A DNA stretch of 64,000 bases. Origin: Fistulifera solaris (Eukaryota). The notes under the pieces were generated by a model, which made no database searches, had not been told where the DNA came from, and saw only the letters and a program-made list of their open reading frames with translations. A program made the position numbers and the translations under genes. Positions 1 through 64,000 of this stretch are shown in pieces (the first letter of the stretch is position 1; every line of letters begins with the position of its first letter). The stretch covers positions 1,364,001 through 1,428,000 of the forward strand of contig AP026162.1 in NCBI GenBank assembly GCA_030295235.1, written 5' to 3'.

Positions 1-1002
1 ACGGCGGAAGAATCAGAAACAACCACTGTGGGCTTACGAGTGAAACAAACCGTCGAATCCGTACCGGACTTGGGCGTGTGGAACGTGCGAATTTCAAAAC
101 GATTGAGCGACTCTTTGATGAGCATTCCTTCGAAAAATTGTTCATCCTACTGCTGGAAAGTCGACATGTCGAATGCTTCGTCAGTCGAACCGACGTTGAC
201 ATCGTTGCAAGAGACTCTCGTGCGCTATTTGATTCAAACGTCCGACACGCATGTCCCACCCGAGACGCCCACCGCCACAACTACCTTGTATCAGCTGCGA
301 TCCGTACAGTTCGGCTTAGCAGCAGAAGATAATGATGGCAAGAATGTGTCGGCCGCGCCGGATGAAAACGATCGACATATTAAAGTATCGCTGCAAATTG
401 TTGCCGTGTGGCCAAGCTCGGATCCAAACCTTTCCGATGAGGAATCGTTTCTTCGGCAACAAACGACAGCGTTGTTATATTACCATCTTCGACGTTTCGC
501 TGCAGCTCTAAATGCCACACTGGTATTCGTGGGAAAACAGGAATCCAGTGTACAACTTTGTTTGTCTGTACCACAAGTAGCACGAGTGTTGAAAGCTTGG
601 GCGGAGGGATCCTGTGTCTGGGATTCGAAGGTTTGGACTGAGGTATTGGAAATTGAGACCTCTGAGGAGAAAGAAGACGACAACGCTCTCATTTACGGTC
701 CTGGAATGCATAATACTGAATGGATTGAGAGCGTTCTGCTTCGTAACGCTAGTTATCCCGGCCACTGGGATGCAACCAAGGAGTCTGTGTGGAAGATATT
801 ACCGGCACCTCTCCCAGATGACACTTCTAACAAAAGAGTGGTTACTAAGGGAACAGGTGATGAGAGTTGGCTGCAAGAACTTCGTGATTCCATTGCCTTG
901 CCAGTAGAAGCGGCAGCGACTCCCCGAAAACCAGTGACGACTGCATCTGAAAGCAAGACACCCGATGTATCGGATTACTTCGCGAGCCTATTAAAGACGT
1001 AG
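1..1002 (+). CDS. Cytoplasmic dynein light intermediate chain-like protein (5' end outside window)
   Basis: Frame is open from base 1. 'LLYYHLRRFAAALNATLVFV' resembles the DLIC 'IQxHLRRFCLxYGAxLxY' segment, and the C-terminal 'VSDYFASLLKT' resembles the DLIC terminal helix. Confidence 0.55.
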   Translation, partial: TAEESETTTVGLRVKQTVESVPDLGVWNVRISKRLSDSLMSIPSKNCSSYCWKVDMSNASSVEPTLTSLQETLVRYLIQTSDTHVPPETPTATTTLYQLRSVQFGLAAEDNDGKNVSAAPDENDRHIKVSLQIVAVWPSSDPNLSDEESFLRQQTTALLYYHLRRFAAALNATLVFVGKQESSVQLCLSVPQVARVLKAWAEGSCVWDSKVWTEVLEIETSEEKEDDNALIYGPGMHNTEWIESVLLRNASYPGHWDATKESVWKILPAPLPDDTSNKRVVTKGTGDESWLQELRDSIALPVEAAATPRKPVTTASESKTPDVSDYFASLLKT

Positions 1003-1021
1003 GAAATGAAATAATAGGTTT

Positions 1022-4000
1022 TTAGTAATGAACATACTCCAGCGCTAACCATGTGAGGACTCTGACGAATACCAAGATGCCACCGAGGACTAATCCGTTC
1101 CTTATGATGTTGTCCTCGGAAAATTCACCACCAAAAAAGCTGTCGATATAATCAGAAGTAGATCCAATGCAAACAGCGTTGCTAGCATCGTCGCATATTC
1201 CTTTCGCTACAAGATAGTCGTAGAATTCACTGGTAGTATCGGCCACCACAGTTCCGTCGATCGTTCGATACAATGCCATCACCAAGCCCTCATATACATA
1301 ACGACCCGGCGTTATACTGTACGGCACTTCAAAGAATGTTCCAACCATGAACTGAGGGCGAACGATCAAGCCAGAGAAGAAGTTGTTCAAGCCTATGTAC
1401 ACGCTGGATAATACAAATGCTGTTTGGGGTGACTGTACTAAACAAACAAAAGCTTGTCCAATGTATGAATAGATAGCGAGATTCAATGTAAAGAAACCCT
1501 GAGCAATCGGAATGAGTTAGACTCTTCATATAAAAATCAACAGGACAAAGCATTGACGTACCCAAAACCCAGCGGAGAAAGCGGCGTTGTTTATGTGGGA
1601 TGACGATAAAAAAATAGCTGTGAAGATTGCACCGCCGGCGACAATGAACCATTTTTCTGCCACACCTAGAGCTATCCCGATTGCCTTACTTCCGTACATA
1701 CCCGAATTGGCGTGCCGGCGAAACATCATTTTGATATCTTGCATGACGGGCAATACGGAAACAATTGACATGATACCTGTGATGATAAAGGAAAGAAAGA
1801 TAACGGAGAGCCGAGCTCTCATTTCAATTTCTGTGAACTGGGTACGACGCCAGTTCCACAAGAAGACCGACCCGAGGACAAATGCGATGATAGCGGAGAC
1901 AGATAGACGTGTGAGATTGTATGTTGGAGACCTCCAGTAAATTGTGCGTAGTCGGGCGTTCACTAATTCTTCTCTTTGAACCTGCGAAACCGCATATTCA
2001 GTTTCATATTTAATCTCCATGTTGGGTTCGCGGGCTTTTTTTAAGCGGTCTAGGTCCTGCATCAATTGTGAATAATTGTGGGAATTTCTGTAAACAGCTG
2101 AAAGGTCCCCCATGCTTTCGAGGGATATCACCCGCAACATCCAGTTCGCCGGGTTCTCTCCGACTTCAATTTTTGGAGCGCCAATCGATTCGAAGTAGGA
2201 AATGAGCGACGACGAAGATGCGCCCAGTTCTCCATGATAAATGACTCGTCCGCCTTTTTTAAGAAGAAGAAGATCATCCTATGTGAAGAAAGACAACTTA
2301 TTAGTGCGGAACGGAAGCTAGGAGATAATCAACTGGCTGAATACTTACAAACATCTCGAATACCGTTGAGGAAGGCTGGTGAATCGTTGCGCAAATCGTG
2401 CGGCCGGTATCCGCAATCTTCCTGAGACATTTCATGACTAAGAGAGCGCTTCTAGCATCCAAGCCACTGTAAAAGAAAACAAAGTTAAAAAATTCTAACG
2501 CTATCGACGGTCCCAAGCCGGACGCCTTACCTTGTAGGCTAGCGACGCAGTTCTGTTAGAGAGCGAGGAAGACGGGAACAAAAATCTGTTGGAAAAATAC
2601 ATACCTCATCGAGGAAAAGAATCGACGGTGAAGCCGCAAGCTCTACTGCAATGGAAAGACGCTTCTTCTCTTCAAAACTCAGTCCACCGGTTTCATCCGT
2701 GCCCACCAAAGCGTCAGAGATGCTGCTGAGCTCCATGTCACGCATTATCTTTCTTACATAGTTCTCTGTAACGTGGCTGTCCGTCACGATTGAAGAATCG
2801 AGTCTCAGTCTTGCTGAGAATAAAATAGTCTCCTTAACTGTCAATTGCGGTGATTGTACATCGAATTGTTCAACATATCCAGAACAACGTCGAAAGGAGA
2901 CTGGATCCTGGTTGAACCCATTCAACAATACTTCGCCTTTACAATACCTGTATTTTTACGTAACGCGATGACGTCCTGGTAAACAGATTTATAAGACGAG
3001 CCAACAACGCCATTTGTCGAATTCTAAGGGTCTACTTACCATCAATGTAGTCTTACCCGCACCGGATTCTCCCATCATTGAAAGCAAGCGTCCCGGCTTG
3101 AAGATGCCACTTATGTCATCCAATAACTTCAAAGAAGCGCTTTTCGTGGAAGCCGCAACCTCGTAACTTATGTCATGAAACGATAACGTTACTGGAGTGA
3201 ATGGTATATTTACGTTTCCATCCTGCACCTCTCCTTCGGGCTCCATTTTTGTTGCTGGTGGTCTAGGTGCAGCACCTGCTGATTCACTAGCTCGCGTAGA
3301 AAGTCCAATCCCAGTAAGCACGCAACAAAAGAGGAAGTATGTGATCATGAAGTAAAACCCGAATGCAATCCATTCTGAGCCAAAAGGCTCTCCATTCGGC
3401 GTCGTGAAACCAAGCATCTCAAGAATTGAGTCCGGATCTTCCCATCGCTCACTGCGAAATTCCAAAACCACTAAACTTCTGAACATCCATGCGAATGGGT
3501 TCAGCCAATAAAGGAATGAGTAGTAATCTGGAATTGAGGCCGGCGCCACTATAAAGCCTCCAAATAACATCATCAAAGGATAACGCACGCGCCATACGCT
3601 TGTGCTCCAGAGGCAGTGGCAAAGGATGCGAAAACCGATAGCTGTTGTGCCATCAAAACTGCGAATGTGAACAAGACTGCTAAATAAACGAAGAGGTTTC
3701 CAACATCATTGCGTCCAGCTAGACCAACAGTGTAATATAGAAGAATTCCGAACATTAGAGTATCCACGATAATTTGAGGGATCTGCGACAAAGTGCGGCC
3801 TGCAACGAAAGGCCATACAGAGTAGAAATTGGCGTTACTGTGCTTGTCAAAGATAATTCTGAAAGATAGCGGTGAGCGGTGTGTACCTCCAAGTTGTCAA
3901 ATGGCCAAAACTTCAAAAACTCACCGGTCACTAATTAACCCCATAGAGCTTTGCATTGCCCCTGCAAGAGAGACGTAAGACACAAACCGTCTTCCCGAGG

Positions 4001-5968
4001 AACCGCGAGTATGCCGACTTACCTAACATGACAAATAGTCCAGCTTGGAACATTGCGCCCTGTATTGAGACCGGATCTACCGTGTCGAAGAAAACCCTTC
4101 CTACGCTCACACCTGAGAGGCCAGATGTGAGATATTCATTCGACGCGACGATGTGGTGTAGATTCTGTCAACTTACCCATCAGTATATTCTTAACGGCTC
4201 CCGCCATGATCACATTTTTGTCACGAATCCATAGCTTCAAGAAGCGGCTAACGAGTAATCGCACGGAACGAAAGAAGTTGTTAGCGTAACGTTTTCTTAT
4301 GTAGGGCATCGAAGCTAGCCCTGAGACTTCGGATCCGTGTTGGGATTCGTTTTCCTTCCAAACATATTTCGATGGACTATCTAGCGCTTCCTGGATTCGT
4401 CTACCATATTTGGATTGCCGAAATATTTCCGCCAATTGTGTGAAGGTGGGAGCTTCTGGATAAACACTTCTTATCTCCTCAGGGGGGTCGTAAAGACTTG
4501 CTCCATCTTCGGTAGTTATCATTTGTAGGAAGTCCGTTGTATCAAGATAAGGGGGTGCCCGGTATCCTAGAGAACCAAAATAGTTCTCAACCTCACCAAT
4601 CGGTCCACTGAAAAGAAGCTTACCGTCCGCTAAGAGAATGAGTTCATCAAAAAGTGAGACTGTTTCGGGACTTGGTTGTAGCAAGGAGATAACTCTTGTG
4701 AACTGTCGCACTCTTCCAAAATGCAAGATAGTTTGAATCATATCGAAAGTCGACGCAGCATCCAGTCCAGTTGATATTTCGTCACCACACATAAAAGGCC
4801 TCGTCGACATGAGCATCTCGCCCACAGTCACACGTCTGCGTTGCCCTCCACTAACCCCACGGACATTGTTGTCGCCAACGAAAGTATCTTTCACATGTTT
4901 CAAACCGAGCGCTGTCAATATAACGTCAGTTACCAGTTTGTTGTCGAGAGCACGCTTCTCGGCTACCTTCTCCTCTGGTGTCATGTCATTGTTGTGAATA
5001 AGTCTCCCACCTGATTTACACTGAAAGGCAAAGTCAAATGTTTCTTCTACGGTTAACCGTGGTGCATGTTTATCAAGCTGCGAAACGAAGGCAAACGCAT
5101 TTTCCACCACAAATCCATCCGAATCCTTCACAAGAAAAACGTGAGAGTCGCTTATAATTAAAAACAAAATAATTTCCTCTTAGTTTTGAAGAATGACTTA
5201 CCTTCATTTCCCGACCGTTGTAAGTAACGGCCCCGTTCAAAACCTCCGCTTTTTGAGGGTGCAACAATCCGGCAATACATCGCATGAGGGTCGTCTTTCC
5301 CGACGCGGGAGGCCCCAAAATCAGGTACATTTTTCCTGGCTGAAAATGGAGTGATATATCGTCCAGAACGTTCTTGCTCACCAGGTTACAGGCTTCCGCG
5401 CTCGCACCGGACATTTTGACTTTGTACCACTTGTAAAGTCGATAGAATAGGCTGGTCGAAAAAACCGTCTCGAGTTTGACGTCTTGATTGGTCTGCACCG
5501 TGTAAGTCAAGTTACGGATTCGAACTTCTACGGGAATATTGAGACTGCGCATGCGTTGGAGAATTGGCTTGTACTCTTGCAGTTTGTTCATAATCTCGAG
5601 CAGGGGACCCGACAACGGTTGAATATCGACCGGATGATCAGGTTGTTGGGAGTTTTTCGGCTCATCGTCATCCGAAACGGATTCTTCCACGTCGCTAAAG
5701 CTCATTCCATCGCGATGCGTATTTTCTTTGAGTAAGGCAAAGATCAGACGCCGTTGATTGAACAGAGTTTGCAAATGGTTTTTCCGCGAGGAGGTAGCAT
5801 TGCGCAGCGACGATCGAAAAAGATCCGCATCGGCATCTATCTTGTCAGATTCCTGCTCCATCTTTTTAAAAACAAATGAGCATAAACAAGTAACAATGAT
5901 CAAAGAGCACGTTATAAGTCACTCAAATATTTATTACTTGCTTCGGAGAAAGAGGTTCGCATCATCAT
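1022..5968 (-). CDS. Full-size ABCG/PDR-type ABC transporter (NBD-TMD-NBD-TMD), multi-exon
   Basis: NBD1: [30 protein letters not shown]2: [36 protein letters not shown]. Two TMDs and many GT-AG introns. Start is either ATG 5861 or a short exon from 5968 joined through a GC-AG intron (GAA|GCAAGT). Confidence 0.93.
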
Positions 5969-6010
5969 GAACTTATTTTCAAAAAATCCAACGAATCATC
6001 GCGCAAGAAA

Positions 6011-6265
6011 ACTCCTCCACATTTTGTGGAGACGTGGAAAACGACACCCCCACATTTTCTGGATACGTGAAAATACCACACCACCACATTTTCTGGATAC
6101 GACGTGAAAACAACGCACCCCCACATTTTCTGGGGACGTGGATACACTACACTCCCACTTTTTCTGGAGACGTGAAAATACCGCTCTCCCGCATTTTCTG
6201 GAGACGTGAAAACGCTACACTCCCACATTTTCTGGAAACGTAGAAACACCACTTTTTCGAGACAG
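6011..6265. repeat. Tandem array of about 7.5 copies of a ~33-bp unit (core CCACATTTTCTGGAGACGTGAAAA plus a variable ~10-bp linker)
   Basis: Copies read directly, e.g. cccacattttctggatacgtgaaa, ccacattttctggggacgtggat, cccgcattttctggagacgtgaaa. Lies between divergently transcribed genes. Confidence 0.92.
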
Positions 6266-6390
6266 GATTGTTTGCGGCGAATAGAAGCGTGAACGTGAAG
6301 TGTTATTATTATTGTACATTACATTATTGTCGCGGTCGATCACCGGATTTAATTGAGTCCAACACATCAAAAAAAAAAGATAACGTTATC

Positions 6391-7806
6391 ATGGCTTCGA
6401 CTACTGCCGCTGGCGCGAGTACCCGCCATACAGCAAAGGACCCGTTCGTTGAGTCGATGGCTGTGCTGCGAGAGATTTTGGCCAAGAAGCAACAGCGTCC
6501 GCCAGCTACTTCTCCTCGCAGCGCTTCCGCTTCCGAGGCACAATACGAACTTCAGTTAGCACAAGTTCAGAAGGAACTGGCGGAAGAGCGTGGCAAAGTT
6601 ATCAAGCTACAACAACAAGTCGAAAAGGTCACCGCCGATTTAGAGACAGCGACGGCGCGGCAACACGAAATGCAAATGGAGTTGAACTACGCGCACGAGA
6701 GCACCAACGAAAAGGAGAAACAAATTGCAAATCTACAATCAGAGCTAGACGAAGTCAGAGAGTTGAATTCAAATCTGCAGGAGCAATTCATAAATAGCGA
6801 GCAAGACAGTTCAAGTAAGATCGAGGTATTGAACAAGCGCATTAGCGAATTGGAGCGCGAGAATGGAGTTCTGAAACAGCAGCTTGAAAACATTGAGCAA
6901 GAAAGGGCAAGCAAGATCGAAGCGCTAGAGGAACACATAGTCGAAATGGAGCGGGAAAAGAATGCTTTATCTCAGCAGCTCGTCGAAATGAAGAATGCCC
7001 AAGAGACGGAACACGAAGAGAAAGAGACAATGGAAAGCGAAGCGAAATCAAAGATTCTGACGGAGAACCAAGTCGTTAAACAAACGAACGAGAGTTCGGC
7101 CTTGTTGCTGAGCAACCTTTCTCGTCTAGCAGAAGAATACGATTTGATGCAACCGGAGGAGGGGGGAGAAGAAGAAGGTGTGATTGTGGCGGAAGGGGAG
7201 AAGGCGGCAGATGACAAGGACGAGCAAGAAGAAGGTGGCGATGAAGGCGTAGAAAAAGTTGATGAGGTAGAGGACGATGGCATTTTGGATAATGAGGATC
7301 GAGAAAAGGAAGAGAAAGAATTCGGCAGTAACCCTCAAGACGAGGACGCGGCGGTGCTCACGGCAAACGATTTACAAGGAGAGTACTACACTCAAAGTGA
7401 ACTAGAGACAGAAGTGGAAAAAAGTAAAGCCGAGCAACAGAATGAACTACAAGAAATGGAAACAACTGGGGAAGAAGACGAAGACGAGGAAATGGCGGAA
7501 GTCGCAAGCATGGATTCAGAGATGGAGGATGAAGTTGATGATTTTAGAGACGATGCAGAGAGCAATGGCATCAATCAGGAAAGTGAACAAGGTGAGATGA
7601 ATAGCGAGACAGGTGAGGAGGAGGAGGACGACGATGATGACGATGACGAAGTGGAAATTATAGAGATTCAAGATGATGACTCGTCTTCGAAGCGCAGCAG
7701 AAGTGACGATGAGGCAGATGACGAGGAAGTCGATGATAGTGAAGATGACGAGCGGGATAGAAAAAGGAACAGGCTGGATGACGGGACAGACACAGAAGAG
7801 GTTTAG
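6391..7806 (+). CDS. Hypothetical long coiled-coil protein with a very acidic C-terminal half and basic NLS-like motif
   Basis: Long ORF from ATG 6391 with a heptad-rich E/Q/K/L region, a D/E-rich tail and 'RDRKRNRL'. Confidence 0.75.
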   Translation: MASTTAAGASTRHTAKDPFVESMAVLREILAKKQQRPPATSPRSASASEAQYELQLAQVQKELAEERGKVIKLQQQVEKVTADLETATARQHEMQMELNYAHESTNEKEKQIANLQSELDEVRELNSNLQEQFINSEQDSSSKIEVLNKRISELERENGVLKQQLENIEQERASKIEALEEHIVEMEREKNALSQQLVEMKNAQETEHEEKETMESEAKSKILTENQVVKQTNESSALLLSNLSRLAEEYDLMQPEEGGEEEGVIVAEGEKAADDKDEQEEGGDEGVEKVDEVEDDGILDNEDREKEEKEFGSNPQDEDAAVLTANDLQGEYYTQSELETEVEKSKAEQQNELQEMETTGEEDEDEEMAEVASMDSEMEDEVDDFRDDAESNGINQESEQGEMNSETGEEEEDDDDDDDEVEIIEIQDDDSSSKRSRSDDEADDEEVDDSEDDERDRKRNRLDDGTDTEEV

Positions 7807-7882
7807 TAAAGTAGCTTAAGTAATGATAACTAATACATGGTAAGGTTTAATGGTCTTCTATCAGCTAGATGACTCAAAGTAC

Positions 7883-9016
7883 TCAGTCGTAGCTGATAAA
7901 ATAGCTACCGGTTTCACCAAAGTCGAGGAAGCTTAGGCAATGCCCATCGTCGAGCAACATTTGTATAGATTGATCCATCTCTTCGGATATTCCACCCCAC
8001 CACATCCGTCCATTCTTTGCGCGCAGAAACCATTCACCAGCAGGACCCAAATTAACACATTTCAGGTCAGCTCTCTCCTGCCGATCCTCGAGTTTGAGTT
8101 GGAGCTCCTCCGGAATTCCTCGCCCTTCGTACTTCCAGGACCCATCCTTGAAAACAACGAAAAATGTATCATATGTCGTTCCGAATGCAACGGATGCTGG
8201 CGGTTGCTTCGCCTTCCTGAGCTCTTTTTCCAGTCCCTTGGGTCCCTTGAAGGCAAATGTACCATCATGGAATGACACGAAGAAGCGGTCGCGCGTGGAG
8301 AGTGCAACATAAGAGGGTCGACTCTCTCTGTTCTTTGTTTTTCTTAGCTGTGAAAGCTTGTGATAGAGTGGTCGGGGAATGGAAGGAGTATAAGCGACGC
8401 CACCATTGCCGTAAAGGAACACGGTCCCTTTTCCGTTTGTCGAAACACTTTTTACCAACCGACCCATGGCCGAAATATCCCGTAAGCACTGATCCACATG
8501 CTTCATTGGCTCTGCGGGTAGACTAAATTGAAACTCCATCCCTTCCGCACCGTTATTCGCATTATTTTTCGAAGGTTCGATCGGTTGCAAGTGTTGCACG
8601 TGATCTTTCAGTTTGTCTCGTTCCCCTTCCAGGATGGCAATGCCGACATCCATCAGCTCCAAATTTGACTGCAACGTTTTCACCCGCTGAATGTTTTCAT
8701 TCTCGTTCTCTTGATCACCGTCGGGTTGAATGACCAAAGAGCTATCGATCGATGTCAGTTGCGGCGGATTGCGTAGAAATCGTTCTACAACATCCAGTTG
8801 CGATATGTTTCGCCGAAAAATGTGCCGTATCGTGGGCTTGGTCTCCCAGGGTGCAATTCTCCCTATCGAAATAGTTCCGGTTTCACAATAAATGGTGACG
8901 CGGGCTTCTTGATTGACGAGAAAACTGACAATCTCTGGTTCACCGCGCACAGGAATTTCGACACAATTGGGCATGTCGTTGCCGCGGCGTCTCACGGCCT
9001 CTGGGTTCAGTTTCAT
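7883..9016 (-). CDS. Uncharacterised protein with C-terminal beta-repeats (VxLGxxGxWF-type)
   Basis: 377-aa intact ORF. Repeated motifs: VALSTRDRFFVSF, VAFGTTYDTFFVVF, VNLGPAGEWFLR, LDFGETGSYFI. Confidence 0.75.
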   Translation of the reverse strand: MKLNPEAVRRRGNDMPNCVEIPVRGEPEIVSFLVNQEARVTIYCETGTISIGRIAPWETKPTIRHIFRRNISQLDVVERFLRNPPQLTSIDSSLVIQPDGDQENENENIQRVKTLQSNLELMDVGIAILEGERDKLKDHVQHLQPIEPSKNNANNGAEGMEFQFSLPAEPMKHVDQCLRDISAMGRLVKSVSTNGKGTVFLYGNGGVAYTPSIPRPLYHKLSQLRKTKNRESRPSYVALSTRDRFFVSFHDGTFAFKGPKGLEKELRKAKQPPASVAFGTTYDTFFVVFKDGSWKYEGRGIPEELQLKLEDRQERADLKCVNLGPAGEWFLRAKNGRMWWGGISEEMDQSIQMLLDDGHCLSFLDFGETGSYFISYD

Positions 9017-9502
9017 GAGAGTCTTCTTCTGTGATTAATCAGTGCGCAAATGATGCTATTCTATGTTATATGCGCTCAGCTTTTTTTAGTTGTATGCAGG
9101 TATATCATCATTGTCATTGACCATTATACTACAGTACGTACGGTATGTCGTTCTTCGCGTCACAGCCGCGTCATAAATCCTGTGCACTCTACTACGTAAG
9201 AGTAAGAGTAACTATGAAGATCCGAAAAAACGACTATAGCTTCGATTGTGGAAGATCGGCATTCAGATGCCGTAAACTAACATTGGAGATCATAGTATAT
9301 ATGGAGTATAATTCTTATATGTAGAATCGGCACTCGAATACGGTTTTTGTGGACGACGAGACGTGAATAATACTTGTATTCGAAAATGAGGCATCGCCTT
9401 CGATGGTGTTGCAAGTACTGTATGTAGCGTGTTATTTCCTTGGCAAGTACGGATTGTTTCATTTGCTCTCTTCTGCTTATAAATTAGATAGCTTTCTGAA
9501 AC

Positions 9503-9841
9503 ATGGAGGAACCTCTGGATCTAATTCGGTTATCGATTGATGAGCGCGTCTATGTCAAATGCCGCGGCGACCGTGAATTAAAAGGCAAATTACATGTGAG
9601 TATTATTTGAACCTTTCTGGTGATTGCTTTTGCGATGACTCATGTTTTGCTGCTACGAACAGGCCTACGACCAGCATCTGAATATGGTGCTCGGAGATGT
9701 CGAAGAGACTGTTACTTCTACGGAAGTGGATCCGGAAACCGATGAAGAAATTGTCAAAAACACACTCGAAAAGTTGGAATGCTCTTTGTCCGAGGTGATA
9801 TTATAGTACTTGTGAGCCCTCCATTGCGCACAGGGGGATAA
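9503..9841 (+). CDS. LSM3: U6 snRNA-associated Sm-like protein LSm3 (2 exons; absent from the ORF track)
   Basis: Exon 1 9503-9595 reads [31 protein letters not shown]. Intron 9596-9662 is GT..AG. Exon 2 reads [16 protein letters not shown]...[20 protein letters not shown], with one A missing in the run at about 9756-9760. Confidence 0.93.
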
Positions 9842-9933
9842 TCTTATCCGCTGATATGTAACAAGAGGAGAAAGTAATTTTGAATTAGATCATTTCATTC
9901 ACTATTCTATGCTGGAATGAGGATTTATCATTT

Positions 9934-12900
9934 TTATTGATATTTGTCGTGATAAGCACCGTTGCGATCAGGTGTATCTTGCGAATCCATACTGCCGGAG
10001 CGGTAGAATAGAATAGATGGACGCCTTTGTGGGCCTCGTCGTGCTCCTTTTGTCAAGTTACTTAGCATTTTTTGGCGTCGTGCTTCAGTCGTATCGGGCT
10101 GGACTTCAGCGAACAGTGGCTCCGGCGGCCAGTCAAAGAATCGTTGATACATCAGAGGCTTGTAGGGTACAACGACTCCATGGATCTCTCGAGAGTCTAT
10201 ATCGGTAGCCACACTTTGCTCTATGTCGTGTCCACCTTTACGGTGTTTTGAAGTAAAAACAGGTTGATCGCCCCGAAGCTTAGGATCGACGGCTTGGGTG
10301 TCCTCGTGAAAATGTTTTCGAGCTGGTGGCAAATGCCCACGCTCTCTCAGAATTCGCACTGCCCAGTTTTGCGGTCCTAGAAAGATGTTAGAAAGCGATC
10401 GTGAGGCGGAAAGGAATGGCCTTGACATGTGAGCGTCCAAAACAATCTTACCAACTAGCCAGAAACCAAATATGAACAAGAAGAGTCGCCAAGGGAATAT
10501 GAATAAGACCACAGATAGGCATAAGCTGAATAGCGACAAAAGGAACGTGAACATTGGATCCTGCCAAGTAGCAATATTGAAAGCGGCCCGAAATAAGCAA
10601 AGAAAGGAGTAGAGTGATCCAATTATAGGCTCCACATATAGTCCCAAGCGAGCAATAAAAGGATTCGAGTGAGAATATTGAGCGACATTCAGCAGCTTGT
10701 CCAACTTCTTCTTTGCATCTTTCCTCTTTCTCTCTGGCTTTTTGGAATCACCAAAATAAAGCGTATCACGGCGAGGAATGAAGTATGGTTGGTCGTCAAA
10801 ACAATGCCACGTCAACTCGTGCACTTTGTCCTTGATGTCAAGAAGATCATCGGTAAGCTTTTTGCCTGTACTTGGTCCTTCAACATCGATATTCTGCTCA
10901 GGCCAAGACTGAAGCGGATCGTAATCTTCGGAAAATACCTCATCAGGAGTAACTGCACTCATGCTGGAAGGCATTGAATGAGTCTCAAAACCATCATTAA
11001 TATGATCCATTTCACCGGGTCCGGTACTGTGAGTTGGTTGCATCGACGACAAAGTGAATTCTGATTCATCCGCACTATAGGCACGTCGGTAACGTCCAGG
11101 CCGAGGATTGGCGCGCTGCATCATCGTATCATCACTATGTCCTCGTCTAATACGAGGTGCAGCCCTATATCTCAAAGGATAGGATCGCTGTTGGATGGGA
11201 GCAATAACACGGTTGCTTACCATCGCCGAAGAGGTGGTAAGTCCATGAGTCAAACCTTTCTGAATTGGGTTTACCACATGGTTGAGGCCAGTCATTTCAG
11301 TCAGCTCTGTCGCGGCAGTTTGAAGTTTGACTCCAGTTTTCGTAGCAGCTGATTGAAGTTGTGCTGCAGCCTTTCGACCTGTTCTCTTGACTGTCTTGGC
11401 GGCCTTTCTACCAGCTCCAACGACGGCTCTACCAGCTGTAAAGTTGTTCTCTTCTTCGTCGTACTCCTTCATTCCTGAAATATCTTTTCTCATGAGGTCA
11501 GGGATATTCACGTCAATCGGCAAATTTGGCAAGTTATGCATATCGATTGGAAAACGAGCGCCAATGCTACCGCGTCTTTCAACACCTAAATGCTCGTCAA
11601 TATTCTCAACTAGAGCCGCATCTTCACCAGTATGGCTTTGGCAAGTAGATTTTTCGCGCTCGCCTTTGTGGTCTACCAAGCATTCCCTCGCTCCAAATTT
11701 CGGATAGTCATAATCATTTGAATACGGAAATTCAAAGTGGTAAGTCCGGTTTTCTTCCTCATCGACACTGGGGTCTTTGAATAGACCAAGCATTTTAAAA
11801 AGAGCTATGCCGTGATGAGAATGAGTCTTGAACGTCGGTCCCAAATCAATCATCGATTGGTCGGCGTTTCGCTTCGAAGTGAAAGCGCGAACACGACCGA
11901 GCGACAAAGGCTCAATCACATGCTTGCCTGTTTCACTGCCGAAACAGAAAGCCATGAACATTTCTTCCCATGACGGAGGAATAAATCCAGTTGTAAGAGG
12001 TATTTCAATTCCATAGATGACATAGGTTCTCATCAAAAACAGCACGAAGTAAAGTACCATGTACGCAGGTACCAACGAAAACGAATTCATGTAAATGCAA
12101 TGCATCCAAGATAAAAAGATGAAGCCGGAAATTGAGGGATTGACCCAGTGTCGTATCCCCCAAAAGCCATGACGCAAGGCAAGAAAAATAAATTTCCGAG
12201 TGAAATTAAGCTCTCGGATGCTTGCCCTCATCTGATGGAACGTAAATCGACCCGGAAGATGGGCACCATGAACAGTAATAGCGATGTTTCGGAAAGCCTT
12301 TTCATCTGAACAATTAACTGTAACGCTGACATCCGGTTTCGTGTGCTGAGGAAGTGGAATCTTCAAACTCTTCGGAATGTACGATAAAAGAGCATCTCTT
12401 TCGGACTTCCAATTCAACGTGAAACGGAGTCGGATCGCTCCACGTTTTCGACGTGAGTAAACATGCGTAGACAACCGCAGTGGAAGAGTCACGTCGTATG
12501 TACTCGAGGGCCGCAGTCTCGCCAGATCAATCGCAACACGACCAGCAAAGTCATCTTTTTCCCGTCTATTGTCATCATCAAAAACACCGACATAAAGCCG
12601 AGCATAGCCGTGAAATATCGGAAAATCACAAGCTCGCCTACACTTTCGAAGCCAAATTGGGTTGATTCTGTTTGGGATGACATCCGTCGCAAACGCATAC
12701 GAGCCGCACACAAGGTAAACCACGGCATCGGTGTCCGACGTGCGATCAAGTTTGGGCAAGCCAAAGCACTGCAGAACTTCTACTCTGAGCGATCCTATCT
12801 CCTTGAGAGTGCATGACGGGATACGCAAATCGTGAAACTTTTCCGACGGAAGCACCATCTCCTCATGCAGCTCTTTTCGTGTCATCCATCGGTGTGGGTA

Positions 12901-13917
12901 CGCGTAACTTGGCAGAACTCGATATTCCTTGTCACGAACATAGCGCGAATTTGAGCCGCGAATGAGCCTTTCCACATCCTTGGTCGTATATTGATTGATC
13001 GGATCGTCCAGCGCTTCACTAATGTCTAAATCCCTCGTATCTGCTGCAAAAACATGACTGCTCTCTCGTCTTCGCCGTACTTGGTTTTGATCTTTTGAAT
13101 GCCAGGGCGCTGTTAATGTTCCAAAAAATGTTTTCTTCCTAATCGATTCTGATGAAAGACGCTCGACCTTTGAGAGAGCCTTCAGCCATAGCGCTTTTTC
13201 GTGACTGCCTTTGCTACAGCGGAATTGTATTCGAAACGGTTTATTCTTTGCCAAAGCTTTGGCAACTTCCTTGCGAAGTTCGTCAACCGGATCATGACGA
13301 TCATGCGCAATCCCTGATTTTACCGATTCAGTTTCTGTCATTGACGAAGTCTGATTGTATTCACTGTATAAGTCGTTCAGTTGCTCTAAAGTATCCTCGG
13401 TCGAAGGAACTTCCACCTCGAAAAGACAAGGATCATTCGCTACATCTTTTGCTATCCACTGAATATCACAAGGAATATATAGCTCAAGACTTTCCATCCG
13501 TCGTATAACGGCTGCATAAGAGAGGCTTCGTTGCAAACGGCTGTAGACATTGCGAAGAACAGTCCTGGCAGGTCCGTTGTCGGGTACCTCGTTTTCAGTG
13601 TCCGGAACATCGGTAAAGATCTTTATCGAACCCCCATTTGTAAACGATAATGACACGTAGCGTCTCTTCACGCGACCGGAGTTCCCCCTACGGCAGTATA
13701 AGCACCCGTCTAGTGATACAGGATTTGACTGGTTTCCTAGCTCGGGTCGAAAGGAGACCTTTCGTTCGCTTGCCGTTGCTGCCTCCGTCCTTTGCAGCAG
13801 CGGTCGACCACCCCATCGACAGCTTGAATTTGAACTCGCATAATATAATTGTAACGAGTTTCTTAGGTTATTGCCTCTCAAAGCAACTGCATACTTGAAA
13901 TCTTTCAATGAGCTATC
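9934..13917 (-). CDS. Large C2-domain membrane protein (MCTP-like architecture) with an N-terminal PH-like region
   Basis: C2 motif LRVEVLQCFGLPKLD...TDAVV...NPIW...VGVFDDD...DDFAGRV, followed by TM segments. An in-frame intron lies at about 10380-10451. An acceptor at about 13918 suggests an unlocated upstream exon. Confidence 0.8.
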   Translation of the reverse strand, partial: DSSLKDFKYAVALRGNNLRNSLQLYYASSNSSCRWGGRPLLQRTEAATASERKVSFRPELGNQSNPVSLDGCLYCRRGNSGRVKRRYVSLSFTNGGSIKIFTDVPDTENEVPDNGPARTVLRNVYSRLQRSLSYAAVIRRMESLELYIPCDIQWIAKDVANDPCLFEVEVPSTEDTLEQLNDLYSEYNQTSSMTETESVKSGIAHDRHDPVDELRKEVAKALAKNKPFRIQFRCSKGSHEKALWLKALSKVERLSSESIRKKTFFGTLTAPWHSKDQNQVRRRRESSHVFAADTRDLDISEALDDPINQYTTKDVERLIRGSNSRYVRDKEYRVLPSYAYPHRWMTRKELHEEMVLPSEKFHDLRIPSCTLKEIGSLRVEVLQCFGLPKLDRTSDTDAVVYLVCGSYAFATDVIPNRINPIWLRKCRRACDFPIFHGYARLYVGVFDDDNRREKDDFAGRVAIDLARLRPSSTYDVTLPLRLSTHVYSRRKRGAIRLRFTLNWKSERDALLSYIPKSLKIPLPQHTKPDVSVTVNCSDEKAFRNIAITVHGAHLPGRFTFHQMRASIRELNFTRKFIFLALRHGFWGIRHWVNPSISGFIFLSWMHCIYMNSFSLVPAYMVLYFVLFLMRTYVIYGIEIPLTTGFIPPSWEEMFMAFCFGSETGKHVIEPLSLGRVRAFTSKRNADQSMIDLGPTFKTHSHHGIALFKMLGLFKDPSVDEEENRTYHFEFPYSNDYDYPKFGARECLVDHKGEREKSTCQSHTGEDAALVENIDEHLGVERRGSIGARFPIDMHNLPNLPIDVNIPDLMRKDISGMKEYDEEENNFTAGRAVVGAGRKAAKTVKRTGRKAAAQLQSAATKTGVKLQTAATELTEMTGLNHVVNPIQKGLTHGLTTSSAMVSNRVIAPIQQRSYPLRYRAAPRIRRGHSDDTMMQRANPRPGRYRRAYSADESEFTLSSMQPTHSTGPGEMDHINDGFETHSMPSSMSAVTPDEVFSEDYDPLQSWPEQNIDVEGPSTGKKLTDDLLDIKDKVHELTWHCFDDQPYFIPRRDTLYFGDSKKPERKRKDAKKKLDKLLNVAQYSHSNPFIARLGLYVEPIIGSLYSFLCLFRAAFNIATWQDPMFTFLLSLFSLCLSVVLFIFPWRLFLFIFGFWLVGKIVLDAHMSRPFLSASRSLSNIFLGPQNWAVRILRERGHLPPARKHFHEDTQAVDPKLRGDQPVFTSKHRKGGHDIEQSVATDIDSREIHGVVVPYKPLMYQRFFDWPPEPLFAEVQPDTTEARRQKMLSNLTKGARRGPQRRPSILFYRSGSMDSQDTPDRNGAYHDKYQ

Positions 13918-14423
13918 TGAAACAATCGGTCACAGAAGTCACAATAAATCCGCAATAAACGCAACGGTTTTACGAGAGAAAAATTGTGAGACGCGGGAAC
14001 GCGCCTCGGCTTAAGTATGCATTGACAACTTTGTCTTACAGTGACTAATTTCACTGTTTAATTAACACTCAGAATCTCCCTCCACGAGGACTATACATTT
14101 TACAGTTGCTTGATCGTCAGTCCTGGATAGGATCAGTCCCGCTCATGGATCGAAACTCGATACAGTACGAAACCTACAAAACTAAATAAAATTTTGCACT
14201 CCTTCCTAGCTTTGGAGCTACTACGATTAGCATTTGTTGAGCTCGAATTAACACAAAAACGTGGAGAACAACTAATGCTTCATTACTCCGAAATATCTTA
14301 TTTATTTTGCCTTGACTTGTTGTAGCGGGCAACAAAGTAGCTTGCATTCAAAGTAGCGCTTTCAAACTATATGAAAGAAGCAATCGTCGACAAAAATTTC
14401 ATTAGTCGCTCTCTATTTTTATT

Positions 14424-15432
14424 CTAATCAATCTTTTTTCGCCACGGCTTGCGCAGAATGGACGAGGCAGCCAGTCAAGAGACCAACTGTCACAAAGACG
14501 CCACCAACGATACTTATCAAAGACGACAGAAACACCAGAAAACTGTCTCTTCCGTTCGAGTGGTGTACTGCCAACGGTGTGAAGTCGTAGTTCAAAACAA
14601 GGCCAGGCAAGAAGGCGACGCCTTTGGTAACCAGCGTGGCGGGTTGAATGGTGTGTTCTGACACTGACACCTGGTACGCAAGTGTTTCCGTGAAAAGTTT
14701 CTTGTATATTGTGGGGATCAGTTTGACTTGAATCAGCTCAACAGCGATTCCTCCATAAGCATTTTTTATCCAATGTCCGCGTTTTTCGAGGGGCTTTTCC
14801 GTTGCTAACGGAAAGGCGTCGCCGAACTGTATATTATGAATAAAGTGCGAAACATTGAAATGACTCAGCTCGGCCGCCATGGTGCTTTCATCAGCTAATC
14901 CTAGCATTGCGATTTTCCGACTAGACTCAATCCATGCAGGGCGGGATATGCCCATCGTTAGCACACCGGAAACGACTTGTGGGCTCAAATGACCGACAAC
15001 AGTGCATCCTTTGCCTCTTTTGAATGCGTTATTGGATGCGGCTGCGTCGGAATTCGTGGGCGCATACATTTCGATGGAGTGTTTGCCGTGAATCTTTTCC
15101 AGTTCTCCGGTAAGAAGAGACGCTCCGTCGAGTGATATGTCGAGTTGATTGCAGGATAGATGAGGGAAAGTCACGTGCAAGAACAGAGGAATGCGCCCTT
15201 TCGTATTCCGACCGGGTCGCGCATCTTCTGTCAAAAGCGAGATCGGTGTGGATTGCGATCTTGCCAAGTGCAGCGAATGCTGCGTAGTGCCGGTTGTATA
15301 AGACACTAACTGTGCCACAAAAAGCAACCCCGCACATGTAGCCGCAATGGCGGTGATTGCGCCTCCCACCGCACTCTTTTCCTGCAGATCAGGTCTTGTT
15401 TTCGAGAATGCATCAAGTCGACGAAACCCCAT
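14424..15432 (-). CDS. ER-Golgi intermediate compartment protein (ERGIC/Erv41-Erv46 family)
   Basis: 'LDAFSKT..SAVGGAIT', 'HVTFPHLSC', 'GCTVVGHL', 'NVSHFIHNIQFG', 'YDFTPL', 'SIVGGVFVT'. The C-terminus becomes KKID* if one A is removed from a 6-A run. Confidence 0.9.
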
Positions 15433-15949
15433 TGTTTTTTTTTTTCAAAATTTGTTTTGTTACTTTCAAACAAATACCACCATGTTGCCTATGTTGTTTT
15501 TTTACTGCGTTGCGGGTAAATGCAATATCCGGGTACTCCTACATCGATAAATTTCCTACTACGGCAACGTGGAAACCACGCAGACATTCGAAGTGTTGCA
15601 TCAATCATCATTTCGACGTTTGAAATTCAAATTGGCGCCGATGATTCATGTTATTGCATGGATAGGAAATGTATACGGAAAGTTGCGACGAAACTTGTGG
15701 CAAACAGAACCGAAAACTGATGAGGTCGAAGGAACGCCATATCCGGGTACCCCCCTCTGTCGGTAAGTTTCCCTACGAGGCCTGCTTGGTGTCTACGTAG
15801 ACATTGTTCATTGCATTGCATCTTTCATTTTTTCTTGCGTTTTGAGTTCGAATTGATGACGATTACTGTACAAAATCATCATGGAGTTGTACAGTGCAGC
15901 TTCCACTGGATGTTTGCTTATCGTGATGACAAATAATGTTTAGCTCATC

Positions 15950-16240
15950 TTGATTCGTGACTCCTCCTCACATGCAATCATGAAAAAGGTCGCCTACTCT
16001 TGGAACTAGAGCAAAATGATAGGGCAATATTTCGGAAGGATCTACGAAAAAATTATCGATTAGTGCATGACAAGTACTGCTGAAGGTCAATGCATATTGT
16101 GAAAGACAATAAAAGATAATCGAGCCAGCAGAATCGATGAAATTCAAACAGATGTCTTGCCTTGAAAAATAATGACCCATGACTGAAAGGCAGTCGTGGT
16201 AAAATATAAAATTAACACCTTTAGCCCCAAAAAGACTACT
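15950..16240 (+). repeat. ~220-bp palindrome-anchored dispersed repeat, locus A
   Basis: Anchors ttgattcgtgact..tgcaatcatg (G at 15959, degenerate) and catgactgaaaggcagtcgtgg (G at 16181) are 222 bp apart. Confidence 0.6.
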
Positions 16241-16465
16241 CCGTATATGTTTAGCCACAATCCAAGACACGTTTTTTACAGGATCTCGCTTTGCGAGCTA
16301 GTTCAAAAAAGTATATTTGAAACACGAGAAAGGACAATATGATTATGATGCATGGAAAACGTAAGATTAGGCCGCGTCGTTCAAAACACTGTTTACATAG
16401 CATCGACCGTGCCGATTCAAAAACTGTAGCTCGTTCCGCATCAGCACATTGTTCACAAAAGCAAA

Positions 16466-17417
16466 TTACAGCTCTTCCGTCTGCAATTGGGATTTGGAGT
16501 CTGATGAAAAGTATGTAACGAACGGGAAAACTTTCTTCAAAAAGACCACTGTTTGCGAAAAATCGAAAAGATCTGATTTCCCCAAAGCCTTGGCATACTG
16601 TTTGCAATCAGGTTCCCCAAGAAGAAAGGTTTCTCCCATACTAAATGGGGCGTAGTGCGTGCACATTTGGTCGTCGACACTGCAAGTAGTAATGACCACC
16701 GCAGGGGTACCTTCACCGGATTGTTCTACACGTTGACGCAGCGCCGGAATAATTCTCCAGGTTAACATCAAAGCGGAAATAAATCCATCGGTGAAAGGAA
16801 ACTGAATAACAGCAGCTTTGGTTCTTGGAAGAACCTCTGTTTCATATTTGATCTTTGGCCACAATTCCGCCGCGCTCAACTCAATGAAATCCTCATCCGT
16901 GTATTCATGAATATCAAAATTTTTACTGAGCAACTGCTTGCTTCGATCGTCTTCTTCAACTGCGAGAAGACCAGCGGCGAAACGCTGCTGACGTCCGCCC
17001 ATGACTATGCGGGGGTCGTCGAAGTAAATGGTGTAAACGACGTCGGCATGTTGCTTCTTCTCGACCCCTCCTTCTTTTGCTATGAAACGAGCGAGTCCCT
17101 GGGACGCTGCGTAATCTCTTTGGTGCGCTTAAAGACGAACGAACCACCTGGGAATTCTCCTTCTTCGATTTCGATGCTTGTGAAGCCGCCGGATGTGGTA
17201 AAAGAATACAGAAAACAAACGGCCATCACGAGGCAAATGACAAGGAACTACGAGCTGTGATGAGAACTTTCAATAGACTATCAGATTGTCTTCTCCGAGG
17301 GGCTTACCTGCTTTCGTCTTTGCTGGAAAGAGAAGGAAGGAATATGGTGAGCTGAACTGTTGCCAAGCAGCCGAGTCAACGATCAGTACTTACCGGTGAG
17401 TTTCGCGGCTCATTCAT
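16466..17417 (-). CDS. TEX264-like protein (N-terminal TM anchor plus GyrI-like domain), 3 exons
   Basis: Spliced product: MNEPRNSP|QRRKQ|FLVICLVMAVCFLYSFTTSGGFTSIEIEEGEFPGG...YTIYFDDPRIVMGGRQQRFAAGLL...AVIQFPFTDGFISALMLTWRIIPAL...TEEL*. One A is missing at about 17120. Confidence 0.7.
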
Positions 17418-17786
17418 TGTGAGTTCATGATAATTCATAAACATATTGGTATCGGTAGACGCTTTGGTGCACAGCTATTAAAAAGGGACTTGCTTTACCA
17501 CTTTACAATTATGAAGAAGTGATGAGGTTGATCAACAAGTTTGAAATAATAATGAGAAAGAGAAGCATTTGCCTCCGTTTCTGTTTTTCCTTTCTTCCGC
17601 ACCTTTGCAACCGCGAAAACAATAACGCAAAACATCACAAAAATCGGATGAGAAAGAAAATATCGCAACGGTTTAAATGCTTGTTATAGTAATCAGCGCT
17701 ACGACATCATTTAGTTTCATCGAACTAGTGTTAGTAACTAATGACAACTAATACAAGATTGCTCATCTGAAACACACACGTAAATT

Positions 17787-20700
17787 CTAGCCATAGAAAG
17801 CTTTTAACGTATACTCGGTTGCACTGGCCAGGATGGGCACTCCAAACCATGTAATGACTCCAGCTCCAAGAACGATAGAAACGATTTTGGCATATGCCGC
17901 AGCAGTCGAATCTGGACCATTGATGTAAGGTGCATTGTGATCCGTCTCCCTGTTAAGAAGTGCCGGCTTAGCAGTTGGTTGTCCGACAGGTGCTTCCGTA
18001 AAAAGCTGGACCTCGGACTACAAAGAGAACAAAATGAGACTAGAGACAATCAATGAGCACAAGGTTCGCAAAACGAATACTCACTCTAGGAATCATGTCC
18101 CCTTCTAGATGCTGACCTGGCACACGCGTCTTCTTGTATCCAACTTCTTCCATGGCTAGCTCGGAAAGGGATCGCGGGTCGGGTTTATACGGCGTTGCCG
18201 AGGATTCAGGAAGAGGGTGGTCACGATATCTATCTTCCTTCAGCACTGGTATTCGAATGACGAATTTGCCAAACATGTACTTCTTCATCGCCTTCAGTTT
18301 GTTCGCATTTTCTCGCTTAATTCGGGCCAGTTGAAGAGCTTTAGTGTGCCTCAAAAATCGTTTCGCTTTGTTGATCTTCTGCTGCCTCTTTTCTTCTTCC
18401 TCAGATAAAGGTTCCTTACTAACAACATAGATGTCGACGAGTTTCATCCAGGGACCAAATAGCGCCCAAACAATAATTCTTGATATCCACTTGATCACAA
18501 AGAACCAGGGAACAAAGAAGAATACAATTGAAAGTAAGCAACAGCCTACCGTGACCCAGAACGAAATGTAACATTCTTCCCATAACACGATATATTTTAT
18601 TGTCCTGAAGTATCGAATGACCAAAGCTAGATTTCGCTGCACAGGATACAAAATCGGCTTGAATGGATCAATGGAAACGCCATTTGACTTCGTACTAATG
18701 TCAGCAACATCCTCACCAATCTCCTCCATCTCGCGCTCGTATTCCTCTCTTTCTTTCATTGCCTCTTCGTATTGCTTGGCCACCTTTTCTTCCGCTGTCT
18801 TGATACGATTTGTCCAGGCCTCGAGAAAAGCCTGAGTTTCCTCACTATTCTGGAACGGCTCAATCGAATGAGGAGGGAAAGACGTTCGTCCTGTAACGAG
18901 AATTTCAACTAGTTCTACGAAGGACTTGCATTGCATCCAGACATCAGGAAGACTACGTCGATAGACATTGGTTGCTATCATGAACCAAGCCAAACATCCA
19001 AAGATGAAACTCGGCAATAGTTGTGGGTGCTCGACCAGCATTGTAGCCATCACGAAGGCAGTCATTGAATGAATTGGAACGTTTACGGTGGTGGTTCCAA
19101 ACGTCAACGGGAGAGACCCACGCCATAGCATGAGATTCGTGACTGCATCGTTAAGATAGAACATAGCTTGTTTCTGACTTGATAGCAACTCTTCAACATA
19201 CCTATAACAACACGTGAGGATGTATCGTGTATCGTTCAAGAACAAGTAAAGCAAAGAGTACTCACGAGTTGATCACTTTAATATTGTATCTCTCCGTGTC
19301 GAACTTTCCGACGCAAGTATACCGGAGAACACGGAAGTCTCGTCGGGCTTTTGTATTGACGAAAAGGTGCGGCGGTGGCTCCAAATTTGAAAGCAAAACT
19401 TTTCTCTCGTCGAAAATCTCCAATCGTAAACGAATCGTTATGCTACCTTTAGGCTTTCGACTCGACATTTTCGCACTGGAATACAAGTTGTACTTCAAAT
19501 CGTAAACTGTGTCCCTTCGCAGATTCGAAACGTCGACGGACACTCGTCCGATGGGATCGTGGTCATCCGCTGGGTTCATCCCCGCATCATTATCAAAGAC
19601 GCCGATAAAAAGTTGACTGCTACTGTGAAACACGTGGAAGACAAATGCGCGCTGACTCCAGGGCATCCATCTGGGGTTCAAGCAATCAGCAATGACATCC
19701 GTCTGGCATACTGCATCTTCGAACACCAGAGAAACGAATGCGTCGGTGAAATTACCAGCCAATCCTCCAACATCCATTTGAGGCAAATCATCACAGCCAA
19801 TAACCTCAACAAAAAGACGACCCAGTGTGCCGCTACCAGCATCAATCCAGTTGTGTGAGGGCCTTTGACTTTCGAGAAGAATTTCATCATGAGTCATCCA
19901 CGTAGTCTCGTCTGGACGAAGTGGATCTGGCCCTGGTCGGATTTTATACTGTCGCCAAACATAGTGAGCATCTTCTTGAAAGCCGAAACAATGTAAGGAT
20001 AGTGAGGGCGACTTACCTGTTTCTTTCCGGCGTTCTTTCCTGAGGCAACAACACGAGTCCTTTTCGATAGAATGGCTTTGAGACTACCAGCCCCAGTCTT
20101 CCCTTCCAAAACGGCTTTATGAAGAAAATCCAAATGCTTAGATTTCGGCACACGACTTTCTTCCATGAATTGGATGTCACTTGGACTAGCTCTGCGACAA
20201 CGGATCGCCATGTACCCGGATACGTCTCGGCTTCTGTAGCCAGGGGACTGAAGCTTAAACTCCATGCGTTCGCCGTTTGCTTCGTACAGTGTTTTCGCAG
20301 GTACAGTGACAACGCCCAACTTTTCATTTCCACCAAGCTTATCGAAGTCTTTGAGAATAAAGACTAGTCCATCGCTAGTAAACAACTCTTGCGAGCTGAC
20401 AGTGAAAAGGAATAGAGAATCGGTCTTGATCGTCCAAATCGGATCGAGACTGCAAAGGGTTCAAAAGACAGTTAGTTAGAACAATGTGTATTTTACATCG
20501 ATTAAAGATGAAGAACTCACGTTTTGGAGATATGCTTCGTTCTGTGAACCTCGGCACCATTGAAAGTAACTTGGACATAGGGGTCTGACGATACGAGGTC
20601 ACCCACAGGAATATCCCACGCCGAAACAATTTCGAGCAGCAACGTAATTTTGTCTTTCATATTGATCGTAGCTCCACCGAGTGCGGCTTGCATCCGAGCT

Positions 20701-21386
20701 TCCTTTCGGGCTTCTTCCTTCCCTAATTCATTTCTTAATGTTTGCTCGAATTTGTCAGCATCTCCCTCCGAATCAAAGATCAGCTCCCGGACTTGCTTGG
20801 ACGTCTTGAGTGCTATTTCCAACCAAATGCCGTTTTTCCGCGTTCCTTTGATATGAATCGCTTTCAAGGGGATCCGGTACCTTGCTTTCCAGACAGAACC
20901 GTTGGACTCGTCGGTGAACGCTTGACCGTCGTCTACTAAATCTATGAAGTCACGTGGAACCACCGTCGACAGGTCGTCGTCGTCATCATCGTCATTGTGC
21001 GATGCCTTTGATTTTTCTTTATTCTTTTCTTTCACAGGAGCCAAAAGACGAACGATGCATTCTTCAAACACCACGCCATCGGATCCAATGACCTTGTGCA
21101 CCTCGATGGAAACTTTGCGTCGTCGCCGACGCTTGTTGAGCGCTCGAGGTATAAACGTGCCCTGTATAAAGTGATAAACATGAGAAACTAATAAAAATGT
21201 AAATGCAACATGATTATAAACTCACAGCAATAGTATTCAGGGGCGGAGGTGCAAGGCAATCAAAGATCGTCGCCGACACGATGGTATCTGCTTTTGCGAA
21301 CCCAGCTTCTTTTTCGATTCACTCCCCGTTGCCCCTAAGAAAGCTTCGAGCGTGGAAGGTTCTTTCCGCATATTGTTTGACGCCAT
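17787..21386 (-). CDS. Tandem C2-domain membrane protein (MCTP-like), multi-exon
   Basis: First C2: LLEIVSAWDIPVGDLVSSDPYV. Second C2: LFVEVIGCDDLPQMD..TDAFV..NPRW..IGVFDND..HDPIGRV. TM segments follow, and the last exon ends ...TLKAFYG* at 17787. Confidence 0.82.
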
Positions 21387-22019
21387 GGTTGCGATACTAT
21401 CCTTGATTCGTTCAATGATGCAATGGGCAAGATTGATTTTCGTGCAGCTGATTTTTGCGTCGATCGAAGTGTGCGAACTCGCGAAGCGAAATCTTTTGAA
21501 AACGGCATCGGGAAAGCACATTATAGTTCAGGTTCGTGTGCCGGCCAACCTCCATTCAAGAGATGATTCACGAGATTGAGCGAGTCAGTCACGTGTCATG
21601 CACAAGTAGTAAAAGGCCCAAGGACATTGCTGGTGACACAGGTCACAAAACACAAAAGCATGACGCACAGTACGCAAAGGATATAGTGACTCTATGGTTA
21701 GATTGTAGTGATGACCGCTGCCGGAAGTTTGCTTAGCCTTTCGGCATTTGGCGTCCTTCTGTCAAGACTACTTCCACTAATAGTGTACAAAAATGACATT
21801 GGGCCTTCGACCTACACTTACTTTTTACATTCAAAATTTCCTAAAGCGCACACACATTCCCTTTCAGTTTGTTTTCTTTCGCATTCCAACAACTTACTTT
21901 CCACTGAATGAACTGAAATTGTTGCGACAATGAAACTTCGATGATTTGAGGAAGTAAACGAATTATAGACACCTTCCTTTTCATCACCTCTTTACATTTC
22001 AATAGTCAGGTGCGAGACC

Positions 22020-23659
22020 ATGGAAGCCGAGAGCTCTACAGAAACTGTAAGTGACTTGGTTTTCTTCATCACAAGAGGCTCATTCGATCCTCATTAAACT
22101 CGTTGGCAACTCGTCTTTTAAGCTGTACCGAAAACGACTGTTCTAATATCACTTTTACAGGGAACTCGCCATTCAGCTGGAAAGTCCAACTGGAAAAAGT
22201 TTCATGATTATGAGGTGGATGTCGACCCAGAGCAGGATGACAAAGCCACAGAAATCTTGTTGTGTTCTTCCGAAAGACCGCACATGCGAGCCTTTCATTG
22301 TGCGTGGTGGGCCTTCTTCGTGGCATTCTTTAGTTGGTTTGCCATCAGCCCGCTTTTGCCTTTAATCAGAGAGGATCTCGGATTGACCAAAAAGGATATT
22401 TGGACGTCTTCGATCGCAGCTGTAGGCAGTACGATCTTGATTCGATTTATTCTTGGACCTTTGTGTGATGTCTACGGACCAAAGGTTCTATTCAGTATCT
22501 CCTTGTGCACGACCGCCATTCCGACAGCCATGATCGGTGTCATTCAAACGAAAACCGATTTGATTGTTCTCCGATGCTTCATCGGACTCGCTGGAGGTAC
22601 CTTTGTCATGGCGCAGTATTGGGGCAGTCGCATGTTCGCGAAGGAAGTCGTCGGTACTGCGAATGCTTTGATTGCCGGGTGGGGCAACTTGGGAGCCGGA
22701 GTCAGTCAGCTGGTGGTCGGAAGCTATTTGTTTCCGCTCTTTGAATGGTTGACGGGGAGTTCCGAAACAGCGTGGCGAACGGTCGGCATCGTCCCTGCCT
22801 TTATTGCGTTCGTGACTGGTATCGTCATCTACCGCATCAGCGATGATGCTCCCAAGGGGAACTATTGGGAACTGAAGAAGAACAACGCCTTCACAAATCC
22901 AGTAACTATCCGATCATCATTCATGACCGGCTCGTGGAACATCAATACGTGGGTCCTTTTCGTTCAGTATGCTGGTTGCTTCGGAGTCGAGCTGACGATG
23001 TACAACGCCGCTGTCCTGTACTTTGTCGATGAATTCGACCAGACTACAGAAGCTGCGTCCGCCATTACCTCCATCTTTGGGTGGCTGAATTTGTTCGCGC
23101 GCGGACTTGGAGGTTTCTTTTCGGATGCTAGCCATTACAAGTATGGGATGCGAGGTAGATTGTGGACACACACGCTGTTCCTCTTATTTGAAGGTGTTTT
23201 GGTCTTGTTGTTTGCGTCGACCTCATCTTTGGGAATGGCCGTTTTCATTTTGATTTGCTTTTCGTTATGTGTGCAAGCTGCTGAAGGAACTTCATACGGT
23301 ATCGTTCCTTACATTGATCCGTTGAATATGGGAACTGTCTGCGGTATTGTTGGTGCTGGTGGAAATGTGGGAGCAGTCCTTTTCGGTCTGTGCTTCCGGC
23401 AGCTTACCTATGACACTGCCTTCAATGTAAGTATACCTGTTAATGTCTTCCGAATCAGTGTCAGCGTTATAACTTATCTTTGGCGTCGCAGATCATGGGT
23501 GTCAGCATCATTATCTCGGCCATCATGTCTGTCTTCGTGAAAATCCATGGTCACAGAGGATTAATTTGTGGTGAAGATTTGCGCATAGATCCCGAAACTG
23601 GAAAGGAGATTCTCGAGGAAAACAAGAGCCTTTTGGATTCTGAAGCTGGGGGCGTCTAA
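22020..23659 (+). CDS. NRT2: High-affinity nitrate transporter (NRT2, MFS), 3 exons
   Basis: RPHMRAFHCAWWAFF, nitrate signature AGWGNLG, QYAGCFGVEL, FARGLGG, GIVGAGGNVG. Introns at about 22047-22159 and 23427-23491. Confidence 0.95.
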
Positions 23660-23815
23660 TTTGAAAGCCGATCCATCGTCGGCAAACGGTTGCATATTTT
23701 TGTTCAAATTGAAAGAAGCTTTTGTGAACGACTAATGTTTTGAATTCAACGAGATTTTTAATTTAATAATGCTTTTTGTTGGTCAAAAGTCATTTTGGTG
23801 AAATGTACAGATAAC

Positions 23816-24657
23816 TCATTCGTCAAACGCTTTGTCGAACGGAAGTCTGTCTATGTATTCTTCAATGTCAAGCTCTCTTGATTTTCCTCCGTTAGGTAGC
23901 ATCCATGGTGTCGCTTGATCTTTATCGTATAGTGTCCCCAGATACTTCTTTCGTTCTTCCGGAGACGAGATAAAATGTATCTTGTCTCTCGTCTTCCGCC
24001 CTGCAAACGGTTTGAAGACCGTCCATAAGCACAAGAATGTTGTTGGAGCATCCAGTAAAAGATTGAGTTAATGTAACCCACGTAGTGATTTCGCAGGGTG
24101 GTCATGAGTTCTTTGCCGACACATGTTGGTGGCGTATGACTAAACGCAGAAAACCCTCGAAAGTCCACTACCGCGTTGATTGTTCCGTCTTTGGCTCGAC
24201 TGCAGGCGATTGCCTTCTCCATAGTCCATAAATGACTCGCCATGGTGAGCTCCGGATCATGAGACTGTACACGCCTGGGGATAAATATATACGTCGACCT
24301 TCCTTCGCGATCATGGCCCTGAACATAGACATGACCTGAGGAAAGAGAGTGCTTCAATTCTTTGTGATAGTAATTGACCGGATCGTCCAAAGCCTCCCGT
24401 AGTCTGTCTAGCTTCTTCTCTTTACGAAAGTTGAGCGTATTTCTGATCCGTTCTAATGCGAGAGCCTTGTCTTTTTGTGCCGAATCGAGATAACGGCGCG
24501 CCATTTCACAGACATGGAACCAGCGACCTTGCTGTGATTTCTGTGCGGAATACGCATAAGAAGTTCGAGCAGCTGACTCGATTTCGCTTTCGGATAAGCA
24601 ACGCAGGAGCGCATTGGCGCTATCATGTTCAGCAGCTTTCTTCACGGTAGCAGTCAT
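23816..24657 (-). CDS. CRAL-TRIO (Sec14-like) lipid-binding protein
   Basis: 'ARRYL..ALERIRNTLNFR', 'GHDREGR', 'VVDFRGFS', 'LRNHYVG..IFLLDAP..LWTVFKPF..TRDKIHF..GG'. One-nt frameshift at about 24058. Confidence 0.85.
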
Positions 24658-24841
24658 GGCATAAGATGCAAGAAGAAGATGGAAAAAAGTTATGAAAATG
24701 TGACACGTCGTTGTTTCTTGCTGTGTTGGTGATAGGCAAGGTATCTTCTTCGATGTTCGCGCAGCCAAGCGAAAATGAATTGGCACGACCGCTTCTTTTG
24801 ATGGTACATTACCAGCTATACACATCGCGGCGATGTTAAGT

Positions 24842-25079
24842 AGCCAAAAGTATGAGTAGCTTATAATGTTTAATACTTTTTTACCACACTTAAGCAAAAA
24901 ACGACATCAGTCCCGTTTGATAATGCTGTGTAAAAAGCCCAAAGTTTGAGTAGCTTATAATGTATAATACTTTTTTACCACACTTAAGCGAAAAACGACA
25001 TCAGTCCCGTGTGTTAACTGTTGTGTAAAAAACGGGTCCGCGATAACTTGAACCCTATTGAAAAACGACTTTGAGTAGC
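24842..25079. repeat. Tandem duplication of a ~94-bp AT-rich unit plus a partial third copy
   Basis: tgagtagcttataatgt.taatacttttt(t)accacacttaagc.aaaaacgacatcagtcccgt occurs twice, and tttgagtagc recurs at 25070. Confidence 0.9.
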
Positions 25080-25215
25080 GGATGGAGGGTGAAACGATCG
25101 AGCGCGAAGAGGCGACCGGGCAGCATCGCAATGATAACCATGGCGGCGACGACACGGGCGCTTAACACTCAGTCTAGAATACTAATCGCGCAATATATCA
25201 TAAAGATACAAACAC

Positions 25216-28200
25216 ATGGATTCGTTTCCGGAAGATCTGCTGGCTGGAGTATTTCCACTAGTCTTCGCTGTTGACGCCATACAAGGAAATGACGGCGGTT
25301 CTCCTCGAAGATCTTTGTTCGATCGATTTCTGGATGCGGTCGCGGCGTCGTTAGTGGAGGAGGCGCCGGAGAAAAAGTCGAGCAGTCTTTCCTTATTTCG
25401 ATCCGAATTCGAAGATGAACCGGGGCATGATGCGTTAGAGGAGTTTTCGTTCGGACAGCAAAGTCAAACTAGATCGTCAAGTATTACCTCTGGCATTTAT
25501 CCCGGTTTCCATCCGGGCTTTGGGATGAATAAAGCCATGAATCGATCGTTGAGCTCCGAAAGCGTTGACAGCAATAAAGTTACCTCGTTCGCGAAAACGC
25601 TCAATTCGGGCCGTGATTTCTTCCAGCAAGCGCGCATTGAACCTATTAGTGCAAGGCATGGCTTTCCGCCTTCAAAAGATCCGGAAGGGACGAAGAATTT
25701 ATCGCGTTACTTGCATCAAGTCGTTAAGCGAAAAAACTTGGATTCTCTGTCGAAACTGTTTCAAAATACAAGGATTGAGGGTATTCTTCCCGCGGGGTGG
25801 CTCGAAAAGCACGTCCACGCACTTCCTAGCGTAATACTTGTCGTATGTAATGTTACGTCCGACAGAATCAGTCAGGAGAAGCAAGACCAAAATCTCTACG
25901 AAACGATTGATCATCTCCGGCAAAATTTGGTTCCCAAACGCAATTGTAAAATTCATGTGATCGGGCTCTTACAAGATGATGTAACTCCGACACAAGGAGA
26001 TATTTGGGGTCGCTCGGTTTCCAGCGAATTTGGTGTCAATCATGGGCTACAGCCGAGTACTGAGTTACTCATCAATGTGACCTTACTTAGAGCATCGTCG
26101 GACTTACAAGCCAACGACACGGGTATGCCTACAAGTCCTGCTTTGAAGCGGTTACATAGAACGATCCGAGATTCAAGCCTGTCTTACTATATTCATCAAA
26201 CCCGACGCGCGAAAGATAAGTTGAGCATGATGTTAGGTCTGAAAGACGGAGTCGAATATGCTTCTCCACCGCCGCAGTTGTTGCCTTTTGCCATTCGGTA
26301 TTGCTTCAAGATAGCCATCTTCTATGAGTTTCAAGCCAAAGCTGAAAAGTCGCTGCTGTACATGAGCGAGGGCTACCGATACGCGTCAAAGTACTATCAG
26401 TTCCTGGTCGCCAAAGATTACAAGACCTCCGTCGACACATCCGACAGCGATGATTATCAGCTGGAAAGCGCTGCACATATCGGCGAAGACAACGACGTCG
26501 AAGTCTCTTTAGTTGGAACAGGTGGAGCAATATCGTGGCAGTCCCTTATTCCCGAAGCGCCAAAAGATATGATACACCAAAGTAAAGTGCTCGCCGAGTG
26601 GATGCATATGAAAGTCCTGTCAGCTGCGCTTTCGTCTCGAACAGACTCGGGGCTTTTTGCGGCGTCGGAACAATGGCGTGCTCATTCTCGCATATTTTGT
26701 TCGAGCATATATCAAGATAACGGGAGAATACCTCGTTGGAATCACTGGATGTATGTTGCTCGACAGAGAATCGTTTTTTCTCAATTAATGGAACGGCATC
26801 CTCCCTCTGTTACTAGTGACGATGGAGATCGAGAGCTATCCGAAGCGTTGCAACAATGCTCTCCTTGGAGAGCGTATACTTCGGCCGCTGAAGCAATGCT
26901 TCGTTTGTCGCTAGAGATTGAAAAAGCATTCGCTGCTTCAAAGAGGGCTAGTTCCGCGGAAAACGAAGTGGAGAAATTAGATACGATGCGACCTCAGTAT
27001 GTTGGTGCAATTGATAGCAAAGGCTTGTTCCCTTTTCTTGTTGACGAACGTCGAGTTCCCCACAAAGGTAAGTTAGTGACTAACGGTGCACGTCCGATCC
27101 TTCTTGCTTCACTCAACAATTTTTTTGAAGACAAGGCCCTTGAATTCATTCACCGCGCAATAACGCTGTACGAGGCCGAACTGGAAAGAGAAAAACGGGG
27201 CTTTTATGCGGAGGATAGCTTTCGTGAAAGTTCATCGAGTAGGGAGGGCGCACGGATGCATTATCTTGCAGGAGGAATACTACTTGGAATGGGTCGTCAT
27301 GAGCAGGCTACAAATTCTTTGGCCAAAGCGGCTAAATATGCGAGTGGTTGGCAGCAGCTCGAACTAGCTATTCGGCGGATGCTTATTGAATGCTATGAGA
27401 AGTATATACCTGCGACAAACGATAGCGAGAGTGACGCTCTTTGTTCCATGATCCTTGATTCGTACTTTAACGCAGAAATGTGCCCTCAGGAACTCAGGAA
27501 AGCACTTGGTCATTTTCTTTCAATTAGTGGAGGAGAGTCGCTGAAATGGTTTCACAAGACAGTGGACGGCGACGATACGAGCTTGCCCTTCTCTTTCGCC
27601 GTGAGCTTTCCGTGGAAAACTCACGCAACGTGCGGAGATACTGTTCAAGCTTCGGTCCTCATTCGCTCCAATTTGGACTATGCAGTCCATGTCAACTCAG
27701 TTGTGCTGCTAAGTTTAGCTGGAGAACTTTCTATTCACTCCGATGATTTGCGTAGTGCGACGAATGTGAGCGAGGGAAGTGAAGAGGGGATCATTATCCA
27801 GGCAAAAACAGCCATCATAATTTCCACTGAGGTTGTCCTTCCGAAGGACACGTCCTTTATCGCATCTGACGAGAGCGGCAATGGAGGGGAACAGCTAGGT
27901 GTTGCTGGAAAAGGGTCGTTTGCTAAAAGTGCAAGGCCTCGGTCAGCTGGCGTCACCGCAGCCGGTGGCGCACGTTTTCTTGCCGAGGACAAACTTCCGG
28001 ACACCACGCAGCAGTCGCAGGGATGGAACCTTCGATTTCTCGGGGGCAAACCCCTTTGCTGTGATGGTCTTCGTATAGCTTTTTACCCTGTCCAAGCTGA
28101 GAAATCAGCTGAAAAGGACTCATTGACATTCATCGAATTGACAATGCTTAGAGAAAAGCCTCGCACGGCGGCCAACATTAAGCGTACGCCTTACGAGGAA

Positions 28201-29996
28201 GAAAATTACATTGCATCGGCGTGGTCGCGACCAGCTTATCTACCCCTTTCCGGGGTCCGCGCAGCCTTCGTGTCTCTGAGCCTGTCCCTCATCTAAGTGT
28301 GACCAACATTACTGACGAACTGACTTCTGGAAAGGCCGTAGAAGGGACAATCAATAGGATAGTTCTGAAGCTGCAGGCTGGATCCGGGGAGGTTTGTTCG
28401 AACATCAAAATATCAGTGTCGTGCTTTAGCGTGTTGGTTACTCCTAGTGGTTCAACGAAACGACTTGTGAGCCAAGAAGATATTACCGCTGAAACCGAGA
28501 ATTCTCTTGATATGACAAACCCCGCATACAGAACACCTGTACTTTTGGGTCGGACGGAAGAGACGTCAGAACTATCACCATTGGGGTATTGTACTCCATC
28601 CGGATGGGCGATGCTTGGCTCTGGACAGACGCAGGAGACGATTGACTTTTCCACGCTCAATGGAGGTGAATGTTCGTATATTTCCTTGAACCTCTTCCGA
28701 CCCGCTTCGGACATGGAAGTGGATTTGGAACCCACCGAGTCACTTGTGTTGGAAAGGTTAGCGGACTGGAGTGTTTGCAAGACAGACTATTACGTTACTG
28801 TCTCTTATCAGCAAGAGCGCCCCTCGACAAAGAGAACACGCCCAGCAACGAGAGGACAAAGACGCTCGCGTCGGCCTCCAGCAATGTCTGTACCGCCGAA
28901 TGCGCCGGACAGTGCTTCTCAGCTCACGAAAGAGGAACAGATTGACGGAGCAGAGCAAGATGCAAGTGATGAAGTGACACTGGAATTTATAGGGTCTGTT
29001 GTGTGGACGAATCCTTTAACCGCAACTTTTTCCCGTGGATCCGGAAGTACGTGCCCCTCTGGTAGCAGACACCCATCGAATTCTTTGGTCAGAGATCCGC
29101 TTTATGCTGCTAAAGAATTCGCGTTGGTAGATGGTGAAAGTACAACTGCTGTGTGTCACCTTAAACTTGATTCGGCCATGGAAGGATTGGGAACCGATAT
29201 TGTCTCGGTCTCGTTGAAGGTATGTAAGAACCGTGGTGTATAGGTTTCCCATGCCAATATCTGATACGTTTCGATTTCCATGAAGACTGGTGAGGAGCTT
29301 GACGAGCAGATTGACTTGTTTGTGCGAACTGGTAGAGATGGTCTTCTTTACAGGACTACTGCGGATGATCCGAGCCGTCGTCTTTCGACAACTGACGCCG
29401 AATTTTCAATTTCATACGTAGTTGAGGCCCAAATGCGACCTAATGTTCTGCGTGGATGTGTGTCTTCTCATTTGGGAGTAATCGAAGTCGAGTGGCTTCC
29501 GAAGGCGTTTCCTTTGTCGCCTGATATTTCCAGTGATCCTTCGGCTGTGGCCGCAGGCATCGATGCGCATGGCCCTCTCGTCCTGGATACTCCATCCATT
29601 GTACGGTTCCGCGGTCCTCCATTCTACATTGAGAGAGCTCCATTCAATGCTGAGATGGTCCAATGTTCCGAAGTACCATCTGCGACGAAACCTTTTGAAA
29701 TCGCTTACAAGATACAAAACAACACAGCTTTACATCAGCACTTGACTCTCAAGTTACATACGCTTCCGATTGTTGACGGCGGGAAAGCTTCTGATATTGA
29801 TGGGTTCCTTCTTGCCGGCACTGTGCAAGGTGATCTGACGTTAAATCCTCATGAAATGAGGACGCTGTCGTACACTTTGTTGACAGGTCGCCCTGGACTC
29901 TATCAACTACCGGCCCTTGAGGTACTTTCAACAAGAAACAACACATACGTCGTTTCGGAGCAAGGCAAAAGCAAGGAGATATTCGTGATGCCGTGA
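25216..29996 (+). CDS. TRAPPC11: Trafficking protein particle complex subunit 11 (foie gras/Gryzun family)
   Basis: 'GILPAGWLEKHVHALPSV', 'RYCFKIAIFYEF', 'LAEWMHMK', GW motif, and a C-terminal Ig-like module 'YKIQNNT..GFLLAG..GLYQLPALEV'. Introns at about 27068-27130 and 29220-29285; frameshift at about 28250. Confidence 0.85.
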
Positions 29997-30094
29997 ACAA
30001 TTGGTATCGGCAGACGATGCGAACGTTGCTAAAAACTATTTTACGACCGATTCATCGCAGGCAGCCGCGTGTTCTAATGCTAAAGACTATTCTT

Positions 30095-30460
30095 ATAACA
30101 AAACGACGAATAAAGCTCAAGAAATGGGGCGAACGGACGAATTGTAGGTAACATTGTCAGTCTTTATTGGTCGCTCGAAAAGAATTTGATTCATGACTAA
30201 AATGCAGCAGTGGCGAAATCCGGACAACACTTTGGGTCCATAGTCAAATACGCCGACAACGTTTCGCAGGCTTTTCGACGCAAAAAATCAAAGGCGTCTA
30301 ATACAAACGCGTTAGAAAATTTGGATTGCAATAGCGACAAATGGAGATCTAATTCGTTTCGGCGAACGGACGATTTGTAGGCAGTATTGTCGCTCAAACA
30401 TTTGATTCATGACTGAAATTGCAGTCGTGGAAAGATGAGGTTACATTATGGACCACACTC
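30095..30460 (+). repeat. ~220-bp palindrome-anchored dispersed repeat, locus B
   Basis: tttgattcatgactaaaatgcagcagtgg (G 30195) and tttgattcatgactgaaattgcagtcgtgg (G 30411) are 216 bp apart. Both are preceded by ggcgaacggacga.ttgtagg. Confidence 0.85.
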
Positions 30461-30640
30461 ATGACAGCCTTACATTATTTTCCGCATTCGATGGAGAGTT
30501 GACTGTCTGTCCGCATTCCGCCCTTGCAAACCTTGAACCTTGACCAACGATCAACAACTGAAAAAACTGCACGCGCTTTTGTTCTTCACTTTCGTCGTGT
30601 TGTTACTAGGAATGATTAATAACAACAGCAAGATTCAACA

Positions 30641-32247
30641 ATGGGCAAAACAAAGCCGTTCGTAGATAAAAAGAAGTCGTCAACGTATCACTTGCTTCAC
30701 CGCTCGCAACGCGATGTTGCCTCCGATATTTTGCTGCAAGAAGGCGACTTGGCCGCAGCCGGAATGGTGTTGTGGCCCTCCGAAAACAACCTACCGACCA
30801 CCAACGAGGCGGTATTGTCCAGCGAAAGGGACTCGTCGATCATGTCGACATGGAGGAAGCGTCTGGAAGACGCGGGATTGTTGGAGGAAGATCCGGAGCG
30901 ATTTTTGAAGCCAATTACCGGAACGGGGACATTTCTCAACACGGCCGGTCGCATCGGAGACGCCCGGGCACCAAACGACGCTCGAGCCTTGTTGAAAGAA
31001 GACGATACTATTCTTGAAGTAGAAAGGCAATTTAATTCAATTCCTTTGACCGCTGATTGTATGGACGAAGATATAGCACAGGCTCTCTTTGGAGATTTTG
31101 ATGAGAACGAATTCGAAGAACTCAACGATGATTTTGTGTTAGACGCTGCTCAGGAGCCAGAAGACGGTGAGACTCAAGATGCGTTCGACTACGATGAGCA
31201 CATCAATCGGCTCATGGCCAAGGCAAAGCTGGAGAGAAGAGGTGATCCTACGATCCCCGGCGCTCACGCTTGGGGCAAACAAGACAATCAGTTCTTTTCA
31301 GGAATGAAGCCGCTTCACGAAAATGATGACGAGGACTCGTGGGATAACGAGTTCGGTAAGAATATGGGAGTGGCCCCATCGTTAAGTCCCGAGGAAGAAA
31401 AGGTGCTTTGTGAACAATTCGAAGCAACACTTCTTGAATACGACTCGGATGATTTGGGTGACTGTCCTGACGAGGAAATTGGAGGAACACGACCGCTAGA
31501 AGGCGATGCGCAGTTTGAAGCGACTTTGGAGGAATTTTTGACCGAAAAAGAAGATGAAGTTTTTATGAAAGGGAAGCGCGAATATCTGGGAGGCATTAAA
31601 GAGACGGGAGGAAGTGGATTCTCAGCTCTTTTGGGTGGAAGGATGGTCCACGCGAAGTATTTAAATGACGTGAACCCTGCCGAAGATGACGAACCCCCTA
31701 CGAACGTTAATCAGCTTCTGATGGAGGCCCAGGAAACACTTAATCGGCCATTACAACAGCCACCCGCCGAGGAGATTCTTATTGACGGGAAGTCATACTT
31801 TTCTGAGCGTGAGCGGAATCCTTGGGACTGCGAGTCTGTGCTCTCAACATATTCGAATTTGGCAAACAACCCTGTGACGATAGGGCCTAAAGTTCGACGA
31901 AAGAAGAAAAAGCAATACAAGTGTTTTGTCCCAACAAGAGGACGAACCAGTACAACACATTTTATTAAGCCAGAAGACTGGGCTGCCACTTGGAGTTTTG
32001 CCGTCCCGAACTGTCATGGATAGATTTGACGAAACGATTAACAGCGTCAATCGAGGAGAAGCTCGAAACAAGGAAGAATCAAATGAAGAAAAAGAAGGCC
32101 CGAAAGCAAGCGATAAAGAGGGAACGCCAGATGGCACGGATACAGAAGAAAGCCACCGCGGAAGTTTTCAAAGAAGAGTTCCAAAAACGAGCCGTAGATT
32201 ATGGAGTTGACGATGTGGCAGGCAAAACTGTTTTTCGTTATAGTTAA
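30641..32247 (+). CDS. LTV1: Pre-40S ribosome biogenesis factor LTV1
   Basis: 'KPFVDKKKSSTYHLLHRSQRD', 'FEELNDDFV', 'WDCESVLSTYSNLANNP', 'LSQKTGLPLGVL' and a basic C-terminus. Two homopolymer frameshifts (about 31910 and 32095). Confidence 0.9.
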
Positions 32248-32321
32248 GTACTAAAACTAATCTATAGTTGCGCTGCTATCACCTGAAACTGATTATGAAT
32301 GAATTGGTACGGGCCGCACAT

Positions 32322-35002
32322 TTACACTGCTGAAAGAAAGCACACCGATAGTTGCGAAAGAAGGTTAAGGATGGAGAAAATTGCCGAAAAAAGGAAGTGG
32401 GGTGCGTAGATGTCCCAAACCATCAGATGTCGACGCAGCACAGATACGGATATGCATGAACAAAGGGCTTCCACCACCTGGAAGATTAAGTTATAGCGCC
32501 ATATCGCTTGGCGACCGCGATGCTTGCTAAGTAGCCAAGTAAACACAAGGCCGGCTATTTCCCACCCAAACGTATTCAAAAATAAAGAAGCGCCGGCGAA
32601 CAAATAGTTAAACTCTTTTGTCGCAACAAATGCAGCAGAGAGCTGAAGGCGATTAAAAGCGCACCCATGATTCGTCGAAAAGAATGTATGTCTAGTGACG
32701 AGCTTCACAAGGACTGCAAGGACAAAAGAATTGACCTCGAAAGCTCCACTGGCCAGCGACAAAGCATAGATAACCGAGCATTGAACAGAATACAGAATAA
32801 GCGAAGCCGCAGCCGATGGACCCGTTACAAGCATGACGAGGGTCAAGAATTTGAACAGGGCAGTCAAGCCGTCGCTCTGAATCCCGTCCTTTGTGACACT
32901 AGCTTTCACTAGCGCATTCACGACCACAAGAAAAAGAGATGGGATCAAAAGTAAAAATGCAAGCCGACAAGGCAAGAAGCCATTCACGTCAGAATCTGAA
33001 AGTCGCTTTTCGCACCAGCTCCATCCTGTGAGTAACAGAGCCAGGCAGTCAAGGGCTGCGTGTACAGATGATCCAGTAAATTGTTTATGAAACAGAAACC
33101 TTCGGACAAACAATAGCCCGGAAAGACTTGTAAGAAATACAAAAGGATTATGTGAAATATGAAGTGGAATTGATGCGTCCATTCCATGCCCTGTCACTAA
33201 CGACGAATGACAGCGCGCACCAAGAGGAATGAGAAGTACGGCTTGCCAGGGAACTGTCACGACGCGATCACTCCAGAGGCGGAAAGCGATTATTGAGCAA
33301 AGCACCGAAATAGAGAAGCCAAGAGATTGTTGTTCCTCCAAAATGTAGCTGTTACTGAAGGTCAGCAACCCACTTTGGTAGACTATCAGAACTATTGCAG
33401 CTATTATTTCCCAATACTGAGACGCAGGTGTCTTGACAGTTGCTCTTAACCCACCCTCTTTACTCAATATGAGTGGCACACAGAAAGCAACAAGTGTGAC
33501 AGACAGTAGAACAATACCCGTTGTCATGCCAAAAGTGTATCGAACCGAGTCCACACTCTTTGACCAAGATCCAAACATTCCCTTAGAAATACTTTGAAGT
33601 GACTGGAGGCACGAAGATACGCTTCAACACTTATGCCGGCCTCTTTGTCCTCTCGTAGAGCGTCCTTGTAAAGATCGACAGCAGTTTTCAATTTGAGGGC
33701 GAGGTCATCTAGGCCAGAAAGCCGGTTCGCCGTCGCTGAGTATACATTGAAATAACGCCAGATTTGAGCCGCATTCAAGGCTAATGCGGCAGTTGTTCTG
33801 CGTACGTCTTCACCAGGCACAAGTGCAGGGACGAAGCTTCCCAAATTGGCATAGGGAATCGGAAGGCCCAAGGTCATTGAAATCGTCGACACCAAGTCTA
33901 TTTGATGGATGGAAGAAAACTGTGCTTCTTTCACAAGTTCTGACACAGACACTGTTTCTTCCAGCTGATCCCACTCAGCACTCTCTCCGCATACAGGAGA
34001 TGAATGGACGAAGAGAGCTGCATGGGTCTCTTCCGCTGTCCCTCCTCCGTGATTCCCATCTTCGGTCATCCCGTGATCACCAAAAATAAAAGTCGTGTGG
34101 CACGAGTCGGACTTATCAAGTCTATCCAGGATCTTCGAGAGAGCGCCATCCATTTCTTTGAGTTTAGCGTCCATGTGCTGATTGTGCGGGCCGTACGTAT
34201 GCCCGACATGATCCACGCCCAAAAAGTGAACCACAATAACCTCAAGGTCTTCCGTCACAGAAGCCCTTGTCCGTATCCTGGATAACATATTAAAAATGTG
34301 TTTCAAGCATCCATTGTCCACAGTGTCAAGATCGCGTGTATTGAACGAAGGATACGGATAGCTCTCGGCAAAGAAACCAGGAAAAAGGTCTTCCCACGTA
34401 TCATCGCCGACGAAACCCATTCGTGCTCGATGAGCCGAAAGTCCCCTGTTTCTTCCATCAATCGTAACTACTTGATGCATCCACGAATCTTCTTCGACTG
34501 TCGCTCCTCCCATATTCGCAGAGATATCTGCGAAAGTGGGTAATCCTCCGGTAGTGAGTGCTTTCAACCGTTGCATGGTAACTGTAGGGGGATCGGCCAC
34601 AAACTGGAATAACCGAGCCTTCGCTTGCGTTCTGTTAGAGCCCTCTCTGACTTCGTGTTCAGGTTTTAAGCGTCGACCGACAGAATTCGGTAAATTGTAG
34701 TAGGCAAAATCGAAACGTAATGCATCGACAACCAGTATAACCAAGGAATCAATTTTTCGATCCATCCAACAACCATTCCTTTCCTGTGAGGGCGATGATA
34801 GTATTTGGGATGATTCAAGGTCCCTCACTTCCTCCAACGTCAAACCGAGAACTTCAGTCAGTAGAGTCGCTGCTTCATCACACGACGATCGCTCCGCCAG
34901 ACTCCGTTTGGCCAGAAAAAATGAGGCGGTGAACCAGTACAATCCGAACAAGCACAAGCATATCCAGAATATGTCGTAATATCGACGCTTTCGACTCCCC
35001 AT
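32322..35002 (-). CDS. PIGO: GPI ethanolamine phosphate transferase 3 (PIG-O/Gpi13)
   Basis: 'LVVDALRFDF', 'ADPPTVTMQRLKALTTG', 'GDDTW', 'HFLGVDHVGH', 'GDHGM..GNHGG', and C-terminal 'FSTNH..F..LQ..AF' and 'RRHLMVW..AP'. Frameshift at about 33535. Confidence 0.92.
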
Positions 35003-35353
35003 AGCTCTAGCGAAGCTTATAGTGATCTTAAAGAAGCTCAAGTATATTATTTTAATAGTAATATGTCAACACCTTTTACTGATGAAGATTCATTCATTCC
35101 AATCTTTCATAGCTCGTCGCCGGCACCGAAAAAATGCCACCATAATGGCTAACGAAAAAGTACATTCTTACACACTGTAAATATGTAGTATAACGTAAAA
35201 TAGTTGTCGCGTGTGGGCCTCCTCTCCACGTACGACGAAAAGACGTAAAAGCAAAACCAACCAACATTACAGAAAAAGAAAAAAACGACGATGGATTGCA
35301 GAACAGAAACAATCCGGATGAGCTGCTGAATTCAAGAAATCAGGAACAGTATC

Positions 35354-37916
35354 ATGGAGTCTCTTTTACCAAGCCTTTCTTCAGACGATGAAGATCCGAA
35401 CATCGTGGAAGCGGAAAGCAGCGACGATGAAGTTGACGGCTCCTTTTCCTTTGGGGGTGTACTTGTAAGTTTTTACGAAGTGAACGAATAGATTTGCGTC
35501 GAAAAACAATCTCATTTCGTGCTTCTCTTTCGAATAGGGTGAAGATGGAGGAATTATGGATTCAAATGCGTCCACGTTGAACGGTTGGTCCTACCAAACT
35601 GCTTTGAATAGTATGAAACACAACGATAAATCGTCGATTGCCAACCTCGTCCCGAGACTCGATGTGAATGCATTGATTGCAGCAAAGCGAAAGTCCATTC
35701 CGAAAAAGGGTCAACCCGAGAAAGAAAAGAAAGAAGAAGAAGAAAACGATGATGACAACTCAGATGAAACCGATAGCAATGATAGCGACAGTGAAAGCGG
35801 AAGCAGCAGCGAAGATGACAGCGATGACGATAGCGAAGAAGAAGAGGTTGATGACGCGCAAGCGGCACTGGAAGATGACGTGTTAAAAACAAGAGCTGGC
35901 AAAGAGAAAGCGAAAATAGCCGATGACAAGGACGATGAGTCTGAGGGGAGTAGCGAGGAGGAAGACGAAGAAGAGAAAGCAAAAGTGGCTTCGTTTTTCG
36001 ACAATGAACATTCATCAGGCAACGCTGTTGCAGTATTCAATCAGCTCAGTCTATCACGTCCTCTTCTTCGCGGAGTGGCAGCCATGGGCTTTGTTGAGCC
36101 CACACCGATTCAGGCAGCAGTCATTCCCGTTGCTCTTTCTGGAAAGGATATTTGTGCTTCGGCAGTTACCGGTTCCGGAAAGACTGCTGCTTTTCTTTGC
36201 CGTTACTCGAAAGACTTCTTCACCGGCACCCCGGCCGTATCCAGGCTATCATTTTGACCCCAACGCGTGAGCTGGCGGCACAGTGCATAGGAATGCTTTC
36301 GACTTTAGCACAATTCACCAAGTTGCGTGCGGCTTTGATTGTCGGAGGAGCAAAGAATCTTAACGCACAGGCCGCTGAATTGCGCGCGAGACCTGAAATT
36401 GTGGTGGCTACACCTGGTCGCCTGTTGGATCATATTACAAACACAGCAGGAGTGGCGGTAGACGAGGTGGCGTTCCTCGTGTTGGACGAAGCGAATCGCT
36501 TGCTTGATCTTGGTTTTCAAGATGAAGTTCATCAGCTAGTGAAATCATGTCCTGTCTCTAGGCAAACTCTGCTTTTTTCGGCTACAATGAATACACGTGT
36601 CGATGAGCTAGTGAAACTTTCAATGAAACGGCCCGTAAGAGTGCGAGTGTCCGACAAGAAAGGCAATAAGGATATTGAAGTTGCACCTCGTTTGGAGCAA
36701 GAATTTGTACGAATTAGGTCCGGCAACGAAGGTATCAATCGCGAGGCATTGTTACTTGCGTTATTGAAGCGGACGTTCAAGAAACAAGTAATTGTATTCT
36801 TCGATACGAAGGCAGTAGCGCATCGCATGATGATTCTCTGTGGTCTGTGCGGTCTTAAAAGTGCCGAACTGCACGGTAATCTCACACAACAACAGCGATT
36901 GACGGCGCTGGATGACTTCACAACTGGCAAAGTAGACATTCTGCTTGCTACTGATCTTGCTGCACGCGGTCTAGATATTGAGAAAGTTGAAACAGTCATC
37001 AATTTCGAAATGCCTGCACAGATAGAAACCTACATTCATCGAATTGGCCGCACTGCTCGAGCTGGACGTGGTGGTAGGAGCTGTACGTTAATTGGCGAGG
37101 GCCGTCGACACCTCATGAAAGAGCTCATTAAGGATGCAGCTAGCAAGGCATCAACTGCCCGTTCCGGAAAAAGCACTTCTTCTCGCTTCGAATCGGGAGT
37201 GATTCGATCAAGATCCGTTCCATCAGCCGTGATAGCACACTTTGTGGGAATTATCGAGTCTATGGAAGACCACATAGAAGAAATCATGCAGGCTGAAGAA
37301 GTAGCAAGAATGGACAGAATTGCCGAAATGGAGGTGATCAAGGCACAAAACTTGATTGAGCACGGAGACGAGATAAAGAGCAGACCTCAGCGGGAATGGT
37401 TTGCAACTACCCGAGAGAAGCAAAAGAGATCCAAAGAAGCACAAGCCGAACTGCAAAAGCTTATAGCAGAAAAAGCCGGCACAGGAATGCATCGCATGAC
37501 CAGAAAAAAGCGACGAGCCAGAGAAGCATTGGAAGGCCTATCAGCTGGAGGAGACGAGGAAGGAGGAGAACAGCCCGACAAGAGTGTAAACATTAAGCTG
37601 AAAGCCAGAAAGAAAAAAGCGAGAAGAGGAAGAATTAAGACTGAAGAAGCACGAAAAAGATAGCTTACACGATCGCGATGTCGAAAAACAGAAGAAGATG
37701 AAGAAGCGTAAGATCACTGGAGCCGATGCGTCAGGCGACGGTAGCTTGTTCGCAGAGGAAAAGATTTCTCATGCTCCTCGCAAGTCTGAAAGCGAAAAAG
37801 GAGCCGTTGCATTTAAGAGTGCCTACAATTTCCGTGGTTACGACCCCGAGCGGAAGCTCGGAAAGAAGAAGGGTAGTCAGAAGTTCAAGTCGAAAAGCAA
37901 GTACAAGAGACGTTAG
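35354..37916 (+). CDS. DDX27: DEAD-box RNA helicase DRS1/DDX27 (60S biogenesis)
   Basis: Acidic N-terminus; '[17 protein letters not shown]', [24 protein letters not shown] (sic), SAT, 'LEQEFVRIR', [17 protein letters not shown]-terminal '[10 protein letters not shown]'. Intron at about 35465-35538 and homopolymer frameshifts. Confidence 0.92.
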
Positions 37917-38177
37917 AGATTGTTTGGTTGATCTGGCGATATTACACATGACTCTTACGCATTAACACTTTAACTATTAGTTTTTAAGAACTTTTAATGA
38001 TTTTATACGCATCAGCTAAACGAAGTGATGTTCAATTTTCTCTTTGTTATATTTACTTCGTCATAGTTAGCAGACGTTTAGCATGTTTGTAGCAATGTTT
38101 ACACTTGTAGATGATTCAATTTTTCATTTCGTGGTGACGGTAATGTGCAGTGCGTATCATAATGATCCAGCAGTGCT

Positions 38178-39359
38178 CTATTCAAAATAGCACTCTTCCG
38201 AGGAATCATGCCAAATACAACTGAGCGTCGGAGAATCCATGATCGAAAGATCATCTTCATACTCTTGTGTAACTTCCATGCATCGTGCGGCAAAACTCTT
38301 CAAGATGTCGACGTCGTCGTTCAATGAAGGTGGTTCATCAAAGCTCCTCGAACGAAGCGGGCCAATACCGCTGTCTCGGAGCATCTTGAGAATGAGTTCG
38401 GGAGAAGGTCTTCCGAAGAAAATTTGTTGTTCAATTGGCAACCAGGCGAAGCTAAAGTACTCTTGGCCAATGATAATGAGCTGTCCGTCCATCATTTGAC
38501 TATTTTTGAACCCTTCTTCAGCTACTTGTCCTAGTCCACTGTATCTTGGGAGCTGACTTGTTCCCCATCGGCGAGCAGCTTTGTCGGTGAGTTTGATGGG
38601 GTCTAGCTTTGCCTGTTCACCCGAAAAATCAAAACCTTTACCGCTCTTGTGTTGAGTTCCTCCCGCAGCCGTTTTGAAGATCTTCAACGGATCGAGGTCA
38701 ACTTTGAAGGTAAGTTCGCCTCGCGGAACGTTTCGGTCACCCGTGACCTTCTCTGCAATCAATGTATCATCCACATAGGTCACATTGATCAATTCATAGC
38801 CATGTGTTCCGTACTTTCCGACCCAAAGACCTTCTAAATTGAACTGCGGCAAACAACTGCGGGCTACTGTCGCCCGCTCCTGATGCAACGCTGCATCCTC
38901 CATTCTGTTTTCCGCCAGAGCATCGCGACATGCTACTTTCTCCAACATGTACACCAGCTCCGGATCTTTTTGTTCCACCTCGCGTAGCTTATTGCGTGTC
39001 TTTCGTTCTTCGCTCTCTTTGCCTTGAGTCATCGCGTCGACCAAATAAGACGACAACCGTTCCATCTCCGATCGCAAATCCCAAAGTTCGTCACCAAATG
39101 TCACAAACTGAGATCTCTTTTCGTTATCAATTTCCATCCTTCGACGGCGGATTTCATTTTGTGGCAATGGTTCTAGCTCGGAGAATTCCTTGTGGCGACG
39201 TGAATACTCCTCCGGTCCTCGGGCGACTTCGGAAGCGAGAGGAGCGAGTCTCGACTGGCTGCTTACCGAACGTAAAGCAAAGGGAAGATTCGAAAAGGCG
39301 GAAGCAACAGTAACATAGGATATGACAACTGAAACTAGGATATTCCTTGAGAAAGCCAT
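38178..39359 (-). CDS. Plastid-targeted EXECUTER-like protein (UVR-like helices plus DUF3506/Cyclin_D1_bind domain), paralogue 1
   Basis: Signal peptide ending VASA-F, then 'LEGLWVGKYGTHGYELINV..LIAEKVTGDRNVPRGELTF' and 'YSGLGQVAEEGF..DGQL..FSFAW'. Confidence 0.8.
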   Translation of the reverse strand: MAFSRNILVSVVISYVTVASAFSNLPFALRSVSSQSRLAPLASEVARGPEEYSRRHKEFSELEPLPQNEIRRRRMEIDNEKRSQFVTFGDELWDLRSEMERLSSYLVDAMTQGKESEERKTRNKLREVEQKDPELVYMLEKVACRDALAENRMEDAALHQERATVARSCLPQFNLEGLWVGKYGTHGYELINVTYVDDTLIAEKVTGDRNVPRGELTFKVDLDPLKIFKTAAGGTQHKSGKGFDFSGEQAKLDPIKLTDKAARRWGTSQLPRYSGLGQVAEEGFKNSQMMDGQLIIIGQEYFSFAWLPIEQQIFFGRPSPELILKMLRDSGIGPLRSRSFDEPPSLNDDVDILKSFAARCMEVTQEYEDDLSIMDSPTLSCIWHDSSEECYFE

Positions 39360-40206
39360 GGTTGTTGTGATGAACGATCCGTTTGTTCTGTCGCCGAACC
39401 AGAATTTTGTGAGAAAGGGTGGAGAAACGGAGCCAAAAGTTGCCCCGCTTCGCGCCCTTTTCCGCTCACGTCGTTGTCAACGATGTCAAAGGGTTGTCTT
39501 CGTGAATGACGTAGACCAAAAACTGCGATTACTATGTGACACAAAGTAGTATCCGAAAGCCCAAACTGGTCGTACTTCACCTTGCGTCATCGCAGATTTC
39601 TCTCCCGGACTACAAATAAAGCCTATACTACAGATGAAGTTTCTATTGTGACGAATGTCGTACCACTTTTGAGAGACTCGCTTATAACAAAGCATAAGTA
39701 AAGAAACAGGACTCATCTATTTTTTTGTCCCGTTTCTGCGGACGGCGCTCAATGACGTCATTGTGCCTGTAATTCTTCCTTGAGGTTGGAGATCGCGACT
39801 GACTCATTTTCCGGGACCCGTCTACAATGTGTCACAGCCAACCATGCGACCGCGCCGAACGGGGTGTCAAACGGAAAAAATCGCTGCTGTCGTCGCACTT
39901 TTTGTGAACCGGCAGAAACGCGCCACGTGAGTGGATTGGATTCTCACTCCTTGCATCTCTCCGACATTCAAACCAACTGATCTTTCTCCGCCTGACATTT
40001 TTCGGAGGTCCAACGAACTCTTTCAAGTACTTGTGGTGCATCAATCCGTTCGGCAAACGTTCACAGCAGCAACAAGTGCTTCTACGTTTTCTAGCACCTC
40101 CGCCACCTCCCGATATTTGCTAACAAGCGGTGGGCAGCCAAGCTTTGTGCTTTCGCGGTGAGGTCATTTGAGTTTTTTTTTCTAAAATAAGGAGTGTCTT
40201 TCGACC

Positions 40207-41283
40207 ATGCGAACTGCAACCTTGTTTGTTTGTATCACCGCAATCGTCCACGAAACGGCTGCCTTTACCCACCCAAGTCTTCTGCGGCATTCGTTGCTTC
40301 ATAAAGCAGCGTCCTTCAACGCACATTCCGAGGAGTCGTCGTCCGATCCATCGGCTTTTCACGGCATCTCTTCGCACGAGTTGCGACACATGAAAGAAGC
40401 CAAAGTACGCAAAAGCGAGTCACACCAAACCTCCAAGTCATTTGTGTCCGGTGATGACCTGCAGAGCTTGCGCCGCGAAGTTCTTAGTCTCAACCAAGAG
40501 CGCCAGAAACTCTTAACTGCCAACCGCGATCCACATCGGGTGGCCGAGTTGGAGCAAGCGATATGGCAAGCCCAACAAGTGGACGCCGAATATGTATATT
40601 ACATTTCTCAGTTGCGGGCGGAAAAAGCCGAAGAGGAAGGTGACTTGAAACGAGCGCAGCAGCACCGCAAACAAGCCAAACGAGCTCGCTCGGAACTTCC
40701 GCAATTCAACCTAGATGGACTCTGGGTAGGAAGATACGGAAATCACGGATTTGAAATGATTAATATTACGTACGCGGGTGATACGATGATTGCTTACAAA
40801 GTCACCGACAACGACAACGTTCCTTCGGGTGAAGTCTCTTTCACGGTCGATCTCAGTCCCAACCCCAAGACGATTCACGGCGAAACACCGTTGCTTGAAC
40901 CGATTGAATTGAATCATGATGCGGCGGAACAATGGGGCTTAAAGTACTTGCCTCGTTTTACTGGTCGCGGACAAGTAGCTCGGAAAGGGTTCCGCAACGC
41001 ACAGTGGGTAGAAGGTCAGCTTATCTTGGTCAACAAGTATTTCAGTTTCGCCTGGCTCCCCATCGGTCATCAAGTATTCTTCGGTAGACCTTCGGCCGAA
41101 CTCACACTCAAGATGCTTCGTGAATCGCGATCGAAACGATTTGCGGATGAGAGCTCACGCGCCTTTTTGACACGTTGTTGGGAAGAGACCGCCTATATTG
41201 AAGACGACATGGATGTTACCGACGGAATATTCAAATCGCATGATCAGTCGTTTTATTATGACCAAGCCGGGTGTTTCGAGTAA
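40207..41283 (+). CDS. Plastid-targeted EXECUTER-like protein (DUF3506/Cyclin_D1_bind), paralogue 2
   Basis: Signal peptide ending TAA-F, then 'LDGLWVGRYGNHGFEMINI..MIAYKVTDNDNVPSGEVSF' and 'FTGRGQVARKGF..EGQL..FSFAWLP'. Collinear with paralogue 1. Confidence 0.8.
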   Translation: MRTATLFVCITAIVHETAAFTHPSLLRHSLLHKAASFNAHSEESSSDPSAFHGISSHELRHMKEAKVRKSESHQTSKSFVSGDDLQSLRREVLSLNQERQKLLTANRDPHRVAELEQAIWQAQQVDAEYVYYISQLRAEKAEEEGDLKRAQQHRKQAKRARSELPQFNLDGLWVGRYGNHGFEMINITYAGDTMIAYKVTDNDNVPSGEVSFTVDLSPNPKTIHGETPLLEPIELNHDAAEQWGLKYLPRFTGRGQVARKGFRNAQWVEGQLILVNKYFSFAWLPIGHQVFFGRPSAELTLKMLRESRSKRFADESSRAFLTRCWEETAYIEDDMDVTDGIFKSHDQSFYYDQAGCFE

Positions 41284-41744
41284 CGCTCTTTGTTGGACGG
41301 TCGATTGCGAAGACACTCGAGCTTACCTCAATGCTTTCGAATCGTCTTTGACATTCTCCACCGCTCCTGTGAAATCTCATGTAAACCACTTCTGTACACT
41401 ATTGTTTTCTCAAATATTCACAACACATCACAAGAATACTGACAAATGATAATTCGATAAATATTAGATTTTCGATTATGTGAAACGTATTTGGTTCAAT
41501 GGCTTTTCGAGGTCGCGAGAGATAGTTCGTGTCATTGTTCAATCGATCTAGCCTCTACACCAATTTCGCCTACGGTGTACTTTATCTTTGTCGAAAGATG
41601 ATGACTAGTCTAGAGAGATGAGAGATGTAGGCACTAGTCTAATTAAAAAAATGCCACTATTACTTCCGCTGAAAAGCTGAGTGCAAGGTAAGGTAAACCT
41701 CCTTCGGCAGAAAATCTGTAGAATTTAAAACAAGTCCACAGAAT

Positions 41745-42260
41745 TTCTGAGTAAACTGCATCTCTACGAGCAGGAAATCTGAGTGTCTTACCTGTGAAAT
41801 GAGCATGGATTGAGCAGAGGAAATCAAGTAAAGGCGACGACGAAAGTGACATCACAAAATTGCAATTGGTGCTTTAGAATTGTCGCATTGTGATAAAGGC
41901 AATAAAAGGCTTCGAATTTAGTCGATCTGAACGGGCTCAGGTGGCACACCGCCCCTCGGAAAATTTTTACTCGTGATTAAGTTGCAGTCGTGTCGAATGT
42001 CGCCTTCACTTTGGCTTTATAGTGGTTAAGGAAGGCAGCGACCCACGCCGCAATTTTCTACATAGAAAATCGAGGCGCGCCTTGCAAATGCTGCGAAAAG
42101 AGTTGAATTGTGTTGAAAAACAAATTAGCTCAACATGTTTGCAGAGTGAAAGGAGGTAGAAGGTAGCAGCTGGAATCGAAAGATTGATAATTCATGACTG
42201 AAATGCAGTCCCGATAAACTTGATTTTTTTAACACTTAGCGGCTACAGTAAATTTGACGA
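41745..42260 (+). repeat. ~220-bp palindrome-anchored dispersed repeat, locus C
   Basis: Anchors tgagtaaactgcatc (G 41749, degenerate), tcgtgattaagttgcagtcgtg (G 41975) and ttcatgactgaaatgcagtc (G 42196), spaced 226 and 221 bp. The 41975-42196 interval is homologous to locus D. Confidence 0.75.
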
Positions 42261-42401
42261 CAACGATTTTTAACCGCGGTCTCCTTTTCGTTGCTACTAC
42301 GATGACCCTGCAAATGTTATTAGTACGTACCTGGTACAACTCATTCATCCAGCAATAAATATTCGATTTACGAAACAATAGTGCGCAAACGGCGACATAC
42401 C

Positions 42402-42755
42402 ATGAGCTCCAGTGAAAAGTCGCAATCGGAAGCTTCGAGTATTAACGATGAAACTGTGAACGAACCGACCGACGACGTCGGCGTCGAATTTTGCTACGAC
42501 GAAAAGGAAGACCCAATGTTTCAACCCACAGAAGAGGACGTGGAACGTATACAAAATAAATTATTAGAGGCTTTAAATGCGGAACATCAAATGCTTGAAA
42601 GACAAAATCAACTTTACGAAGAACAGCGAGATCTGAAAATAGCCATCGAGCGCGCAGAAACTGACACAAGGCTTCTAGCACTTCAGAAAACGAAGGAGCT
42701 TCTCAAGTCTCGGTTGGAAGAGTTTGAGCCGAGAACTGAGAGTTCTCTCGGTTAG
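42402..42755 (+). CDS. Small hypothetical coiled-coil protein
   Basis: ATG at 42402, acidic N-terminus and heptad-rich C-terminal half. Confidence 0.55.
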   Translation: MSSSEKSQSEASSINDETVNEPTDDVGVEFCYDEKEDPMFQPTEEDVERIQNKLLEALNAEHQMLERQNQLYEEQRDLKIAIERAETDTRLLALQKTKELLKSRLEEFEPRTESSLG

Positions 42756-43341
42756 CTACCACCAGATTACTAGCGACAACTGTTGTGCACGAAACGCTAA
42801 GCTAGATTTACTCAAGAATGACTGAGTAAAGCGCGCGATCCTTTTCGCATACGATTGATTCAAAAGTTTCTCCACTGGTCGGACCTTTGAACTTTGAGAT
42901 CAAATTACCTTATAGAGCTTTGCCACTCGCCTTTTTGTGTCAGCTCATGTCGGCATTCAGAAGGTGCCAAAGCGAGGTTTGTGCTTCGTGACAAAGGACT
43001 TTGACAATTCTTGAAAAGACTAGTTACACTAGCTACGATTTTCATTCTATGTTGCCTTAAAAATTAAACTTCGTGCGATACCTCTAGTTTATGGTCTATG
43101 AAAACTACAAGCAATTTTGTCCAAAAGACGATGCGATAACCATTAGTACAAATGGACAAGTAAGATAACCTAGGATAGGCGTCTGCACAACCGTCCGGCT
43201 TTAACAATAAGCAATTGCCAAAAAGGGGGAGCATGTTCATTGCACTGGATATCGGATCTACAAACTATGCATATAAACAGATTGAACATTTGCAAAAATA
43301 TCGTTCTGTAAAGGCCATACGGGCTTTTATCGACGAAAGCG

Positions 43342-43956
43342 ATGAAATCGGCTGCAATAATGATGCTCAACGTTGTGATACTCGTCATGTTGTCGCTCCT
43401 TCATCAGAGTCAATGCTTTGTAGGGCGTTTATCATTTTCCAGACTCACAGCCACACAACAACGGATGCCTAGTCCGCTACAGAAAGGACCAAGACTAGCT
43501 CTTCTGGACAAAAATGCTACGGACACCGACGAATTCGAGTTTAACGTCGCGGATTTTTTCGGCATCGCTGTGGGTGCGCAGCTTTTAGGTCTTCAGGATG
43601 TTTTAGGCGAACCAAGTTTTTGGAAGGATGGAGGGTGGTTTCAACCTGTTACGATTGAATCCGGAGGCTCTGTTCTATCTGAGCTAGTACAGCGTTTCTC
43701 TGTCATGTGTTCAGTATTTCTTGGTGCTTCATGGATCCTTGGGTCTCCAAAAGCGTTACCCGACAACATTAGTATCCTCAGCTTTGCAATCAAAACTGCG
43801 ACCATATATGGGATGATTCGGCTTCTTCTCGAGCTTTTCACAGCTACAATGTTGAACGGAGAGTTTAGTTTATCGCAGACTTTGCGTGAGACCTATATGA
43901 TTGGCCTGGCTATTGCTACCACAAGATACATCTTGAGCAATTATATCTATCGATGA
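43342..43956 (+). CDS. Hypothetical membrane protein, probably plastid-targeted
   Basis: Signal peptide ending SQC-F, an S/R/T-rich transit-like region, then 3-4 hydrophobic helices. Confidence 0.6.
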   Translation: MKSAAIMMLNVVILVMLSLLHQSQCFVGRLSFSRLTATQQRMPSPLQKGPRLALLDKNATDTDEFEFNVADFFGIAVGAQLLGLQDVLGEPSFWKDGGWFQPVTIESGGSVLSELVQRFSVMCSVFLGASWILGSPKALPDNISILSFAIKTATIYGMIRLLLELFTATMLNGEFSLSQTLRETYMIGLAIATTRYILSNYIYR

Positions 43957-44384
43957 ATACGAGATTGATACTGTATTTCAAGTCGTTGATCAGTGTTTGC
44001 TCATGGTTTTCTAGTTACTGCGATTAATTGCCTATCAATGCCACCTTAGTTTTCCGGCAACCGCCCCAACCTTGCTTTTGTACTGCACTTATAAAAAACA
44101 AAAAGATACGTAGAACTAGGGTAATAAATAACGGTACGATAGGAATACTTAGGAGAATCACGAGGAACCGCGAGATAAATCTTCAATTATTTACGGTTTT
44201 GCGATAGCGTGCACCTCTAAACATATCCTAAATATTCAGTACCAGATCAAAAATACTTAGATGGATTCCAAGATCTTCCATCTCCGAAAACTCCACCCCG
44301 CATTTCTTTCTGTCCATTATTTCCCAAACAACATTTGCTGCAAGTTTTCGGGTCGATTTGACAAAACACCTTACTCAAGCAATC

Positions 44385-45728
44385 ATGTCATCTCGTATAG
44401 AAAGAATGAGGGATAGTCATGGCAATGAGATAGAAGAAATCGAAAAAAGGTTGAGAATTTTGCGATTACGGGCGCGTTTTGCAGCCGCAAGAGATCGGGC
44501 AAACAAACTAGTAGATCATGGTGACTCGAATAGAACTCACTCGAAAGCCCACAATGAATCTCGGAAGTCGTATCGTGATCACGATCATCGACCCCAAATA
44601 AACCGACAGCCAAGAGCCTTTGAATCAAGAGGGGGCATCTTGGACACTGGCTTGTGCGCCCTTCCTTATCATGGGTTTGCCATGCGATTGTTCGGATCCG
44701 AAAGTGAGGATGATGAGTATTTGTTCAGCGACGATGATAATAGCATTCTAGATGAGGATCGGAGTGACGAAGACGATGAAATAATGTCTCGTATTCTTAT
44801 CCCATCTTCGATCCGCCATGTTGCTCCTATCCATCAGACTGGTCGGCGTTACGTCACTCCATCTTCTCTACAAGCTACTTTCCCCAATGTAGAAGATGTA
44901 AAAAAGAACTCTTCGCAAAAGAAAGCTGTTTTATCTAAGAATGCGCATCATGAATCATTCAATCCTCCGCCGGTGCTACGTCAAGACTTGACGTGTACTT
45001 CGACGATTTCCAGTCATCCCCAGTCCTCGAAAACTAAAAACCACGAGCACTCGTCTTCATCCATTAAGACAAGTGATACGAAGAAAACTTGGTTAAGTCG
45101 TCTCAAGTGCCAGTCTCACGCTGACAAAGATGACATCTGGATCCCTAAAAATATCCCCCACATTCCCCTGGAACACGACATTCATAATTGGAATGTTGGA
45201 CATTCGCGTCAACCAGATAAGTCGAATGTCCTTCGAAGTAAGACCTGGAATCAAGATGACTCAAGCACGATTGCTACTTATCCAAGCATCGAGGTGAAAC
45301 AACCGAAACCAATGAGACGGACAAGACCGGAATCAGAAAACCCATCAACCCCTTCTCACGTTCAGTCACCTTTTGACGGATCTTCTTACGAAAATGCGAC
45401 CCCATTGGCGCACTCTCGTATTAAACCCAATCGATCGGTATCAACAGGGCGCTCGCGATCTTTGAATAGTTCGTCGGGGAGTGGGGTCCGTCCATTGACT
45501 ACTCCGAAACAAGGTTTGCCACGTGTCGGAACAGAACATTCGCGCAAGTCGACTAGCTCGTCGAAGAGCAGAAGCAAGACGAAAATGGTTTCAAAGCCCT
45601 TATCAATTGATCTGAAGCTGTCCGCCTCTGACGACAGTGCTGATCCCTATGAAACTATCCAGTATTTCCGGACACCTTATGGACAGCTTAAAATGGGGAC
45701 GGGGACAATACCACCATCGTGGTGGTAG
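44385..45728 (+). CDS. Hypothetical S/R/D-rich disordered protein
   Basis: Uninterrupted ORF of about 447 codons with no recognisable domain. Confidence 0.55.
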   Translation: MSSRIERMRDSHGNEIEEIEKRLRILRLRARFAAARDRANKLVDHGDSNRTHSKAHNESRKSYRDHDHRPQINRQPRAFESRGGILDTGLCALPYHGFAMRLFGSESEDDEYLFSDDDNSILDEDRSDEDDEIMSRILIPSSIRHVAPIHQTGRRYVTPSSLQATFPNVEDVKKNSSQKKAVLSKNAHHESFNPPPVLRQDLTCTSTISSHPQSSKTKNHEHSSSSIKTSDTKKTWLSRLKCQSHADKDDIWIPKNIPHIPLEHDIHNWNVGHSRQPDKSNVLRSKTWNQDDSSTIATYPSIEVKQPKPMRRTRPESENPSTPSHVQSPFDGSSYENATPLAHSRIKPNRSVSTGRSRSLNSSSGSGVRPLTTPKQGLPRVGTEHSRKSTSSSKSRSKTKMVSKPLSIDLKLSASDDSADPYETIQYFRTPYGQLKMGTGTIPPSWW

Positions 45729-46058
45729 ATCAATTTGCATAAAAATTTTAATAATTGTTGTAATTGTCATTTGTCCACATGCTGCTCCTTTTCTTGACTG
45801 ATGTTTATCACCAGAGCTGAATCCGTCAGCGTTGGTTAGCGTTAGCCTTTCCATCTTTCAAATTCGGATTTCAGATTCTGTTTGGCGATAACAAGACGTT
45901 TTACACAATAGATTTTGTGACAGCATTCGTTAAGTAGAAACCGAGCGTTGGGCGTTGTGTGGAGTCACATTTTTTAGAAGTGTTTTTCGTTTTCTGTTCC
46001 ACTTGCAGCCGATGGAGTGCATGTTCCTTTCCACATGAACTTTTACTGAAACATCAGC

Positions 46059-48291
46059 ATGATTGACGAAGATGGAAACAATTTGCCCTGGGATTCACTG
46101 TGGGAGTACTTTCTCGGCGACGAGGAACTTGATTCTGTTCCACCGAGGGGTAGTATTGTTTCACGACGCCGACAGAACGTCCGATTGCATGATACCCAGA
46201 TGCAACTCAATTCTCCAGCAAATACTCGTGGCCGATCTACTTCTAGAGTAACCAAGCCTTCCCAATCCAGTGAGTTTGAATGTCAAGCAAAAATGCTGAA
46301 CGTGCACAGTGTGACTTCCGCAAAAGCATCACACCGTAGTAACGCTCGGAATGACTCAAGAAACAATCATCTACTCGCAGATACCAAATGTAACAATAAA
46401 ACCGAATGGGACATGCGAGATGAAAAAGACAACGAGCAGCTTGCAACCTCTCAACAATGTACAAAACCGACGAGCGGCGTCACTGATGCAATACGAAAGA
46501 AAGATGAACGAGATAGAAACACGGAAGGAAAATTCTCCCAAGTTTCTCATGTCCAAGCATCGCTAGATAAAGTTAATGCTTCATCTGCTAATGAAAATTC
46601 TCCAGCTCGAGTTATTCGACTGCAGTATACTCCACAAAGACGCCTATTGACGGAAAATCACAAAATGACGGAAGCAGGGGAAGGCCATCTAAGTACAGAC
46701 GTTTCTTCGTCGCAAAGTACGAATGCTTTTTCTAACGTCGGAAGTAAGATTGGTTACCCAGTGGTGGTTCAGCCGAGAAACCGAAGTCGAAGTGAAGCGG
46801 ACACTTTAGACCCTTTCATTCAAGCCGAAAGCAGCACAGAACGAATAGTTGCCCAGTGTTTTGCGAGTGCTACCAGTCGTAAGGGTGCTACACAGCGTGG
46901 TGCTTGCCGTTCGATTAGGAATCTATCTGAATTGGAGAGAATATTGTCGATGAAAGCCGGTATTCCTATTTATCAGCTTTCACGCGATGAGTTAATTGAG
47001 ATGTTTCCAAAACTTGTGGCTGTCGCAGACAAAAGAGTCGAGGTAGTTGGACGCTCTTCTGAATTCCAGAGTTCTATTCCTGCTCACCTGCAGGCATCTC
47101 TCGGAAATCAAGGCGAACCGCAATTACTCTATGAATACAATTATGAGTCCGAAGAGCACAAGTTTGTCTCGTACAGATCTTTCAGTGCTTCGCCACTGGC
47201 TTCCATGCACGTCGAAACTAGGAAACTCGACAGATCGCCGTCGGTTGGGACAATTGATGTCTTGATCCAAGTGGAGGTACGAATGCGTACAACGCTTATA
47301 ATGTGCACTTACTTCTGAGCTAACCATCCTGTTTCAGGCGTCCACCGTGTCTCCGACCGACTGTTTCATCCGGCAAGGAAGATGCCCGAGTCATATATCT
47401 GTCCCGTTACCCAATACCCCAGGAGTTGACGCGGTTGGAAAAATATATCGCATCGATAAGCGTTCATCTCAAAGATACAAGCTAGTAGCCGGAGATCGAG
47501 TGATGTCGCTGGTAAAGTGGGGAGGGAATGCAAGGTATCTGCAAATCGATCCGACCAAAGCAGTAAAAATACCAGATACAGTAGACCCTGTTTCTGCCGT
47601 TTGTCTGACAGAGACGTATGTTGCCGCATACCAAATTCTTTTCATGGTATCGTGGGAGCTAAACGCCGAAAAAAAAGCTCGCTAGCAGGGAGAACGTATA
47701 TGCTTTCCGGATCGATTGATCCCAAACTTGCACGCGCGATTGCAGCGATCGCGAAGTATGGTGGAGTCAAGGCCATTTACGCCAGTGCTAAATGCAAGTA
47801 CAACCGATACTTTCAAAAAATAGGCATAATCCCATACGACCAGGAGAGTGATGAACTGACAGCAGCCATGGAAGGAAAATTCGATCGCGTAGTACTGTTT
47901 CATCAAGACGTTTCAAAATCTCATTTCGATCTTTTGAAGAAGGACGGGGACATAATAGTTGTTTGGGGGATAGGGGGCGCATCGAAGCCCCATGAACCTT
48001 CGAAATTGCAGCCAAATATTTTCTGCAGTAGACATAAATCGCAACACCACGGAAAAGTTTACAATTATGATGTTTTTGAAGAATGGGCGGAACGAAATGA
48101 GCAGTGCAAATCTGATCTTTCGTTCCTCGTAGGTCTTCTGGTTAAAGGTATCATTGCTCCACATATCCATCATCGCATTTCTCTGCGTCAAGTGGGCGAA
48201 GGCCCAAGAAATGCTTGAATCAAAGCATTTCTCCGGATTTATTGTTTGCGAACCGTGGCTCGTTTCAAAATCGAAAGCACTCCGTCTTTAG
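46059..48291 (+). CDS. MDR-family (GroES-like, quinone oxidoreductase-like) protein with a long disordered N-terminus
   Basis: 'DVLIQVE|ASTVSPTDCFIRQG..PLPNTPGVDAVG..GDRVMSL..GGNARY..KIPDTVDPVSA', and C-terminal '..LVKGIIAPHI..ISLRQV..GFIVCEPW'. Intron at about 47277-47337; frameshifts at about 47640 and 48200. Confidence 0.78.
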
Positions 48292-48328
48292 CGGTATAGT
48301 AGTATTCTAGCAGTGTAATCTAATCAAT

Positions 48329-50761
48329 TTATTGATCCTGGCAATTGTCCAGTACGACTTGTTTCATTACTCGATAAGGAGCACTCCTTCCTGTCCATAA
48401 TTCGAACTGACCGACTCCTTGTTCCCAAAGCATTTCCGAGCCACGCACGAAACTGCAACCAGTTGCCTCGGCCTGCCTCAGTAGTTCTGTGTAGTATGGC
48501 TTGTAATTAACATCAAAAATAACTGGTTTATCCCCATCAAGCGGCAACAACCAAGGAGGCAAGACAAACTCCGCAGCAGCTGGAAGCGTACTGATCACAA
48601 CCCTAACATTACTTCCTGGTGTCTTTCGCAGGATATCGCCAAGACAAATGCCTTCTTGCAAAGACTGCTCGTCAAGGGATGTGACGACTGTCCCACCGAA
48701 CGACTCAACAAGATCTTGAGCTTTTGATGGAGTGCGATTGAAATATATGCATTGCAGACCAAGTTTCCTCGCCACGTATGCCGCAGCACGGGCGGTCCCA
48801 CCTGCGCCCAATATTAAAGCGTAGTCCAAAGAGTGATCAACTTTACTGCCCAAGAGTCGATTCAGAGGATTGTATATTCCTCGCCAATCAGTGTTATCTC
48901 CGTAGATCACTCTCTTGAAATCATCGTCAACATATTCCTCTTTGGCAATAATAGTATTCACACTCCCGATAGCTTTCGCTGCTTCGCTCATCACATCAAC
49001 GTACGGAATAATTGCTTGCTTATGAGGAATAGTAACACTCGTTCCTCCAAACAAACTCGACTTGAAGAAGTCTGACTGGACGAAATCTTCAACAGTTGGA
49101 ACATCTACCCTGACGTATTGATGAGGCAGTTTTGTTGCAGCGAAAGCAGCTCCATGCATTTGTGGACTGACCGAGTACGCAATGTTATGTCCCAAAATGG
49201 CGTACGTCTTCTTTTCAAATATATTCGTGAGCAGTCTCGTCGTCATGATTTCATTGGAAGTCATCTGTCCTGGAGCTGCTTTAAAAGGAAGCGATTCATG
49301 CGTGACCGGTGTAAAGGGAAAGTTAATTACTCGCGAGAACTGGCCAACATCACCAAGAACGAGCGAAATATGAGGAATTACTGGTTTTCCATCTTGTTCC
49401 GCTAGTTCGGCCGCAATCAATGCCGCTTCGTACGCCATTCGATCCCGCGATTCGTCTGTGATCGATAAAACAACCTTGGCTCCATGGGCCCTTCCATTAA
49501 GAGCACATTTTTGGAAAAATAAAACCGCCTCTTCCGTTGAGACTTCTTTCCCGACAACATGATGGCTGCCCAGAATCTGACTCGAATAACGCTCCTCTGC
49601 CCTATCCAGTAGATTGCTCGTTTTTTGCGAGTCCCATGCGCTTTCCACGTCCAGGACCTCCACACCACCACGTAAACCCCACTGAAGCAACTGGAACATC
49701 GACTCAATTCCCTTTTCATCGTCGGGGTACGTGCCAGCCTGATTGGCGGTACGAACTGTGTAAACAATGGGCATGCAATCTTCTATGACAGAACCCACAA
49801 ACGGCAGCGCAGGACTTCGTCGGGTATGAGGACGGCAGTATCGACGCAATTCTTGCATCCCGTACAGGAGATCGAATCGGCTGTCGCGACAATCTAGCAA
49901 ATCGGTTCGGTATTCCATGGCATCGACATCGGCGCACATGCTTTCTACGAATTGTTCCACTTGTGAAATTTCCGGAAAGCTCAAGCTCAGAAAGAACGTG
50001 TGATCTCCCATGGTAAGGTGTGCCGTGTTGGCTGTTCTTGTTTTGTCGCCCGGAATGGGAGGTATCAGTCGTGCTCGCGCGAGCAATCGAATCATTTCCC
50101 ATTCGATATGCTCCCACGATGATGTCGTATCCTGCTCGTCTTGGGTGCCTTCGTCGCGGATACAAAGCTCATAATCCGAATTCGGCACCAAGACACTTTC
50201 TTCTATTTTTTCTTTGAGTGCTGTAGCTTCCTCGCTCATTTCACTGCTGGAGGGTTCGACATTCACGTAAATAGCCAAATGCCCGCTCTCGTAGAATGCT
50301 TTCACTAAATCCGATAATTCAGCTTGCGTCAGTTGATTGGATTCTTTGCCGGATTGAAGTTGTCGGAAATCAATAACAGCAATATCAGGCCAATGAGACT
50401 GTTCAAAAATGTCTTGAATGGGCCGTAGATTACCAGTATCATCCATCAATGGAAGCAACTGACTCGTTTTCAATTGCGTTTTCATCAAATAGTTTGCGAG
50501 TCGGTTCAATTCGTTCCCCTTCTCCGAAGACATGCCGATGAGAACAATCGGCTTGTCGTATTCGTGAAACATATTTTTACCAGTGAACATTGTAGTTTTA
50601 GCATCGGTAGCCATCGTTTGCGAGGATGCTAGCGAAAAACATGTCTCGGACGTTGTTGTGTGTCGACCCGATGTGAAACGACTACCCGCGCTCAAGAAAG
50701 CCGATGAGATCGTCGTGAACCAGCATAACAAAAGATATGCGAAGCGATGAACCGAATTCAT
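48329..50761 (-). CDS. Plastid-targeted 3-dehydroquinate dehydratase (type I)-shikimate dehydrogenase fusion with a degenerate N-terminal shikimate-kinase-like region
   Basis: ISSA-F presequence. DHQase: '[10 protein letters not shown]', '[10 protein letters not shown]', 'SHH', 'AAPGQM'. SDH: 'SVSPQMH', 'SVTIPHK', 'GSVNT', 'GDNTDW', '[10 protein letters not shown]', 'NRT', 'QFELWTG'. Confidence 0.92.
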
Positions 50762-51149
50762 CGTTTATTTCGAAACGAAACGAAAATAAAGGCCAAGTTT
50801 TGTGTAAAAAAGTAAGAAGCGATTGATTGAATGGATCGCACATCGGAGGCATCACACAAATCTCTTGTGTCATACGTCACATCATCAACTCGTCGCGAGT
50901 CACGAACCTGTTCGAGATGGCTAAAGGCTAAAACTACTGCATAGAACATGGAGCCTAACCTATTTCATCACAAGAATAATAAAGTGAAACATCAGCAAAA
51001 ATAGAGCAGTGACAATATGCTCAATTGGTGGCTATCTAACCAGCGGTTCGTTGCTCGTTCCACTTCGCAAACATTCAACGATGAAACGACAATCGACGTT
51101 CACAATGAAACAATAGTTGATGCATCATTTTAATATTTGCTGATAAAAT

Positions 51150-51495
51150 CTATGCATCTACATTCTCGGTTGACAATCCCTTGAATGTGGAAACTTCTAC
51201 AAGTTGGGCAAGGGTGTACAACTTTTCATCGGCATCCTCATCTTCGTTGCGCTTTCGGCTCAATCGCACTCGAACACGGGTTGGTACGTTCTTTACACCA
51301 GACTTCCAAACAAATTTATTCAAAGCGGCATCAATTCGTACATCCGAAGTTCCCATAGCTTTTTTGCGCAAAGGCACGAATTTCCTTCATGGCGCGAGGA
51401 GCGCGGCGTTTGAATTGCAACTTGTGTACGCGCTTCGACAAGTGAATAGTGTAGTCTCGTGTAACGAGATCTGGTTTGGGGGCGCCTTTGACCAT
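51150..51495 (-). CDS. RPL31: 60S ribosomal protein L31 (eL31)
   Basis: [86 protein letters not shown]. One-nt indel in the T run at about 51360. Confidence 0.95.
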
Positions 51496-51879
51496 GATAA
51501 ATACTGTGAATTAAATAAAGATTACTGTGAAGACCGGCGAAGGGGACAGAAAAGTGAGCAAAATTTTAATTTGGCCGAACAAAGACTTCCGTTACAAACT
51601 ATTGCGTTCCCCAGCTACAATCGACAATCGTACACAGAACCAAACTCCGATACATCATTCATTCGCTATGAGCTCACATGCCTTACCTTGAACGTTTGCA
51701 AGGATAATCCTGCCGCGACAGCGAGTTGAGACGAACTGTTGCAATCTCTCCGAGGTTTTGGTGTTGTTGCTCCGTTTATTATTTGTAGTAAAGCGGTAAA
51801 TAATCATCCTTATCTCTAAACGAAAGCTACTCTCACTATGAAGTAACATGATGTATGATGTACTCTGTAGGGGACTGAC

Positions 51880-52834
51880 TAAGGCTCATGACTAAAATGC
51901 AGTCGTGACAAAAAACGAATGACACTCTTTGAGGCCATAGTACATACTAGCGATAGCGACACGAGGCTGTCCGGCATCGTTACATCAGATGTGCATGCAA
52001 AATGCTTAATTTCGAAAAATATTCGCTATGTTTTAGAAAGCAAATGTTTCTCAACAAGCTTGGAGAAAGAGCGAAAAGTTCGGTAGCAGTCGTCTGGCCC
52101 ATTTTTTGATTCATGACTAAAAATGCAGTCGTGGTAACGACGATTTCACACTTTGGGTGTATAGTACTCCGAGTAAAAATATCCAAGATTCATTCATGAT
52201 TGCTAACGATCCCCAAAGCTTGTTCACGCAATGAATCACTGTAGCATCACCTTTAATGCCATAACATTTGAGCATTGACTTAATGCTTGCTTTTGTGGAC
52301 TTCATCGTTGCCGTTTCATTTGCATTTCGTATTTGACTGAAATTCAGTCAATGAGGGCGTATACGAACAGCAATAGTGAATCTGCCGTCACCGATCCGAA
52401 AGCTTTTCGGAGTTCGGAGCCAAGAAACGATACATTGCGTTTAAATGATGATGATATTTCGTAGCATCACTGTCGTTGCCACCACATATGACCGTTCATG
52501 TTGCCTTTTTATTTGCTTTTTCTTACGTCGATCGTGACTGGATTTCAGTCAAGGAGGGCGTAAACCAACACTTTGCTACTATAGTGAATGTGCCAGTCAC
52601 CAATCCGAAAGCTTTTCGGAGTTCGGAGCCAAGAAACGATACATTGCGTTTAAATGATGATGATATTTCGTAGCATCACTGTCGTTGCCACCACATATGA
52701 CCGTTCATGTTGCCTTTTTATTTTTTTTATTTGCTTTTTGTACGTCGATCGTGACTGGATTTCAGTCAAGGAGGGCGTAAACCAACACTTTGCTACTATA
52801 GTGAATCTGCCGTCACCGATCCGAAAGCTTTTCG
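51880..52834 (+). repeat. ~220-bp palindrome-anchored repeat, locus D (5 anchors; the last ~2.4 units are near-identical)
   Basis: Anchor G positions 51890, 52115, 52335, 52536 and 52753 (spacing 225/220/201/217). 52335-52834 is a near-perfect tandem duplication. Confidence 0.9.
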
Positions 52835-53063
52835 AAGCCATTACTGGTAGCGACCTGGCAGAAGTTTGGTGCATAGATAATCTTGAGACTAAGAACGTTA
52901 TACGTCCTTAGTCTAGAGAGACTCTGACACTTGATTTTTTAATAAAAAAAATCAAGCCATTTTTCGCGTTGACACCGACACCGCACCGACCGGCATGCTG
53001 CATGTGACTGACGGCGCTGTACAAAACAGTATCGGGCTTCGAAACAGTCAATTGTACAGTTAA

Positions 53064-53187
53064 TAGCCGTTAAAACAGTTTCTTACTATAAATATTCATG
53101 TACAGAAGGAATTATTCAAAGTGTTCAAATCCATACTATTTGAATTTTTTATCCGTATAATCTAACGGAACATTGGATTCTCCCGCC
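53064..53187. promoter_or_regulatory. Putative cell-cycle promoter module (MSA/Myb3R, CHR, CCAAT and E2F-like sites) upstream of WEE1
   Basis: TTTAACGGCTA (minus, 53064-74), TCTAACGG (53161), TTTGAA three times (53115, 53124, 53139), ATTGG (53172), TTCTCCCGCC (53178). Confidence 0.4.
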
Positions 53188-53517
53188 ACTCATACTTAGG
53201 GTTCCTTCGAGCAGTCCTTCCTAAGATGTTGCTTGCTTAACGAAAAAGACTGTGTCCGTAATCACACCTAGAAGAAAGGTGCGCACGTCCACCACTTTGG
53301 CAAGGCGCGGTATGCGACGAGGAGACGATGAAAGCATCAACTCGATTTCATCCTTTTGTCGTGACGAAAGAAGATTCAAAGATCAGTTCGAAGATCAGTT
53401 TCATCGTTTTGATAATACTTTGATCTCAAATCTGTTTCGTTTAAGATCAAGGAAGGAGCGCATAGTAGGCATAATCGCACATTGGAGGTTTTGATCGGTC
53501 ACAATCTACGTGCAAAA

Positions 53518-55932
53518 ATGGACAGTCACATGAACGAAAAATCATCATTGGGCAACAATCTCTCTTACGCCGACAACGGGGACATGGTAGACAGTGAAAT
53601 TCATAGCGATGTTGATACGGTTATGATGGATGACAACTCGATCGGTCTTGCTAGTCCTATTCGTTCCTGCAAAGGTCGTGCGCTTCCGTCGTCTGTTTGC
53701 AATTCTTTCTTCCCATCTGAGCGAAATAGCACCAGGGGAACTGCTCCGTCCAGTCCATCGCACAAAGCTGCTTCTACTCCTAATTCGCGGCGTCTCTTTC
53801 GTGATGATAGTACCGACAACAGTGAAAGCAGTCTCCAGGATATGCTAGGAAATTACTCGCCTTACAAAGGCTACAGGAATAAGAACACAAGACGCGACAC
53901 GCTTGAAACACAGCACACAGCCGGAAGTGACATGTCGATTCAAAGTACCCAAGAATTTACAGTGTGCAATTCCCCATGGGCCTATCAAAACAATTACAGA
54001 CGATTAAGTCGAGATTCGACCGGAAGTGCTGCTCCTGCGACGGTATCACGGAAACGAGCGTCTACCGAACGGCGTCAGAGCGATGCCCCGGAAACGCCCT
54101 ATAGACGAACACCAACCCGAAGCACGAATCTTTTCAGCGGTTCTACGAATGCTCCAGATACAGGGTCCAGCATGATGCATTGTTCCCCTCACATGTCCCC
54201 CAACTCGTTTATGACGATCGACGGTCGATTCGTTCAATCGAAGAACCCGTTCAGCAGTCCAATGATGCAGTGGGATGAAGCGGAAATTACACCTCGACAG
54301 GCAGCTGCTGCTGCGGCGGCGGAAAAGCAAGAATATCAACTGTCGGCGCCTCCTTTCCCCATGGCATTCGGTAGCGAGGAGGATGAGAAGAACATCCAGC
54401 AATATCTCCCTCCACGACGGGGAAACCGACGCTCGTTCCTACCTCCTTCTCTGGAACAGATCAACGGCGGATTCCCCGATCAAAGGTTCAGTTTTACAGG
54501 TTCTCCGATTGCCGAAAGCAACGGGACGGACGATGCTGAATACAGCCCGGTTAGAAATAGAGCGAAACCTCCGGAAGCAATGGAAACGGATCTTGCATCA
54601 TCTGGCAGTTTGCACAAGGTTCGACGTCTCTGTCTTGAAGATGACGTAGTGGCGGCGACAGGCCAGCATGTTCGCCTGTCGTCGAATAGCCTTCGAAATC
54701 GCCGGCCTCCCGCTATTGAAACTGGATTGGATAGCGACGAAGACAACAAGACAGCCGCAAGCAATTTGTCTCTTGGTTGGGAACACTATGACGGAGTCAG
54801 CCCCACGGACATTCAAAGTTTCCCGCTTGTTCCACCAACGCCCATAAAACAGAAGAGAGGGCCTCCACAGCCGCCCTATGCACGTCCTCGAAGCAGCAGC
54901 TCTATTGAGCACACCGAGCAGAGCTCCAAATCACGGTTTCACGGAGATTTCGATATCATTTCAGAGTTGGGCAAAGGAAGTTTTGGTTGCGTTTACAAGG
55001 TTTTGTCACGCTTAGATGGATGCATGTATGCGATCAAGGCAGCACACAGACAAGCGAAAGGTCGTGCAGATAGGGATAGAATGCTACAAGAAGTAAGTAC
55101 TTTGGTGACACGCGTGGCGATGCAAAGTGGCTGTACGTCTCACTTTGTTTGACCAGGTCTACGCATTAGCAACACTATCCGATCAGGCGGATACTGCTAC
55201 CTTTCACATTGTTCGGTATCACCAAGCTTGGATGGAAGATGACAGGCTATATATACAGACGGAACTCTGTACTGGGACTTTATTAGACGAAATTGCGCAT
55301 TGCGGTGGTCTTTCAGAGCCAAGGAAATACAAGTTGCTTCGCGAAATACTGCTTGCTTTGGCTTTCATCCACCGAAACAAGATGTGTCATCTGGACATCA
55401 AGCCCGAAAACATTTTCTTGAAAAACGATCAGTACAAGCTCGGTGATTTTGGTCTAGTTACCGTGGCTTCTGCCTCACAAAACGTGGAAGAGGGCGATTC
55501 AAGATACATGTCAATGGAGCTTTTATCAGGCGATCGATCGGACTTGACAAAAGTGACATCTTCTCTCTTGGGATTTCCGTTTATGAATTGTGCCTCGGTC
55601 AACCTCTTCCAACGAGTGGAGAAAAGTGGCAAGATTTAAGAGCTGGTCGCTTTGATCCACTCCCTGGGACGAGCGTGGAACTGACCATGCTGATCAAGCG
55701 AATGATGAATCCCAAGCCCGATCAAAGGCCTTCGGCGACTGAACTTTTAAAACATCCTAAGTTACTCAGTGACGAGGAGAAAGCATTGATTCGCGAACGA
55801 GACAAGGTAGCTGCCGCAAACTTACAGCTTCAGGCTGCCCAACAGTTTCATCAATTTCCGCCACCTGCGCAACAACTAAGGAAGAAATTGACACGGGCAA
55901 ATACATGGAATGGCACTCTTCCCAATTGTTGA
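53518..55932 (+). CDS. WEE1: WEE1-like tyrosine kinase
   Basis: S/T-P-rich N-terminus; 'SRFHGDF..LGKGSFG..LDGCMYAIK', 'HIVRYHQAW', 'HLDIKPENIF', DFG, WEE1 signature 'EEGDSRYM'. Intron at about 55093-55156; frameshift at about 55550. Confidence 0.92.
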
Positions 55933-56026
55933 TTCGTTCCATAAAATCTTGATCAGCAATTCATGGAGTGTTAAAAATTTATAATAGGCCTAAAGCAGTA
56001 AATAAAAAAGGTTTTACATGATCATG

Positions 56027-56959
56027 TTATCTTGTCAACATTGATTGGCTTCTTGCGACGAATGATTGAACCATGCTAGGGTTCAGTCCGCACACGGCGC
56101 TTTGTAACAATACATTGCTAGCTTTCAATGTATTCTCAGCCTTTTCCAAAGACATGAGCTCGATTGGTCCGACAAAATCCGTTCGCGCTCGACCTCCCAA
56201 CGAAGCATACCACGAATGCCCCTGACTCATTCGTCTCATTCCTATTGTTTCGTAGGCAAGTTGTACCTGTCCATACTCTTCTTCTTTGTCGGCAGCTCGA
56301 TCCGGATGGTAGTCAAAGGAAAGACGCCTATACTTTTGCTTAATGGCTGCATCGTCATCATCGTGGGCCACGCCCAAGATCTCGCGCGCTTGAGCCGTCG
56401 TCATGGCGACAGATTTGGCATCAATGACTGCATCATAGACATACTTGTAAAAGGAATCCGCTGGTTCTACACTGTACTCCATGAGATTTCGTGGGACGGA
56501 CTGGAAGACATGTGAACCCTGGATGGCCAGTTGACTCAATTCGCGACAATAATACGAAGCCGCCGCGATGGGCAAAACCGAATCTTCCTCTGAACGAGCG
56601 AGTACCAACTGAGCGACAGGTATCCAGTCGGGTACAATTGAGCCAGCTCGTGCCGCAATCACGTATTCTGATGTCATCAGGTCATCGTCGTCTTCGGTCT
56701 CTTTTCGGAGTGTCTTGGCGTTGTTGAGTAAAAGTTCATCGTACTTCTTTCCTAATCTTAAAAGTGAGGCATTGACATCGTAAGGCGTCTTTTGGCAGTT
56801 CCCGACTTTTTTGTTCTTGGTGGCCATGCCCATGCCTGCCCACAACGACGTGGTAGACGGCGATGACGAAGGGGCGGAAGAGACATGGAATGCCACTGCT
56901 CCGTGTGAGCAAAGTAGTAGTAGAAAGATCGATGCGACGTAGTAGGTCATTGTGAGCAT
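56027..56959 (-). CDS. Plastid-targeted J-domain (DnaJ) protein
   Basis: Signal peptide AVA-F plus S-rich transit peptide. Internal J domain 'AREILGV..IKQKYRRLSFDYHPDR..VQLAYETI'. Confidence 0.85.
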   Translation of the reverse strand: MLTMTYYVASIFLLLLCSHGAVAFHVSSAPSSSPSTTSLWAGMGMATKNKKVGNCQKTPYDVNASLLRLGKKYDELLLNNAKTLRKETEDDDDLMTSEYVIAARAGSIVPDWIPVAQLVLARSEEDSVLPIAAASYYCRELSQLAIQGSHVFQSVPRNLMEYSVEPADSFYKYVYDAVIDAKSVAMTTAQAREILGVAHDDDDAAIKQKYRRLSFDYHPDRAADKEEEYGQVQLAYETIGMRRMSQGHSWYASLGGRARTDFVGPIELMSLEKAENTLKASNVLLQSAVCGLNPSMVQSFVARSQSMLTR

Positions 56960-57437
56960 GCTTTATTTCTCTTAGTAAAGAAAGACGGAAGCTATAGTTA
57001 GCAAGCTCTTTGGTGGTTTATCGTTGGAAGAACGTATGGAAAAACAGAATGACGATGGGGGAGGAAAAAAGGAAAAAGAACGTAACGCAAAAGGCGAAAA
57101 GTGATGGTTCGCGGAAAGACGGAAGACATACAGACGCAGCGCTCGTCGTTCTCGTTTCATTCACGATTCATTCATGACTGATTAGATAAAAAAAGTAATC
57201 TACTACATACTGGACAGTAAATTTTCAACGCATGAAAAGTCTTTCTTTGTGTAGGCGGGCAATTTTATTTGGGCACGCAGTCCCGCCTTGAGCAACGGAT
57301 GCTTTTCGACCTCCTCAAAGTTGCAACAAAAACCTACGCTGCGAGGGGGGAGTTTTAATGCAACAATGTATCATTGATATACATTCAGTCAGTCGTTTCC
57401 TTCTATTATATATTAACAACATCGATTGTCTTCCATC

Positions 57438-59046
57438 ATGAGTATGTGGAAAACAGCCAGCGTGTTTGACAATGGCGACCGGCGCAATAACCTTTTGCAA
57501 AGCAGTCGATTGCGTGCCCCCAAAGGCAGCCCCAACGGCGGAGCGAAACGTCGACGAAGCTTACAAGAAGATGCCATGGGATGGTTTGCTCGATATTATC
57601 ATTGGTTTATTCTATCTGTCTTGTTGACGTTTATTACTTTGCACTGGCTTTTGGAACTCGAAAAGAGTTTAGCCAACAATGAATCCTTACCGGAAGTTTT
57701 CATGTCGCCTCCTCCGCGTGTCGAACCTTTGACACACGGATCTGTCTCTGCATTTGGAAGAAAGTACAATCCGAATGTTTTGTTAGATCAAGATACTATT
57801 GGAAAGAAATCTCAAAAGAAAGAATTGTCAGCGTCTTCGAATCAGGTATCGCCTGCGCTGCCGGCCGCGGAACCGTTCATTCCCAATTATACACCCACTG
57901 CATCACGTCCCTTGCGAACTATATTCCTCGGACGCGCTGACGAGAACCACCCCTTCTTCACAACTGCGAGTACGTCGCAGTACTATATTTATGATCAATT
58001 ACTGGATGGTTTGGATCGATCCCCGTTCTTCAAAGTCGTGCAAGCACATTTGTACAATCCACTCGACTGGACCGTTACTTCCAAAGATTTTCATTCCCTG
58101 CCGATCGATGAACCTACTTTGATTGTTGTTGATTGGGCCCCGTTGCAACGAGATTGCCATGTTTTGGATCAAATGCTAGAGGGTCTAAAGCAACTCGCGG
58201 AGCGCGAGAACATATACTTGTTGTACATTGACGTTTCACCCAGTACTAAAACAGTGACATGTCCCGTTCCTTTTATTCCCAAAGAGCGAACACGAGTGGC
58301 GAAACGAGGTATCATCGAAGGTCGTCACTGGAATTCAGCTGGAAAGTGGGTTGAGCCTGGTGCCATTGCTGTTCCAGAGAATGTCTTGCACTTTCCTCAT
58401 TACCTACGACAAGAGTTTGTAGATGTCATGAACACGATGGAAACAAGACGAAAGAACGATATCGCTCACTTCTGGCGCAAGGGAGATTACAGCCATTACA
58501 GTCTTTTGCGACGTCGTGTTGGTCAAATCTTGAAGGACTATGATGGAAAACATACCGACAAGCACTTACGCATCATCATTCGAACCATTGGAGATGAGAC
58601 GTCGCTTCCTTATGACGAGAATAGAACCCGACTACGTCGAGGCTTTATTGTCGACCAGGATCGTTGTCATTGCTCAAAGAGATGAATGGGAAGATCATTA
58701 TCGACTAATGGAATCGCTGGCAGGAGGAGCTTTGGTTTTATCCGATGCGATGTTGGCACCACCTCCTGGTTTGCAGAACGGCACGCACTTGGTCTTTTAT
58801 GACTCATCCAGCTCATTGCGCAGTTTGTTGGACTATTACACCACGCACGCCGAGGAACGAGATGCCATTGCGGCAAACGGTCAAGCGTATGCTCTCGGTA
58901 CGCAGCGTTCATGGCATGCCTTAGAGCGTGTCGTATTCGGTGCAGTATTGACTCAAGTGGAATCTATAGAAGATGAAGCACCGAAACGAAAACATCCCTT
59001 CCACACTCATATTCACCACCACGATGATGACAACGAAGACTTGTAG
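57438..59046 (+). CDS. Type II membrane glycosyltransferase (Glyco_trans_1_2/CgeB-like C-terminus)
   Basis: N-terminal TM helix. C-terminal 'YVEALLSTRIVVIAQRDEWEDHYRLMESLAGGALVLSD..LVFYDS..LDYY..ERDAIAANG'. Frameshift at about 58620. Confidence 0.78.
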
Positions 59047-59173
59047 AAATTAACTACGGTTACTATGATCTAAGCAAAGTCAATTATAACTTTAACGCAA
59101 TTTCGACTTTCAATGTTGCTTTGAGAAGCGCATCGCCGCCCTGATACAGAATGGAAAGATCATTTTTTCGTTT

Positions 59174-60615
59174 CAGCTTTTCCGGATTGCCCACAGAGTT
59201 GCTGTAGGACCAATAATCCCGATTCCAGAAATTCTGGAACATAGACAGGATTTCTGTGTGACCCAAAAAACATCGATTGATTCCAGAAATTCTGGAATCG
59301 TGCACAAAATCTATGTGTAACGCAAAACAACGATACCAAAATACCTGGATGACACACAGGACGTTAGATGGATGCAGCACACCGATTCCAGACTTTCTGG
59401 AACGTCAACACAATCTTTCTGTGGCCGAAAATTGAAAATTCCAGAATTTCTGGAATGCACGAAAAATCTCCGGGTGATGCAAAACATCCATTTCAGGACT
59501 TTTGGAACCTATGGATAATATCTGTGTGATATCGAACACCGGTTGCAGCTTTTCCGGATTGCCCACAGAGTTGCTGTAGGACCAATAATCCCGATTCCAG
59601 AAATTCTGGAACATAGACAGGATTTCTGTGTGACCCAAAAACATCGATTGATTCCAGAAATTCTGGAATCGTGCACAAAATCTATGTGTAACGCAAAACG
59701 ACGATACCAAAATACCTGGATGACACACAGGACGTTAGATGGATGCAGCACACCGATTCCAGACTTTCTGGAACGTCAACACAATCTTTCTGTGGCCGAA
59801 AATTGAAAATTCCAGAATTTCTGGAATGCACGAAAAATCTCCGGGTGATGCAAAACATCCATTTCAGGACTTTTGGAACCTATGGATAATATCTGTGTGA
59901 TATCGAACACCGGTTGCAGCTTTTCCGGATTGCCCACAGAGTTGCTGTAGGACCAATAATCCCGATTCCAGAAATTCTGGAACATAGACAGGATTTCTGT
60001 GTGACCCAAAAAAACATCGATTGATTCCAGAAATTCTGGAATCGTGCACAAAAATCTATGTGTAACGCAAAACGACGATACCAAAATACCTGGATGACAC
60101 ACAGGACGTTAGATGGATGCAGCACACCGATTCCAGACTTTCTGGAACGTCAACACAATCTTTCTGTGGCCGAAAATTGAAAATTCCAGAATTTCTGGAA
60201 TGCACGAAAAATCTCCGGGTGATGCAAAACATCCATTTCAGGACTTTTGGAACCTATGGATAATATCTGTGTGATATCGAACACCGGTTGCTGCTTTTCC
60301 GGATTGCCCACAGAGTTGCTGTAGGACCAATAATCCCGATTCCAGAAATTCTGGAACATAGACAGGATTTCTGTGTGACCCAAAAAACATCGATTGATTC
60401 CAGAGTTCTGGAATCTTGCACAAAAATCTATGTGTAACGCAAAACAACGATACCAGAATATCTTCAGGGCACCCAGGACGTCGGATGGATGCAGAGCACC
60501 TCAACTCAACGTATCCAGAAACTCCGGCAGTCTAATGAATTTTCTCGTTCTGGTAAGTACACAGAGTTTCTGTATGTTGCAACAATAGAACTTTTCCAGA
60601 ATTTCTGGAACACCA
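59174..60615. repeat. Higher-order tandem repeat: about 3.6 copies of a 371-374-bp unit, each made of 7 diverged ~53-bp palindrome-bearing monomers
   Basis: Unit starts at 59174, 59546, 59917 and 60291. Monomers begin GATTCCAGAAATTCTGGAA or variants, and degenerate monomers continue to about 60615. Confidence 0.95.
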
Positions 60616-60743
60616 CATACCTTGTGATGCCGCGTGGAACTGCTTTTTTCATCAACATTGGATCCGAGACGCGATGTCAAACATTACTAGTAATCAGTGA
60701 ATAGTCGATTGCAAACATCAAATAACAAACTTCTCTTTTATAC

Positions 60744-63056
60744 ATGGGTCGAGTGATTAGTTTAGTAACGCTTTCCGTCGCCGCGCTTGCGGGCACGGAA
60801 GGATACAGCGACAATTCCCGTCCGGCAGCCTTTTTCCACCGTATGGTCACAGAGGAAGAGCGCAGTGCGACGATAGAACTAGCGTTGCGAAAATTGGGTG
60901 TCACGAAGTCGCATAGAAGCTACGAACGGCAACAATTCACACGAAACATTCTTTCGAAGTTGCCTCGCGGAGGATATCAAGACAGTGAAACAACCGACAA
61001 TGTTGATACGGAACAAGGTGGATTATCTCTGGAACAAAAAGTTCATAGAGCCATGCAGAAACTTGGAATTTCACCACCCGTGCCTCCTCCGCCATCGGAG
61101 ATAGCAACAGAAGACGATAATTGTGTGGATGGAGTTTGTTCGATCCCTGATGCAAAGACTGACGCCCCTTCGACGGAACCTCCACCCGATCCTCGCGAAT
61201 TGGCGGAATCCATATCCAAGGAACTGAACGTCGATGTTTCATTGGTATGGGCAGCACTAGCGGCAACATCCACGGGGTCGTCCGATGAACAGCGTGTTTA
61301 CAATGTTCAAGAGGCTCGTGAAATGATACAACAAGAACTCGACATTATTAGTCAGGTATCCGAGGATGCGGATGCCGTCAAGCAGCTCACCGCGGAAGGG
61401 TTTAGTCCATTTTTGAGTCGTCGTGCTTTGGCTTTTGCTGAAATGGACTTGGATAATGCGAGGGCAATTTTACTGGCGGACCAGGAAGATGAAGAGACGA
61501 ATCAAGAAGCGACGCAACCTGTGTCGGCCTTCAAGACGGTAGCCGTCAATACAGATTTTGATCCGACCAAGATGGATGCACAGGGATCACAAAAACCGCG
61601 AGAGCCGACACCGGCAAAGAAGTCGGACGTTATTTTTGAAGCTACTGCATCGCAAATACAGGAACTTGTGCTGGAATCCCCCGTGCCAGTTTTACTAGAC
61701 GTCTATGCTGATTGGTGCGGACCGTGCAAGGCACTCACACCTGTATTGGAGGAAATGGCTATCAAATCAGGTGGGGCTTTTCGTCTCGTAAAAGTCAACT
61801 CAGACAATGAAAGGTCCATTGCGAGTGGCGCGCTCCAAGTATCGGCTTTACCTACTGTGTTCGGAATATCGGGAGGGAAGATTCGTCACCGCTTTCAGGG
61901 TATGCCTCGCAGCCAAGAAGTATTCCAAAATTTTATGATGGGGCTACTAGTACCTGGGCAGGCTTTTGATCCCCCCGTCACACCAGCAGAGCAGAAGGAA
62001 TACAATGAACTATCCGCGAAATTATTGCAGGCTGCTGGAGGCGCCAGCTTTTCATTCGGGTCCAGAGAACGTCTTCAAGACCGTGTTGTTGCGCGATTGG
62101 GAGATCTTATCCAACAAGCGGATGGGGATATTTTGGAAGCGGAAGGTTCCGCACAAACAGTGCGATCTTTGCTTTCCAAGGTGATTCAGAATCCCATGGA
62201 AACGAAGTATCGCACAGTCAAGCTCACAAACAAAGTGATTGCCGCGAAAGTAAGCAAATACAAAGCTGCTTTGTCAATCTTAAAAAGTGCTGGTTTTCAA
62301 GATAACGGTGACGTTATGGTACTTGGTGCAGGTAAAAACATTATCAACGTCGCTCCTCTGATATGTGCTCGGGACTGCATTGATAAATGGATTAGTGAGA
62401 AAAGATATGAAGTAGCGAAAGCGACTCGTAAGCGCCAAGATGAGGAAGCACGGCAAAAGCTGTTAGCTGAGAAGTTGGAGAGGAATCAGGATGAGGAAGA
62501 AGATGTTGAAGATGAAGAAGAAACTGTTGTCGATCCCAATGCTTGCACATTGAAGGTACGGATGGAAGGCAAAAGAAAGTCCACTCTCTTGATTTCCATG
62601 GAGATGACCCGTTGAGCTCCATTCTTGAAAAAGTCTTTTTGTCCACCGATTCACATTTGGGACAAGACGTTCAAATCACATGCGTCGCTAAGAAATTGAT
62701 TGTCAAATCGTCGGATGCAGTATCCATGTCCAAATCACTGCGCTCGCTTGGGCTCATGCCGTCTGCTTCAATCGTGTTAAGCGTTGTTTCGGACAAGAAA
62801 GAAACGTCCACAAGCAATCTTGCAGAACGGGCTGCAGCAAAGAAGAAAAAAGAGAAGAGGAAGCCATACAATGCAAAGCGTGGGCATATATGCAAAGGAT
62901 GATCATCTCAAAGGCGAGCTTGTTGACGGAGGTGGCGGAGTGCTGTATGAGCAGGATGTAACCGACGATGAGGAAGAAATCGATGAAAAGCAGGACACAG
63001 ACATTGACGAGGCACCAAAAGAAGAAGACGGAGCGTCAGAAGAAGATACGGAGTAA
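60744..63056 (+). CDS. Signal-peptide-bearing UBA-thioredoxin-PUB-UBX-like protein, probably the periplastid SELMA Cdc48 cofactor sPUB
   Basis: Signal peptide, 'LPRGG', UBA ('LTAEGFSPFLSRRALAFAEMDLDNA'), thioredoxin WCGPC, PUB ('VIQNPMETKYRTVKLTN..LKSAGF') and a ubiquitin-like end ('SLRSLGLMPSASI'). Two frameshifts in A runs. Confidence 0.8.
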
Positions 63057-63144
63057 CTTGCTAATTATCAATCAATAAGAACTATGTCTCATGTACAAAG
63101 TATGAAACGAAGTAGACTTTTGAAGGAACGAAATCAGCTCAGAC

Positions 63145-64000
63145 TCATTCTGCGACACGGCGGACTAGCCCGCCCGAAGATAGATCCATCTCAGGCTGTA
63201 CTAATGCTTGCAAAGCACGTTTCAAGCACCCGATGTTGTAATTGATCAGTCCTTTGCGACGAAAGTTTTCTGATCGAGTGATGCACACCAAAGCAAGCAT
63301 TGTATCCACTTCTTTTAAATAGAGCACCTAAAGAGAAACATAGTTGTTCAGTGAGAATATACATTTGGAAATGGTAATGACATGTCGTCGACAAAAGATA
63401 GCTTTACCTACCATTCCGTTACTCAGTCGGATCACACTAGCACTTTCGCTATCGTAGGCTGAATCTTGATCGACAATCTCTTCCTCCAAATCTTCTGCGG
63501 GGACTTCACTCGTCAAAGTATCTGCTGCCACTGCAAAACTTTCGGACTTATCTTTGCCTTTGGCGGCGTTTGCTGCTGCTCTTATAGCTTCATGCGATGG
63601 CCCAAGCCCATAGATACCGCTTACATCCAGAACAACATCGATCATGTCAGAGCAGAGCTCCACTGAGTTGAAAAACAAAACGTTGAGAACCTGTTTAAAT
63701 GAAAATACTAAAGTCCTCCGATGTTGTCTTACCACTCTGCATATCTGCTGGTCCAGTATCTGTACTGATGTAAAGCTTTGACACAACTGAAAGAGAACCC
63801 AAACTGGTCAGCAACTCGAGCAAAGTAAAGTAATGCACATCCATCCAGCAACTCACCATCAAATAAATAGGCCTTCTCCATCGAACATGTCGACACCATG
63901 ACGTTCAGAAGGTTCTCCAAAGTGGGTAGTTGCGGAATGAGTCGCTGCACAACGCGACTCAGCGCTTCGTAAATAGAATGGTCGTAAATACTTGTCAAAT
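63145..64000 (-). CDS. RRAGC: Rag C/D (Gtr2) small GTPase, 3' part
   Basis: '[32 protein letters not shown]', '[18 protein letters not shown]', '[26 protein letters not shown]'. Confidence 0.92.

Follow-up and report, generated by a model that had tools for sequence, protein, structure and literature searches.

In a 64-kb window of the Fistulifera solaris genome (the whole stretch of DNA that was analysed), four intergenic arrays were identified, comprising ten clear and two weak units, all on the plus strand. Each unit consists of a module of about 60 bp, in which an imperfect palindrome is followed after a variable gap by a second box, and of a linker of 149-164 bp; the module is conserved and recurs about every 220 bp within arrays. 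With somewhat less than even confidence, these features point to a DNA module that may be bound by a host protein and repeated one nucleosome apart, possibly as an origin or chromatin signal. A small mobile element is nearly as likely as such a host-protein-binding signal.

Array A starts with a weak module, A1 (15950-16013), which carries a 6-nt insertion in the palindrome spacer and has its box 2 at 15996. It is followed by a 158-bp linker (16014-16171), assigned, like all linkers below, to one of two types by linker comparison, here type I, and by module A2 (16172-16232; nhmmer, profile and core pattern), in which palindrome 1 is strong (TGACT at 16180) and box 2 is decayed. In array B, module B1 (30186-30244; nhmmer and profile) contains palindrome 1 (TGACT at 30194) and box 2, and is separated by a 157-bp type-I linker (30245-30401) from B2 (30402-30460; profile), where a strong palindrome 1 (30410) and a decayed box 2 lie about 180 bp upstream of the start codon of an LTV1-like gene. 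Since a type-I-like linker (30020-30185; z 10.5 to the next linker, and z 4.7-4.9) precedes B1, this first clear module, array B does not start at a palindrome. Array C comprises a highly degenerate and uncertain module C1 (41740-41800), C2 (41966-42023; nhmmer and profile) with TGATT at 41974 and a clear box 2, a 163-bp type-I linker (42024-42186) and C3 (42187-42249; profile and contigs) with its anchor at 42195. Array D opens with D1 (51881-51941; anchor 51889, profile), about 380 bp upstream of the minus-strand gene RPL31, and continues with a 164-bp type-I linker (51942-52105), D2 (52106-52165; anchor 52114, nhmmer and profile) and a 160-bp type-II linker of an older form (52166-52325). 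The young units D3-D5 (52326-52834; anchors 52334, 52535 and 52752) belong to a multi-copy subfamily, are 97-99% alike over their common parts and include two linkers of type II, which measure 149 and 158 bp. Array D has no sharp 3' end, as a decayed type-II linker (52835-52885; local alignment of D52752 with D52114) runs past its last module.

The twelve anchors named in an earlier sequence-only reading were all found in place, its numbers marking the G of TGACT, and 10 of the 12 are strong. A bipartite profile scored its 10 training units at 21-57 bits, compared to a maximum of 19.5 in 30 shuffled windows; on the minus strand of the window it detected no copy independent of these. The core pattern occurred at 7 distinct sites (10 matches when both palindrome strands are counted), where 0.13 were expected. 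In a leave-one-array-out nhmmer search, from whose training the tested array was excluded, the anchors at 30194, 30410, 41974, 42195, 51889 and 52114 were regained at E 1e-6 to 1e-15, and those at 16180 (E 2e-4), 52535 (0.005), 52752 (0.04) and 15958 (0.057, in A1) more weakly. In total, 10 of 12 anchors were regained at E<0.06; the two not regained were 41748, in C1, and 52334. A weak minus-strand site at 4223 (11.7) was dropped because its score lay in the shuffle range and it is located inside an ABC-transporter ORF. Two further places, at about 29986 and 52862, may hold decayed anchors; these were noticed only by eye and are left out of the counts.

Palindrome 1 is imperfect, spans 21-23 bp and has the form TCATGACT-RAAATGC-AGTCGTGG; it is followed by 16-21 free bases and then by the 18-bp box 2. 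Among 18 pairs of old units from different arrays, identity was 0.76 in the left arm, 0.81 in the spacer and 0.78 in the right arm, 0.70 in box 2a and 0.49 in box 2b, against 0.27-0.41 in gaps and flanks. While the anchors had been picked by sequence, box 2 played no part in unit picking, and it recurs in the loose-end consensus of the contigs from elsewhere that join the 42195 anchor (10 in contig set X1 and 11 in X2). Of the 10 strong units, 7 have a clear box 2, the second palindrome reported earlier, with 11-14 of its 14 defined letters; it is decayed at 16180 and 30410, and 7 nt shorter at 52334. The third palindrome is intact in no units other than the three young ones of array D (about 52395, 52604 and 52820). 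The conservation is one of sequence, including the palindrome spacer, and not of pairing. The proposed structural constraint, taken in the RNA sense, was not supported: conservation is as high in the loop as in the arms, only 1 of 125 cells is compensatory, and no fold convincingly beats its shuffles.

The linkers fall into two types, I and II, which showed no similarity in any of eight cross comparisons (z -1.6 to 0.6) and are nevertheless near-equal in length (157-164 bp for type I, 158-160 bp for type II), with an AT content of 55-61%. Together with the contrast between boxes and gaps, this bears out the notion that palindromes and unit length are kept better than the rest of the unit. The linker homology that had been noted between arrays is real but weak: type-I linkers from the four arrays gave z 2.6-4.7 in all six pairs, a value of 2.6 being reached by 7 of 312 unrelated comparisons. 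Successive periods measured 222, 216, 226, 221, 225, 220, 201 and 217 bp. The SD of six periods was 3.6-3.7 bp, excluding the 201-bp period (a 7-nt loss in box 2 and a 149-bp linker). Simulated neutral indels, at rates that were assumed, gave median SDs of 7-29 bp; P ranged from 0.26 to <0.001 and was under 0.05 for 6 of the 9 settings. However, 7 nt at 52406 are missing from other young-subfamily copies in the contigs, so that linker length is held more loosely than the old arrays imply.

The arrays are separated by 14.0, 11.3 and 9.7 kb, and the window ends, its first 15.9 kb and last 11.2 kb, are free of arrays. This spacing is even (CV 0.16; reached in 40 out of 1820 ways of choosing four gaps, or with a probability of 0.021 if placement is uniform, evaluated post hoc). 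The arrays had been described as lying on the plus strand whatever the orientation of flanking genes; all four indeed do, but only array A is situated between minus-strand genes, and one shared strand for four arrays has a chance probability of 1/8. Observed in one 64-kb window, neither the common strand (P=1/8) nor the regular spacing (P~0.02, post hoc) is more than suggestive.

Contig data show that the family is dispersed, that it includes a young multi-copy subfamily, and that arrays turn over between the subgenomes. Contig sets X4 and X5, which covered 5 and 7 of 30 bins, respectively, were left out. An exact look-up of three proteins gave no match. Near-identical copies occur elsewhere, because the summed contig depth over parts of array D (187-353, a sum and not a copy number) far exceeds the depth of about 19 of single-copy contigs in X1. 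One X1 contig of single-copy depth aligned over at least 152 nt, including D1 if these lie left of the joint, and resumed at 53041 or beyond; it is probably the homoeologous locus, which would have retained D1. Among the X1 matches listed, the presumed homoeologous contig of array C skips 41461-42339 and that of array D skips 51999-53041, indicating that most units are absent or less than 80% alike at these sites. Outside the species, the core pattern gave no matches in viral contigs, prokaryote genomes or plasmids, and the viral contigs contained no related locus. Matches at 41 metagenome loci were taken as chance, as they were restricted to the core (best 17.6 bits, without extension into box 2) and displayed no blastn similarity to the window.

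A partial relative of the module has been published for the same species. Maeda et al. (bioRxiv 10.1101/2021.11.10.468027) report, in the part of the preprint available, centromere/ARS consensus motifs on 43 of 44 F. solaris chromosomes, stacked in narrow regions and also placed at intervals; they were derived from low-GC regions and yet occur outside such peaks as well. Fragments free of these motifs yielded no episome colonies in an assay that its authors call "preliminary" (bioRxiv 10.1101/2021.11.10.468027). When the window-unit profile was compared with the motifs as given there, motif 3 matched the right half of palindrome 1 at 15.4 bits, within the range of true units (10.6-17.5) and reached by none of 2000 shuffles. 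Reversed motif 1 carried CAGTCG, a 19-nt gap and a weak box 2 (1 of 2000 shuffles; 5 of 4000 random 49-mers), and motif 2 gave nothing. Box 2 alone was not significant in the motifs as available (333 of 2000 shuffles), and their left arm is missing (an equally good score arose in 1984 of 2000 shuffles). This kinship test was post hoc, built after the likeness had been seen by eye, and involved 24 comparisons. None of motifs 1, 2 and 3, in the form available and taken end to end, had a strong ungapped match in the 64-kb window, and no low-GC, centromere-like peak was present there (no 3-kb stretch had more than 3 low-GC windows, and the arrays had none). Motifs 1 and 3, as far as the available text describes them, resemble the module in being non-coding, stacked and recurrent at intervals on nearly all chromosomes, and appear to share with it the word AAAT(T/G)CAGTCG and, with identical spacing, a weak match to box 2. 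In contrast to the module, they lack the left palindrome arm, and the available text is silent on palindromes, a 220-bp period and orientation. The module thus appears partly related to two of these motifs, with the right half and the box spacing, not the left arm, in common.

The earlier view of an undescribed non-coding family is supported as regards the boxes and the unit length, and the family had no Rfam or tRNA match, but the view must be qualified by this published relative. No description of the ~220-bp unit was found in the literature searched, although the motif map in Fig. S5 and the centromere sequences of Maeda et al. could show the same arrays. Nothing matching appeared in the accessible portions of the mitochondrial repeat section of that preprint, the Nitzschia sing1 report (PMC11960938) or the Phaeodactylum repeat annotation (PMC5859163).

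Among the candidates proposed earlier, origin or boundary sites with near-nucleosomal spacing fit best; a rolling-circle element may also apply, though its characteristic ends were not found, and a non-coding RNA or SINE is unlikely. A unit may represent a two-part asymmetric site on double-stranded DNA, the palindrome having a shape typical of the site of a dimeric protein. The linkers have kept their length and not their sequence, and may thereby provide space for one nucleosome core between protein-bound modules, since about 150-165 bp would accommodate the 147 bp of a core. The young multi-copy subfamily shows that units spread and are replaced through tandem duplication and through copying between loci; selection would retain roughly one array per 10-14 kb. 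The likeliest job would be that of a positioned, protein-bound chromatin site in replication initiation or chromosome organisation, a role suggested by the partial kinship with F. solaris motifs that the preprint ties to episome maintenance. To our knowledge, no origin or centromere consensus is established in diatoms, and ORC ChIP yielded no consensus for origin sequences in Phaeodactylum. Should the fragmentary F. solaris motifs prove to be parts of this module as their full form, there would be a defined 60-bp element and a rule for its spacing, open to cloning, mutation and tests on episomes and to mapping for polarity on the 44-chromosome assembly of this industrial oil-producing diatom. 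The motif-spacer-motif point centromeres of budding yeasts, as outlined in the accessible part of PMC12925627, are an architectural analogy without implied homology, with kept protein-binding boxes around a spacer that varies in sequence but holds its length within a genome. They differ in occurring once per chromosome, compared to one array per ~12 kb here, and in the 70% AT filter applied to CDEII, compared to 55-61% in our linkers (PMC12925627). An extended version of the host-protein reading, which we consider unlikely, would be a directional, chromosome-wide signal: nucleosome-spaced asymmetric arrays every ~12 kb, co-oriented per arm and flipping near the centromere, would set origins or guide a motor, the published motifs being an AT-rich centromeric variant. 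No polarised, motif-based chromosome architecture of a eukaryote was found in the literature searched.

A serious, if tentative, competitor is a non-autonomous mobile element that is long-lived and serves the host in no way, and in which the boxes would be cis-sites required by the mobiliser, so that only box-intact lineages would keep copying. Rows would form by insertion beside older copies, through a rolling-circle (Helentron/HINE-like) route or Crypton-like integration of small circles. The single ancestor shared by the type-I linkers of all four arrays, the near-identical copies elsewhere and the seeming absence of young units from the homoeologous site argue for such an element. However, defined termini are lacking, with homology extending upstream of the first B anchor and beyond the last D module. 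Canonical Helitrons have a 5' TC and a 3' CTRR shortly after a hairpin; in the units, the sole constant CTRR sits inside palindrome 1, and neither strand has one at a constant place behind it (5' TC was inspected by eye only). The units have no common subterminal inverted repeat, as no 11-bp inverted pairs recurred between them in a test for the 12-15-bp subTIRs of Helentrons/HINEs, and the anchors are in direct orientation. Like Helentron/HINE (DINE-1-like) elements, as described in the available part of PMC4067079, the units are short, non-coding, palindromic and T-rich before the first palindrome, some with tandem repeats; unlike these, they have neither an inverted subTIR pair nor defined ends. 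Helentrons/HINEs carry a short palindrome 8-35 bp from a defined 3' end, whereas the units have palindromes but no such end; they insert into TT, which an empty site would reveal, and the contig joints skip the arrays. With its 8-7-8 layout and asymmetric spacer, the palindrome could serve a tyrosine recombinase on a Crypton-like route, but its arms are shorter than those of recombinase sites (two 11-13-bp arms around 6-8 bp). CryptonS of oomycetes and Phaeodactylum likewise lack TIRs, and differ, according to the available part of PMC3212892, in their recombinase gene and a constant 5-6-bp terminal repeat, mostly TATGG. In the window, TATGG was in register in just 2 of 10 units, the crossover words GAAGAC/ATCTTC in none of 10, and no tyrosine recombinase gene was present among 30 ORFs scanned. 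A mobile element alone would also leave the even array spacing, the common strand and the equal length of unrelated linkers unexplained. If correct, it would represent an unclassified, still-copying family without recognisable ends, of moderate interest.

Rather improbable are promoter or enhancer modules, in which clustered transcription-factor sites would regulate the neighbouring gene. Every array is located upstream of at least one gene start (an ERGIC-type gene, the LTV1-like gene, an unnamed ORF at 42404 and RPL31), none occupies a convergent gap, and box 2 opens with a TATA-like word on the minus strand; in this compact genome, however, most gaps lie upstream of some gene regardless. 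Moreover, orientation is independent of the gene, array A facing away from its gene and B and C towards theirs, the distance from array to ATG varies from about 150 to 500 bp, and homology spans entire 220-bp units rather than the boxes alone. Very doubtful is the view that the units are neutral remnants of a dispersed satellite whose box conservation is an artefact of copy picking: the genome has other palindrome-bearing tandem repeats, the anchors were chosen by sequence and some units are decayed, but box 2 and its fixed gap, unused in picking, persist across unalignable gaps and in independent contigs, and the two unrelated linkers are equal in length. Least probable are structured non-coding RNA genes or a SINE, despite departures from Watson-Crick pairing in palindrome 1 that are mostly G-T on the plus strand (though mainly at two inherited positions) and what we take, by eye, to be a near B-box word in the young linker, as neither covariation (0.140 versus 0.153 shuffled; 327 of 500) nor folding (z -1.7 to +1.4 in all 12 folds) gave a signal, the loop is conserved as much as the stems, and Rfam, at the gathering threshold only, and tRNA searches returned no match. 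A scan of the window for bacterial promoters and terminators, irrelevant here, stayed at chance level, and CpG was undepleted in the arrays (1.23 versus 1.13).

All twelve anchors of the ~220-bp repeat noted in the sequence-only reading were confirmed (array A, 15958/16180; B, 30194/30410; C, 41748/41974/42195; D, 51889/52114/52334/52535/52752), as were the regular spacing, with measured periods of 201-226 bp, and the common plus-strand orientation, no independent minus-strand copy scoring above the shuffle range with a bipartite profile in the window. Ten strong anchors reached 21-57 bits with this profile, which was trained on the same ten units, compared to a best value of 19.5 in 30 shuffled windows. 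Under leave-one-array-out training, 10/12 units were recovered at E<0.06, with 15958 and 52752 being marginal, and 41748 and 52334 were not recovered.

The window is gene-dense and eukaryotic with about 46% GC, and includes a gene for a shikimate-pathway protein (48329-50764) whose product shares 96% identity with a database protein named as F. solaris, the second-best hit reaching 90%. All four arrays were located in non-coding gaps, occupying 4 of the window's 16 gaps that measure 400 bp or more: array A is flanked by two minus-strand genes, B and C by plus-strand genes, and D lies in a divergent gap adjoining RPL31. The inter-array spacing was even (CV 0.16; 40/1820 gap choices, determined post hoc for four arrays in the window), and a common strand for all four has a chance P=1/8; that the arrays constitute a polar chromosome-wide signal appears unlikely. 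An identical 13-letter word, seen by eye and possibly due to chance, occurs just upstream of array C (41608-41620) and just downstream of array D (52910-52922). Possible further decayed anchors, also seen by eye, lie at ~52862 and ~29986, the latter within the final codons of the upstream ORF and 208 bp before the first module of array B.

Each unit consists of a 58-61-bp module and a linker. The module starts with palindrome 1 (8-bp arms flanking a 7-bp asymmetric spacer), followed by 16-21 free bases and box 2, ACACTTTGG-n4-ATAGT. In between-array comparisons of 18 pairs of old units, the identity within palindrome 1 was 0.76 for the left arm, 0.81 for the spacer and 0.78 for the right arm, and that within box 2 was 0.70 (2a), 0.39 (middle) and 0.49 (2b), compared to 0.41 and 0.27 in the gap and 0.30 in the flanks. 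The palindromes had been described as better kept than the remaining unit, which holds for palindrome 1 and box 2a; a third palindrome was intact only in the three young units (52334, 52535, 52752). As the spacer of palindrome 1 is conserved to the same degree as its arms, only 1/125 cells was compensatory, the covariation score was at the level of shuffles (327/500) and none of 12 RNA folds had a z below -1.7, the constraint acts on double-stranded sequence and not on an RNA fold. A multi-hairpin ncRNA, one of the candidates proposed earlier, is very improbable by the same covariation and folding results. In arrays A and B, the last module combines a strong palindrome with a decayed box 2; in A and C, the palindrome of the first module is decayed. 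The stretch under constraint may extend from box 2 across the linker as far as the palindrome that follows. An extra A at 52120, in the second module of array D, is possibly an assembly error.

Six complete linkers measured 157, 158, 158, 160, 163 and 164 bp and a seventh, after 52334, 149 bp; that after 41748 could not be delimited. Linkers of one type (A, B, C and the first of D) displayed weak mutual homology (z 2.6-4.7 in 6/6 pairs), against a background in which 7/312 unrelated comparisons reached 2.6, with a top value of 4.8. The two linkers of the second type gave z 3.2. The intervening DNA previously regarded as homologous between loci is so, weakly, within a type, but 8/8 cross-type pairs gave no signal; partial downstream segments showed some cross-type similarity near the third palindrome, with z values reaching 3.9. 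The similar length of linkers that cannot be aligned suggests selection on spacing. Simulating indels at assumed rates, with the 201-bp period omitted, gave P<0.05 for the spread of periods in 6/9 settings, but in aligned contigs other young copies lack 7 nt of the linker.

The preprint text describes F. solaris as an allopolyploid that carries two subgenomes and has 44 chromosomes (bioRxiv 10.1101/2021.11.10.468027). Contigs of two sequencing runs, X1 (possibly the window's own source, and not independent) and X2, were aligned to window 39000-54500 at an 80% likeness threshold in 30 bins. Each run covered 30/30 bins, intergenic DNA included, with one near-identical and one diverged contig set, which we interpret as the two subgenomes. 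X2, labelled a wetland metagenome, apparently has the same allopolyploid make-up at ~1-3% divergence. At anchor 42195, at least 10 (X1) and at least 11 (X2) contigs run on into other sequence, and their consensus shows a word resembling box 2 at the matching distance; overall agreement was only 59-63%. The module is therefore dispersed through the genome, and copies not chosen beforehand also conserve box 2. Summed contig depth, which is not a copy number, was 319 at 52120, 353 at 52306 and 187 at 52406, compared to 11-25 for single contigs, indicating that near-identical copies of parts of array D exist elsewhere. Array C lies within the stretch matched by one X2 contig (40965-42452), which has 27 differing letters and 26 gap letters. 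An X1 contig of depth 18.2 skips 41461-42339, including array C, and X1 joints with a depth of 16.4, which probably belong to one contig, leave out 51505-51618 as well as 51999-53041, and at least 152 letters align on either side of the second stretch; joints skipping these stretches were not seen among the X2 matches listed. If the skipping contigs represent homoeologous loci, the first module of array D would be kept in both subgenomes, and the remainder of array D, like the whole of array C, would be absent or less than 80% alike there.

For the units, the analysis showed conserved boxes, an internal gap of fixed size, linkers of similar length, descent from a common source and recent copying, and it gave no sign of RNA structure. 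We tentatively favor, at somewhat below an even chance, a protein-bound, nucleosome-spaced module: a protein dimer would bind palindrome 1 with a second contact on box 2, one nucleosome would be accommodated between modules, and the arrays would serve replication initiation or chromosome organisation. A non-autonomous mobile element is a somewhat less likely rival, and the two readings are not mutually exclusive. A role in regulating genes is distinctly unlikely, and a neutral satellite very unlikely. Helitron ends carry CTRR, and such ends were not found in the units. In contrast to HINEs, described as requiring inverted subterminal repeats and defined ends (PMC4067079), neither was found in the window units; homology continues upstream of the first anchor in array B and past the last module in array D, so that no termini could be drawn. 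The short terminal repeat outlined for CryptonS, mostly TATGG (PMC3212892), was in register in only 2/10 units. A recombinase-driven mini-circle is a live rival as the source of the units.

The preprint text of Maeda et al. (bioRxiv 10.1101/2021.11.10.468027) reports three motifs derived from centromere candidates; the motifs occur on 43/44 chromosomes, where they are both stacked within narrow regions and found at intervals. In the same text, 7/11 vectors surpassed the control in colony number, and two fragments lacking the motifs yielded no colonies. No end-to-end match to these motifs was found in the 64-kb window. In gapped comparisons with the units, reversed motif 1 beat 993/1000 shuffles and 300/300 random window sets, motif 3 was borderline in both orientations, and motif 2 gave nothing. 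With an in-register profile built from the window units, in a test designed after the likeness was seen, the right half of palindrome 1 was found in motif 3 (0/2000 shuffles as good), and reversed motif 1 contained CAGTCG, 19 nt and a weak box 2 (1/2000 shuffles, 5/4000 random 49-mers); both results share CAGTCG. Box 2 alone was not significant against the motifs, and the left arm of palindrome 1 is absent from them. By sequence likeness, the motifs are probably relatives of the module and not the same element. For Phaeodactylum, the available literature text reports that no origin consensus was found. Our literature search turned up no account of the unit, of its period or of its orientation; the supplements and journal version of Maeda et al., outside this search, may bear on the point.

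Beside array D, the RPL31 gene (51146-51506, minus strand) is split over two frames, an assembly error since X1 and X2 contigs both lack one base at 51360. Divergent paralogous genes at 38178-39476 (minus) and 40186-41283 (plus) carry a Pfam Cyclin_D1_bind domain and are 76% alike over 103 nt. The window further contains a 34-bp tandem ladder of a family distinct from the module (6017-6252; ~7 copies, 78% matches), an AT-rich, intergenic 94-bp tandem dimer (24842-25031; 91% matches) and a 371-bp tandem array with palindromes inside (59170-60494; 3.6 copies, 97% matches).
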